A stretch of DNA of 64,000 nucleotides from Lepidodermella squamata (lineage: Eukaryota; Animalia; Gastrotricha). Made by a program: the position numbers and the translations under genes. Below the pieces are notes generated by a model, which saw nothing but the letters and a program-made list of their open reading frames with translations, made no database searches and had not been told where the DNA came from. The stretch is from contig JBLDXI010000001.1 in the NCBI GenBank assembly GCA_047495785.1, positions 1-64,000 on the forward strand, written 5' to 3'. This document shows, piece after piece, positions 1-64,000 of this stretch. Position 1 is the stretch's first letter, and each line of letters starts with the position of its first letter.

Positions 1-3000
1 CCTTGTTGCTCGATACTCGGAGACTGTCTTGAGGAATGAATGTGGTGTCATCGAGGCTCGACGATTTGGCGCAGATCTTCTTAGGAGCGGCCGTCGTCTT
101 CGGTGTCTTTGAGGTTGTGGAAGAGCCACGCTCGCGGGGAACGCGGGGACTGCTAGGCTTTCCGCTCACTCCCGGCTTTGCAGTAGTCACGGTTGTCTTG
201 CGCACAGTAGTAGTCTTTGGTGCAACCTTGAAGCAACCGAATACAGACAACTGCGCCTGAACAGGTTCCTTGGGATCTTTCTTGTTGAACACGACAGTGA
301 TCGAGTCAGCATTAACCTCCTTCGGGAACTTGGCCGGCAATTCTGAAGGCTTGTATACCTGAGGAAAAACAAGAAAGAAGTCATGATTTTGCAAACGCTG
401 CTTTGATGCTGATACCTTAGGCTCCAATACGGGTCTGGTGTAAACAACGACAGATTCGACGTTGGTATATTGCGGCAAATCGAAACCAGCGAGAGGCGTG
501 CGAGCGGGGAATCGAATGGTCGTTTCCGGTTTCTTGTCTTCCGGAGAGCTCTTCCATGGCTTCTCAGACTTTGGCCTCAGGTTCTCCTTGTCCTCGGGCC
601 TGCTCGACGTTGTAATGGAACTCGAAGGCAAGTAGATGGGTTGTGACATTCCTTCCTTCTTTTCACAAGGCTTCGGCGTGGTTCCAGGAGTAGTTGATCC
701 CTTGGGCGCGTTCGATGCTCCAGTTTGAGCTTTCGGGGTTGTCGTTTCTATGATTAGTGACAGCGTCACGTCAAAATTAAATCCACAATATAACGAGTCG
801 ATACTTACTTGGCGCCTCCTTGAAGCAGCCACGAACCGCCAACTTAGCTTCCACAGGCTTGGAGTCATCGATGCGAGTGAAGGTCAGGCCGATGGCATCT
901 GCAACCACGTCGGTCGGGAAGTTGACGGGAAGCTCCGAAGGCTTGTATTCCTAAGATTGACTACTATTAAGCAAGCCAGTCGAAATAGGTAATCTACCCT
1001 CACCTTTTCAACGTTCTTGTTCGAAGGCGATACAGTCAAGCGGACAGCCTTAACGTTCTTAAGGTCTGGCAGGTCGAAGCCAGCAAGCTCAGAAGGGCGC
1101 GGGAATTGTACTCCAACGTTGGGCAAGCGATCGTTAGGTGACGATTTCCAAGGTTGCTTGCTGTTAGGGCGAAGATTTTCCTTGTCCTCTGGCCTGCTTG
1201 AGGTGCGCAGGCTTGATGTCGGTAAAAAGGCTGGTTGGTCCATGCCTTCGCGCTTCGTGCAAGGCTTGCGGGTGCTTGTCGTTCTGCGATCCCTAACCAC
1301 CTTAGGCTTTGTCGTCGTGCGGCTAGAGACAGCCGGGCGAGCCGTAGTTGTAGTGACTGAAAAATATATTCAGATTGGTCAATTACGCCAGTTATGGAAA
1401 GGCTAATCCGTGGCAATTACCGATCCTCTCCTTCGTGCAGCAGCTCAAGCCAACGCGAGAGCGAACGGGCTTCGAGTCGTCCTTCGGTGTAAACCTGATG
1501 ACAACACTGTCGGCGGTGATAGCGTCGCGGCCAGTAAACTTGACTGGCAAATCCCTCGGATCGAAGGACTAGATTATACACAAACGGAGTAGCAATGCAA
1601 TGGAGCGAGAGAATATGACAAACATACCTTGGACACACTCCTCTTGTCTGCGCGGAAGGTCACATCCACTCGTTCGACGTTTCTCACGTCAGGAAGATCG
1701 AAGCTGAGTACTGGGGTTTCTCGGGGCAGCTCCACAGTAACCTCAGGTTGCTTGTCACGTGGGGATGACTCCCAAGGACGGCGAGCCGAAGGCCTGAGAT
1801 TTTCGCTCTCCTCCTTGTTGCTCGATACTCGGAGACTGTCTTGAGGAATGAATGTGGTGTCATCGAGGCTCGACGATTTGGCGCAGATCTTCTTAGGAGC
1901 GGCCGTCGTCTTCGGTGTCTTTGAGGTTGTGGAAGAGCCACGCTCGCGGGGAACGCGGGGACTGCTAGGCTTTCCGCTCACTCCCGGCTTTGCAGTAGTC
2001 ACGGTTGTCTTGCGCACAGTAGTAGTCTTTGGTGCAACCTTGAAGCAACCGAATACAGACAACTGCGCCTGAACAGGTTCCTTGGGATCTTTCTTGTTGA
2101 ACACGACAGTGATCGAGTCAGCATTAACCTCCTTCGGGAACTTGGCCGGCAATTCTGAAGGCTTGTATACCTGAGGAAAAACAAGAAAGAAGTCATGATT
2201 TTGCAAACGCTGCTTTGATGCTGATACCTTAGGCTCCAATACGGGTCTGGTGTAAACAACGACAGATTCGACGTTGGTATATTGCGGCAAATCGAAACCA
2301 GCGAGAGGCGTGCGAGCGGGGAATCGAATGGTCGTTTCCGGTTTCTTGTCTTCCGGAGAGCTCTTCCATGGCTTCTCAGACTTTGGCCTCAGGTTCTCCT
2401 TGTCCTCGGGCCTGCTCGACGTTGTAATGGAACTCGAAGGCAAGTAGATGGGTTGTGACATTCCTTCCTTCTTTTCACAAGGCTTCGGCGTGGTTCCAGG
2501 AGTAGTTGATCCCTTGGGCGCGTTCGATGCTCCAGTTTGAGCTTTCGGGGTTGTCGTTTCTATGATTAGTGACAGCGTCACGTCAAAATTAAATCCACAA
2601 TATAACGAGTCGATACTTACTTGGCGCCTCCTTGAAGCAGCCACGAACCGCCAACTTAGCTTCCACAGGCTTGGAGTCATCGATGCGAGTGAAGGTCAGG
2701 CCGATGGCATCTGCAACCACGTCGGTCGGGAAGTTGACGGGAAGCTCCGAAGGCTTGTATTCCTAAGATTGACTACTATTAAGCAAGCCAGTCGAAATAG
2801 GTAATCTACCCTCACCTTTTCAACGTTCTTGTTCGAAGGCGATACAGTCAAGCGGACAGCCTTAACGTTCTTAAGGTCTGGCAGGTCGAAGCCAGCAAGC
2901 TCAGAAGGGCGCGGGAATTGTACTCCAACGTTGGGCAAGCGATCGTTAGGTGACGATTTCCAAGGTTGCTTGCTGTTAGGGCGAAGATTTTCCTTGTCCT

Positions 3001-6000
3001 CTGGCCTGCTTGAGGTGCGCAGGCTTGATGTCGGTAAAAAGGCTGGTTGGTCCATGCCTTCGCGCTTCGTGCAAGGCTTGCGGGTGCTTGTCGTTCTGCG
3101 ATCCCTAACCACCTTAGGCTTTGTCGTCGTGCGGCTAGAGACAGCCGGGCGAGCCGTAGTTGTAGTGACTGAAAAATATATTCAGATTGGTCAATTACGC
3201 CAGTTATGGAAAGGCTAATCCGTGGCAATTACCGATCCTCTCCTTCGTGCAGCAGCTCAAGCCAACGCGAGAGCGAACGGGCTTCGAGTCGTCCTTCGGT
3301 GTAAACCTGATGACAACACTGTCGGCGGTGATAGCGTCGCGGCCAGTAAACTTGACTGGCAAATCCCTCGGATCGAAGGACTAGATTATACACAAACGGA
3401 GTAGCAATGCAATGGAGCGAGAGAATATGACAAACATACCTTGGACACACTCCTCTTGTCTGCGCGGAAGGTCACATCCACTCGTTCGACGTTTCTCACG
3501 TCAGGAAGATCGAAGCTGAGTACTGGGGTTTCTCGGGGCAGCTCCACAGTAACCTCAGGTTGCTTGTCACGTGGGGATGACTCCCAAGGACGGCGAGCCG
3601 AAGGCCTGAGATTTTCGCTCTCCTCCTTGTTGCTCGATACTCGGAGACTGTCTTGAGGAATGAATGTGGTGTCATCGAGGCTCGACGATTTGGCGCAGAT
3701 CTTCTTAGGAGCGGCCGTCGTCTTCGGTGTCTTTGAGGTTGTGGAAGAGCCACGCTCGCGGGGAACGCGGGGACTGCTAGGCTTTCCGCTCACTCCCGGC
3801 TTTGCAGTAGTCACGGTTGTCTTGCGCACAGTAGTAGTCTTTGGTGCAACCTTGAAGCAACCGAATACAGACAACTGCGCCTGAACAGGTTCCTTGGGAT
3901 CTTTCTTGTTGAACACGACAGTGATCGAGTCAGCATTAACCTCCTTCGGGAACTTGGCCGGCAATTCTGAAGGCTTGTATACCTGAGGAAAAACAAGAAA
4001 GAAGTCATGATTTTGCAAACGCTGCTTTGATGCTGATACCTTAGGCTCCAATACGGGTCTGGTGTAAACAACGACAGATTCGACGTTGGTATATTGCGGC
4101 AAATCGAAACCAGCGAGAGGCGTGCGAGCGGGGAATCGAATGGTCGTTTCCGGTTTCTTGTCTTCCGGAGAGCTCTTCCATGGCTTCTCAGACTTTGGCC
4201 TCAGGTTCTCCTTGTCCTCGGGCCTGCTCGACGTTGTAATGGAACTCGAAGGCAAGTAGATGGGTTGTGACATTCCTTCCTTCTTTTCACAAGGCTTCGG
4301 CGTGGTTCCAGGAGTAGTTGATCCCTTGGGCGCGTTCGATGCTCCAGTTTGAGCTTTCGGGGTTGTCGTTTCTATGATTAGTGACAGCGTCACGTCAAAA
4401 TTAAATCCACAATATAACGAGTCGATACTTACTTGGCGCCTCCTTGAAGCAGCCACGAACCGCCAACTTAGCTTCCACAGGCTTGGAGTCATCGATGCGA
4501 GTGAAGGTCAGGCCGATGGCATCTGCAACCACGTCGGTCGGGAAGTTGACGGGAAGCTCCGAAGGCTTGTATTCCTAAGATTGACTACTATTAAGCAAGC
4601 CAGTCGAAATAGGTAATCTACCCTCACCTTTTCAACGTTCTTGTTCGAAGGCGATACAGTCAAGCGGACAGCCTTAACGTTCTTAAGGTCTGGCAGGTCG
4701 AAGCCAGCAAGCTCAGAAGGGCGCGGGAATTGTACTCCAACGTTGGGCAAGCGATCGTTAGGTGACGATTTCCAAGGTTGCTTGCTGTTAGGGCGAAGAT
4801 TTTCCTTGTCCTCTGGCCTGCTTGAGGTGCGCAGGCTTGATGTCGGTAAAAAGGCTGGTTGGTCCATGCCTTCGCGCTTCGTGCAAGGCTTGCGGGTGCT
4901 TGTCGTTCTGCGATCCCTAACCACCTTAGGCTTTGTCGTCGTGCGGCTAGAGACAGCCGGGCGAGCCGTAGTTGTAGTGACTGAAAAATATATTCAGATT
5001 GGTCAATTACGCCAGTTATGGAAAGGCTAATCCGTGGCAATTACCGATCCTCTCCTTCGTGCAGCAGCTCAAGCCAACGCGAGAGCGAACGGGCTTCGAG
5101 TCGTCCTTCGGTGTAAACCTGATGACAACACTGTCGGCGGTGATAGCGTCGCGGCCAGTAAACTTGACTGGCAAATCCCTCGGATCGAAGGACTAGATTA
5201 TACACAAACGGAGTAGCAATGCAATGGAGCGAGAGAATATGACAAACATACCTTGGACACACTCCTCTTGTCTGCGCGGAAGGTCACATCCACTCGTTCG
5301 ACGTTTCTCACGTCAGGAAGATCGAAGCTGAGTACTGGGGTTTCTCGGGGCAGCTCCACAGTAACCTCAGGTTGCTTGTCACGTGGGGATGACTCCCAAG
5401 GACGGCGAGCCGAAGGCCTGAGATTTTCGCTCTCCTCCTTGTTGCTCGATACTCGGAGACTGTCTTGAGGAATGAATGTGGTGTCATCGAGGCTCGACGA
5501 TTTGGCGCAGATCTTCTTAGGAGCGGCCGTCGTCTTCGGTGTCTTTGAGGTTGTGGAAGAGCCACGCTCGCGGGGAACGCGGGGACTGCTAGGCTTTCCG
5601 CTCACTCCCGGCTTTGCAGTAGTCACGGTTGTCTTGCGCACAGTAGTAGTCTTTGGTGCAACCTTGAAGCAACCGAATACAGACAACTGCGCCTGAACAG
5701 GTTCCTTGGGATCTTTCTTGTTGAACACGACAGTGATCGAGTCAGCATTAACCTCCTTCGGGAACTTGGCCGGCAATTCTGAAGGCTTGTATACCTGAGG
5801 AAAAACAAGAAAGAAGTCATGATTTTGCAAACGCTGCTTTGATGCTGATACCTTAGGCTCCAATACGGGTCTGGTGTAAACAACGACAGATTCGACGTTG
5901 GTATATTGCGGCAAATCGAAACCAGCGAGAGGCGTGCGAGCGGGGAATCGAATGGTCGTTTCCGGTTTCTTGTCTTCCGGAGAGCTCTTCCATGGCTTCT

Positions 6001-9000
6001 CAGACTTTGGCCTCAGGTTCTCCTTGTCCTCGGGCCTGCTCGACGTTGTAATGGAACTCGAAGGCAAGTAGATGGGTTGTGACATTCCTTCCTTCTTTTC
6101 ACAAGGCTTCGGCGTGGTTCCAGGAGTAGTTGATCCCTTGGGCGCGTTCGATGCTCCAGTTTGAGCTTTCGGGGTTGTCGTTTCTATGATTAGTGACAGC
6201 GTCACGTCAAAATTAAATCCACAATATAACGAGTCGATACTTACTTGGCGCCTCCTTGAAGCAGCCACGAACCGCCAACTTAGCTTCCACAGGCTTGGAG
6301 TCATCGATGCGAGTGAAGGTCAGGCCGATGGCATCTGCAACCACGTCGGTCGGGAAGTTGACGGGAAGCTCCGAAGGCTTGTATTCCTAAGATTGACTAC
6401 TATTAAGCAAGCCAGTCGAAATAGGTAATCTACCCTCACCTTTTCAACGTTCTTGTTCGAAGGCGATACAGTCAAGCGGACAGCCTTAACGTTCTTAAGG
6501 TCTGGCAGGTCGAAGCCAGCAAGCTCAGAAGGGCGCGGGAATTGTACTCCAACGTTGGGCAAGCGATCGTTAGGTGACGATTTCCAAGGTTGCTTGCTGT
6601 TAGGGCGAAGATTTTCCTTGTCCTCTGGCCTGCTTGAGGTGCGCAGGCTTGATGTCGGTAAAAAGGCTGGTTGGTCCATGCCTTCGCGCTTCGTGCAAGG
6701 CTTGCGGGTGCTTGTCGTTCTGCGATCCCTAACCACCTTAGGCTTTGTCGTCGTGCGGCTAGAGACAGCCGGGCGAGCCGTAGTTGTAGTGACTGAAAAA
6801 TATATTCAGATTGGTCAATTACGCCAGTTATGGAAAGGCTAATCCGTGGCAATTACCGATCCTCTCCTTCGTGCAGCAGCTCAAGCCAACGCGAGAGCGA
6901 ACGGGCTTCGAGTCGTCCTTCGGTGTAAACCTGATGACAACACTGTCGGCGGTGATAGCGTCGCGGCCAGTAAACTTGACTGGCAAATCCCTCGGATCGA
7001 AGGACTAGATTATACACAAACGGAGTAGCAATGCAATGGAGCGAGAGAATATGACAAACATACCTTGGACACACTCCTCTTGTCTGCGCGGAAGGTCACA
7101 TCCACTCGTTCGACGTTTCTCACGTCAGGAAGATCGAAGCTGAGTACTGGGGTTTCTCGGGGCAGCTCCACAGTAACCTCAGGTTGCTTGTCACGTGGGG
7201 ATGACTCCCAAGGACGGCGAGCCGAAGGCCTGAGATTTTCGCTCTCCTCCTTGTTGCTCGATACTCGGAGACTGTCTTGAGGAATGAATGTGGTGTCATC
7301 GAGGCTCGACGATTTGGCGCAGATCTTCTTAGGAGCGGCCGTCGTCTTCGGTGTCTTTGAGGTTGTGGAAGAGCCACGCTCGCGGGGAACGCGGGGACTG
7401 CTAGGCTTTCCGCTCACTCCCGGCTTTGCAGTAGTCACGGTTGTCTTGCGCACAGTAGTAGTCTTTGGTGCAACCTTGAAGCAACCGAATACAGACAACT
7501 GCGCCTGAACAGGTTCCTTGGGATCTTTCTTGTTGAACACGACAGTGATCGAGTCAGCATTAACCTCCTTCGGGAACTTGGCCGGCAATTCTGAAGGCTT
7601 GTATACCTGAGGAAAAACAAGAAAGAAGTCATGATTTTGCAAACGCTGCTTTGATGCTGATACCTTAGGCTCCAATACGGGTCTGGTGTAAACAACGACA
7701 GATTCGACGTTGGTATATTGCGGCAAATCGAAACCAGCGAGAGGCGTGCGAGCGGGGAATCGAATGGTCGTTTCCGGTTTCTTGTCTTCCGGAGAGCTCT
7801 TCCATGGCTTCTCAGACTTTGGCCTCAGGTTCTCCTTGTCCTCGGGCCTGCTCGACGTTGTAATGGAACTCGAAGGCAAGTAGATGGGTTGTGACATTCC
7901 TTCCTTCTTTTCACAAGGCTTCGGCGTGGTTCCAGGAGTAGTTGATCCCTTGGGCGCGTTCGATGCTCCAGTTTGAGCTTTCGGGGTTGTCGTTTCTATG
8001 ATTAGTGACAGCGTCACGTCAAAATTAAATCCACAATATAACGAGTCGATACTTACTTGGCGCCTCCTTGAAGCAGCCACGAACCGCCAACTTAGCTTCC
8101 ACAGGCTTGGAGTCATCGATGCGAGTGAAGGTCAGGCCGATGGCATCTGCAACCACGTCGGTCGGGAAGTTGACGGGAAGCTCCGAAGGCTTGTATTCCT
8201 AAGATTGACTACTATTAAGCAAGCCAGTCGAAATAGGTAATCTACCCTCACCTTTTCAACGTTCTTGTTCGAAGGCGATACAGTCAAGCGGACAGCCTTA
8301 ACGTTCTTAAGGTCTGGCAGGTCGAAGCCAGCAAGCTCAGAAGGGCGCGGGAATTGTACTCCAACGTTGGGCAAGCGATCGTTAGGTGACGATTTCCAAG
8401 GTTGCTTGCTGTTAGGGCGAAGATTTTCCTTGTCCTCTGGCCTGCTTGAGGTGCGCAGGCTTGATGTCGGTAAAAAGGCTGGTTGGTCCATGCCTTCGCG
8501 CTTCGTGCAAGGCTTGCGGGTGCTTGTCGTTCTGCGATCCCTAACCACCTTAGGCTTTGTCGTCGTGCGGCTAGAGACAGCCGGGCGAGCCGTAGTTGTA
8601 GTGACTGAAAAATATATTCAGATTGGTCAATTACGCCAGTTATGGAAAGGCTAATCCGTGGCAATTACCGATCCTCTCCTTCGTGCAGCAGCTCAAGCCA
8701 ACGCGAGAGCGAACGGGCTTCGAGTCGTCCTTCGGTGTAAACCTGATGACAACACTGTCGGCGGTGATAGCGTCGCGGCCAGTAAACTTGACTGGCAAAT
8801 CCCTCGGATCGAAGGACTAGATTATACACAAACGGAGTAGCAATGCAATGGAGCGAGAGAATATGACAAACATACCTTGGACACACTCCTCTTGTCTGCG
8901 CGGAAGGTCACATCCACTCGTTCGACGTTTCTCACGTCAGGAAGATCGAAGCTGAGTACTGGGGTTTCTCGGGGCAGCTCCACAGTAACCTCAGGTTGCT

Positions 9001-12000
9001 TGTCACGTGGGGATGACTCCCAAGGACGGCGAGCCGAAGGCCTGAGATTTTCGCTCTCCTCCTTGTTGCTCGATACTCGGAGACTGTCTTGAGGAATGAA
9101 TGTGGTGTCATCGAGGCTCGACGATTTGGCGCAGATCTTCTTAGGAGCGGCCGTCGTCTTCGGTGTCTTTGAGGTTGTGGAAGAGCCACGCTCGCGGGGA
9201 ACGCGGGGACTGCTAGGCTTTCCGCTCACTCCCGGCTTTGCAGTAGTCACGGTTGTCTTGCGCACAGTAGTAGTCTTTGGTGCAACCTTGAAGCAACCGA
9301 ATACAGACAACTGCGCTTGAACAGGTTCCTTGGGATCTTTCTTGTTGAACACGACAGTGATCGAGTCAGCATTAACCTCCTTCGGGAACTTGGCCGGCAA
9401 TTCTGAAGGCTTGTATACCTGAGGAAAAACAAGAAAGAAGTCATGATTTTGCAAACGCTGCTTTGATGCTGATACCTTAGGCTCCAATACGGGTCTGGTG
9501 TAAACAACGACAGATTCGACGTTGGTATATTGCGGCAAATCGAAACCAGCGAGAGGCGTGCGAGCGGGGAATCGAATGGTCGTTTCCGGTTTCTTGTCTT
9601 CCGGAGAGCTCTTCCATGGCTTCTCAGACTTTGGCCTCAGGTTCTCCTTGTCCTCGGGCCTGCTCGACGTTGTAATGGAACTCGAAGGCAAGTAGATGGG
9701 TTGTGACATTCCTTCCTTCTTTTCACAAGGCTTCGGCGTGGTTCCAGGAGTAGTTGATCCCTTGGGCGCGTTCGATGCTCCAGTTTGAGCTTTCGGGGTT
9801 GTCGTTTCTATGATTAGTGACAGCGTCACGTCAAAATTAAATCCACAATATAACGAGTCGATACTTACTTGGCGCCTCCTTGAAGCAGCCACGAACCGCC
9901 AACTTAGCTTCCACAGGCTTGGAGTCATCGATGCGAGTGAAGGTCAGGCCGATGGCATCTGCAACCACGTCGGTCGGGAAGTTGACGGGAAGCTCCGAAG
10001 GCTTGTATTCCTAAGATTGACTACTATTAAGCAAGCCAGTCGAAATAGGTAATCTACCCTCACCTTTTCAACGTTCTTGTTCGAAGGCGATACAGTCAAG
10101 CGGACAGCCTTAACGTTCTTAAGGTCTGGCAGGTCGAAGCCAGCAAGCTCAGAAGGGCGCGGGAATTGTACTCCAACGTTGGGCAAGCGATCGTTAGGTG
10201 ACGATTTCCAAGGTTGCTTGCTGTTAGGGCGAAGATTTTCCTTGTCCTCTGGCCTGCTTGAGGTGCGCAGGCTTGATGTCGGTAAAAAGGCTGGTTGGTC
10301 CATGCCTTCGCGCTTCGTGCAAGGCTTGCGGGTGCTTGTCGTTCTGCGATCCCTAACCACCTTAGGCTTTGTCGTCGTGCGGCTAGAGACAGCCGGGCGA
10401 GCCGTAGTTGTAGTGACTGAAAAATATATTCAGATTGGTCAATTACGCCAGTTATGGAAAGGCTAATCCGTGGCAATTACCGATCCTCTCCTTCGTGCAG
10501 CAGCTCAAGCCAACGCGAGAGCGAACGGGCTTCGAGTCGTCCTTCGGTGTAAACCTGATGACAACACTGTCGGCGGTGATAGCGTCGCGGCCAGTAAACT
10601 TGACTGGCAAATCCCTCGGATCGAAGGACTAGATTATACACAAACGGAGTAGCAATGCAATGGAGCGAGAGAATATGACAAACATACCTTGGACACACTC
10701 CTCTTGTCTGCGCGGAAGGTCACATCCACTCGTTCGACGTTTCTCACGTCAGGAAGATCGAAGCTGAGTACTGGGGTTTCTCGGGGCAGCTCCACAGTAA
10801 CCTCAGGTTGCTTGTCACGTGGGGATGACTCCCAAGGACGGCGAGCCGAAGGCCTGAGATTTTCGCTCTCCTCCTTGTTGCTCGATACTCGGAGACTGTC
10901 TTGAGGAATGAATGTGGTGTCATCGAGGCTCGACGATTTGGCGCAGATCTTCTTAGGAGCGGCCGTCGTCTTCGGTGTCTTTGAGGTTGTGGAAGAGCCA
11001 CGCTCGCGGGGAACGCGGGGACTGCTAGGCTTTCCGCTCACTCCCGGCTTTGCAGTAGTCACGGTTGTCTTGCGCACAGTAGTAGTCTTTGGTGCAACCT
11101 TGAAGCAACCGAATACAGACAACTGCGCTTGAACAGGTTCCTTGGGATCTTTCTTGTTGAACACGACAGTGATCGAGTCAGCATTAACCTCCTTCGGGAA
11201 CTTGGCCGGCAATTCTGAAGGCTTGTATACCTGAGGAAAAACAAGAAAGAAGTCATGATTTTGCAAACGCTGCTTTGATGCTGATACCCTAGGCTCCAAT
11301 ACGGGTCTGGTGTAAACAACGACAGATTCGACGTTGGTATATTGCGGCAAATCGAAACCAGCGAGAGGCGTGCGAGCGGGGAATCGAATGGTCGTTTCCG
11401 GTTTCTTGTCTTCCGGAGAGCTCTTCCATGGCTTCTCAGACTTTGGCCTCAGGTTCTCCTTGTCCTCGGGCCTGCTCGACGTTGTAATGGAACTCGAAGG
11501 CAAGTAGATGGGTTGTGACATTCCTTCCTTCTTTTCACAAGGCTTCGGCGTGGTTCCAGGAGTAGTTGATCCCTTGGGCGCGTTCGATGCTCCAGTTTGA
11601 GCTTTCGGGGTTGTCGTTTCTATGATTAGTGACAGCGTCACGTCAAAATTAAATCCACAATATAACGAGTCGATACTTACTTGGCGCCTCCTTGAAGCAG
11701 CCACGAACCGCCAACTTAGCTTCCACAGGCTTGGAGTCATCGATGCGAGTGAAGGTCAGGCCGATGGCATCTGCAACCACGTCGGTCGGGAAGTTGACGG
11801 GAAGCTCCGAAGGCTTGTATTCCTAAGATTGACTACTATTAAGCAAGCCAGTCGAAATAGGTAATCTACCCTCACCTTTTCAACGTTCTTGTTCGAAGGC
11901 GATACAGTCAAGCGGACAGCCTTAACGTTCTTAAGGTCTGGCAGGTCGAAGCCAGCAAGCTCAGAAGGGCGCGGGAATTGTACTCCAACGTTGGGCAAGC

Positions 12001-14085
12001 GATCGTTAGGTGACGATTTCCAAGGTTGCTTGCTGTTAGGGCGAAGATTTTCCTTGTCCTCTGGCCTGCTTGAGGTGCGCAGGCTTGATGTCGGTAAAAA
12101 GGCTGGTTGGTCCATGCCTTCGCGCTTCGTGCAAGGCTTGCGGGTGCTTGTCGTTCTGCGATCCCTAACCACCTTAGGCTTTGTCGTCGTGCGGCTAGAG
12201 ACAGCCGGGCGAGCCGTAGTTGTAGTGACTGAAAAATATATTCAGATTGGTCAATTACGCCAGTTATGGAAAGGCTAATCCGTGGCAATTACCGATCCTC
12301 TCCTTCGTGCAGCAGCTCAAGCCAACGCGAGAGCGAACGGGCTTCGAGTCGTCCTTCGGTGTAAACCTGATGACAACACTGTCGGCGGTGATAGCGTCGC
12401 GGCCAGTAAACTTGACTGGCAAATCCCTCGGATCGAAGGACTAGATTATACACAAACGGAGTAGCAATGCAATGGAGCGAGAGAATATGACAAACATACC
12501 TTGGACACACTCCTCTTGTCTGCGCGGAAGGTCACATCCACTCGTTCGACGTTTCTCACGTCAGGAAGATCGAAGCTGAGTACTGGGGTTTCTCGGGGCA
12601 GCTCCACAGTAACCTCAGGTTGCTTGTCACGTGGGGATGACTCCCAAGGACGGCGAGCCGAAGGCCTGAGATTTTCGCTCTCCTCCTTGTTGCTCGATAC
12701 TCGGAGACTGTCTTGAGGAATGAATGTGGTGTCATCGAGGCTCGACGATTTGGCGCAGATCTTCTTAGGAGCGGCCGTCGTCTTCGGTGTCTTTGAGGTT
12801 GTGGAAGAGCCACGCTCGCGGGGAACGCGGGGACTGCTAGGCTTTCCGCTCACTCCCGGCTTTGCAGTAGTCACGGTTGTCTTGCGCACAGTAGTAGTCT
12901 TTGGTGCAACCTTGAAGCAACCGAATACAGACAACTGCGCTTGAACAGGTTCCTTGGGATCTTTCTTGTTGAACACGACAGTGATCGAGTCAGCATTAAC
13001 CTCCTTCGGGAACTTGGCCGGCAATTCTGAAGGCTTGTATACCTGAGGAAAAACAAGAAAGAAGTCATGATTTTGCAAACGCTGCTTTGATGCTGATACC
13101 TTAGGCTCCAATACGGGTCTGGTGTAAACAACGACAGATTCGACGTTGGTATATTGCGGCAAATCGAAACCAGCGAGAGGCGTGCGAGCGGGGAATCGAA
13201 TGGTCGTTTCCGGTTTCTTGTCTTCCGGAGAGCTCTTCCATGGCTTCTCAGACTTTGGCCTCAGGTTCTCCTTGTCCTCGGGCCTGCTCGACGTTGTAAT
13301 GGAACTCGAAGGCAAGTAGATGGGTTGTGACATTCCTTCCTTCTTTTCACAAGGCTTCGGCGTGGTTCCAGGAGTAGTTGATCCCTTGGGCGCGTTCGAT
13401 GCTCCAGTTTGAGCTTTCGGGGTTGTCGTTTCTATGATTAGTGACAGCGTCACGTCAAAATTAAATCCACAATATAACGAGTCGATACTTACTTGGCGCC
13501 TCCTTGAAGCAGCCACGAACCGCCAACTTAGCTTCCACAGGCTTGGAGTCATCGATGCGAGTGAAGGTCAGGCCGATGGCATCTGCAACCACGTCGGTCG
13601 GGAAGTTGACGGGAAGCTCCGAAGGCTTGTATTCCTAAGATTGACTACTATTAAGCAAGCCAGTCGAAATAGGTAATCTACCCTCACCTTTTCAACGTTC
13701 TTGTTCGAAGGCGATACAGTCAAGCGGACAGCCTTAACGTTCTTAAGGTCTGGCAGGTCGAAGCCAGCAAGCTCAGAAGGGCGCGGGAATTGTACTCCAA
13801 CGTTGGGCAAGCGATCGTTAGGTGACGATTTCCAAGGTTGCTTGCTGTTAGGGCGAAGATTTTCCTTGTCCTCTGGCCTGCTTGAGGTGCGCAGGCTTGA
13901 TGTCGGTAAAAAGGCTGGTTGGTCCATGCCTTCGCGCTTCGTGCAAGGCTTGCGGGTGCTTGTCGTTCTGCGATCCCTAACCACCTTAGGCTTTGTCGTC
14001 GTGCGGCTAGAGACAGCCGGGCGAGCCGTAGTTGTAGTGACTGAAAAATATATTCAGATTGGTCAATTACGCCAGTTATGGAAAG
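1..14085 (-). repeat. Coding tandem array, 1812-bp unit (7 full copies + ~0.75 at the window edge); 5 exons/5 introns, 506 aa, 3 domains per unit
   Basis: ORF track recurs every 1812 bp. Exons 1004-1356 (353), 809-950 (142), 416-747 (332), 1628-2170 (543), 1421-1568 (148) sum to 1518 nt. GT-AG introns 951-1003 (53), 748-808 (61), 359-415 (57), 1569-1627 (59), 1357-1420 (64) sum to 294 nt. Total is exactly 1812. Confidence 0.95.
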
Positions 14086-17000
14086 ATTCCATCAACTATC
14101 GCTGAGCTTACAAAAGTCCCCGATCGACTTACCGCGCACTTCCTTGAAGCAGCCGCGAACGGCCAACTTGGCTTCAACAGGCTTCTTATCGTCGAGCTTC
14201 GAGAAGGTCAACACAATCGCGTCGGCGAACACTTCGGTCGGGAACTTGAGCGGGAATTCAGACGGCTTGTACTCCTGTAGACAAAAGAACATGGCGATAG
14301 TTTAACGAACTCATCAACGCAAAACCCTCGTGCAAGCCAGATCGGTGTTGCCCATGGCGCAGCACTCCCCCGTGTTTGAAAGCAAATTCTGCCAACACCT
14401 ATACTCACCTTGTCGACGTTCTTATCCGCCGGGGTGGTCGTCAGGCGGACCGATTTCACGTTCGTCAGCTTCGGAAGCTCGACACCAGACAGCTGGGAGC
14501 GCTCAGGAAACTTAACGCCAACCGTCGGGGTGCGGTCGTCGGCGGCAGAGCTCCACGGATCCCGGCTCTTGGGACGCAAGTTCTCCTTCTGCTCTGGCTT
14601 GCTCGATGTTCTGAGGTTGGCCAGTGGAATGAACACAGGGCTGTCCATGCCGTCAGTCTTCTGGCACGGGCGCACAGTTGTTGGTGTGGTCGGGGTACTA
14701 GGCGTGGTCTTGCCAGTTCCAGTCCGGTCGCGCACCACAAGTCTGCGAGTGGTGGTGCCTTTTCCGGGTGTTGTGCTTCCTGTAAACACACAAAAACACA
14801 GATTCCATCAACTATCGCTTACAAAAGTCCCCGATCGAGTTACCGCGCACTTCCTTGAAGCAGCCGCGAACGGCCAACTTGGCTTCAACAGGCTTCTTAT
14901 CGTCGAGCTTCGAGAAGGTCAACACAATCGCGTCGGCGAACACTTCGGTCGGGAACTTGAGCGGGAATTCAGACGGCTTGTACTCCTGTAGACAAAAGAA
15001 CATGGCGATAGTTTAACGAACTCATCAACGCAAAACCCTCGTGCAAGCCAGATCGGTGTTGCCCATGGCGCAGCACTCCCCCGTGTTTGAAAGCAAATTC
15101 TGCCAACACCTATACTCACCTTGTCGACGTTCTTATCCGCCGGGGTGGTCGTCAGGCGGACCGATTTCACGTTCGTCAGCTTCGGAAGCTCGACACCAGA
15201 CAGCTGGGAGCGCTCAGGAAACTTAACGCCAACCGTCGGGGTGCGGTCGTCGGCGGCAGAGCTCCACGGATCCCGGCTCTTGGGACGCAAGTTCTCCTTC
15301 TGCTCTGGCTTGCTCGATGTTCTGAGGTTGGCCAGTGGAATGAACACAGGGCTGTCCATGCCGTCAGTCTTCTGGCACGGGCGCACAGTTGTTGGTGTGG
15401 TCGGGGTACTAGGCGTGGTCTTGCCAGTTCCAGTCCGGTCGCGCACCACAAGTCTGCGAGTGGTGGTGCCTTTTCCGGGTGTTGTGCTTCCTGTAAACAC
15501 ACAAAAACACAGATTCCATCAACTATCGCTGAGCCTACAAAAGTCCCCGATCGACTTACCGCGCACTTCCTTGAAGCAGCCGCGAACGGCCAACTTGGCT
15601 TCAACAGGCTTCTTATCGTCGAGCTTCGAGAAGGTCAACACAATCGCGTCGGCGAACACTTCGGTCGGGAACTTGAGCGGGAATTCAGACGGCTTGTACT
15701 CCTGTAGACAAAAGAACATGGCGATAGTTTAACGAACTCATCAACGCAAAACCCTCGTGCAAGCCAGATCGGTGTTGCCCATGGCGCAGCACTCCCCCGT
15801 GTTTGAAAGCAAATTCTGCCAACACCTATACTCACCTTGTCGACGTTCTTATCCGCCGGGGTGGTCGTCAGGCGGACCGATTTCACGTTCGTCAGCTTCG
15901 GAAGCTCGACACCAGACAGCTGGGAGCGCTCAGGAAACTTAACGCCAACCGTCGGGGTGCGGTCGTCGGCGGCAGAGCTCCACGGATCCCGGCTCTTGGG
16001 ACGCAAGTTCTCCTTCTGCTCTGGCTTGCTCGATGTTCTGAGGTTGGCCAGTGGAATGAACACAGGGCTGTCCATGCCGTCAGTCTTCTGGCACGGGCGC
16101 ACAGTTGTTGGTGTGGTCGGGGTACTAGGCGTGGTCTTGCCAGTTCCAGTCCGGTCGCGCACCACAAGTCTGCGAGTGGTGGTGCCTTTTCCGGGTGTTG
16201 TGCTTCCTGTAAACACACAAAAACACAGATTCCATCAACTATCGCTGAGCCTACAAAAGTCCCCGATCGACTTACCGCGCACTTCCTTGAAGCAGCCGCG
16301 AACGGCCAACTTGGCTTCAACAGGCTTCTTATCGTCGAGCTTCGAGAAGGTCAACACAATCGCGTCGGCGAACACTTCGGTCGGGAACTTGAGCGGGAAT
16401 TCAGACGGCTTGTACTCCTGTAGACAAAAGAACATGGCGATAGTTTAACGAACTCATCAACGCAAAACCCTCGTGCAAGCCAGATCGGTGTTGCCCATGG
16501 CGCAGCACTCCCCCGTGTTTGAAAGCAAATTCTGCCAACACCTATACTCACCTTGTCGACGTTCTTATCCGCCGGGGTGGTCGTCAGGCGGACCGATTTC
16601 ACGTTCGTCAGCTTCGGAAGCTCGACACCAGACAGCTGGGAGCGCTCAGGAAACTTAACGCCAACCGTCGGGGTGCGGTCGTCGGCGGCAGAGCTCCACG
16701 GATCCCGGCTCTTGGGACGCAAGTTCTCCTTCTGCTCTGGCTTGCTCGATGTTCTGAGGTTGGCCAGTGGAATGAACACAGGGCTGTCCATGCCGTCAGT
16801 CTTCTGGCACGGGCGCACAGTTGTTGGTGTGGTCGGGGTACTAGGCGTGGTCTTGCCAGTTCCAGTCCGGTCGCGCACCACAAGTCTGCGAGTGGTGGTG
16901 CCTTTTCCGGGTGTTGTGCTTCCTGTAAACACACAAAAACACAGATTCCATCAACTATCGCTGAGCCTACAAAAGTCCCCGATCGAGTTACCGCGCACTT

Positions 17001-20000
17001 CCTTGAAGCAGCCGCGAACGGCCAACTTGGCTTCAACAGGCTTCTTATCGTCGAGCTTCGAGAAGGTCAACACAATCGCGTCGGCGAACACTTCGGTCGG
17101 GAACTTGAGCGGGAATTCAGACGGCTTGTACTCCTGTAGACAAAAGAACATGGCGATAGTTTAACGAACTCATCAACGCAAAACCCTCGTGCAAGCCAGA
17201 TCGGTGTTGCCCATGGCGCAGCACTCCCCCGTGTTTGAAAGCAAATTCTGCCAACACCTATACTCACCTTGTCGACGTTCTTATCCGCCGGGGTGGTCGT
17301 CAGGCGGACCGATTTCACGTTCGTCAGCTTCGGAAGCTCGACACCAGACAGCTGGGAGCGCTCAGGAAACTTAACGCCAACCGTCGGGGTGCGGTCGTCG
17401 GCGGCAGAGCTCCACGGATCCCGGCTCTTGGGACGCAAGTTCTCCTTCTGCTCTGGCTTGCTCGATGTTCTGAGGTTGGCCAGTGGAATGAACACAGGGC
17501 TGTCCATGCCGTCAGTCTTCTGGCACGGGCGCACAGTTGTTGGTGTGGTCGGGGTACTAGGCGTGGTCTTGCCAGTTCCAGTCCGGTCGCGCACCACAAG
17601 TCTGCGAGTGGTGGTGCCTTTTCCGGGTGTTGTGCTTCCTGTAAACACACAAAAACACAGATTCCATCAACTATCGCTGAGCCTACAAAAGTCCCCGATC
17701 GACTTACCGCGCACTTCCTTGAAGCAGCCGCGAACGGCCAACTTGGCTTCAACAGGCTTCTTATCGTCGAGCTTCGAGAAGGTCAACACAATCGCGTCGG
17801 CGAACACTTCGGTCGGGAACTTGAGCGGGAATTCAGACGGCTTGTACTCCTGTAGACAAAAGAACATGGCGATAGTTTAACGAACTCATCAACGCAAAAC
17901 CCTCGTGCAAGCCAGATCGGTGTTGCCCATGGCGCAGCACTCCCCCGTGTTTGAAAGCAAATTCTGCCAACACCTATACTCACCTTGTCGACGTTCTTAT
18001 CCGCCGGGGTGGTCGTCAGGCGGACCGATTTCACGTTCGTCAGCTTCGGAAGCTCGACACCAGACAGCTGGGAGCGCTCAGGAAACTTAACGCCAACCGT
18101 CGGGGTGCGGTCGTCGGCGGCAGAGCTCCACGGATCCCGGCTCTTGGGACGCAAGTTCTCCTTCTGCTCTGGCTTGCTCGATGTTCTGAGGTTGGCCAGT
18201 GGAATGAACACAGGGCTGTCCATGCCGTCAGTCTTCTGGCACGGGCGCACAGTTGTTGGTGTGGTCGGGGTACTAGGCGTGGTCTTGCCAGTTCCAGTCC
18301 GGTCGCGCACCACAAGTCTGCGAGTGGTGGTGCCTTTTCCGGGTGTTGTGCTTCCTGTAAACACACAAAAACACAGATTCCATCAACTATCGCTGAGCCT
18401 ACAAAAGTCCCCGATCGACTTACCGCGCACTTCCTTGAAGCAGCCGCGAACGGCCAACTTGGCTTCAACAGGCTTCTTATCGTCGAGCTTCGAGAAGGTC
18501 AACACAATCGCGTCGGCGAACACTTCGGTCGGGAACTTGAGCGGGAATTCAGACGGCTTGTACTCCTGTAGACAAAAGAACATGGCGATAGTTTAACGAA
18601 CTCATCAACGCAAAACCCTCGTGCAAGCCAGATCGGTGTTGCCCATGGCGCAGCACTCCCCCGTGTTTGAAAGCAAATTCTGCCAACACCTATACTCACC
18701 TTGTCGACGTTCTTATCCGCCGGGGTGGTCGTCAGGCGGACCGATTTCACGTTCGTCAGCTTCGGAAGCTCGACACCAGACAGTTGGGAGCGCTCAGGAA
18801 ACTTAACGCCAACCGTCGGGGTGCGGTCGTCGGCGGCAGAGCTCCACGGATCCCGGCTCTTGGGACGCAAGTTCTCCTTCTGCTCTGGCTTGCTCGATGT
18901 TCTGAGGTTGGCCAGTGGAATGAACACAGGGCTGTCCATGCCGTCAGTCTTCTGGCACGGGCGCACAGTTGTTGGTGTGGTCGGGGTACTAGGCGTGGTC
19001 TTGCCAGTTCCAGTCCGGTCGCGCACCACAAGTCTGCGAGTGGTGGTGCCTTTTCCGGGTGTTGTGCTTCCTGTAAACACACAAAAACACAGATTCCATC
19101 AACTATCGCTGAGCCTACAAAAGTCCCCGATCGACTTACCGCGCACTTCCTTGAAGCAGCCGCGAACGGCCAACTTGGCTTCAACAGGCTTCTTATCGTC
19201 GAGCTTCGAGAAGGTCAACACAATCGCGTCGGCGAACACTTCGGTCGGGAACTTGAGCGGGAATTCAGACGGCTTGTACTCCTGTAGACAAAAGAACATG
19301 GCGATAGTTTAACGAACTCATCAACGCAAAACCCTCGTGCAAGCCAGATCGGTGTTGCCCATGGCGCAGCACTCCCCCGTGTTTGAAAGCAAATTCTGCC
19401 AACACCTATACTCACCTTGTCGACGTTCTTATCCGCCGGGGTGGTCGTCAGGCGGACCGATTTCACGTTCGTCAGCTTCGGAAGCTCGACACCAGACAGT
19501 TGGGAGCGCTCAGGAAACTTAACGCCAACCGTCGGGGTGCGGTCGTCGGCGGCAGAGCTCCACGGATCCCGGCTCTTGGGACGCAAGTTCTCCTTCTGCT
19601 CTGGCTTGCTCGATGTTCTGAGGTTGGCCAGTGGAATGAACACAGGGCTGTCCATGCCGTCAGTCTTCTGGCACGGGCGCACAGTTGTTGGTGTGGTCGG
19701 GGTACTAGGCGTGGTCTTGCCAGTTCCAGTCCGGTCGCGCACCACAAGTCTGCGAGTGGTGGTGCCTTTTCCGGGTGTTGTGCTTCCTGTAAACACACAA
19801 AAACACAGATTCCATCAACTATCGCTGAGCCTACAAAAGTCCCCGATCGACTTACCGCGCACTTCCTTGAAGCAGCCGCGAACGGCCAACTTGGCTTCAA
19901 CAGGCTTCTTATCGTCGAGCTTCGAGAAGGTCAACACAATCGCGTCGGCGAACACTTCGGTCGGGAACTTGAGCGGGAATTCAGACGGCTTGTACTCCTG

Positions 20001-23000
20001 TAGACAAAAGAACATGGCGATAGTTTAACGAACTCATCAACGCAAAACCCTCGTGCAAGCCAGATCGGTGTTGCCCATGGCGCAGCACTCCCCCGTGTTT
20101 GAAAGCAAATTCTGCCAACACCTATACTCACCTTGTCGACGTTCTTATCCGCCGGGGTGGTCGTCAGGCGGACCGATTTCACGTTCGTCAGCTTCGGAAG
20201 CTCGACACCAGACAGCTGGGAGCGCTCAGGAAACTTAACGCCAACCGTCGGGGTGCGGTCGTCGGCGGCAGAGCTCCACGGATCCCGGCTCTTGGGACGC
20301 AAGTTCTCCTTCTGCTCTGGCTTGCTCGATGTTCTGAGGTTGGCCAGTGGAATGAACACAGGGCTGTCCATGCCGTCAGTCTTCTGGCACGGGCGCACAG
20401 TTGTTGGTGTGGTCGGGGTACTAGGCGTGGTCTTGCCAGTTCCAGTCCGGTCGCGCACCACAAGTCTGCGAGTGGTGGTGCCTTTTCCGGGTGTTGTGCT
20501 TCCTGTAAACACACAAAAACACAGATTCCATCAACTATCGCTGAGCCTACAAAAGTCCCCGATCGACTTACCGCGCACTTCCTTGAAGCAGCCGCGAACG
20601 GCCAACTTGGCTTCAACAGGCTTCTTATCGTCGAGCTTCGAGAAGGTCAACACAATCGCGTCGGCGAACACTTCGGTCGGGAACTTGAGCGGGAATTCAG
20701 ACGGCTTGTACTCCTGTAGACAAAAGAACATGGCGATAGTTTAACGAACTCATCAACGCAAAACCCTCGTGCAAGCCAGATCGGTGTTGCCCATGGCGCA
20801 GCACTCCCCCGTGTTTGAAAGCAAATTCTGCCAACACCTATACTCACCTTGTCGACGTTCTTATCCGCCGGGGTGGTCGTCAGGCGGACCGATTTCACGT
20901 TCGTCAGCTTCGGAAGCTCGACACCAGACAGCTGGGAGCGCTCAGGAAACTTAACGCCAACCGTCGGGGTGCGGTCGTCGGCGGCAGAGCTCCACGGATC
21001 CCGGCTCTTGGGACGCAAGTTCTCCTTCTGCTCTGGCTTGCTCGATGTTCTGAGGTTGGCCAGTGGAATGAACACAGGGCTGTCCATGCCGTCAGTCTTC
21101 TGGCACGGGCGCACAGTTGTTGGTGTGGTCGGGGTACTAGGCGTGGTCTTGCCAGTTCCAGTCCGGTCGCGCACCACAAGTCTGCGAGTGGTGGTGCCTT
21201 TTCCGGGTGTTGTGCTTCCTGTAAACACACAAAAACACAGATTCCATCAACTATCGCTGAGCCTACAAAAGTCCCCGATCGACTTACCGCGCACTTCCTT
21301 GAAGCAGCCGCGAACGGCCAACTTGGCTTCAACAGGCTTCTTATCGTCGAGCTTCGAGAAGGTCAACACAATCGCGTCGGCGAACACTTCGGTCGGGAAC
21401 TTGAGCGGGAATTCAGACGGCTTGTACTCCTGTAGACAAAAGAACATGGCGATAGTTTAACGAACTCATCAACGCAAAACCCTCGTGCAAGCCAGATCGG
21501 TGTTGCCCATGGCGCAGCACTCCCCCGTGTTTGAAAGCAAATTCTGCCAACACCTATACTCACCTTGTCGACGTTCTTATCCGCCGGGGTGGTCGTCAGG
21601 CGGACCGATTTCACGTTCGTCAGCTTCGGAAGCTCGACACCAGACAGCTGGGAGCGCTCAGGAAACTTAACGCCAACCGTCGGGGTGCGGTCGTCGGCGG
21701 CAGAGCTCCACGGATCCCGGCTCTTGGGACGCAAGTTCTCCTTCTGCTCTGGCTTGCTCGATGTTCTGAGGTTGGCCAGTGGAATGAACACAGGGCTGTC
21801 CATGCCGTCAGTCTTCTGGCACGGGCGCACAGTTGTTGGTGTGGTCGGGGTACTAGGCGTGGTCTTGCCAGTTCCAGTCCGGTCGCGCACCACAAGTCTG
21901 CGAGTGGTGGTGCCTTTTCCGGGTGTTGTGCTTCCTGTAAACACACAAAAACACAGATTCCATCAACTATCGCTGAGCCTACAAAAGTCCCCGATCGACT
22001 TACCGCGCACTTCCTTGAAGCAGCCGCGAACGGCCAACTTGGCTTCAACAGGCTTCTTATCGTCGAGCTTCGAGAAGGTCAACACAATCGCGTCGGCGAA
22101 CACTTCGGTCGGGAACTTGAGCGGGAATTCAGACGGCTTGTACTCCTGTAGACAAAAGAACATGGCGATAGTTTAACGAACTCATCAACGCAAAACCCTC
22201 GTGCAAGCCAGATCGGTGTTGCCCATGGCGCAGCACTCCCCCGTGTTTGAAAGCAAATTCTGCCAACACCTATACTCACCTTGTCGACGTTCTTATCCGC
22301 CGGGGTGGTCGTCAGGCGGACCGATTTCACGTTCGTCAGCTTCGGAAGCTCGACACCAGACAGCTGGGAGCGCTCAGGAAACTTAACGCCAACCGTCGGG
22401 GTGCGGTCGTCGGCGGCAGAGCTCCACGGATCCCGGCTCTTGGGACGCAAGTTCTCCTTCTGCTCTGGCTTGCTCGATGTTCTGAGGTTGGCCAGTGGAA
22501 TGAACACAGGGCTGTCCATGCCGTCAGTCTTCTGGCACGGGCGCACAGTTGTTGGTGTGGTCGGGGTACTAGGCGTGGTCTTGCCAGTTCCAGTCCGGTC
22601 GCGCACCACAAGTCTGCGAGTGGTGGTGCCTTTTCCGGGTGTTGTGCTTCCTGTAAACACACAAAAACACAGATTCCATCAACTATCGCTGAGCCTACAA
22701 AAGTCCCCGATCGACTTACCGCGCACTTCCTTGAAGCAGCCGCGAACGGCCAACTTGGCTTCAACAGGCTTCTTATCGTCGAGCTTCGAGAAGGTCAACA
22801 CAATCGCGTCGGCGAACACTTCGGTCGGGAACTTGAGCGGGAATTCAGACGGCTTGTACTCCTGTAGACAAAAGAACATGGCGATAGTTTAACGAACTCA
22901 TCAACGCAAAACCCTCGTGCAAGCCAGATCGGTGTTGCCCATGGCGCAGCACTCCCCCGTGTTTGAAAGCAAATTCTGCCAACACCTATACTCACCTTGT

Positions 23001-26000
23001 CGACGTTCTTATCCGCCGGGGTGGTCGTCAGGCGGACCGATTTCACGTTCGTCAGCTTCGGAAGCTCGACACCAGACAGCTGGGAGCGCTCAGGAAACTT
23101 AACGCCAACCGTCGGGGTGCGGTCGTCGGCGGCAGAGCTCCACGGATCCCGGCTCTTGGGACGCAAGTTCTCCTTCTGCTCTGGCTTGCTCGATGTTCTG
23201 AGGTTGGCCAGTGGAATGAACACAGGGCTGTCCATGCCGTCAGTCTTCTGGCACGGGCGCACAGTTGTTGGTGTGGTCGGGGTACTAGGCGTGGTCTTGC
23301 CAGTTCCAGTCCGGTCGCGCACCACAAGTCTGCGAGTGGTGGTGCCTTTTCCGGGTGTTGTGCTTCCTGTAAACACACAAAAACACAGATTCCATCAACT
23401 ATCGCTGAGCCTACAAAAGTCCCCGATCGACTTACCGCGCACTTCCTTGAAGCAGCCGCGAACGGCCAACTTGGCTTCAACAGGCTTCTTATCGTCGAGC
23501 TTCGAGAAGGTCAACACAATCGCGTCGGCGAACACTTCGGTCGGGAACTTGAGCGGGAATTCAGACGGCTTGTACTCCTGTAGACAAAAGAACATGGCGA
23601 TAGTTTAACGAACTCATCAACGCAAAACCCTCGTGCAAGCCAGATCGGTGTTGCCCATGGCGCAGCACTCCCCCGTGTTTGAAAGCAAATTCTGCCAACA
23701 CCTATACTCACCTTGTCGACGTTCTTATCCGCCGGGGTGGTCGTCAGGCGGACCGATTTCACGTTCGTCAGCTTCGGAAGCTCGACACCAGACAGTTGGG
23801 AGCGCTCAGGAAACTTAACGCCAACCGTCGGGGTGCGGTCGTCGGCGGCAGAGCTCCACGGATCCCGGCTCTTGGGACGCAAGTTCTCCTTCTGCTCTGG
23901 CTTGCTCGATGTTCTGAGGTTGGCCAGTGGAATGAACACAGGGCTGTCCATGCCGTCAGTCTTCTGGCACGGGCGCACAGTTGTTGGTGTGGTCGGGGTA
24001 CTAGGCGTGGTCTTGCCAGTTCCAGTCCGGTCGCGCACCACAAGTCTGCGAGTGGTGGTGCCTTTTCCGGGTGTTGTGCTTCCTGTAAACACACAAAAAC
24101 ACAGATTCCATCAACTATCGCTGAGCCTACAAAAGTCCCCGATCGACTTACCGCGCACTTCCTTGAAGCAGCCGCGAACGGCCAACTTGGCTTCAACAGG
24201 CTTCTTATCGTCGAGCTTCGAGAAGGTCAACACAATCGCGTCGGCGAACACTTCGGTCGGGAACTTGAGCGGGAATTCAGACGGCTTGTACTCCTGTAGA
24301 CAAAAGAACATGGCGATAGTTTAACGAACTCATCAACGCAAAACCCTCGTGCAAGCCAGATCGGTGTTGCCCATGGCGCAGCACTCCCCCGTGTTTGAAA
24401 GCAAATTCTGCCAACACCTATACTCACCTTGTCGACGTTCTTATCCGCCGGGGTGGTCGTCAGGCGGACCGATTTCACGTTCGTCAGCTTCGGAAGCTCG
24501 ACACCAGACAGCTGGGAGCGCTCAGGAAACTTAACGCCAACCGTCGGGGTGCGGTCGTCGGCGGCAGAGCTCCACGGATCCCGGCTCTTGGGACGCAAGT
24601 TCTCCTTCTGCTCTGGCTTGCTCGATGTTCTGAGGTTGGCCAGTGGAATGAACACAGGGCTGTCCATGCCGTCAGTCTTCTGGCACGGGCGCACAGTTGT
24701 TGGTGTGGTCGGGGTACTAGGCGTGGTCTTGCCAGTTCCAGTCCGGTCGCGCACCACAAGTCTGCGAGTGGTGGTGCCTTTTCCGGGTGTTGTGCTTCCT
24801 GTAAACACACAAAAACACAGATTCCATCAACTATCGCTGAGCCTACAAAAGTCCCCGATCGACTTACCGCGCACTTCCTTGAAGCAGCCGCGAACGGCCA
24901 ACTTGGCTTCAACAGGCTTCTTATCGTCGAGCTTCGAGAAGGTCAACACAATCGCGTCGGCGAACACTTCGGTCGGGAACTTGAGCGGGAATTCAGACGG
25001 CTTGTACTCCTGTAGACAAAAGAACATGGCGATAGTTTAACGAACTCATCAACGCAAAACCCTCGTGCAAGCCAGATCGGTGTTGCCCATGGCGCAGCAC
25101 TCCCCCGTGTTTGAAAGCAAATTCTGCCAACACCTATACTCACCTTGTCGACGTTCTTATCCGCCGGGGTGGTCGTCAGGCGGACCGATTTCACGTTCGT
25201 CAGCTTCGGAAGCTCGACACCAGACAGCTGGGAGCGCTCAGGAAACTTAACGCCAACCGTCGGGGTGCGGTCGTCGGCGGCAGAGCTCCACGGATCCCGG
25301 CTCTTGGGACGCAAGTTCTCCTTCTGCTCTGGCTTGCTCGATGTTCTGAGGTTGGCCAGTGGAATGAACACAGGGCTGTCCATGCCGTCAGTCTTCTGGC
25401 ACGGGCGCACAGTTGTTGGTGTGGTCGGGGTACTAGGCGTGGTCTTGCCAGTTCCAGTCCGGTCGCGCACCACAAGTCTGCGAGTGGTGGTGCCTTTTCC
25501 GGGTGTTGTGCTTCCTGTAAACACACAAAAACACAGATTCCATCAACTATCGCTGAGCCTACAAAAGTCCCCGATCGACTTACCGCGCACTTCCTTGAAG
25601 CAGCCGCGAACGGCCAACTTGGCTTCAACAGGCTTCTTATCGTCGAGCTTCGAGAAGGTCAACACAATCGCGTCGGCGAACACTTCGGTCGGGAACTTGA
25701 GCGGGAATTCAGACGGCTTGTACTCCTGTAGACAAAAGAACATGGCGATAGTTTAACGAACTCATCAACGCAAAACCCTCGTGCAAGCCAGATCGGTGTT
25801 GCCCATGGCGCAGCACTCCCCCGTGTTTGAAAGCAAATTCTGCCAACACCTATACTCACCTTGTCGACGTTCTTATCCGCCGGGGTGGTCGTCAGGCGGA
25901 CCGATTTCACGTTCGTCAGCTTCGGAAGCTCGACACCAGACAGCTGGGAGCGCTCAGGAAACTTAACGCCAACCGTCGGGGTGCGGTCGTCGGCGGCAGA

Positions 26001-29000
26001 GCTCCACGGATCCCGGCTCTTGGGACGCAAGTTCTCCTTCTGCTCTGGCTTGCTCGATGTTCTGAGGTTGGCCAGTGGAATGAACACAGGGCTGTCCATG
26101 CCGTCAGTCTTCTGGCACGGGCGCACAGTTGTTGGTGTGGTCGGGGTACTAGGCGTGGTCTTGCCAGTTCCAGTCCGGTCGCGCACCACAAGTCTGCGAG
26201 TGGTGGTGCCTTTTCCGGGTGTTGTGCTTCCTGTAAACACACAAAAACACAGATTCCATCAACTATCGCTGAGCCTACAAAAGTCCCCGATCGACTTACC
26301 GCGCACTTCCTTGAAGCAGCCGCGAACGGCCAACTTGGCTTCAACAGGCTTCTTATCGTCGAGCTTCGAGAAGGTCAACACAATCGCGTCGGCGAACACT
26401 TCGGTCGGGAACTTGAGCGGGAATTCAGACGGCTTGTACTCCTGTAGACAAAAGAACATGGCGATAGTTTAACGAACTCATCAACGCAAAACCCTCGTGC
26501 AAGCCAGATCGGTGTTGCCCATGGCGCAGCACTCCCCCGTGTTTGAAAGCAAATTCTGCCAACACCTATACTCACCTTGTCGACGTTCTTATCCGCCGGG
26601 GTGGTCGTCAGGCGGACCGATTTCACGTTCGTCAGCTTCGGAAGCTCGACACCAGACAGCTGGGAGCGCTCAGGAAACTTAACGCCAACCGTCGGGGTGC
26701 GGTCGTCGGCGGCAGAGCTCCACGGATCCCGGCTCTTGGGACGCAAGTTCTCCTTCTGCTCTGGCTTGCTCGATGTTCTGAGGTTGGCCAGTGGAATGAA
26801 CACAGGGCTGTCCATGCCGTCAGTCTTCTGGCACGGGCGCACAGTTGTTGGTGTGGTCGGGGTACTAGGCGTGGTCTTGCCAGTTCCAGTCCGGTCGCGC
26901 ACCACAAGTCTGCGAGTGGTGGTGCCTTTTCCGGGTGTTGTGCTTCCTGTAAACACACAAAAACACAGATTCCATCAACTATCGCTGAGCCTACAAAAGT
27001 CCCCGATCGACTTACCGCGCACTTCCTTGAAGCAGCCGCGAACGGCCAACTTGGCTTCAACAGGCTTCTTATCGTCGAGCTTCGAGAAGGTCAACACAAT
27101 CGCGTCGGCGAACACTTCGGTCGGGAACTTGAGCGGGAATTCAGACGGCTTGTACTCCTGTAGACAAAAGAACATGGCGATAGTTTAACGAACTCATCAA
27201 CGCAAAACCCTCGTGCAAGCCAGATCGGTGTTGCCCATGGCGCAGCACTCCCCCGTGTTTGAAAGCAAATTCTGCCAACACCTATACTCACCTTGTCGAC
27301 GTTCTTATCCGCCGGGGTGGTCGTCAGGCGGACCGATTTCACGTTCGTCAGCTTCGGAAGCTCGACACCAGACAGCTGGGAGCGCTCAGGAAACTTAACG
27401 CCAACCGTCGGGGTGCGGTCGTCGGCGGCAGAGCTCCACGGATCCCGGCTCTTGGGACGCAAGTTCTCCTTCTGCTCTGGCTTGCTCGATGTTCTGAGGT
27501 TGGCCAGTGGAATGAACACAGGGCTGTCCATGCCGTCAGTCTTCTGGCACGGGCGCACAGTTGTTGGTGTGGTCGGGGTACTAGGCGTGGTCTTGCCAGT
27601 TCCAGTCCGGTCGCGCACCACAAGTCTGCGAGTGGTGGTGCCTTTTCCGGGTGTTGTGCTTCCTGTAAACACACAAAAACACAGATTCCATCAACTATCG
27701 CTGAGCCTACAAAAGTCCCCGATCGACTTACCGCGCACTTCCTTGAAGCAGCCGCGAACGGCCAACTTGGCTTCAACAGGCTTCTTATCGTCGAGCTTCG
27801 AGAAGGTCAACACAATCGCGTCGGCGAACACTTCGGTCGGGAACTTGAGCGGGAATTCAGACGGCTTGTACTCCTGTAGACAAAAGAACATGGCGATAGT
27901 TTAACGAACTCATCAACGCAAAACCCTCGTGCAAGCCAGATCGGTGTTGCCCATGGCGCAGCACTCCCCCGTGTTTGAAAGCAAATTCTGCCAACACCTA
28001 TACTCACCTTGTCGACGTTCTTATCCGCCGGGGTGGTCGTCAGGCGGACCGATTTCACGTTCGTCAGCTTCGGAAGCTCGACACCAGACAGCTGGGAGCG
28101 CTCAGGAAACTTAACGCCAACCGTCGGGGTGCGGTCGTCGGCGGCAGAGCTCCACGGATCCCGGCTCTTGGGACGCAAGTTCTCCTTCTGCTCTGGCTTG
28201 CTCGATGTTCTGAGGTTGGCCAGTGGAATGAACACAGGGCTGTCCATGCCGTCAGTCTTCTGGCACGGGCGCACAGTTGTTGGTGTGGTCGGGGTACTAG
28301 GCGTGGTCTTGCCAGTTCCAGTCCGGTCGCGCACCACAAGTCTGCGAGTGGTGGTGCCTTTTCCGGGTGTTGTGCTTCCTGTAAACACACAAAAACACAG
28401 ATTCCATCAACTATCGCTGAGCCTACAAAAGTCCCCGATCGACTTACCGCGCACTTCCTTGAAGCAGCCGCGAACGGCCAACTTGGCTTCAACAGGCTTC
28501 TTATCGTCGAGCTTCGAGAAGGTCAACACAATCGCGTCGGCGAACACTTCGGTCGGGAACTTGAGCGGGAATTCAGACGGCTTGTACTCCTGTAGACAAA
28601 AGAACATGGCGATAGTTTAACGAACTCATCAACGCAAAACCCTCGTGCAAGCCAGATCGGTGTTGCCCATGGCGCAGCACTCCCCCGTGTTTGAAAGCAA
28701 ATTCTGCCAACACCTATACTCACCTTGTCGACGTTCTTATCCGCCGGGGTGGTCGTCAGGCGGACCGATTTCACGTTCGTCAGCTTCGGAAGCTCGACAC
28801 CAGACAGTTGGGAGCGCTCAGGAAACTTAACGCCAACCGTCGGGGTGCGGTCGTCGGCGGCAGAGCTCCACGGATCCCGGCTCTTGGGACGCAAGTTCTC
28901 CTTCTGCTCTGGCTTGCTCGATGTTCTGAGGTTGGCCAGTGGAATGAACACAGGGCTGTCCATGCCGTCAGTCTTCTGGCACGGGCGCACAGTTGTTGGT

Positions 29001-32000
29001 GTGGTCGGGGTACTAGGCGTGGTCTTGCCAGTTCCAGTCCGGTCGCGCACCACAAGTCTGCGAGTGGTGGTGCCTTTTCCGGGTGTTGTGCTTCCTGTAA
29101 ACACACAAAAACACAGATTCCATCAACTATCGCTGAGCCTACAAAAGTCCCCGATCGACTTACCGCGCACTTCCTTGAAGCAGCCGCGAACGGCCAACTT
29201 GGCTTCAACAGGCTTCTTATCGTCGAGCTTCGAGAAGGTCAACACAATCGCGTCGGCGAACACTTCGGTCGGGAACTTGAGCGGGAATTCAGACGGCTTG
29301 TACTCCTGTAGACAAAAGAACATGGCGATAGTTTAACGAACTCATCAACGCAAAACCCTCGTGCAAGCCAGATCGGTGTTGCCCATGGCGCAGCACTCCC
29401 CCGTGTTTGAAAGCAAATTCTGCCAACACCTATACTCACCTTGTCGACGTTCTTATCCGCCGGGGTGGTCGTCAGGCGGACCGATTTCACGTTCGTCAGC
29501 TTCGGAAGCTCGACACCAGACAGCTGGGAGCGCTCAGGAAACTTAACGCCAACCGTCGGGGTGCGGTCGTCGGCGGCAGAGCTCCACGGATCCCGGCTCT
29601 TGGGACGCAAGTTCTCCTTCTGCTCTGGCTTGCTCGATGTTCTGAGGTTGGCCAGTGGAATGAACACAGGGCTGTCCATGCCGTCAGTCTTCTGGCACGG
29701 GCGCACAGTTGTTGGTGTGGTCGGGGTACTAGGCGTGGTCTTGCCAGTTCCAGTCCGGTCGCGCACCACAAGTCTGCGAGTGGTGGTGCCTTTTCCGGGT
29801 GTTGTGCTTCCTGTAAACACACAAAAACACAGATTCCATCAACTATCGCTGAGCCTACAAAAGTCCCCGATCGACTTACCGCGCACTTCCTTGAAGCAGC
29901 CGCGAACGGCCAACTTGGCTTCAACAGGCTTCTTATCGTCGAGCTTCGAGAAGGTCAACACAATCGCGTCGGCGAACACTTCGGTCGGGAACTTGAGCGG
30001 GAATTCAGACGGCTTGTACTCCTGTAGACAAAAGAACATGGCGATAGTTTAACGAACTCATCAACGCAAAACCCTCGTGCAAGCCAGATCGGTGTTGCCC
30101 ATGGCGCAGCACTCCCCCGTGTTTGAAAGCAAATTCTGCCAACACCTATACTCACCTTGTCGACGTTCTTATCCGCCGGGGTGGTCGTCAGGCGGACCGA
30201 TTTCACGTTCGTCAGCTTCGGAAGCTCGACACCAGACAGTTGGGAGCGCTCAGGAAACTTAACGCCAACCGTCGGGGTGCGGTCGTCGGCGGCAGAGCTC
30301 CACGGATCCCGGCTCTTGGGACGCAAGTTCTCCTTCTGCTCTGGCTTGCTCGATGTTCTGAGGTTGGCCAGTGGAATGAACACAGGGCTGTCCATGCCGT
30401 CAGTCTTCTGGCACGGGCGCACAGTTGTTGGTGTGGCGGCTGTCCCATTTTCTGAAATTGACACTCAATCTTCACTATCGTCAGGTTTTTTTGCTGAAAC
30501 AAACGGTTGGGTTTTGTGCTTGTTGTCGATCCTTTGTGTCAATGCATTTGTTTTAATTGATGATAGAAGGAATTTTAACCTGAAATACCTTGCTTTGTTG
30601 TAGTGCCGTTCACAGTCCTTGATTGGGACTTCAGGACTGTTCGACGTGTACCTTATTTTTAACTTTTGATCAGAAAGATTTTGGATTGTTCGGTGTGGTT
30701 ACCTGGCTTTTGTGTAGTTGTGACGTTGGCATTCCGTACCTGGGATTTTAGAACAGATCGCCTCGTATCTTCATGTTACAACAATATGATATCCGCATCT
30801 CATTTGACAAGGTTTGCAACTTACTCGTGGATTGTGATGACATCGTAGATCCTATATCGTACCGGTTTATCAGAATTTGTTGATGAATTCAGTTCAGGAA
30901 ACATACCTGGTCTGGCAGTTGTTGTGACATTTCTTCCTTGAGATTTAAGAAGCATTCGCCTGCTATTCGCTATATTTATAGACCCTTTTAGTAGGGACCA
31001 TTGATGAGTAACCGAAATTTACGTGTGGTTGGGTTGCTTGTTGTACCTCCTATCATGATAACGCACCATAAGTGTCATTCTCTCATTGCATAAAAGCATC
31101 TCACACAAACCTGGCATGGCAAGCGTTTGACTCTTCAGCACGAATTTTCGCGGGGCTGAGAATAACATCAATTCATGCGAATTTACTATTGAGCACATTT
31201 ATTTATCACCTGCATCGAGGTCCAGCATAAAATTTAGTAACCCATCTTCCGGAATCGAGCAGTTGATGATCGGATTTGAAGCTGAATTTGCAAGAAAAAT
31301 TGAATTGCTTATAAAACTTCAATTGCTCAATCATACCAGCTGATCGGACTACAGTCGCGGGTGTTGATGGTTGGAGGAATGATTCGCTCATAGCGCAAGT
31401 TTGAATGTTGCAAGCTTCCACTTGAATTTGCGCTGTAACAGGTTTGCTGGCATCTTGCTTTGTGAATTCCACTTTGATGGCATCGAAGCAGTAACCATTG
31501 AATGATGCAGTCGCCGTAGGAGGGTAGACTGAAGGTTGCGCCGCTCCAGTGGCTTTCAGCGGCTCCCAGGGTGTATTTACCGTTTTTCGAGAGGAGATCG
31601 AGAAAGAGCGGATGTTTCCGGAAAGTGTTGTTAGGCTTACCTGTATATTATTTAAGTGAGACTCTAACTGTCCATGAAAATGGCCTAAAACTAACATTGC
31701 CCAATCTGACTCGTTCCTTGAAATAAAGCTCGATGAAAGGCAAGCTTTCTGGTCCATTTGATATCCAGGCCTGGCGACTGTTAACCAAGGCTTTCGCACT
31801 GTCGCCAGCATTGCTGCTCACACGAACGGAGCTGGTGCCACTCAAAAACGGATTGATCGGCTGCAAACTAGAGCACATCAAGTTGAGGCTGCTCTGGACG
31901 ATTTGGGTTGCTTAATAAAATCATATCATTTATAACATAAACATCATCCTTTGTTGACTTACAGGTGACATAAATAAGCTGAGTGATGACCTTTGACTCG

Positions 32001-35000
32001 GCTCTTCCTATAGACGGAGTTGTACCTGGTCCAGCACACTTCGCTGATAAGCAACCAGTTAGCTCGATCTGAAAGTTCGCTGCTTTTGATTCGTCTGCTT
32101 TTCGGAGAACAATTTTGATTGAGCTGACACAGTAGGCGGGAGGAAAATCCGGTAGGCGCCACATTTCTAACATTTGCTAATAGTTTATGGTTATGGATTA
32201 GATGGATTCACTGGTATATTCCTTATTTGTTAACCTGTTCCGTTCCGAATTGTGGTCCTGGGCTTACAAAATCGGATGTCGGGGAAGTTTTGATTTGTAA
32301 AAAGAAGCCACGAATGTTATCCTGAGATACGAAATGCAGGGAATTCGCTTGCACAGGCATATTCAAATCGATGATGACAAATGGATTCTTGTCGCCAGCA
32401 GCAATTTGCCATGGGTTGTTCTTAGAGCTAGCAAAAACGTTGGCTTTTTGATCAGGGTTGCTGGAAACTTGAACGCCTTTGACATATTGCGCGATTGTCG
32501 CCGCGTTTGACAGTAAATTTTCCCGGCTGTCACAATACAACGGATTCTTCAGTCCCATTCTCTCTGAAGTTTCAAATATAGCAAAAAATGACAGAGTAGG
32601 GTAATGGACTTACGGCCACAAGCTTGGATCTTCAACGCTGCTGTGATCGGCGCGTTCTTGTTAACTTTGGCGAATTTAACGAGCACGGTCGTTCCCATGG
32701 TGTTGGGTGAGAAAACGATGCGGCTTGAAACCTTGGATGCTGGTGCTACCATCTGTGAGGCGGTAGGGATAAATGAGCCATTTGTGTGATATCCGATTGT
32801 TACGTTTACTTACCTTCATGTCTTTGCTGGCCCAATTATCAGGGTCAATTCCAACCCAAGCGCCGCTGTTTTCTACCATGATTCCCCAGGTCGCGACATT
32901 GTCCCAATTCGTAAGGACAATGTCCCCAAGGTAGTAGCTAGCTGGCAAACGCATATTTACCCAAGGATCAGAATCCTCCGCGGATGAAGTCCACTTTCCA
33001 CCAAGAAACGCTCTAATGCCGTCTTTTCCCTGGCTGTTCGATGAAACGGAGAGATCCGCGTCATTCAGCAAACCGTTAGGAGCCAATGCATCGCTGTATA
33101 TGTTGCAGGGCATTTCCACGGGTCGCCTCGCCCTGTTACCCAGCAAGCCGCCTTCTTCGTCAGGAATATAAGGTTTGAAGTTACGAATAGTTCGATCTTT
33201 TTCGTTCAGTAACAATGGGCTCCGACCAGGACTATCGCAAGCTTGGATGGAAACTTGAGCTCCAGCCGGTTTGCTTTGGTCAGTTTTTATCAGGGCAATA
33301 GTCAACCCGTACATGTGTATTCCCAGCGGCAAAATTGCCGGGCCATTTTGAACCTGCAATCATAGATTACTTAGTTAGAGAAGTAATGGTTGAAATTTTA
33401 CATACGGCCATCACGAAAGTGTTAGTCTTAGCATCAAATGGGATGGCTTGAACCGAACCCGTTTGGTAAAGCCACAGGTAGTAGCCTTTGACATTGACAG
33501 TATTTTTCAAGCTTATTTGGCCGACTTCGAAAATCGCGGGGAATTGAAGAGAAATCGTAGGTTTCTTATCATCTGCAGTGGATGACCAAGGCTCTTTTGA
33601 GGTCACTCGGATAAAATCACGTTGCGCCTCATTGCTGGTAACAGTGATGTTCTCGAGCGCAACAAGGTTCGGAATGAACAGCAGATCGTAATAGTTTTTA
33701 CATTGCTGAATATTCCATTTACCAGCTGTGAAATTAATGCATAAATAAAAATTCGATTAATTTAATCCCAAAAATCTTACGCTCTTGGGGTTTAAGCATC
33801 ATTTTCTTCCATTTCGTGTCATTTGATCTCAAGATATTTGTTACAACGACGTTACGTGGCATGCAAACCGAAACTTCCAGCTTCGTAGCAGCGGCAGCTC
33901 CTTTCGTCGTCTTGGTAAGTTTTATCGCTAGTTTTTGCGCCAAGGGAGTAGTCTTGGAGAAGTCTGCTATGGACGAAGTATCCTAGAGAAAATTAGGATT
34001 CGTCATTTTGCATATGCCTTCGGGCTCAAAGGTTATTACGGTTGTTGCCGAAGCCGTTCCGTTGGGTCCTGAAACTTCCACTTGGGCACGCGAAAAGCCG
34101 GAGTTTTCCAGCAATGCTACGCGGTACAGTCGAGCATTCGGATGGTTGATCGTTACCGTCAGTTTCGGCTCGTCGTCTTGGACTGTCGATTGCCACTTGC
34201 CCGGAGCACCTGTTTGAGAAAACTATATTCAGTCGAATCGAGAAAGCAAAAAAACGAATGCCTTTTCGCTATCCTTGTATAACTATAAACCGCGAGAATG
34301 ATCATATTTGATCGCTAGCTAACTTCACCCACAATACGACAGCAACTTGGAGAAACTTGGTGACTGAATTCAAACCTTTCCGAAGAGCGCCATGCAAGCT
34401 TGGGTTGCTAGACAGGTCACTTATGGCCGCTTCGATTTTACTGTCAACAGCTAGGACATCGTAAGGAATGCAGTTCATCGGCGGCGTAACGTTAGGAAAT
34501 GGTGCGGCAGCAGCAGGGATGACATTTGTTGCCTGATTTCCAGTCGGTGGAGCCGAAGCCTTGCAAAGTTCCTGGCGGACAGCCGAAGTGTTGGTCAGAG
34601 CAGCATTGATCTTATCCACTAGACTTCCCTTGATTTTCATCACAGAAGCTGGACATGGCTTATCTTGAAATGGCGGCACTTAAAAAATAGATGAAGAAAA
34701 TTATATGAACGGGAGAGCTCCAATATTGCCTTCAAGTTGGAAACTCACAGTAAGCTGCTATTGTCTTGCAGTCACCGAATTGACAGCCGGTTATTTCAAG
34801 CTGAACTTGTGCCGAAGCTGTCGGCGAAGTTTTCACGAAGGTGATGTTTACTTTGTTCAAGCAATATCTTTGGTCGAATGTTATCATCACACCCGCCGTC
34901 TAAAGGTATTTTCTTGAGCATTTGTGGGAATTATTGAGAGGCTTCTTACCCTGAGAGGTTTGACTTCTTTGGATACTCCAGTAACGCTTCCAGTAACATC

Positions 35001-35614
35001 GAATTTGGTAACAGATTTTGGGAAAAACAGCCTAATTTGGTACAGCCTGAACGAAGACCCCTTTGGAAACTCCAGAGAAACCCAAGGGCTTAAATCGAGA
35101 AAATCACTCAGTAAATTGAATTTCAAGTTTTTAGCGACGCTTTTACTTGACATCAGTTGCTAACGATTGCCAGCCAGACTGTGCGGTAGGCGTTTGACCC
35201 GGAATCACCAGAACTTGCTTCGCTGTTTTCCCGGGAGCGTTGCTGCTGGTCTTTACATCAATCGTATCGACTATCGCTTTTGTGAAGCTCAACGGGGTAC
35301 AGGTTTGACTGATGTTCAAAGCGTGATACCACCATTTCTTTATGTCTGTATAGCGGATGAATAATAGACATCGAAAATTAACTGAATTAGACGAAAATTA
35401 ACCCTCCGAAGTCTCGAGGACCTCTTGCTTCAAAGCAGCATTCCCTTTACAAACCACCAAATCCTCAGTTGTACTGTGAGCGAAGAAGAAAGATCAGTGT
35501 TAATCGCCAAAGTAAACAATAAAGTGCTTGCCTTGTCAACCGAACGCTTGATGCGACGATAAACAACGTAACAAAGAGAAACGACGGCTGATTTCGAAAT
35601 TTAAACGTAATCAT
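1..35614 (-). CDS. Giant multi-exon secreted repeat protein (>9,000 aa in window, 3' end outside window): >50 tandem Cys-bounded F5/8C/discoidin-like domains separated by Thr/Pro/Lys/Arg-rich linkers; candidate mucin-like/adhesive protein
   Basis: ATG at 35614 gives MITFKFRNQPSFLFVTLFIVASSVRLT (signal-peptide-like). Hand splicing keeps an open frame through the first exons, the micro-exon cassette and both arrays; not every junction in 31337-35100 was traced. Recurrent motif C-x-GM-x-(F/Y)(I/L)P-x-TSS-x-ENLRP-x-PW-x-D-x-P-x-FP...NV...YKPSE-x-P-x-FP-x-V-x-AD...PV-x-A-x-L-x-V-x-GC. Fold and function are inferred. Confidence 0.85.
14086..30436 (-). repeat. Coding tandem array, 716-bp unit (23 domain copies); 2 exons/2 introns, 171 aa per unit
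   Basis: Representative unit: exon 15836-16206 (371), intron 15702-15835 (134), exon 15560-15701 (142), intron 15491-15559 (69), summing to 716. The 142-nt exon occurs 23 times. One unit is 711 bp (5-bp intronic deletion near 14820). Confidence 0.95.
30505..31281 (-). other. Cassette of 8 phase-1/phase-1 micro-exons of the giant gene (72, 45, 27, 63, 27, 66, 63, 27 nt in transcript order)
   Basis: Exons 31210-31281, 31111-31155, 31023-31049, 30907-30969, 30825-30851, 30703-30768, 30589-30651, 30505-30531. Each is flanked by AG/GT, is a multiple of 3 and is stop-free; intervening introns are 51-61 nt. Confidence 0.8.
31337..35614 (-). other. Unique N-terminal part of the giant gene: signal peptide plus about 6 divergent copies of the same domain
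   Basis: Exonic segments share the (V/T)SSN...W-x-S-x3-D-x2-P-x-(V/I) and C-terminal L-x-I-x-(A/G)C motifs, e.g. VTSNEAQRDFIRVTSKEPWSSTADDKKPTISLQFP, VSSNSQGKDGIRAFLGGKWTSSAEDSDPWVNMRLP, VSSNPDQKANVFASSKNNPWQIAAGDKNPFVIIDL. Confidence 0.8.
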
Positions 35615-35695
35615 GCACTTCGAGTGTTAAAACTCTTTAATCGAAAAACAAAGAAAAGCAGTTCTCCCAAGCAAAGTACAAAGCTACGTAGCCGA

Positions 35696-35703
35696 CTTAT
35701 ATA
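35696..35703 (-). promoter_or_regulatory. Candidate TATA box of the giant gene
   Basis: Minus strand reads TATATAAG about 85 bp upstream of the ATG at 35614. Confidence 0.45.
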
Positions 35704-36286
35704 TCCTGTATCCTAATTTGGTTCAAAAGTTTCGCAGTCTCAAGGTACGATATCATAAACAGGTATGTTTGTTAATTGCTCCAATGTACTTCTAATGCGT
35801 CAGGTGACGATTCCGTTTTATTTTTTTGTGATTAACTGTAACGAAAGCAGATTGGCGTGACTTCAGAAAATTAAGCGCATTTGGTGCCTATATCTCTGTT
35901 CATTTTTCCAGATAGCCAGACTTTGTATATCCGCGCACGGTTGACTTCGGCAATTAACCTTTCTTTTGGATGCACATCATTTTTTCAGCTTTATTAGTTT
36001 TTGCTGCGCAATGCATCGGCCGTTCACCTTCCTAATGTAAGATACTCTCAACAACCTCTGTTCGTGTCATGGAAGAATCAAATGGTTTTATAAAAAAAAC
36101 TGCCAGCGTGGGCGAACGCGGTAATGCGAAGTTTATTAACGGGATATAAGATATCAAGTCGGATGGCAAAAAAACTAGGAGCATCAATTTTCACTCAATC
36201 GTCAGTAGGTAATCATCACACGGTTTCGACGTGGATATTCAGCATGACAGCAATGAATCCACAATTGATTCTGTATTGCATCACAA

Positions 36287-38168
36287 TCACCGAGTTGTCC
36301 ATGCGATTGCCTGAAAAATCACCTCATAAACACTCTTGAAAGCATGATATCGTCATGTATTTTACCTGGGCAGAACGGTTGCATAATATCGTTGTAACTC
36401 CGCCTCGAGCAAACTCGCTAATTGTGAAGGCCGTTATATTGTTGTTGTCCGTAACGGTTTCAGCGACCAACGTGTTTGCAGACCAAACAGTCAAAACCGA
36501 ATAAGGCTGTAATCGAGTGTGGCTTGGAAGACGAAATGATGAAATTATTTGACCACCCCTGCTTTGTTTGAGGTACCATTTGCTAATATCAGACTCCTGC
36601 AAAGAGTTATTACAAAAATCATGTTGGTACTTTGACCACATACATTTCTGTTGTTGTTGTACACTCGAACATATTTTCCTTCTTCGTTGACTTCGATCAA
36701 TCGTAAATGGCCAGTATAACTAACGGGAAGAATCGAAGATGACAATGAACAATCACAACAAGCACAAAATCGCATACTGCGAGGAAGCACATTCGCTACG
36801 GAACCCAGCAGATGTAGCAGGGCGATTCTCTCTAGCATTACCAGCTATGGGTTCGAGTATATTAAGATTATATTCCGCAAAAATTTCATCCGACCTACTC
36901 TTATCGTATTCACAAGCAGACTCGGCCCGGCTTTGATACCTCCTATCATAGTTTGATGTCGAATACAGCCTGTCGCGAGAGGTTAATTGCGTAGCACATG
37001 GCGTGTATTGGTGCAATGGGGTGACTGGTCGAGACTGTCCCTTTTTCGCTGCGCTCCGGTTCGTCGCTTTTTTCTAACAAAAAAATGCATAAAAATTAGT
37101 TGAGAATATCAAAATTTTCTACATTCTCTACAGTACGAAGGAAACGAACATCTATCAAATAGCTAAATAATTTTACCGCTTGGAAGCAGAAGCTCTCAAA
37201 GCTGGAGTGCATAAATGCAGCGTAATTACAGCTAACAGCAGTGGTGAAACACAGTAGCGGACTTTAAAGGTTACTAGGAAATTAATGAAATTATTGTGCA
37301 TTAAATTAGTCATACGAAAAATCAAACATTTATTCGTGCAACAGATTTTATTAGAGCACGTACTGAAAGCGTGAAGTAGTAAAAATAATGGGTGTTCAAT
37401 ATTGCGTGAAGTAAAAAGAACAGGTGAAGGTGAACTTTGAATATCGTCCGCCAAATTTGTCATCACTAAAACCTCTGAATCGATCAGCTGAATGCCAGGG
37501 GGCCAATAAGTTAGTGTTGATGGTTCTTGGATAGCATTAATGTTTGTGGGATTCGTCATGGATTTCGTCAAGTTTTGACCCTAAAAAGGATAAGCTGTAA
37601 AAATGCGAACGAAATCATCGTTTTCTTGCATCTTCAGCAGTTTCAATCACATTCAATTTCGGCAATGCGATCAGTTCACGAATTTTCGACTCCAGCGTAA
37701 GAATTGTGATCTTAGCACCTTCAAGTCTCTTGATTATATCGTCCTGATGAAATTGAAATTTTGTCACGAATCAAATAATGTGCTAACATTACGCGCATAC
37801 CGAGTTCGATATATTATTCGGCAGATTTTTGTCATGGCTTTGAAAACCGGCATTGCCATCCTCAAGCTCTGTCGATGGTTTCTCGTCAGCTGAATCGCAT
37901 ATGTCACCAAGAAATGATCTTTTTTGAGCCTCGAAATGAGACGTGATCTAATTATTTCACGCGAAAAACTTCCAAACTTGTATGATTACTTACTGGGTTT
38001 CCTTCGCTAATTTGACCATTTGACCCGCCATTAGCATTTCGATAGCGAATGCCAATTTGTTTCAGGTGCTTTCATATATGAATTTCAAATAAGAGGAAAG
38101 GTGAAATGCAAAACCCTGTTTACCTCTATTTCAGGCTGCAAGTTGTCGATTTGATACAACGCCGACAT
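36287..38168 (-). CDS. Lamin tail domain-containing protein (LMNTD1-like), multi-exon
   Basis: Spliced C-terminus GHLRLIEVNEEGKYVRVYNNN|ESDISKWYLKQ...FRLPSHTRLQPYSVLTVWSA...TTILCNRSAQ|AIAWTTR* fits the lamin tail domain and the LMNTD1-type TILC..QAIAW ending. Start (MSALYQIDN, 38168) and middle exons are less certain. Confidence 0.75.
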
Positions 38169-39176
38169 TGCATTTAGCTCTTTATGACAACTAATGATAA
38201 AACTAGTATAATCCGAAAACAGATTTAGAACCGATCAATTTTCGGCATGAAATTGGGCGAAAATCATACAGCGAAATGGAGTAACAACGAGATATTTTTT
38301 ACATGGATTCCAAAGAACTTAGGAGTAAACAAAGAACTAGAATAGCAAAACCTTAGTATGTTATATGAATAGGTAATATGAATGAACTAAATTGAAACAA
38401 AGACTCATTATTTGCAGCTTATAGTAATAGTCATAGCCGACAGCAGTCCCCCACGATATAGAGACCCGACGGGAGAAGCTTCCCGCTTTATAAAAGGGCC
38501 CTGAATACAGCATGCAGTGGTCTATCTAGATTTTTCAGCTTCGACGGGTTTGTCGCAGTAGCCTAGGTGAGATTCGATGAGCCTGTTTTACATTCACCTT
38601 TTGAATAGCTTCTTATCAGTTTCGGCAACTTTGAAATTGAAGACTTATATCAATTCCCCGTGACAGAGCGTCCGTGCACTTTCGACTTTCGAGTTGCGAG
38701 GAAGGTTAAGGCAAGGCAAGCCTAAAACGTCTTTAGTTTTTCTTCGGCCGCTTCGATCGAGTCACCAAATGCATCAGCAATTAAAAATATTCCACATTCA
38801 GGGTGACATAACAAGTCATCAGAGAAAGTTCATCGACGAGGATAGTAAATAGCATGGGCCATTAAATCTTTCTAATGGGACATCATATTCGATTGTGAGG
38901 GATTCCGAGCGCCCATTGTCACGTTCGGCGATTTGTCCGTGAGGAAGTGATACATTAGACCCGACTCTTTCAGGATCCATTGAAGCCGCCAAACACCGAA
39001 TCATCGAGGACGAGGAAAAGTTTCTCGCCGCATCATCCCGAGCCCTTTGAAATCACCAGAATTATCGACACGGTCTAAACATCCATCAATTTAAAATTCG
39101 GGCTTGAATACAGCTGAAGGTTGATTTCGTCGCGTTGCGTTTGAAAGGAGCCGCTCAATCTTTATTATTGCGAAGT

Positions 39177-39200
39177 TCAGGATCAGGATCAGGATCAGGA
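39177..39200. repeat. (TCAGGA)4 microsatellite next to a structured segment; possible retroelement 3' tail on the minus strand
   Basis: Four perfect copies of tcagga; adjacent 39205-39268 contains nested inverted repeats (gatttctc/gagaaaatc, caagct/agcttg). Confidence 0.6.
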
Positions 39201-39602
39201 TTTACGATTTCTCCTCGCCCTGACGGACTCAAGCTTTCGCCATAAGGCGGAGCTTGTGAGAAAATCGCGAGCTTACGCTCTAGGAAAGTTTGAACTGGTT
39301 TACTAACTACATAATTGAAATCCCTACCCCTGGTACTCCAGTTATTGCTGACTGTTTCTCCAGGGCCCAGGCATTAGTGCACAGGTGGCTTTTCCACTCA
39401 CTCAGCGAAGCCTACAAACGCCGTCGTAGCAAGAAAGCGGCGTTCTAAGGTTTGAACTTTAACTTCAGGTATCTAAGGAAGCTTCAAAATAAGTTTTACA
39501 TAAATGTTGTTCAAAATTTAATTAAACACATTTTAATTCTTAAAACGTATAAAATGTCAATATTTTATTAACGCGGTAAATTTAAAAATAAATCGCTGAG
39601 AC

Positions 39603-39988
39603 AATTTTGATGAGCGCTCGTTTAAATCTTTACATCTTCTTACAAATAGTATTTTTCTTAACCTAGAACATTTCATCTTCAATGTGAAGGATACAGTATG
39701 TATATTTTGTAAGGAAACTATTACTTTTCGCCTTATGGCAAACCACCTGTCTTATTTCTGCACAGGTATCACTAGTCATGATCCTGTCAGAATTTTTAGT
39801 AATAATCAGAGCACTATCAAAAATACCCTTATTTTCTTCAAACGCGTAGCCTTACATATATCTAGAGCCACTACTATTGTCTAAGGATTGGCAAATTGCC
39901 TTCGACACTAGGGCTTTTCTCTGCCCAATGATTGAATTTGCTTCCTTGGGGACCTCAGGTCCCCAAGGTATGAGGGCAGGCAGGCAGG
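39603..39988 (+). mobile_element. Probable 5'-truncated non-LTR retrotransposon 3' end
   Basis: Frame ending at 39884 has CIFCKETITFRLMANHLSYFC (C-x2-C...H-x4-C knuckle like LINE ORF2 C-termini), followed by a 12-bp perfect inverted repeat at 39944-39968 and a short (GGCA)n tract. Confidence 0.5.
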
Positions 39989-40088
39989 TTTAAATCTTTA
40001 GCCTTACACCCACAGCATGTATCTTTTGGCGATAGGCGATAAAAAGCTATTACTTCATTAGTGAACGCATCGAAAAAGTAACTCCTGA

Positions 40089-41056
40089 TCATAGATCTAC
40101 CGTGCAATTCAATAGTTGTGCACGGTTAGGAGTTTTCTGGCGGACGAGCAGACGTTTTCTCGTTTCTGCTTCAAGACGAGCAGCTTTTTCAACTTCGATT
40201 TGAGCCGGAGTAAGATCTGGGTTGATGTAGATTTCCTGTTTTTCGCGGGAGCCAGCTGGTGGCTTGAGCTTGTACGCGTTTTCCAAAACTAGGTTTCTAG
40301 AGAACGTGTCATGAAAAAATACTTTTAACAGACGGGGACGATTTCCACGAAGGTTTCCGACGCGCCTACTACCTGCGATACGAGACGTGACGCCAACCTG
40401 CAGACGTGACTTGCACATATTGATGAAGAAGAAGGCGTCATCTTTAGTTTCCACCATTCCGTCCACTAAGACCTGGCATTTTGTTTTACGTACTCGTCGA
40501 CAGCGCGTTTAGCCACTGCCTCCATCGAACCGTTGATCGAAATGAGAAGGTTTGAGAAATCGACAGGCGGGGATGATCTACCTTGAGATTCAGCAGGATG
40601 GGTCAGATCAACTTCGCAACAGGAATCGCAAAAGTATGCGGCTCTCTCGTGGGCACAGAGGAAGTCCCATTGGTCTTTCGGAACTTGCACACACTGGAGA
40701 ATGGGAGGAATGGTATGGGAGGAACATACCTTGCACTTTAGAAACTTACAGCTTTTAGCTACTGGCGAGTTGCACACCAGGCAGGGCACCGACTGTTGAA
40801 TATCTGATGTTGATAGATGATGCGAGCATGCTGCACAATCTCGGTCACTGTCTGCCAAATCAGCTTTCGACCGTACTTCTTTCAGCTTCTTGACCAGCAT
40901 TGGCTTCGAGCCAAGTTTAGAGGGATCGATGCCAAGGTAAGAGAGTTGATCAGACAGAGCCTTTACAGTTTGTTTGCCAGTGGATTTGGACGGGTTCCGC
41001 GACGCCATGTTATGTCGTGGGGTTGACCAATCAGCAGCAGCTGCAGCCATCGTCAC
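40089..41056 (-). mobile_element. Non-LTR retrotransposon ORF1-like remnant (PHD-type, CR1/L2-like), frameshifted near 40466
   Basis: Cys-rich PHD-like finger (CLVC...CKVC...QC...YFCDSC), then after a frameshift LVDGMVE...RRVG...RPRLLKVFF...AYKL...IYINPDLTPAQ, typical of LINE ORF1. Intronless; no ORF2 follows. Confidence 0.75.
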
Positions 41057-41428
41057 GTTAAACCACTTACTTATTTATTATTCAATCGCAGATATTTTCC
41101 CCGAGTTCCCCGAGGTGAAACTAAAATATCGCGCACGTGCTTGAACTCCAAGCTTTGGGGTTTCGTTCGAATAGGTAAGTGTAACAGAAATAGTTAGTGT
41201 AAATCGGACGGGCTCGGGAGTTTTAATATTTTTAAGAATATGAGGTGCTTATTAGTAATAATTAAAAGTTCAATCAGATGCAATAAGGATGAAAAAAGCT
41301 TCTCACTTTAGGCTCTCTCATACAGTAGTCTATATCTCAGAAGTCGACTGATATATTGTAAGAAATCAGAGTAAGTTGATACGACTTGGGTTTCAGCCGT
41401 AAATGAATGTTTTTAATCGCTTCCATAA

Positions 41429-41632
41429 CCCAGCCGTGAGGGTCACCATAGATAATTCATCAATCGATTGATTTGATTTAGGGCTATCGAAAGGTTCGAT
41501 CAATTCCTGGCGGAGCATTCGGTGTCACATTTTGCCTTACAACATGAATTTATTTCTGTTTTCATGTTTCTGAGGGGATGAACATGGGATATATTTTGTG
41601 ATAACAGATCTTTGGTCACCCTCACGATTGGG
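41429..41632. mobile_element. MITE-like element with degenerate 25-bp terminal inverted repeats
   Basis: CCCAGCCGTGAGGGTCACCATAGAT vs reverse complement of the right end CCCAATCGTGAGGGTGACCAAAGAT (21/25). Flanks ataa/ccaa are not a clean TSD. Confidence 0.55.
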
Positions 41633-41792
41633 CCAATAGTTAATTGGCTTACGCTCTCTTAAGGTTTATAACATACAGAAGGTACGACAAAACATTTGTA
41701 CCAACATTTGGAACATTTGTATGACAAAACTTCTCGTGCATCATGTATTACGTTCCCAATAGTATATTCACGAGGGATGGGCACTGTTGTGG

Positions 41793-41873
41793 TGAGAAAA
41801 TTTTCGCGAGGTCCATTTTCGCTCGTGAAATTCGCGAAAATTATCGCCTCGCGAATAACATCGCGTATACAGT
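41793..41873. mobile_element. Solo end of a TA-flanked MITE-like element rich in TTTTCGCG/CGCGAAAA motifs
   Basis: Reiterated ttttcgcga / ttcgcgaaaatt / ctcgcgaata motifs ending in tacagta; matching other end not found. Confidence 0.4.
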
Positions 41874-42025
41874 AATCAAATATTTCATCTTCAGACTACT
41901 ATTGCTACAGAGATATTGCATAATTCGGAAATGTGAAGTTGCACGTCGTATTCGATCACTGGTTTAACATCTACGTGGGTTCTTCGTCTAATTCACCATT
42001 TTAGGTTTATCGATTTTATTAACGA

Positions 42026-42723
42026 ATGCCGCTTAAGCAAACTGTAAAGCCTTCCTTGTACGGAAAAAAGAGAGATTCTGCAGCTCCAAAGAAAACCAAT
42101 TCTGCTTCCACGTCTGGCTCTGCTCTTTTTCCTGAAGAAGTTAACCATGTAGAATCCTCAGCAGCCTGCTTCACGACATTAGCTATGGCAGATAGGCTCA
42201 AAGTAGGTTGACTTAATTGCTATCAACAGCGAAAATTTTAATTTGTTGATTTGCATAGGCATTGGAAGTATCATTGGTTTCTCTGCAAAAACAAGCGAAA
42301 CAGCTAGTCTCTACTTCGAATACTATCACCTCTGAAATCCAACATAAGGTAGTCTTTGATTCAAGTTGAGGTTATGTTTATTTTTTGCGTCCTTAACTCT
42401 CATTCCAGGCAGTTGCTGCCGTCAATGTCAAAGAAAGCATTTTTGAGAACATAACTCCCGTTGATATTGATGTATCCGAAATAACGCGCCCCTATTCGAA
42501 ATTTCGTGCCTCGCCAGCTGACCGACGGCCAGAGGAGGATGATGCGGAAAATATCCCATCTGATGTAAAAGATGCGCGTTTGAAGCTGCTTTCCAAAAAG
42601 TCAGAGCCTAGCATGAAACATTGGTTGTTTGATTCATTTCAAAGCATGCCTGCGGCAGAAAGTTTTGAATTATCGACAGACGATATTTGGAATATGCTTG
42701 ACTTGGATTTTGAGGCCTCTTAA
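42026..42723 (+). CDS. 3-exon 193-aa protein, possibly PPP1R35-like
   Basis: Exons 42026-42202, 42259-42348, 42409-42723 splice in frame with GT-AG introns. The segment TTLAMADRLKALE...EIQHKAVAAVNVKESIFENITPVDI resembles the PPP1R35 C-terminal domain as I recall it. Gene model solid, identity tentative. Confidence 0.6.
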
Positions 42724-43915
42724 GATAATATGCATCTTCAAGTAAATAATGGCTTTAATTTTTTTTCACGTGCACTACGTTAATACTTTACACATCATCG
42801 AGAATGATATTTCAGTAATAAACTGCAATTTGAACGTCAAAACTAAGAGCATGTGTCTTGTGATGCGTGAAACAATTTATAAAACAAAGGGATATCATTT
42901 CGTGCGTCGGCGATTGTATGAGTCGTTCAGCCTTATTTACAATGTTCGTAGCTGGTTAAACCGTTGAAGTCAGGTAACGCATGTATGGTTGTGTTCAACT
43001 GTGGCCATCATCCATACGTGCACAGCTGATGAACTGGGCCACTCTGCTCACGTGTATAAACAAAATGCCGGCCTCCAGCGCTGGCGGCGTTTTCTTTTAT
43101 AACAAAAAAATACGAACATATGTGCGGCAACGGTTATACTCCGCCTCGGTTATATTATGCGGTGGTGCCTTATTGTTTTCTCCTGTACCTTCATGTCGCA
43201 CATTTCTTACGGGTACCTATAATACTTTCCTTCGCTGACTGATAGTAGGCATACAGGTAAGCAATATGTACCGAGAAAACGAAATATCCGCGCTCGGGTT
43301 ATATTGCGTCGTTTATCATCATATGGTAGACGCTGGGCCGCGTCTGATGTCTAGCATTAGCAGCCCCGTAATATATTTTCTTATTTTTTACGTGTTTTCC
43401 TTTATCACGGGGTTTTATTCATCGCTTCGCTATTCCTACTTTTTGCTTCTATCGTAGACTGCGTACATAATAATATTATTATATCGCGCAGAAAAAATAT
43501 CGTGGATATTATAGTAAGGCGCATGCAGTTTTAAGTGCTTCAATAGCACATGCTCTTGTATTCCCAAATGTGCGTGAATATTTCCATTTTTCGTATAACA
43601 CAAGACTACGTTATTAAGTAATAACTACTAGAACTATTTCTACTACCTTTTAATACAAATTTGCATGCCATTGTTGAATAATATTGGCCAACAGTGCATA
43701 ACCAATTGCAATGAGGTTTCGATATCAGCTGCTATTTAGGCGCGATTGATTTTTTGCCCCCATGACGTGACATTGCCTGTCATTTTCCCCCATTTTTTCT
43801 CTCTTCTTCATTACGATCGTTTCTCTAAAGACTCGATATGCTTTCAAACAGTGATATTATTGAAAACGCATTATTTCCTCTGTACACAGACCCTAAATTT
43901 TCAGTCAACTACATT

Positions 43916-45886
43916 ATGGCTGACTTTCGAAGTGAGCTTTCCGTTCCGATTAACAAGGACCAAATGAGTTTTGAGGAGCGACAACGCACTATCATGAGTG
44001 ACATCGAGCGCGAAATGGAAGATCGGCGTCGGCAGTGGGAGAGCGAGGTGGAAAAGACGCGTAGAGAATTTTTCAAAACTCCCACCTTTCTCGATGCGTA
44101 AGTTGTTTCGAATGGACTCAGTGCAAAATCGTAATTTTTTTCAACAGTCATGTCGACCAGCCGGCACTACGTAGTTCTATCCGCAATTTTCCGACTGGTA
44201 CGATCCAGGAAGATGCGCAAACATGGTACGAAGACGGACCGAACGGGCAGCCGTTGTGGAAAGCGCGCTTCAGCTTGACCGACTTTGTTCTGGAAGACAT
44301 CAAGGTTATTGTGAACCCTGACCGCACCTTGGTCGTCCAAGCCAAGGCGGAAAAACGAGACGGAGGTATAATGTTACACTATTTTAGTAGGGCAATGTTA
44401 CATTAAAATCGTCATTAGGTTCTGTCGTATCAAAAGAATTCAGCCGTCAGTTGGCACTTCCGAGAGATGTTTTAATTGAGCAAATGGCTAGTCTGCTGTC
44501 GTCTGATGGCGTTCTCACTGTCCAAGCTCCGGTTACCAGCCCAGACTACGCACAGGTAAATTTGAAGTGCCTAAGATCACCAGCATTATTAGGCCTACTG
44601 CTTTTCCTCCGAACTGTTTGTCTTCTAGAAGTTATCTGTAAGCACTTTATTGATGTTCCACTGCTTGTTATTCGATATGAGCAAAGTTTTATCTGCAATA
44701 GGGCAAAAATAACTTGAGCTCATAATATAACTGTATCGTCAGATTGTGTAAAATTCCCTGCTATCTATTATTATCGTTATAGAAACGCTAACGCAAAATA
44801 TCTAGGTATCAACCGAAACTGAATTTTACTGTTCCTACACGATTCGTAAATATTTTATATTTCTTGAATTATCAACGCTGCAATTAAGGACCGCGCTGGC
44901 GTCATATTGACGTGAGTCTGTAGGAATGTTTCGCCATTGGTTGGAAAGGAATGGAATTTGAAATTTAAATTCGAATTCACCAGAGCGTGTTGCATCGATT
45001 CAGATCTCTTTCAAACGGATAACGACGATTTTTCGAATCCCCGAAGAAGAAATTAAGCAACAGCTAACAATAGTTAAAGCAATAGTTAACATTTACAATA
45101 TTTCGCTGACATCCAACCATTTTCTAGGCAATGATAAGATTTTTAATATTTTGGGATATTTTATATTGGACGATAAACTGAATATATCGCATCCATCGTG
45201 GTGTCGCGCGCGGTAGTTCAACTCAAATCGGTACCTCCAGCGTCGGAAGGGCCACAAAATCAACGTTTCGATAAAAAATGATAGCCCATTTAACACTTGT
45301 CTATTATGCACTTTAGCCACCTGCGATTTCCATGTGTCCACCTACTGTGCCTCGGCCTTTGGGTGCAAACCCTGCGACTTCGTCGTCTTCATCCTTCCAC
45401 ACCAGCCGGTTCGAATCTAGCTCGCCTCGCACGGCCTCGCCTCGTTTTGGCCAGACCACCTCCTCGTCACCCCGGCCCGGTCTGACCATCACGACCACCC
45501 TACCGCAAACCGTTATGGGTAGCAATCTGTTCACGACGCCGAGCCGCGGCATCATCGCGGTGAACGCAAACGGCGAGCAGGTCATGCAATGGAGCTTCAA
45601 TCTCGAATCGAACATCTACACACCTGAGGAGATCAGCGTTCGCGTGAAGAATCACAATAAACTGGCAGTGTCTGCCGTCCACGAGGAGCGCACCGGTGGT
45701 CGCACCGCGCGACACGAATTCACGCGCGAGTGCGACCTGCCTGATGTGATCGACGTGCGCACGATCACGACTTTCTACCGGCCAGAGCAGGGCGTTCTGC
45801 ACGTCGAAGCCAAGTTACTGCCCGAGCACCAAACCGCTATTGATCAACGCAACCGCGGCCAACGCCTCCCTGTAGCTTTTGAATAG
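43916..45886 (+). CDS. Small heat-shock protein with two alpha-crystallin domains (major egg antigen p40-like), 368 aa
   Basis: Exons 43916-44097, 44148-44365, 44419-44555, 45317-45886. ACD1 has EFSRQLALP...SLLSSDGVLTVQAP; ACD2 has YTPEEISVRV...HEFTRECDLPD...GVLHVEA. An upstream in-frame ATG at 43838 is an alternative start. Confidence 0.88.
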
Positions 45887-47289
45887 GGCTTTGAAACTTG
45901 TCATGCTAATGCAAATCCTTCGTCTTTTATGCATCTTTAACTGTTAATGTGAGAAATAATCTCATCGGGTTACACCTAGCTCGAACTTTCATAACAAAAC
46001 AGCGAGCACGACGCGAAACAGCTTCTTAATTATTTACGGTTACTTAGTAGAGATTTTTCTGTAACTTCTAACTGTGCCCTTGCGAGTTTCATGATCACGC
46101 CAACCTTACAAAGTAATTACAATGCTCGAGTTGTTTCACCCTCCAATAGCTTCTAAATGAAATTTATTCATTATTCTTTGCGTACTTCTGTTATTTCTGA
46201 TTTGAAAAAATCAAGCTTCAGAGCTTCATGATAGCACTCGGTTACTTTTCTTATGCTACATCGATCAAGTCAACTTATGAATTATTGCAAGCGCAGAGCA
46301 AAGCAGTCAATTTACTATTTTCCGAAAAAGCTCATTGTGCCACGCTAAACTAGGACAAGCATTTGTTATTCATGTATCAGCCAAAGCAATCACACTCAAA
46401 ATAGCTAACAGACTGTTTGTTCGTGATGTATGGTGCTAATTTTCAACTGACTCATGAACAACATTCACAAAATCTGATGAAATAATAGTGGATGCATGAT
46501 AACATATCGCATTTTCAGCTGCCTTCGTGTATTAATAAACAAGCACTATTCGAGCTCTACTTATTCCACCTTTTATTTCATAAATCAAAAGCCGAAAAAC
46601 AATAAAACAAAAATTAATTGTGAATCAATGTTTCTATTTCGGCAAATCTGTTTGGAGAGTGAGGTGAGCAGGGTTCAAAAGATCAAGAGCCTTCATAATA
46701 TAGCAAGTGAGCAAGTCAGAAAATGTGGGCAGTTTCAAATAATTCAGCCGTGTGCTAAGTTATCCCCCCGGTTTCTCACTGTATAAGAAAGCTTTCGAAG
46801 CTTCCAGGTATATAATTAAAATAGAGCGAAGCCGTGGTGTTCATAATCTCCAAAGTTGCACAGATAGTGCTTTTGAGTTGGCCATGCTTGTTTACGTCGC
46901 AATCTATGTCTAAACAGTCCGGATATGCCCATGAGCAGTCATTATAGATGAAGACCGCGTCACATTTCAGATTCGGCTCATCCTCCTCTAATTACACCCT
47001 GCCTTGGGCTTCACTGATTTAAAGTTGACGCCGCAAAGGGCGGCCTATATTAATCCTTTTGTGTCCATACCTAATAATCCTCAAAACAAGAGGCAGGCTT
47101 TCGCATCACACGCCGACTCTTTATTAGCTGCACGCAACTATCACTTTGTGCAAACGAATAGAACAACAAAGCAGATACTATGATGAGAAAAAGTGAATTC
47201 AAAATAAACACGCGTGAAAAAATCAACATGGACATCAATATAAAAAATCTTGGCAATTTGATATTGGAGCAAGCATAGATGCAAGCCGT

Positions 47290-49050
47290 TTATTGCTCTG
47301 AGGATTCAACTTTAGCTTTGTCATCTTTGATTTCCTCCGCTGCTGACTGCTCAGTAGACGTCGCAGATGTCGGTTCTGTAAACTCGGCAGCATCTTTGCC
47401 AGTAACTGGGCATTTTCCTTGTTTGGGCAAATTCTTCTTATTAGCACCGCCTGGTGGAGCAGATGAAAAAGGGCAAGCACCTTCAGGAGGATCTACATTA
47501 GCATTCAAATCTTTGCAGCACTTCTTGTGGACTGGCCAATGGATTTTTTGACATTCAGCGTTACAATATACCACGCTGTGGCATTTTGAACATTGCTTCT
47601 CGGCGTCGCGAACGCTACATGTTCCGCAAGATTCAGCGGCTGACATTCGATCGTACATTCGACCCCCAATCGAAACCAGCAACGAGGACATTGCAGGGGA
47701 ATATTTCGGTTGAACCGGAGAAGTTTTGATTTGATATGTCAACTGACGTAACAACGCAAGATCATGATAAGGAAAATTTCCGATTGTCTTCTTAGCAAAC
47801 TGGTCCTGGACATTTGGTTTCACGAGATTTCGCAACCATTGAGGCAGCGTATCCTTTTCGCCATCCTGAGCTGCGTCGCTAGCAGAAGAAGTTGACTCCT
47901 TGACAACCAACTGAAGTACGCAGCCCAGATAATGAATCTGTGTGGGAATGAGTATTATTTCATGACTCTTGCGCTTGAAAATAAATACCTTCATCGCTCG
48001 CATCTCATTCATTTCCTGCGACTTGCATTCGCGTTCAATCAATCCGTCGATGACTCTGGTAACGTGAATATTGTTGCCGTTTTCCATCAACTGGTGAGCG
48101 TCGTTGTTAAACATCAAGTGTTTGGCCAACCAAAACAAATTCAAATTAGTTTGCAATAAAAATCTGTGCAAGGGCGCAGCAAGACGGGGTGGCAGCTTTG
48201 GCTCCGAGTCAAAACCACGCGGTACCGTGAAATAGTCGATTTCTTGGCGGCGGACATAGCTATTGATAACAATAGCGCACTCGTGTTGACCTGAAGAATG
48301 ATATAAATGCCCAAAACATGGCTTCAAGTTTTTGAATAGTTCTTACTTATGAATCCAGCGAGCTGTGCCGCAGTCCTTTCTAAAATTAAAAATACAGTGA
48401 GTTGGAAATGGATGAGACGCTTCAATATAAAATTCGCTGCTTTAAGCAAAAATAACTATAGTCTGTTGCATAGGGCCGATTTTTCGCTGCAACTCAACTT
48501 TCGTTCAAAAATCATGCACGTTCTTACTTAAAGTTGACAATTCAAGCAGCGTACAACATTCCATGACAGAGATAAGTCCAACGAAATAATTGCGAAGCCT
48601 AGCAAATCAAACATAGTTCTGCTCACTTGTGTTGTTTTCATAATCAGGATCGGCTCCAGCTGCCATAAGAAGATGTACAGTCTCTACGGATCCTGTAAAA
48701 GCAAGTTATTACAGATAAAGTTCGCTAAAATTGGTCAGTTCAACGTTTACCAGACATCACTGCAAACATCAACGGAGTGTATCCAGAAGTATGCTCGTGC
48801 GAATTAGGATTAGCACCGCGTAAAAGGAGCAAGGAGCATATTTCTGTTCTTCCTCGGTAAGCGGCGTGGCAAAGCGGCGTCATTCCACTCTCATCCAAGC
48901 AGTCGGTTCGAATATCGCTTAGATTCAAAAATCGTTTGATTTCATCAGGCTTTCCTGTTTATACATTGAAAAGTCATATTCCTAAACCCCCGATCACGTG
49001 TTGAGTTGATACCTTTATTGAGAGCTGCAATGAATTGCTTCTCGTTCTCG
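47290..49050 (-). CDS. ANKMY2: Ankyrin repeat and MYND domain-containing protein 2
   Basis: Ankyrin repeats (DESGMTPLCHAAYRG, GYTPLMFAVMSG, KRTAAQLAGFI), conserved EPKLPP..AAPLH and NEMRAMK|IHYL, and MYND finger CGTC...CSKC...YCNAECQKIHWPVHKKCC. Start MQKGVLSENE at 49050. Confidence 0.92.
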
Positions 49051-49677
49051 CTGAGGACTCCTTTCTGCATTTATAAGCTTAAGCTGCTAAACCTCCTTGA
49101 AAAAGACGGAATTTAAATAAAAATGCAGCTCCTTTTAAATCAATATTCATCTCAACACTTTACACTTGACCAGCTAAAACCAATCTCCCAGGCGCCAGAT
49201 AAGCGATAACAAATGACGTACTTGAATAAGTACGTTTATAGCTTGAGCTTATTTATGAAGATTTTTCTTCCGCAACTCCTGATAAAAAAACGGATAGTCG
49301 AAACGACAATGATTAATGATATTTCCTTTCCTTATTCTCTTAGATCGTAGATCAATATACGATGTCTAACAACTAAGAAGAAGTGCAAATATCCAATGCA
49401 AGCCAATTTAATAAGAAGGGACGAAATCCATGAAGATTATCGAAACAGTTAAGCAGTTGAGAGGGTTGCTCTGGCCATAGACAGCATAAATTGGCAGTTG
49501 TTTGCAGGAAGCGCGTAAAAATGGAAAACGAAAAAGATTGACGCGACTTCAGAAAACCACACCGAAACCGCAAAATTGTTTTAGCGCCAAACAACGGTGT
49601 CAAGGCTGGATTCAATATACAAGCTCATATTGAATAAATTACTGTGTTTATATAAATTAGAAACTTTACTATTTAGT

Positions 49678-52600
49678 AGTCGCAGGCGATATATGTGAAC
49701 GCTCATAACGGGATCCTCGTCCCTCTTCAACAAGTGGTCAGTCTTTATATCTTCTTCTCATGTGAAACTGTTAACGTTCAACTTTGAAGTTATGGCTGAG
49801 TTTAATTGGTTCGATGTTAGCGCTGTTGCGCAGAGTGATATATACTTAGTTAGCGGGTCACACAGTGGCTCTATATCAGTTGTAGGCGATAACCAGGTTC
49901 GTTCTTATTTTTTCCTGTTGGTCAGCTGACATTTAGTGACGTTTTTTACTATTCCGTTCTTAGGCTTTCAGGTTTCAAACTCAGCTACACACCTCCCCTG
50001 TCACTGCTCTATCTATTATCGATGACTCTGATATCTATATTAGATTTGCTTCCGGAGACAGCAGTGGTTGTGTGAAAGTCACGAGCATTTTTCGGAATTT
50101 GGATGATCAACAGGTATCAGGCTTGATAAAATATCAGCTCACCATTGTTCTTTAGCTTCTATTTTCTTGATAGACATCGAATCTGAAGATTGAATATGAA
50201 TATCAGCTGAGTGATTGCATTTGTCAAATAGCCAGCTGCTATCCCAAACACGCCTGTATATGTCTTGTAACTTCGCAGGCGAACTTCGTTTCGCTCAACT
50301 GGAGGTCGCATGAAGTTCGCCATGTCCAGTTATTTTGTGGAACGTGAGTTAAACGCTTTTTTGTGTTCATCATACTGTCATAAATATTTATAGTCAGCAT
50401 CGGCAATATATGGACTTCGGTGTGGCATATAATCGGCGTCTTGATATTGCTTACGTAGCCTTTATTACCAAGGTTAACGTTAAGCTATTGATCATAGATA
50501 CGATGACAATGTCCATCATCAATCTATGTAGTATTGATTGCTTTGACCGACCACTTGCGAAGCGCTGGATAAAATTGGCATGGTATTGTGAACGGTTCCT
50601 ACTGTGTTACACATCGGATTTTGTTGCTGTATTTGACCCGGTATCGTATTCTACAGTCAATACTATCAACATGTCGAACAACACTGAAATTTTGCTAATG
50701 ACAATCAAATACTCGGATGCCTTTCTAGTAACTTCAAAACCTTGTCTTGACATGACAACTAAACGGAATTTTTCTTACGAGAGCCTCTCTTCGCGCGAGC
50801 TGCTGTTGATTAAAAATCAGCCGCCAATGCAAGAAGCTGATGTAAACATTGAAATCGTCTCGGAAGAAGCTGAACCTCCGAATTCTTCTGAAAATCAAGA
50901 GGAAATAGTCGCTGAGGAAGTGTGCGATGAAAATGTTGAAAACGAGGAAGAAATTTCTTCCAGTTCTTCTTCTCCGAAGGAATCCCAAGAAGGCCTTGCA
51001 CATTTTGACGCATCTGATTGCTTTCCAAAACTCCCAGAATGGGTGGAACGAATTCCTCTTACTGACCCACCATTATTGCATGGACAATTTGCCTCGGATT
51101 CTAACTTGCGCACTGATATCTCGCACGTGGCTGAATCTCCTATCCGTGAATATGCCAATACATTTTCCCATCCATCTGGAGATGACGAAAACGTTGAAGT
51201 TCCGCATCGTTCGCATCCCGAAGCATCGCCTATCAGGCCTGCATTCAGCGCCGACGACCGATTGATGAAGCTATTTTTCCCCGCAGATTATGATAATGAG
51301 TGCCCTTTTCCGTCTCAACCGGCTGAATCAACTGAAGAATTGTCTCAACAGGAAATTATTGCGGAAAAGACAGATTTAGTCGAGGATCTAGAAAAGCCAA
51401 CGGAAAGCATCCCGAACGTTAATTTTCTGGAATACTGGCCCGTTTGGCTTGACATGCCGCTGGCCTGGTCGAGTTCAGTGACCAGCTCGGGTCCTGGCGC
51501 TGTGCTGTTTGGCGCCACTCGACCCACCAGTATTTCGATTTCACGACATCACATTTACGTGACAGATTCGGCAAATCGATTGTCCTACGCCAGCCTTGAT
51601 TTCAAATCCTGCCAATGGCACATAGCAGCCGATGCTACGCCCGCTGACCAGGTTTCCACCTCACCGTCGGGTGATATTCTTTGGCTTCTTCGATCAGGTA
51701 GCGTGTTTGCGGCGCAACTAGTTTCACCATCCGCCCCAGTCGGCAGCAGATGGGAGCGCATTATGCTTGACGTGTCTTTCATTCATGTAACGGAAGGTCG
51801 CGCTTTTTACATCCGGAGGGACGGCGCCCTAATGATGCAGAGCGGCCTGTCTAATCGCCGCCCATCCTATGTGTCTGTACAGCTTCACACACCGTTTCGA
51901 TTAAAATCCATCGTAGTTGCGGGTTTCGATGTTTGGGGGCAGTGTGCCGACGGTCGCATTGCTTTCAACAATCGACTTCTTGGTAATTCGTCGGCGAAAC
52001 CGAACGTTCAGCTGACAAGACGGGACGAAGCCTACGCCGGTGAATGGCAGGTTGATAAGCACTGCCCACCGGATGCAAGCCGGGTTACGGCAATATTCCC
52101 TGGCCCATTCAACAGCGTAGTTGTCGCCGACGAACATTGTCGCATTTGGATGCGACGATCGTCGACAACGCCGTCGTTTTGTCTTGCTGACATGTTATTG
52201 CCCGTTTCCAAGCACAAATGTCCGGAAGAGTGGTGGCTGGTGAGTGTCTTCACCAATTTATAAGTTATCGCTTAATTCGTTGTCTTATAACTCCAGGTAC
52301 CGATGCCGCGTAACCAAGACAGCCAGGCTGAAGCAGCTAGCTCCCCAAAGGCTTGGCCACTCTACGCTGCTGCGTGCAAAGACACGATGGTTGTTACTTC
52401 GCCATCGGCGGCATCCGGGGCCTTGCAATTGTATCTAAGCAAGGGTCATATGCTAGGCCAACAACTGCGGCGACTTCGACCAAATGGCTCGGCACTGACA
52501 TCTCGATGGCGATCCGTGCATTTGGTTGAATCATTGACACGAGACGATTTAGCCGAGGAATATGATGATACCGACGAACAACTGTTGCCGCGAGCTGAAA

Positions 52601-53634
52601 AGCCGACCCATCGTCGGCGGACCTTCGCCTGGCTGGTCGGTGAAACGGGTGAACTTCTGCGCCTTGATATGGCGACTCTAAACGCGGTTAGCCCTTCACC
52701 CATCCAACTTCGTGGTTCTAACGTCAAACTGGTCTCAGTCGGTAAACATGTCACTTGGGTGCTACTTGACGATGGCAATGTTTGGGCGTGCCATCATGAC
52801 TCTGAGGTTGACCGGTGGGCGCAATTGGATCTAGCACAGTTGGCTGATGAATTTCTGCCAATCATCGACATAGCAGTTGGGCCGCGTCTTGTTTGGATAT
52901 TAACTGCTTCAGGAGCATTATTCTTCCGCATCGGCGTCAACATTATTTCTTCAAACGCCTCCTCCCAGCCTGCGCTGTGTCGTTTGACTGATGATGCGAC
53001 ATCAGGGGTGGCCGATGTACCGCTGCGACGGATATATGCGTCGCCCTCAAACGATTGGATGCTGTTCGCGTTACCAGCTGCGGGAAATACCGGTGTTAAA
53101 CCAGTTTTGAGGTCGTCGAAAAATTCGATGCACAATTCAGATTACAGCTTAGCGCCTCTTGCCCGTCTCGGTATTAATGCCGATGTCCCTATAGGTGCTT
53201 TGTGGCACCCGGTTATTGGTGGCCCGCCTATGGCTGACCTTGCCTTATCGGCCTCCGCCGGGCTCTTCGGCATTCCTGACCTATCTGTTGTGAATAGCGA
53301 GCCTAAAACTTTGAATAAGTCGCATGGATCAAGCAGCAGTTTGACCGCCTCAACTAGTCCGGCACCTTCACAACCGGCTTCTGTAGTCTATTGGCGAGCT
53401 GGTGTTCAACAGAAGGATCCTACCGGATCGTATTGGCGTAAAGTTGTTGATGGAGTAAGTCACGTTTCTGTCGGTGATTCGCATGCACAGCTGTGTTTGA
53501 TCGGTAGCGACGGTTCGTTTTACGTCCATGCAGTGTGTTGTTTGGCAAACGATCTTGCAGTTGAAGATGACGCTAGATCGACCCGGAGTCGGGTCCGCGC
53601 CGAAACCGAACCCGCTGGCTGGGAACTGATTTGA
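49678..53634 (+). CDS. TECPR2: Tectonin beta-propeller repeat-containing protein 2-like (5' end uncertain)
   Basis: N-terminal WD40 exons (HTSPVTAL...FASGDSSGCV), acidic linker, tectonin repeats (QVSTSPSGDILW, VSVGKHVTWVL, IAVGPRLVWIL, DPTGSYW) and C-terminal LIR-like WELI*. Last intron separates ORFs 50410-52263 and 52303-53634. Confidence 0.85.
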
Positions 53635-53910
53635 ATTATTTTAAAATACATCGCTCATTGATCGTTTCAATTTGGATATTTCTTGCTAATTTTGTCATAT
53701 AAAATTGATTATTTGATCAATAAATGAATAAATGAAAGAAGATATCCACTTTTTGGCGGTTGGGTACCTCCTCAGATCGATGACATAATTAAAAGTAGTC
53801 CAGCTTCAAGTTAATCAAAAAATAGTCACGCCGTATGTAATAACGCCGACAATATCATCTGCCAGCCGATCTAACAATCTACGATATAACACCTTTTTCT
53901 ATTGTAGGTA

Positions 53911-54517
53911 CCGTCAAACGGGGCGTCTTTGCCAGCCGGGGTCACTTTTCCACAGAAAAATGGGGCGACTTTCGCATATCTCAGAGTTATCCAGATGAAG
54001 ACCCCTTGAGTGGGATACCGTCGGAAAGCCCACGAAAAGACCAACTGGAAGGCCTTGAACATACTTCAGCCTTTCACAATACCTGGTGATTAAACACAGG
54101 TAAAGTTGAACGAAATAACACAGTTTTCGGCAGAATTTAGATGACTCTAGGTGTGATCAAAATGAAATAACCTTGTCATTTTCGAGCAGTCCCAGACACA
54201 AGCTATCCAGCGGTACCCCACTTGAGAGGTATCCGGCTTTCTACCTGCGGTTTGAGTTAGGGCAAAGTCACCCCATCTGCATCTAAACAGTACACAGGGT
54301 CACTTTGCCACACTTCCATGTCAATTATTAAGTTAAATTCGGCTCAAACAGTTCCACAACAGATACCTATAATGAAATTCTCCAACATCAGGGCTTTCCA
54401 CTGACATCGTACTTGATATGTCTCATGCCTGAAAAAATGGCATCGTGTGTGATCTAAACTCGATCGCAAAAACCTATGGCAATGTCACCCACTGGCTTAA
54501 GTCGCCCCATTTGACGG
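53911..54517. mobile_element. Non-autonomous TA-flanked DNA transposon (Tc1/mariner-pogo-type MITE), 607 bp
   Basis: TA|CCGTCAAACGGGGCGTC ... GTCGCCCCATTTGACGG|TA, with degenerate similarity extending ~45 bp and no transposase. Confidence 0.75.
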
Positions 54518-55585
54518 TACCTGAGATGCAAGCTCCGAAACAAGGGAAAATATGAATTTGCGTGCCTTCCCTTCCTTAAAACTCGAAGAGGTGAAGTCAA
54601 ATAAAGCTGTTCAATACCTCGTATAATTAACGCCTGAAAACGATCTGCACTGACTTTTGATGACTTTTGATGCAGCTGATTCTTCCATGCTTGTTTTCGA
54701 ATTAGCACGAATCTGCATTTTTTATTTCGCATCAGATATTTGCGTATGATGATATCAGGTATGATCAAATGCGTAGGTATCAAATCACGGTGTGCTATAA
54801 ACAAACTGCGGCATTCCACGCAATGAGCAAATCTGGTGACATGATTTCCGAAAAACGACTTTTGCATCTTTAGCCGCATTATTAAAACCCGGTGATTCTA
54901 AAAACTAGTAAATAGTAGCTGAAAACCAGCCGTCTTTGTCAGCAATTATTTATAATATCGAGATTGTCTCTGCACCTCGGGCATTTTCATTAGCTTTATT
55001 TGCAGTTGGTTTGCAGTTACCTATATAGTTTTTAGTTGCGTGTTTCATGTTAACGGCTTATCATCTTAGTGTCTGCATAAGATCCGCACACGAGTTCATG
55101 AAATAACGGCCTTAATGCCGGGTTGCCCTGGCTGTCGTGAAGTATTTGGTATTTCCAGTTCATATCCAAATGACAAGATCATTATGTGCTGAAAATAAAT
55201 TATTCAACTTGCGGAGATAGGGTAATCCAAGAGACCATGGGCCGATTATGGTTTTAGTCGGTAGCTTTATTAAGGTGCTTTAAAAATCACACAACTCTCA
55301 ATAGGCTGTAATCAGTGGTCGCAAAATAAAAATAAAGCTCATGTCTACTTTCAAGGATCAGTGCATCAACAGAGTGGTTGTGGAACCTGATATTTCGAGA
55401 GAATTTTAATATCCTTATCACCGATGCTCGTGATACACGGGGATGATGGATGAACTAAAGAAAAGCAAGCACAATAATTATATTGTCTATCATATGTCGA
55501 AGGTACAATAGGCAGTCTTCGAGTCATTCACAATACGGTGTCAGTCAGTCAAAATTTTTAAGTTCTACTTCAACAATGGAGGAGT

Positions 55586-58081
55586 TTATTTTTTCAGGAC
55601 TTTGGCCATGTGATTGAGAGCCGAGCCGGCACGGAACCACTCGATCTGGCCTTCGTTCATCGAATGACGAAGTTCAATCTTCTCGGTCTGGCCGTTCTTG
55701 TGCTTGATGACGGCGTGCAATGCAGATCCAGGTGCCAAGTTCTTCAGGCCGACAATGCTGATGCGGTCATCGGGCTGGATGCGGTCGTAATCGGCCGGGT
55801 TAGCGAAAGTCAACGGCAGCATACCTTGCTTTTTCAGATTGGTTTCATGAATGCGAGCGAACGAGCGAACGATGATAGCGCGACCGCCAAGATGACGGGG
55901 TTCGAGGGCGGCATGTTCTCGGCTGGAACCTTCACCGTAGTTCTCATCACCAACGACAACCCACGGGATTTGCTTCGCCTTGTAGTCGCGCGCAGTTTCG
56001 GGCACAGTGCCGTACTTGCCAGTCAGCTGGTTCTTAAGCTTGTTCATCTCGTTGTTTTCGTAATTGACAGCTCCAATAAACATGTTGTTGGAGATGTTGT
56101 CAAGGTGACCACGGTATCGCAGCCACTTTCCTGCAGCGCTGATGTGATCGGTGGTGCACTTGCCCTTGATCTTCATGAGAACAAGCGCGTCCTCGATGTC
56201 CTTACCGTCCCAAGCGGCAAACGGTGACAGAAGCTGAAGGCGCTCTGATTGAGGGTCGACTTTAACGCTGACTTTGGATCCGTCTTCAGGCGGTCCCTGG
56301 TACGTGTTCTCACCGGCATCGAAGCCCTTTGTGGGCAGCTCGTCGCCAGCTGGAGCAGCCAGCTTAAACTTTTTGCCGTCTTTACCAACCAACTCGTCGG
56401 TGAGAGGGTTGAAGTCGAGACGACCGGCGATAGCGAGTGCGGTCGTGATTTCGGGTGACGCGACGTAGGCATGGGTAGCCGGATTTGCGTCGTTGCGGCC
56501 GGTGAAGTTACGGTTGTACGATGTGACAATCGTGTTCTTTTCGCCCTTCTTGATGTCCTTGCGGTCCCACTGGCCAATGCATGGGCCACAGGCGTTGGCA
56601 AGCACGACAGCGCCAGCGTCGCGGAAAGTTTTAGACAAACCGTCGCGCTCTATTGTGGCGCGGATTTGCTCAGACCCAGGGGTAACAGTGAACGATCCCT
56701 TGAACTTAACGCCATGATCTAAAGCAGAACGAGCGACCGAGGCAGCGCGGCTCATGTCCTCGTATGACGAGTTCGTGCAAGAACCGATGAGGCCAACACT
56801 AGCAAACAATCAGAAGTTCATATGGGGAATTCGACAAAGACTCGACTCACCGAACATCAAGAGGCCAGCCGTTCTTGTTCGCTGCCTCTTTCAGCTTCGA
56901 AATCGGAGTAGCCAAATCAGGAGTGAAAGGCCCGTTTACGTGTGGTTCAAGAGTATCGAGATTCAACTCAATAACCTGATCATACTGAGCGCCGCTGTCA
57001 GAAGTTAACACGTGTTTGTTTCTGTAGGAAAAATAATATTATACTTTTTCGCATTGCTATCAATAACGCATACTGATCGGCCAAGTCAGCTATCGGTCTG
57101 CGACCTGTGGCCTCGAGGTAGGCACGCATGCGGTGGTTGTAAGGGAAAACTGAGGTAGTGGCACCGATTTCAGCACCCATGTTGCAGATAGTGCCCATTC
57201 CAGTGCATGAAATTGAGTCGACACCGGGACCAAAATACTCAACAATGGCACCCGTGCCACCCTTCACGGTGAGAATGCCCGCGACCTTAAGGATGATATC
57301 TTTAGGCGATGCCCACTGGGACAGTTTTCCAGTTAGTTTCACGCCGATGACCTTGGGGCATTTCAACTCCCAAGGCATACCCGCCATGACATCGACGGCG
57401 TCAGCACCTCCAACACCGATGCACAGACCACCAAGACCACCGCCATTAGGCGTGTGACTGTCGGTACCAATCATCAACAAGCCAGGAAAACAGTAGTTTT
57501 CAAGCAGAATCTGGTGAATAATGCCAGAGCCAGGACGCCAGAAGCCAATGCCGTATTTAGCTCCAGCAGATGCCAGGAAGTCATATACTTCTTTATTAAT
57601 AACTTTCGCACGCTTTAAATCCTGATCGGCTCCTACTTGTGCCTCGATAAGATGGTCACAGTGGATGGTCGATGGAACACATACACGGGGCAGACCGCTA
57701 GAGATAAATTGCAGCACTGCCATCTGAAAAAAGCATTCTAGAAATTCAAATTAATCGAAAGTATGCTAAGACCTGGGCAGTGGCATCTTGCATAGCAACT
57801 CGATCGGGACGCAAACGAAGGTAAGAAACGCCACGCTTGATTTCTTGACCAGCGGGATCGTCCAAGTGACCATACAAAATTTTCTCAGACAGCGTCAAAG
57901 GGCGATTCAAGCTAATTGTATTCATCATATTCATCGAGGAAAAATAATTTTATTCAACTGCTTACCGCTTCTTTACGATATCCAAGTTCTTGGCTAACTT
58001 ATCATACGAGAGAACAGTGTTCTTCTCAAAGTTGCTCATGGCGACTTTTGCCGCCTGGAACGTAATTTTTCCAAGCCTCAT
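55586..58081 (-). CDS. ACO2: Mitochondrial aconitate hydratase (extreme 5' exon uncertain)
   Basis: [92 protein letters not shown]. Confidence 0.97.
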
Positions 58082-60061
58082 TTTGCTTAACTAGCCTAGA
58101 TAACAAAAGAGATTAAAATAAGAAATAAGGCGAACCAGAAAAATCTTGATTTCTGAGCAGCTCTAAAAGAAATCCTGGACTTATCAACAGAAGGCAACTC
58201 ACTCACTATTATGATCAGCTCACTATTATTACGCGCCACGCTGTGTGACTATTACGGTGACACTGGCTGCCTGCCAGTGGAACGTGCTAATCTACCTGTC
58301 AACGCACGTTCTTCTATCGCGGTAATAAAGCCTGGAACGACACCCGCAGCTTCGCGCCCAAACTTGGGTCCTCTAAAGCCATTCGCCAATGTGCAGCAGA
58401 ATCCATGGATTGAATAAGAGATAAGAGCCCCGGATTATGTAGTTATTTTTTAACAGAGGTTAAATGAGCACATGTGAAAACCATACCTTGCGATGAACGG
58501 GTTGGTCTAATACCTCAGAAAATTATGCTGAAGGACACCACCAAAATGGTGAATGGGCCTAAATCCATTACCTATTGAGTATTGGATTGGTCAAAGGTCA
58601 AAGATTCTAGTAGTAGCAGAAGTAGATATTATGAGTAAAGATTTTAATAACGCACTCATAAGGAAATATATAAGCGTATAAGCATAAGAAAAATAATAAT
58701 CATTGACAGTCACAAATGAGCAAACGACCGTTTGGGATCAGGGATAAAGCAATCCAGGTTTGCAATCGTTGGCACCCAAGGCAAGGAAATCCTCGACGGC
58801 TCTTGATCATTGCCTATCCAACACACTTCATTTGGGGGTTGACACTGGCGTACTGAAAAAATCATTGAAAAAAGCATGACACTCTCAAAACAAATGGCGC
58901 GAAAAGCGGACCTGGAACCTGCTGAAAGACGACCTGGGCGCAGATGGCGCAAAAACGATCAAAAATCTCGAGCGTCATAGCGGCATTTTTCAATTTTTCG
59001 TGAGCGTAATTTTGTTATAAGAATATTTTATGTTTTAAAATTGTTATTCTATTAATTTTTGATACGAATATACTAGAAATTAAAACAAAAGGCCTTTTAG
59101 GGAGTATCAAAGAGGTCGCGAGAAAATGCCCGGGTGATGTTTGGAACGGAATAACATTGGCGAGGCCTCGGAGTCCTATAGATAGGGACAGTGGTAGAGG
59201 TAGAAGATGTCCAGTCTGTAGCTACACCATGCAAGTTTCTGAAATTACTTGGGCTGACTTGTGAGTTTATGCTTGGTGGTGAGTGGTGAGCATTTAGTGA
59301 GATTGGAATGGAACTACCTTCTAACTTTTCTTACCTAACTTCTGAAAACAACATTTGATCCTAGACCCCCGACGCTTGCATTATGATTCGTGTCTATCGA
59401 GTGCTGTATCTTGAATATAGCATTGACTATTGACGCGCTTGTTACTCGGGTAATTTACAAGCGCATTATTAATCTAAAATCTCTAATCTGTTAAAAGCTG
59501 TTTGAGAGGAAGTATAAAGTATATATACTAGTATATAGGCTTCTGACTTCCATTGTCTTACTGTCTTACTTTTTACTATCTTCCTTGTGAAAGACACGGC
59601 CATTTGCTAGCCTAGTGCCGATCTGATGTAGAATGGGCTTCAGCGTCCGCATTCCATCGATTCGCGAATGAAAAGGCAAAAGGCCTTGGGTAGTACTCAA
59701 TAATGCTGTTCGACAGTCAACAGCTACTTCTTATTGGCCATTCGCTACAATAATTCAGCCGTAACGATAAATAGTTCCTAATGCTGCCAGCAACTTGTCC
59801 CCATTAATAGTAAAATTTCTTCATCTTCGGAATTAAAATACCTAAGTACCCTTGGCTAATAGAGATTATTCTGACATTCTGAATGATTGTGCATTCTGGC
59901 TTGATTGAAACTTGTACACATAGCTCGTGCTTTACATGTCGATTGCTCTTAGTTTTATATGTTGAAATTTTAATTAGATCCTCGAAGACCTAATTGACCT
60001 AGTTGATTTAAACAGTCGGTTGATGAATATTAAATGGTGATTTTCATTCTTTTTAGGCTAG

Positions 60062-63470
<3,409 letters not shown>

Positions 63471-64000
63471 TTGAACTTCATCGCCGTCCTTTATATTTGA
63501 ACTGAAAAATCATTATTATAATCAATTACGACTTCTACTTCACACTACTACAACTACTATCTGTTACCGTTATTTACCAAATTTTAATTGCAGACACACA
63601 ACACACACCGTCTCGATGAGCTCGGAGCTTTTCTTTACATACAGCTATAGCAGAATCGAAATATCTATCGTATGAATGTATCAATTCACATCCTTATACC
63701 CGTGTAGCTGCGTGTTGAAGGGTTTTGTTGAGCGCACCTTTCGTTCTTTATATTCGGATTAAACAAACGTGAAAGAAACAGTGATAAGTCATGTACAGAT
63801 GTTTGTACAATGTTGCTGTGTGTCGGGTGGTTTTCTCATTCTATCTTTTTTTCTCTGCTTCTCTCTTTTCTTCTCTCTTTATGTTATAACGGTTTTCTCT
63901 TGTTTTGTTTCTGGTTGGTCACGCGCTGACGATTTTGATGATGAGAAGTTGATGAAAAATGATTATATATATCTATAAAATTACAAATATATATGTTTAC

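What the first reader, a model, noticed from the sequence alone, without database searches (positions are those of the whole stretch)
1..35614. Giant modular secreted 'beads-on-a-string' protein gene built from two intron-containing arrays; candidate glue/mucus system
Seen: a signal peptide, ~6 divergent domains, 23 near-identical domains and >=23 more in triplets, >9,000 aa with no stop before the window edge. Linkers are Thr/Pro-rich and the 171-aa unit is basic (my count about 31 K+R vs 20 D+E). Known: F5/8C (discoidin) domains have a disulfide joining their termini and often bind glycans or membranes; flatworm adhesive proteins such as Macrostomum Mlig-ap2 are giant secreted proteins with two internal repeat regions. 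Inference: a multivalent lectin-like adhesive or mucus scaffold that would be fragmented or masked as satellite DNA by automated annotation. Novelty of the family is not established here.
Basis: partly seen in the sequence, partly recalled or inferred. Interest (0 to 1): 0.9.

Follow-up and report, generated by a model that had tools for sequence, protein, structure and literature searches.

The report
Giant secreted discoidin-bead mucin-like gene
The first 35.6 kb of the window hold most of a real, transcribed animal gene for a huge secreted protein made of 52 small lectin-type (discoidin-like) domains strung on short sugar-bearing linkers. It belongs to an uncharacterised family that genome annotations of mussels and ribbon worms label "mucin-2-like", and whether it is a glue or ordinary mucus is untested.

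Summary
A minus-strand gene starts at ATG 35614 and runs off the window at base 1. My spliced model has 108 exons, 106 GT..AG and 1 GC..AG introns, and 9,101 codons with no stop.

It encodes a signal-peptide-like N-terminus, 6 divergent domains and 8 symmetric micro-exons. Then come 23 units of 716 bp (171 aa; 22 identical units, and a 23rd identical except for its linker) and 23 complete domains in 1,812-bp a/b/c triplets.

An RNA-derived contig confirms six N-terminal introns exactly. The arrays and their link to the N-terminus have almost no RNA support.

The repeated domain is a stripped-down F5/8C (discoidin) fold:
- AlphaFold2 pLDDT 88.
- Structure-alignment Z 13-14 to neuropilin b1, DDR1, factor VIII and CASPR2.
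- hhalign 94% probability against canonical F5/8C domains.
- Pfam itself does not recognise it.

The closest named relatives are uncharacterised bead-on-a-string proteins of Mytilus, Tubulanus and Lineus. An orthologue fragment from another sample keeps the c-a-b order and intron positions, with dN/dS of 0.16 or less.

Best reading: a giant, basic, O-glycosylated, multivalent mucin-like scaffold. A specifically adhesive role is possible but unsupported.

The scan already reported a similar gene tail, discoidin triplets ending in a cystine knot, on another piece of this genome (s1-368332).

The parts
35703..35710 (-). TATA-like TATATAAG, 89 nt upstream of the ATG
   Evidence: Sequence only. Inferred promoter element, not tested.
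35532..35614 (-). Exon 1: start codon and signal-peptide-like N-terminus (basic n-region, hydrophobic core FLFVTLFIVA), followed by a GC..AG intron
   Evidence: No RNA coverage and no SignalP run.
35403..35473 (-). Exon 2
   Evidence: Its last 30 nt are in the spliced X1 contig. The reading frame is continuous with exon 1.
31337..35345 (-). Exons 3-15 encoding six divergent discoidin-like domains (protein residues about 103-203, 303-413, 458-585, 634-772, 801-926, 978-1103)
   Evidence: HMM of the array domains finds six, E 1.5e-16 to 2.9e-5. Introns 35346-35402, 35089-35146, 34900-34949, 34679-34748, 34210-34375 and 33983-34039 are confirmed by the spliced X1 contig. Exons below 33781 come from my model only.
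30505..31281 (-). Eight symmetric phase-1 micro-exons (72, 45, 27, 63, 27, 66, 63, 27 nt) encoding Thr-rich linker with an RRxxLKSQ motif. Any subset can be skipped without breaking the frame.
Evidence: Sequence and phase logic only, no RNA evidence.
14133..30451 (-). Array 1: 23 units of 716 bp (exon A 371 nt, intron 134, exon B 142, intron 69). Each encodes a 38-aa basic Thr/Pro linker plus a 133-aa domain. 22 units give the identical 171-aa protein; the first unit has a different linker.
   Evidence: The units differ at no more than one exonic site, plus intron changes in the last few units.
1..14040 (-). Array 2: 1,812-bp a/b/c triplets of 506 aa. 23 complete domains plus a 24th cut by the window edge. 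The gene continues beyond base 1.
   Evidence: Seven full triplets differ by 0-2 nt and 1 aa.
12902..13363 (-). Domain b read through its in-frame 57-nt intron. This contiguous 154-aa reference was used for the structure prediction.
   Evidence: AF2 pLDDT 88, pTM 0.82, with low confidence only in the 19 intron-derived residues. Fold searches.

Best explanation
This is the 5' 35.6 kb of one protein-coding gene on the minus strand. It encodes at least 9,101 residues and its C-terminus lies outside the window.

The product enters the secretory pathway through an N-terminal signal peptide (inferred). It is a string of 52 compact, roughly 133-residue discoidin-type (F5/8C-like) beta-sandwich domains. 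Each is bracketed by a cysteine at either end, which probably form a disulfide as in canonical discoidin domains. The domains are separated by 27-48-residue basic linkers rich in Thr, Ser and Pro, which are likely mucin-type O-glycosylation sites.

It belongs to an uncharacterised family of 'discoidin-bead' mucin-like proteins found in molluscs, nemerteans and unnamed small animals in metagenomes.

The most likely way it works is as a very long, extended, positively charged (pI about 9.9) extracellular polymer. Its many identical lectin-type beads would bind a repeated ligand, such as a glycan or another matrix component, with high avidity, so cross-linking or coating a secreted gel (mucus, glue, capsule or similar).

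Shown: gene structure, partial transcription and splicing, domain fold and family, purifying selection.
Inferred: secretion, glycosylation, ligand binding, gel or scaffold role.
For: - Gene: spliced ORF of 9,101 codons without a stop across 107 consensus introns. A spliced RNA contig confirms six introns and the strand.
- Fold: AF2 pLDDT 88, pTM 0.82. Foldseek finds IFT25, CASPR2 discoidin, DDR2, FVIII C2 and neuropilin b1. VIA-align Z 13-14 with 126-133 aligned residues. ESM-atlas TM 0.64-0.70 to F5_F8_type_C clusters.
- Homology to canonical F5/8C: hhalign 94.2%, E 1.1e-7, aligned from cysteine to cysteine. The profile hit on lamprey P0164 at 2086-2202 coincides with Pfam F5_F8_type_C at 2088-2202.
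- Family: 156 library hits. Mytilus 'mucin-2-like' has 11 beads with Thr/Pro linkers and a TSP1 tail. Tubulanus has 7 beads. Lineus 'mucin-2-like' has VWD x3, C8, TIL and LDLa x7 plus at least 10 beads.
- Selection: contig L003 from another sample keeps the c-a-b order and intron positions. Amino-acid identity is 76%, dN is 0.18, dS is saturated, and dN/dS is 0.16 or less.
- Composition: linkers are 37-42% Ser+Thr with net positive charge.
Against: - No RNA evidence links the N-terminal part to the arrays or covers the arrays properly. The only array match is a 64-nt X1 piece with 3 mismatches.
- The signal peptide was not scored by a predictor.
- The tissue of expression is unknown.
- No ligand is known, and the domain lacks about 30 residues of the canonical discoidin domain, so canonical binding loops may be absent.
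- Pfam F5_F8_type_C does not match even at E<=10.
- The linkers are far shorter than the Pro/Thr/Ser-rich (PTS) regions of true mucins.
- The near-perfect identity of the units could be partly an assembly or polishing effect. Depth in DNA run X2 suggests about 60 copies of the array-1 segment, not 23.
Confidence: 0.7

Rival explanations
1. It is specifically the surface-binding component of a temporary adhesive (a duo-gland type glue). That would make it a functional analogue of flatworm ap2, working with polycationic 'cohesive' proteins encoded elsewhere in this genome.
For: - Two successive internal arrays of about 23 units parallel Mlig-ap2, which has 21 x 255 aa followed by 25 x 221 aa.
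- Discoidin domains recur in temporary adhesives, for example sea-urchin Nectin with six FA58C domains.
- The protein is basic and likely O-glycosylated.
- Earlier scan notes report giant polycationic repeat proteins and a discoidin/cystine-knot gene in this genome (not checked by me).
- Relatives in Lineus and in contigs L001/L002 carry VWD/C8/TIL/LDLa modules, and the Mytilus protein has a TSP1 tail. Together these resemble the ap2 end modules.
Against: - There is no expression, footprint or knock-down evidence.
- This protein's N-terminus has none of the ap2 modules.
- The ap2 antibody peptides are absent.
- No ap2-sized protein was among the 150 listed profile hits.
- The flatworm adhesion papers I read mention no discoidin domain in ap1 or ap2.
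- The named relatives are annotated only as mucin-like.
Confidence: 0.2
2. It is a multivalent immune or clearance agglutinin, a secreted pattern-binding protein like hemocytin/hemolectin or DMBT1, rather than a structural gel component.
For: - The weaker profile hits include 'HMCT-like' (hemocytin-like) proteins of Mya arenaria and other multi-F5/8C proteins.
- Many identical lectin-type domains would give high avidity for microbial surfaces.
- The positive charge favours binding to anionic cell walls.
Against: - The closest relatives are mucin-like bead proteins, not hemocytin.
- No VWD, C8 or other hemocytin modules were found in the window.
- No binding data exist.
Confidence: 0.07
3. It is a polyprotein precursor cut at basic sites in the linkers into free single-domain lectins.
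For: - The linkers carry RR or RxRR motifs (RDRR in the c-to-a linker, RRxxLKSQ in the micro-exons).
- The units are identical, as in other polyproteins.
Against: - A furin-type R-x-[KR]-R site occurs only once per triplet and never in array 1 (9 sites in 9,101 residues).
- The acidic relatives lack such sites.
- A cystine-knot tail, as reported for the related gene on another piece, fits a polymer rather than a precursor.
Confidence: 0.03
4. It is non-coding satellite DNA or a dead gene whose open frames are accidental.
For: Automated tools would see 716-bp and 1,812-bp tandem repeats of more than 99.9% identity.
Against: - Zero stops in 27.3 kb of spliced frame and 107 intact splice sites with consistent phases.
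- A confidently folding domain.
- Conservation with dN/dS of 0.16 or less in another species.
- A spliced RNA contig.
Confidence: 0.01

Closest known systems
Uncharacterised 'mucin-2-like' discoidin-bead proteins of spiralians: Mytilus californianus XP_052090877.1, Tubulanus polymorphus XP_074658701.1, Lineus longissimus XP_064639835.1
   Same: - The same stripped-down, Pfam-invisible discoidin-like bead with terminal cysteines.
- Beads alternate with Thr/Pro-rich linkers in long arrays of near-identical units.
- Profile E-values of 5e-43 to 2e-27.
   Different: - Those proteins are acidic or neutral (pI 4.3-6.5), while this one has pI 9.9.
- Their linkers are longer, about 70 aa in Mytilus.
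- Lineus has an N-terminal VWD/C8/TIL/LDLa block and Mytilus a TSP1-containing tail. This gene starts directly with beads.
- This gene has many more beads (at least 52) and two distinct arrays.
- None of them has been studied experimentally, as far as my searches show.
Canonical F5/8 type C (discoidin) domains, e.g. factor V/VIII C domains, neuropilin b1, DDR1/2, CASPR2, and sea-urchin Nectin (six FA58C domains, an adhesive protein)
   Same: - The beta-sandwich fold (Z 13-14).
[quoted passage not shown]
- The conserved 'C..GM...I.....SS' start and the 'W.S..D..PW/V' core.
- Nectin is likewise secreted and made only of tandem discoidin domains.
   Different: - About 30 residues of the canonical domain are missing.
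- Pfam PF00754 and PF22633 do not match.
- Sequence identity is 10-19%.
- There are 52 or more copies rather than 1-6.
- Glycosylated linkers sit between every pair of domains.
Macrostomum lignano adhesion protein Mlig-ap2 (14,794 aa)
   Same: - A giant secreted glycoprotein whose core is two successive arrays of about 20-25 near-identical units.
- It was fragmented in short-read transcriptomes.
   Different: [quoted passage not shown] Its units are 255 and 221 aa, with no domain assigned.
- Here the N-terminus is made of discoidin-like domains and the units are 171 aa and 506-aa triplets.
- No sequence similarity was detected, although the ap2 sequence itself was not available to me.
Gel-forming mucins (MUC2/MUC5AC type), including lamprey 'mucin-5AC-like' XP_078460294.1, which carries four canonical F5/8C domains
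   Same: - A secreted giant.
- Folded cysteine-bracketed domains interrupt O-glycosylated Thr/Pro sequence, as CysD domains do in mucins.
- A related gene in this genome is reported to end in a cystine knot.
- A mucin that contains F5/8C domains does exist.
   Different: - No VWD-C8-TIL assemblies were found in the 1,257-residue N-terminal region.
- Linkers of 27-48 aa are much shorter than mucin Pro/Thr/Ser-rich (PTS) domains.
- The folded beads make up about three quarters of the mass.

Membership tests
F5/8 type C (discoidin) domain superfamily | Eight-stranded beta-sandwich (jelly-roll) fold of the galactose-binding-domain-like type | tested here: met
   AF2 pLDDT 88, pTM 0.82. Foldseek and VIA-align top hits are all discoidin/F5/8C/CBM32 domains, Z 13-14, rmsd 3.0-3.9 over 126-133 residues. 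Atlas TM 0.64-0.70.
F5/8 type C (discoidin) domain superfamily | Cysteine near the N-terminus and cysteine at the C-terminus of the domain, forming the terminal disulfide | tested here: met
   All four array domain types and all six N-terminal domains begin and end with a Cys. hhalign aligns them with the terminal Cys of canonical domains. The disulfide bond itself cannot be shown here.
F5/8 type C (discoidin) domain superfamily | Match to Pfam PF00754 / PF22633 above the gathering score | tested here: not met
   No hit on the whole domain b, or on relatives' domains, at E<=10. The only hit is F5_F8_type_C_2 at E 0.0085, 17 bits against a cutoff of 27.8, on one N-terminal exon.
F5/8 type C (discoidin) domain superfamily | Detectable sequence homology to canonical members | tested here: met
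   hhalign A1 against A2: probability 94.2%, E 1.1e-7, 113 columns. The profile hits P0164 and P0145 exactly where Pfam places F5_F8_type_C. The best PDB sequence hit is a 'coagulation factor 5/8 type domain protein', E 0.006.
F5/8 type C (discoidin) domain superfamily | Ligand binding through the loops ('spikes') at one end of the sandwich | not testable with these tools
   About 30 canonical residues are absent. No ligand can be inferred from the sequence.
Spiralian discoidin-bead 'mucin-2-like' proteins (uncharacterised) | Tandem stripped-down discoidin-like beads alternating with Thr/Pro-rich linkers | tested here: met
   Profile E 5e-43 (Mytilus, 11 beads), 6e-36 (Tubulanus, 7 beads), 2e-27 (Lineus). 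The layout was read directly from the sequences.
Gel-forming mucins | N-terminal VWD-C8-TIL assemblies | tested here: not met
   Pfam on ten exon pieces covering most of the N-terminal region found none. The whole N-terminal region is accounted for by six discoidin-like domains and spacers.
Gel-forming mucins | C-terminal cystine knot (CTCK) for dimerisation | not testable with these tools
   The C-terminus lies beyond base 1 of the window. A note from the scan reports a cystine knot at the end of a similar gene on another piece of the genome, which I did not check.
Flatworm adhesion protein 2 (Mlig-ap2 type) | TIL/vWD/C8/LDL block at the N-terminus and TIL/TSP-1 at the C-terminus around two repeat arrays | tested here: not met
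   Two arrays are present, but the N-terminal block is absent. The C-terminus is not in the window. The ap2 architecture is taken from PMC6410801 and PMC8621496.
Flatworm adhesion protein 2 (Mlig-ap2 type) | Sequence similarity of the repeat units | tested here: inconclusive
   The published ap2 peptides are absent from the model and from the stored hits. No hit longer than 4,781 aa was among the 150 listed. The ap2 repeat sequences are held only as images, so no direct comparison was possible.

The most novel reading that the evidence does not exclude
The gene is the surface-binding half of a temporary-adhesion system in this animal, working with the giant polycationic proteins that the scan noted elsewhere in the genome. 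In addition, the unassigned repeat units of flatworm ap2 proteins are cryptic members of the same stripped-down discoidin family. The VWD/C8/TIL/LDLa ... beads ... TSP1 proteins of nemerteans and molluscs, flatworm ap2 and this gene would then form one ancient spiralian family of glue and mucus scaffolds.
Probability: 0.15. Interest if true: 0.7.

Novelty: new variant of a known kind. Interest (0 to 1): 0.45.

Why it matters
Giant repetitive secreted proteins are what animal mucus and glues are made of. They are routinely broken up or masked in genome annotation and short-read transcriptomes.

This locus gives a nearly complete, base-level example. It defines a compact discoidin-type domain that Pfam does not recognise, yet that is spread through molluscs, nemerteans and small animals in metagenomes under the label 'mucin-2-like'.

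A profile for this bead would let annotators recognise the family. The bead is small (about 133 residues), folds confidently and could be expressed alone to ask what it binds.

The arrays are more than 99.9% identical, introns included, and are GC-enriched even in their introns. That makes them a clean case of concerted evolution inside a gene.

If the adhesive reading were borne out, it would connect flatworm glue proteins to a wider family.

Tried and rejected
- TRF found nothing because the periods exceed 500 bp. The repeat finder and my own scripts were used instead.
- Pfam on unspliced exon pieces gave only one sub-threshold discoidin hit. Pfam on the whole domain gave nothing.
- The search for homologous proteins with the 368-aa array-2 stretch found nothing, probably because of its length window.
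- A naive dynamic-programming gene finder mis-spliced the region below 32235. I rebuilt it by hand using domain logic and phases.
- I tried to identify the organism from the HIPK neighbour. All hits were about 70-75% identical across arthropods, a brachiopod, nemerteans and molluscs, so this was not informative.
- The atlas feature search pointed weakly to a rotifer-containing cluster (0.94), which I did not follow up.
- The supplement of the Mlig-ap2 paper holds the repeat alignments only as images, so no direct comparison was possible.
- Looking up the contigs of the closest fragments gave only 0.7-1.2-kb pieces.
- The search of earlier findings by sequence was blank.
- Rejected readings: satellite DNA or pseudogene, and the antisense plus-strand ORFs of 203-206 aa in array 1, which are mechanical. 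The RNA joints are CT..AC on the plus strand, meaning a minus-strand gene.
- The 'opposite strands' joints of X1 at 32235-33596 look like low-depth assembly artefacts, and I did not use them.
Full report
**1. What is in the sequence**

The left 35.6 kb of the window differ in composition from the rest: GC is 0.52-0.57 over 1-30000 against about 0.40-0.45 further right.

The repeat finder shows 23 copies with a 716-bp spacing between 14084 and 30500. The ORF list shows a second periodicity of 1,812 bp from about 14000 down to 1.

Translating the minus strand of one unit of each kind shows short exons bounded by GT..AG. In array 1, a 371-nt exon A and a 142-nt exon B are separated by a 134-nt phase-0 intron, and units are joined by a 69-nt phase-1 intron. 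In array 2, three related domains (a, b, c) each have a phase-0 intron at the same place. Phase-1 introns lie between c-a and a-b, and there is no intron between b and c.

Two peptide motifs, ENLRP and [YF][KD]P[SR][ED], each occur 46 times in strict alternation, 23 pairs per array. Every junction in every unit has intact splice sites of consistent phase.

**2. Gene model**

Run X1 supplied a 1,172-nt contig that lies on the window in six pieces, joined by CT..AC skips. These are GT..AG introns of a minus-strand gene, at 35346-35402, 35089-35146, 34900-34949, 34679-34748, 34210-34375 and 33983-34039. The six pieces form one open frame.

Starting from these, and using phases and the recurring domain pattern, I built the rest by hand:
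- Exon 1 (35614-35532) carries the ATG and a signal-peptide-like sequence, followed by a GC..AG intron.
- Exons 3-15 encode six domains.
- Eight symmetric phase-1 micro-exons lie at 31281-30505.
- The two arrays follow.

The model has 108 exons, 27,304 nt and 9,101 codons with no stop. A TATA-like TATATAAG sits 89 nt upstream of the ATG.

Exon 1, the exons below 33781, the micro-exons and the arrays have no RNA support here. The only exception is a 64-nt X1 piece in the first array unit. Because all micro-exons are phase 1-1, the frame from exon 15 into array 1 is kept whichever of them are used.

**3.

All of them hold:
- The array-1 unit is 171 aa with 31 K+R and 20 D+E. All 22 full units encode the same protein, and the first unit differs only in its linker.
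- The triplet is 506 aa, and the seven full copies differ at one residue.
- At the DNA level the 716-bp units differ at no more than one exonic site, plus intron changes in the last units. The 1,812-bp units differ at 0-2 sites.
- An HMM built from the four array bead types finds exactly six further domains in the N-terminal 1,257 residues, E 1.5e-16 to 2.9e-5.
- The window therefore holds 52 complete beads and part of a 53rd.
- The whole product has pI 9.9. Linkers are 27-48 aa, 37-42% Ser+Thr, with 4-12 basic and 0-1 acidic residues.

**4. What the bead is**

Pfam sees almost nothing. There was one sub-threshold F5_F8_type_C_2 hit on an N-terminal exon and none on the complete domain b, even at E<=10.

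Domain b has an in-frame intron without stops, so it could be given by reference. With an 18-row alignment of the window's own domain pieces (A1), AlphaFold2 gave a confident beta-sandwich: pLDDT 88, pTM 0.82, with low confidence only in the 19 intron-derived residues.

The structure searches agree:
- Foldseek against the PDB returns IFT25, the CASPR2 discoidin domain, DDR2, factor VIII C2 and neuropilin b1.
- The Foldseek-independent search gives Z 13-14 over 126-133 residues to neuropilin b1, DDR1, factor VIII, CASPR2 and discoidin I, followed by CBM32 modules.
- The ESM atlas gives TM 0.64-0.70 to F5_F8_type_C clusters.

Sequence-level homology is also detectable:
- The A1 profile hits a lamprey 'mucin-5AC-like' protein at 2086-2202, where Pfam places F5_F8_type_C at 2088-2202.
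- hhalign of A1 against an alignment of canonical F5/8C domains gives 94.2% probability, E 1.1e-7. The alignment runs from the N-terminal to the C-terminal cysteine, with about 30 canonical residues missing in the middle.

So the bead is a stripped-down, divergent discoidin-type domain.

**5. Relatives**

The exhaustive profile search found 156 proteins at E<=1e-3. The best named ones are:
- Mytilus californianus 'mucin-2-like': 11 beads separated by Thr/Pro linkers of about 70 aa, ending in a cysteine-rich tail with a TSP1 domain.
- An uncharacterised Tubulanus polymorphus protein with 7 beads.
- Lineus longissimus 'mucin-2-like', with VWD x3, C8, TIL and LDLa x7 followed by at least 10 beads.

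Two Logan contigs encoding an unnamed relative (P0123) carry C8, TIL and LDLa ORFs upstream of the beads. These more distant relatives are acidic (pI 4-6.5).

The closest relatives, at 50-78% identity, are short unnamed fragments from Logan and ENA assemblies. They are basic like this gene.

One of them, L003, is a 1.2-kb contig that shows the same c-a-b order and the same intron positions. Over 271 aligned codons, identity is 76%, dN is 0.18 and synonymous sites are saturated. Where dS can be estimated, dN/dS is 0.11-0.16. The protein and its triplet layout are therefore conserved under purifying selection in another species.

**6. How it probably works**

Shown: the gene, part of its transcription and splicing, the fold and family of the bead, and selection on the protein.

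Inferred from established knowledge of the families:
- A signal peptide sends it to the secretory pathway.
- Thr/Ser/Pro linkers are typical mucin-type O-glycosylation sites that stiffen and hydrate the chain.
- Discoidin-type domains commonly bind glycans, lipids or matrix proteins through the loops at one end.
- Dozens of identical copies would give high avidity.

I therefore read it as a very long, positively charged, multivalent scaffold of a secreted gel.

I cannot tell which gel, whether gliding mucus, glue, capsule or something else. No tissue information is available, and the one reads search and one reads lay-out allowed were used on the N-terminal region.

**7. Comparison with what is known, and the adhesive idea**

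Mlig-ap2 is 14,794 aa. It has TIL, vWD, C8 and LDL modules at the N-terminal end, 21 x 255-aa and 25 x 221-aa repeats in the middle, and TIL and TSP-1 at the C-terminal end. It carries Gal-beta(1-3)-GalNAc (PMC6410801, PMC8621496).

The two-array layout is a real parallel. The end modules of ap2 reappear in relatives of this gene: Lineus, L001/L002 and the Mytilus tail.

Against kinship, this gene's own N-terminus has none of these modules and the published ap2 peptides are absent. No ap2-sized protein was among the 150 listed of the 156 profile hits.

Discoidin domains do recur in temporary adhesives, for example sea-urchin Nectin with six FA58C domains (PMC10057474). The glue reading therefore stays possible. 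I give it about 0.2 as a specific claim.

A full-text search for gel-forming mucins with discoidin domains in invertebrates found no paper. I found no description of this bead family.

**8. Earlier notes of the scan**

- Note s1-368332, on another piece of the same genome, describes the tail of a giant protein made of discoidin-like triplets on basic Thr-rich linkers, ending in a cystine knot. The same kind of gene was thus already found by the scan on other DNA. I could not test whether it is the end of this gene, an allele or a paralogue.
- Notes s1-391871 and s1-368357 report discoidin/cystine-knot modules next to a giant polycation, and an orphan polycationic repeat protein. They are leads for the adhesive reading only.
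- Note s1-394030 is the micro-exon cassette inside this gene. I confirmed its exon sizes and phases.

**9. Caveats**

- The perfect identity of the units may be partly an effect of assembly.
- In DNA run X2, summed contig depth in the bin holding array-1 sequence is 4,504 against 75 in unique sequence. That suggests about 60 copies in that organism, or contributions from paralogues.
- The organism is not identified.

**10. Verdict**

This is a new, basic variant, lacking VWD modules and extremely homogenised, of an uncharacterised but widespread discoidin-bead mucin-like family. Interest 0.45.

Noticed in passing
window 30505-31281 (-): Eight symmetric phase-1 micro-exons (72, 45, 27, 63, 27, 66, 63, 27 nt) alternate between an RRxxLKSQ-containing piece and an 8-residue Ser/Thr piece. 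Any subset could be skipped in frame. The motif resembles the TRRLVVRDR of the array-1 linker.
   Followed up: partly
window 1-30451 versus 31337-35614: GC is raised in the arrays in introns as well as exons. Array 1: exons 0.60, introns 0.47, GC3 0.73. Array 2: exons 0.55, introns 0.38. N-terminal part: exons 0.48, introns 0.33. This fits GC-biased gene conversion during array homogenisation.
   Followed up: partly
window 30300-30480: In DNA run X2 (a roughly 1% diverged organism B), summed contig depth is about 4,504 here against about 75 in the unique N-terminal region. This suggests about 60 copies of the array-1 segment against 23 in this assembly.
   Followed up: no
window 36324-36838 (-): The gene immediately upstream on the same strand has exons encoding a Lamin Tail Domain (PF00932, E 1.3e-7, just under the cutoff on a partial exon). 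It may be an intermediate-filament or lamin-like gene. Flatworm adhesive organs use a specific intermediate filament with such a domain, but adjacency here may be chance.
   Followed up: partly
L001 1582-11713 and L002 597-7298: In an unnamed organism (samples SRR25569777 and SRR25569782), ORFs with C8, TIL and LDLa domains lie upstream, on the same strand, of a 570-aa intron-less exon with three acidic discoidin-like beads. The same layout is seen in Lineus 'mucin-2-like'.
   Followed up: partly
L003 1-1230: A contig from sample SRR15204649 carries an orthologue or paralogue fragment with the same c-a-b order and intron positions. Its domain-a intron is longer, about 170 nt against 53.
   Followed up: yes
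window 35474-35531 (-): The first intron has a GC donor (AAG|GCAAGC). It is the only non-GT donor among the 107 introns and is not covered by RNA.
   Followed up: no
window 32235-33596: The low-depth X1 contigs show four 'opposite strands' joints here. They are probably hairpin artefacts of low-coverage assembly rather than biology.
   Followed up: no
window 45332-63470: Other genes in the window: a small heat-shock protein (HSP20, 45332-45886 +), a zf-MYND protein (47290-48327 -), a large gene with a beta-propeller repeat (Pfam Hyd_WA; 50410-53634 +), aconitase by eye (55586-57723 -) and a HIPK-type kinase (60882-63470 +, 70-75% identical to arthropod, brachiopod, nemertean and mollusc HIPK2).
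   Followed up: partly

Follow-up and report, generated by a model that had tools for sequence, protein, structure and literature searches.

A giant gene on the minus strand of the window that we analysed (64,000 nt of the Lepidodermella squamata genome) carries a cassette of eight small exons (E1 to E8) between a unique head and a body of tandem discoidin-like repeats. This arrangement raises the question of whether the cassette is a splicing switch or whether it builds a piece of the protein with a function of its own. The initial annotation placed the exons at a hinge between the head and the body, a position that our gene model from the ATG at 35614 bears out, and read them as a cassette similar to those in the micro-exon genes (MEGs) of schistosomes, tunable by skipping in up to 2^8 in-frame combinations. 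The arithmetic of this proposal is sound, as all 256 subsets of the exons are free of stop codons. The comparisons described below suggest that the hinge is more likely a cutting place of the protein than a splicing switch.

Starting at the ATG at 35614, the frame stays open across the cassette and continues into the repeat body. The gene model comprises 15 head exons, the cassette, the first module of the body, 22 A units and eight B-unit starts, arranged as follows:

35541..35614, minus strand: first coding exon, with the ATG at 35614 and a hydrophobic, signal-peptide-like N-terminus (judged by eye from the translation).
31337..35473, minus strand: head exons 2-15, encoding several divergent discoidin/F5-8 type C-like domains; the head measures 1,123 aa including exon 1.
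14128..30451, minus strand: repeat body A, with the first module (30451-29880) and then 22 near-identical units of 716 nt.
1..14040, minus strand: repeat body B, with units of 1,812 nt (8 starts) and three discoidin-like modules in each, running off the window edge.

The protein extends over approximately 9,200 aa within the window, which is a lower bound because the gene continues past the window edge. We detected no stop codons in the head, the cassette or the translated unit types, and no membrane anchor in the part of the protein that lies inside the window. Each A unit encodes one basic, Thr-rich linker and one discoidin-like module, and the body introns are in phase 1 between modules and in phase 0 within them. 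The modules appear to be discoidin/F5-8 type C-like. The Pfam match to the head is weak and below the cut-off (PF22633, E 0.0085), and the Atlas features for both head and body indicate a discoidin-like fold, with a top cluster composed mostly of Rotifera. In agreement with these features, Foldseek matched a structure model of the orthologue described below to neuropilin (b1b2), factor V/VIII (C domains) and CBM32 at an E of ~1e-5, a likeness of fold at only ~12% identity. Both this low-confidence model (pLDDT 52) and alignment A1, in which some window exons are misplaced, serve as a hint of the fold only. The homology searches were run exon by exon rather than with the joined protein, and the cassette exons (9-24 codons) were mostly below the minimum length of the tools. 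A word-based search returned no match to the head exon or to the repeat exon used as queries, and the searches yielded no named homologue of the modules. The literature search returned no description of this protein family.

The repeat units are strikingly uniform. Across 20 consecutive copies the A units (14128-29810) differ by 0-1 nt, introns included, and the B units (1-14040) repeat at exactly 1,812 nt. Such uniformity could mean that the units expanded very recently or are strongly homogenised, or it could be an effect of the assembly on copy number. Two introns also stand out by their size. A head intron at 34210-34375 is 166 nt long, compared to 50-70 nt for the other head introns, and the orthologue has no intron there; it may contain a hidden small exon or have a misplaced boundary. 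A fairly GC-rich phase-0 intron of 134 nt, over double the usual length, is found at 30022-30155 in the first module and again in each A unit. The gene immediately upstream of the giant gene encodes a lamin-tail domain (PF00932, E 1.5e-7; 36363-37752, minus strand) and is also present in the orthologous contig.

The cassette occupies the stretch between the last head exon and the first module of the body and is composed of the following exons:

31281-31210, minus strand: E1, 72 nt, phase 1-1; conserved final piece of the head, which carries the only Cys of the hinge.
31155-31111, minus strand: E2, 45 nt, phase 1-1; RKFVLKSQ, positional homologue of SRFLLMDQ in the orthologue.
31049-31023, minus strand: E3, 27 nt, phase 1-1; Thr/Ser spacer exon.
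30969-30907, minus strand: E4, 63 nt, phase 1-1; RRMLLKSQ and an NVT sequon.
30851-30825, minus strand: E5, 27 nt, phase 1-1; Thr/Ser spacer exon.
30768-30703, minus strand: E6, 66 nt, phase 1-1; RRSVLKSQ (RSVL is the S1P site of SREBP2) and an NVT sequon.
30651-30589, minus strand: E7, 63 nt, phase 1-1; RRTVLKSQ and an NGT sequon.
30531-30505, minus strand: E8, 27 nt, phase 1-1; Thr/Ser spacer exon.

All eight exons are preceded by AG and followed by GT, and the nine cassette introns (51-61 nt) have a GC content of 0.27-0.38, compared to 0.44-0.56 in the exons. We scored the possible parses with splice matrices trained on a set of 21 introns from elsewhere in the gene. The chain of exons proposed in the initial annotation ranked first among the 808 stop-free chains from the donor at 31336 to the acceptor at 30452. 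Its score (86.4) was well above the best obtained from 500 dinucleotide shuffles (44.1), 450 of which gave no chain at all. The runner-up (85.4) extends E7 by 9 nt, in frame, to a donor after 30580. Furthermore, the joined translation of the top chain is a 130-aa hinge identical to the peptide originally proposed. The eight in-frame, phase 1-1 exons are a real feature, located where they had been placed. Some details of their description need adjustment. The alternation of 27-nt and longer exons is imperfect, with a break between E6 and E7, and E1 fits neither class; three of the eight exons are shorter than 45 nt and the other five measure 45-72 nt. The proposed RRxxLKSQ motif has the double arginine in E4, E6 and E7, but E2 carries RK instead (RKFVLKSQ). 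Similarly, the three sequons reported (NVT, NVT and NGT) are there, but E1 has a fourth (NCS). Ser and Thr make up 35% of the hinge after E1.

The cassette grew by exon duplication, as had been proposed. E4, E6 and E7 are paralogous at the DNA level (z 3-9), E2 resembles E4 (z 3.5) and E3 resembles E8 (z 3.3). The same DNA comparison found no similarity left among the cassette introns, and a direct search for DNA repeats in the cassette returned the pair of E4 and E6 as the only meaningful one. The persistence of exon similarity next to introns that share nothing suggests that the duplications are old. In 24 pairwise comparisons, the L-K-S-Q codons had 17 synonymous and 0 non-synonymous differences, with a switch between AGT and TCN codons for serine. 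This codon pattern indicates translation of the LKSQ motif and selection on it. Only a symmetric exon can be duplicated without breaking the reading frame and, thus, a uniform phase would be expected whether or not the exons are skipped. Furthermore, all introns between modules of the body are themselves in phase 1.

We identified an orthologue (P0002), encoded on the marine metagenome contigs L001-L004, with an exhaustive profile search that used the exon before the cassette. The other four of the five matches of this search (P0001 and P0003-P0005) were unrelated repeat proteins, and a search with P0006 recovered only P0002. The single match of a metagenome scan (L005) was a chance peptide match on a bacterial-looking contig. 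The orthologue is syntenic with the focal gene: kinase, aconitase, HSP20 and lamin-tail genes precede the giant gene in both. The heads align with 36% identity over 892 aa, and 17 of 17 cysteines are aligned. Each of the five introns in the aligned part of the orthologue coincides in position and phase with a focal intron. In the same part (window 34678-31210 versus L002:8175-11199), the focal gene has 11 introns, a difference that points to either marked gain in the focal gene or loss in the orthologue. Gene order in the neighbourhood is kept over ~25 kb (window 36000-63500 versus L007), and within the compared part of the relative's contig nothing corresponds to the MYND and tectonin/propeller-like genes at 47-54 kb.

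The orthologue sets E1 apart from the rest of the cassette. The counterpart of E1 is exact (72 nt, with both phase-1 introns), with a score of 53 versus 32 or less in 5,000 shuffles. Its cysteine is conserved and raises the number of cysteines in the head from 21 to 22. This suggests that E1 closes a disulfide bond of the head and is not optional; E1 is probably part of the head. After E1, the orthologue has a single open exon spanning 314 nt or more (L001:6796-7109) where the focal gene has E2-E8. This exon encodes SRFLLMDQ opposite the RKFVLKSQ of E2, followed by three or more copies of a 25-residue RRRLA unit in which 73 of 75 nt are identical. As all of the orthologue contigs end inside the hinge, this layout holds for the sequenced part and later exons are possible; the metagenome look-ups returned no orthologue contig that reaches past the hinge. 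The two hinges share the motif and its position right after the head and differ in exon layout, in sequons and in charge (pI 5.8 in the acidic hinge of the orthologue, 12.0 in the basic focal hinge). From these sequences, the motif appears to have multiplied separately in the two lineages, by exon duplication in the focal gene and by a recent in-exon repeat of 75 nt in the orthologue. The acidic 25-residue repeat of the orthologue could release short Trp-containing peptides if it were cut at every RRLA.

What the two hinges have in common matches the recognition site of site-1 protease (SKI-1/S1P). This enzyme cuts after R-X-(L/I/V)-Z, where Z is preferably Leu or Lys, and reportedly requires Arg at P4; its site in SREBP2 is RSVL (PMC12067269). 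RRLA is also a documented S1P site (PMC8310232). Testing for R-X-(L/I/V)-Z with X other than Pro or Cys, we found three strict matches in the focal hinge (RMLL, RSVL and RTVL) against a shuffle mean of 0.20, with a p of 0.0007 that overstates the significance because the motif was chosen after seeing the data and its copies are duplicates. E2 falls outside the consensus, with Lys at P4. The hinge of the orthologue has RFLL and three copies of RRLA, a cross-species comparison that rests on one other species. The head and the body units (1,943 aa) contain no strict match, an absence that is not significant because the motif is rare in any case (P 0.21; background of 0.0008 per residue). The invariant K-S-Q after the site lies outside the P4-P1 consensus, and the orthologue has M-D-Q or D-E-S instead. 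The signal-like N-terminus (again, as judged by eye) and the low-complexity linker around the sites would fit a secretory-pathway protein with exposed sites. S1P is broadly distributed in animals and is assumed on that basis to be present in this organism. Many of its substrates are membrane-tethered, which counts against the S1P reading, as the part of the focal protein inside the window shows no anchor.

We give about an even chance to the reading that the duplicated exons are constitutive and build a multi-site cleavage hinge of the S1P type, which would release the head. The giant chain would enter the secretory pathway with a disulfide-bonded head that is completed by E1. E2-E8, derived from a motif exon and a short Thr/Ser spacer exon that were duplicated in tandem long ago, would form a hinge that is flexible, glycosylated and equipped with R-x-(L/V)-L sites, three of them full and one degenerate. 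Golgi S1P, or a protease of like specificity, could then cut after the Leu and free the head of about 1,150 residues from the giant repeat body, in the manner of the pro-piece of a polymer-forming glycoprotein. Having several sites may make cutting reliable among the glycans.

Much of the composition of the hinge would also suit a mucin-type spacer that is never cut, with constitutive exons and a motif that serves as a binding or self-assembly element or is a leftover of duplication. The high content of Ser and Thr after E1 and the four sequons fit such a spacer, as do the body linkers, which are likewise basic and Thr-rich. Furthermore, L-K-S-Q is invariant beyond what S1P would need. We nevertheless regard an uncut spacer as unlikely, since the unit of the orthologue, different and acidic as it is, still centres on Arg-x-Leu-(Leu/Ala), which is not expected of a plain spacer.

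Cleavage by another class of enzyme is harder to accept. Convertases of the PC1/PC2/furin type could cut at the dibasic Arg-Arg or Arg-Lys pairs and possibly also release short repeated peptides, and all four motif exons have RR or RK, as the repeat of the orthologue has RRR. However, neither hinge contains R-X-(K/R)-R or R-X-X-R, and we rejected furin cleavage on the absence of these motifs in both species. The first site of the orthologue has a single Arg (SRFLL), and dibasic pairs are common all over the body. A basic run followed immediately by Leu, as RRRLA has it, is also disfavoured by enzymes of this type. Together, these observations make a dibasic convertase quite unlikely.

The skipping of the exons in many combinations, as in MEGs, would tune both the length of the hinge and the number of cutting sites. 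The exons are short and symmetric, every subset of them is open, and three acceptors, those of E3, E5 and E7, are weak (0.3, -0.7 and 1.3). Moreover, single skips would need introns of 137-181 nt, and the gene already has introns of 134 and 166 nt. Across eukaryotes, however, skipped exons tend to have longer flanking introns and weak splice sites (PMC6142364). The cassette shows neither tendency: its introns are at the short end of the range of the gene (median of 58 nt), and its donor and acceptor scores are no different from those of the other introns (p 1.0 and 0.44, respectively). Duplication already accounts for the symmetry of the exons, E1 is conserved and its cysteine is probably in a disulfide bond, and the orthologue encodes what is sequenced of its remaining hinge in one exon. 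The cassette also represents a small share of the gene, ~1.4% of the coding sequence (130 of the ~9,200 aa within the window). It is thus distinctly improbable that combinatorial skipping is the purpose of the cassette. Judged from the DNA, the cassette exons look like ordinary and mostly constitutive exons of an intron-rich gene, and low-level skipping of them is quite possible. A mixed scheme, in which each site of an S1P array is here carried by one symmetric exon and regulated skipping sets 0-3 strict sites and hence head release, is very improbable. Finally, it is barely credible that the exons are stretches that merely happen to be open within a single intron of 885 nt, for although a direct splice from 31337 to 30451 would keep the frame, the parse far exceeds the shuffle maximum, the motif is under codon-level selection and E1 is conserved with both of its introns.

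Comparisons with known systems also set the focal gene apart from MEGs. Like the MEGs of Schistosoma mansoni, it has a run of short symmetric exons (8/8 in phase 1-1) and a signal peptide, the latter judged by eye. In schistosome MEGs, which encode small proteins, micro-exons account for up to 75% of the coding sequence and skipping is proven; the gene SmVAL6 joins ordinary exons to a run of micro-exons as the focal gene does (PMC4015677). By contrast, the focal cassette is a minor part of a giant protein, five of its eight exons are 45-72 nt long, its introns are 51-61 nt, and its skipping is hypothetical. Searches with the flanking exons found no sequence relationship to MEGs. With so small a share of its coding sequence in micro-exons, the focal gene is not a MEG.

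In its layout, the protein resembles von Willebrand factor and the gel-forming mucins, which have a large Cys-rich N-terminal piece, a processing site and a long, repetitive and glycosylated body. Its Cys-rich head, putative processing site and repetitive body follow the same order. Those proteins use VWD domains and furin sites, whereas the focal protein has discoidin/F5-8 type C-like modules and a hinge free of furin sites. The substrates of S1P (MBTPS1) include SREBP2 (RSVL), LCMV GP-C (RRLA), the C-site of S1P itself (RRLL), GNPTAB and FAM20C (PMC12067269, PMC8310232, PMC12419022). The focal protein shares with them the R-X-(L/V)-Z motif in a predicted secretory-pathway protein, and two of the motifs are identical, letter for letter, to known sites. 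It differs in having three to four putative sites spread over the linker of a giant repeat protein, expanded separately in two lineages. The type I pectin methylesterases of plants provide an analogy only, from unrelated proteins of another kingdom: subtilases cut RRLL or RKLL sites in their pro-region (PMC13477033), and this subtilase-type motif is also in a linker between an N-terminal region and the mature secreted part.

The feature at this locus is therefore real, and the splicing purpose proposed for it is probably mistaken. Here, duplicated phase-1 linker exons encode what is probably a hinge processed at several sites, in a giant protein of discoidin-like repeats not described before. 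For annotation, the locus is a caution that small symmetric exons in a row, in a genome with short introns, should not by themselves be taken as evidence for splicing variation of the MEG kind. The targets for which S1P is chiefly known are transcription factors bound to membranes, viral glycoproteins and a few enzymes of the Golgi. If the cleavage reading is true, S1P would also mature a giant matrix or mucus protein of an invertebrate via a multi-site hinge, and this hinge would have been enlarged independently in two lineages, by exon duplication in one and by in-exon repeats in the other.
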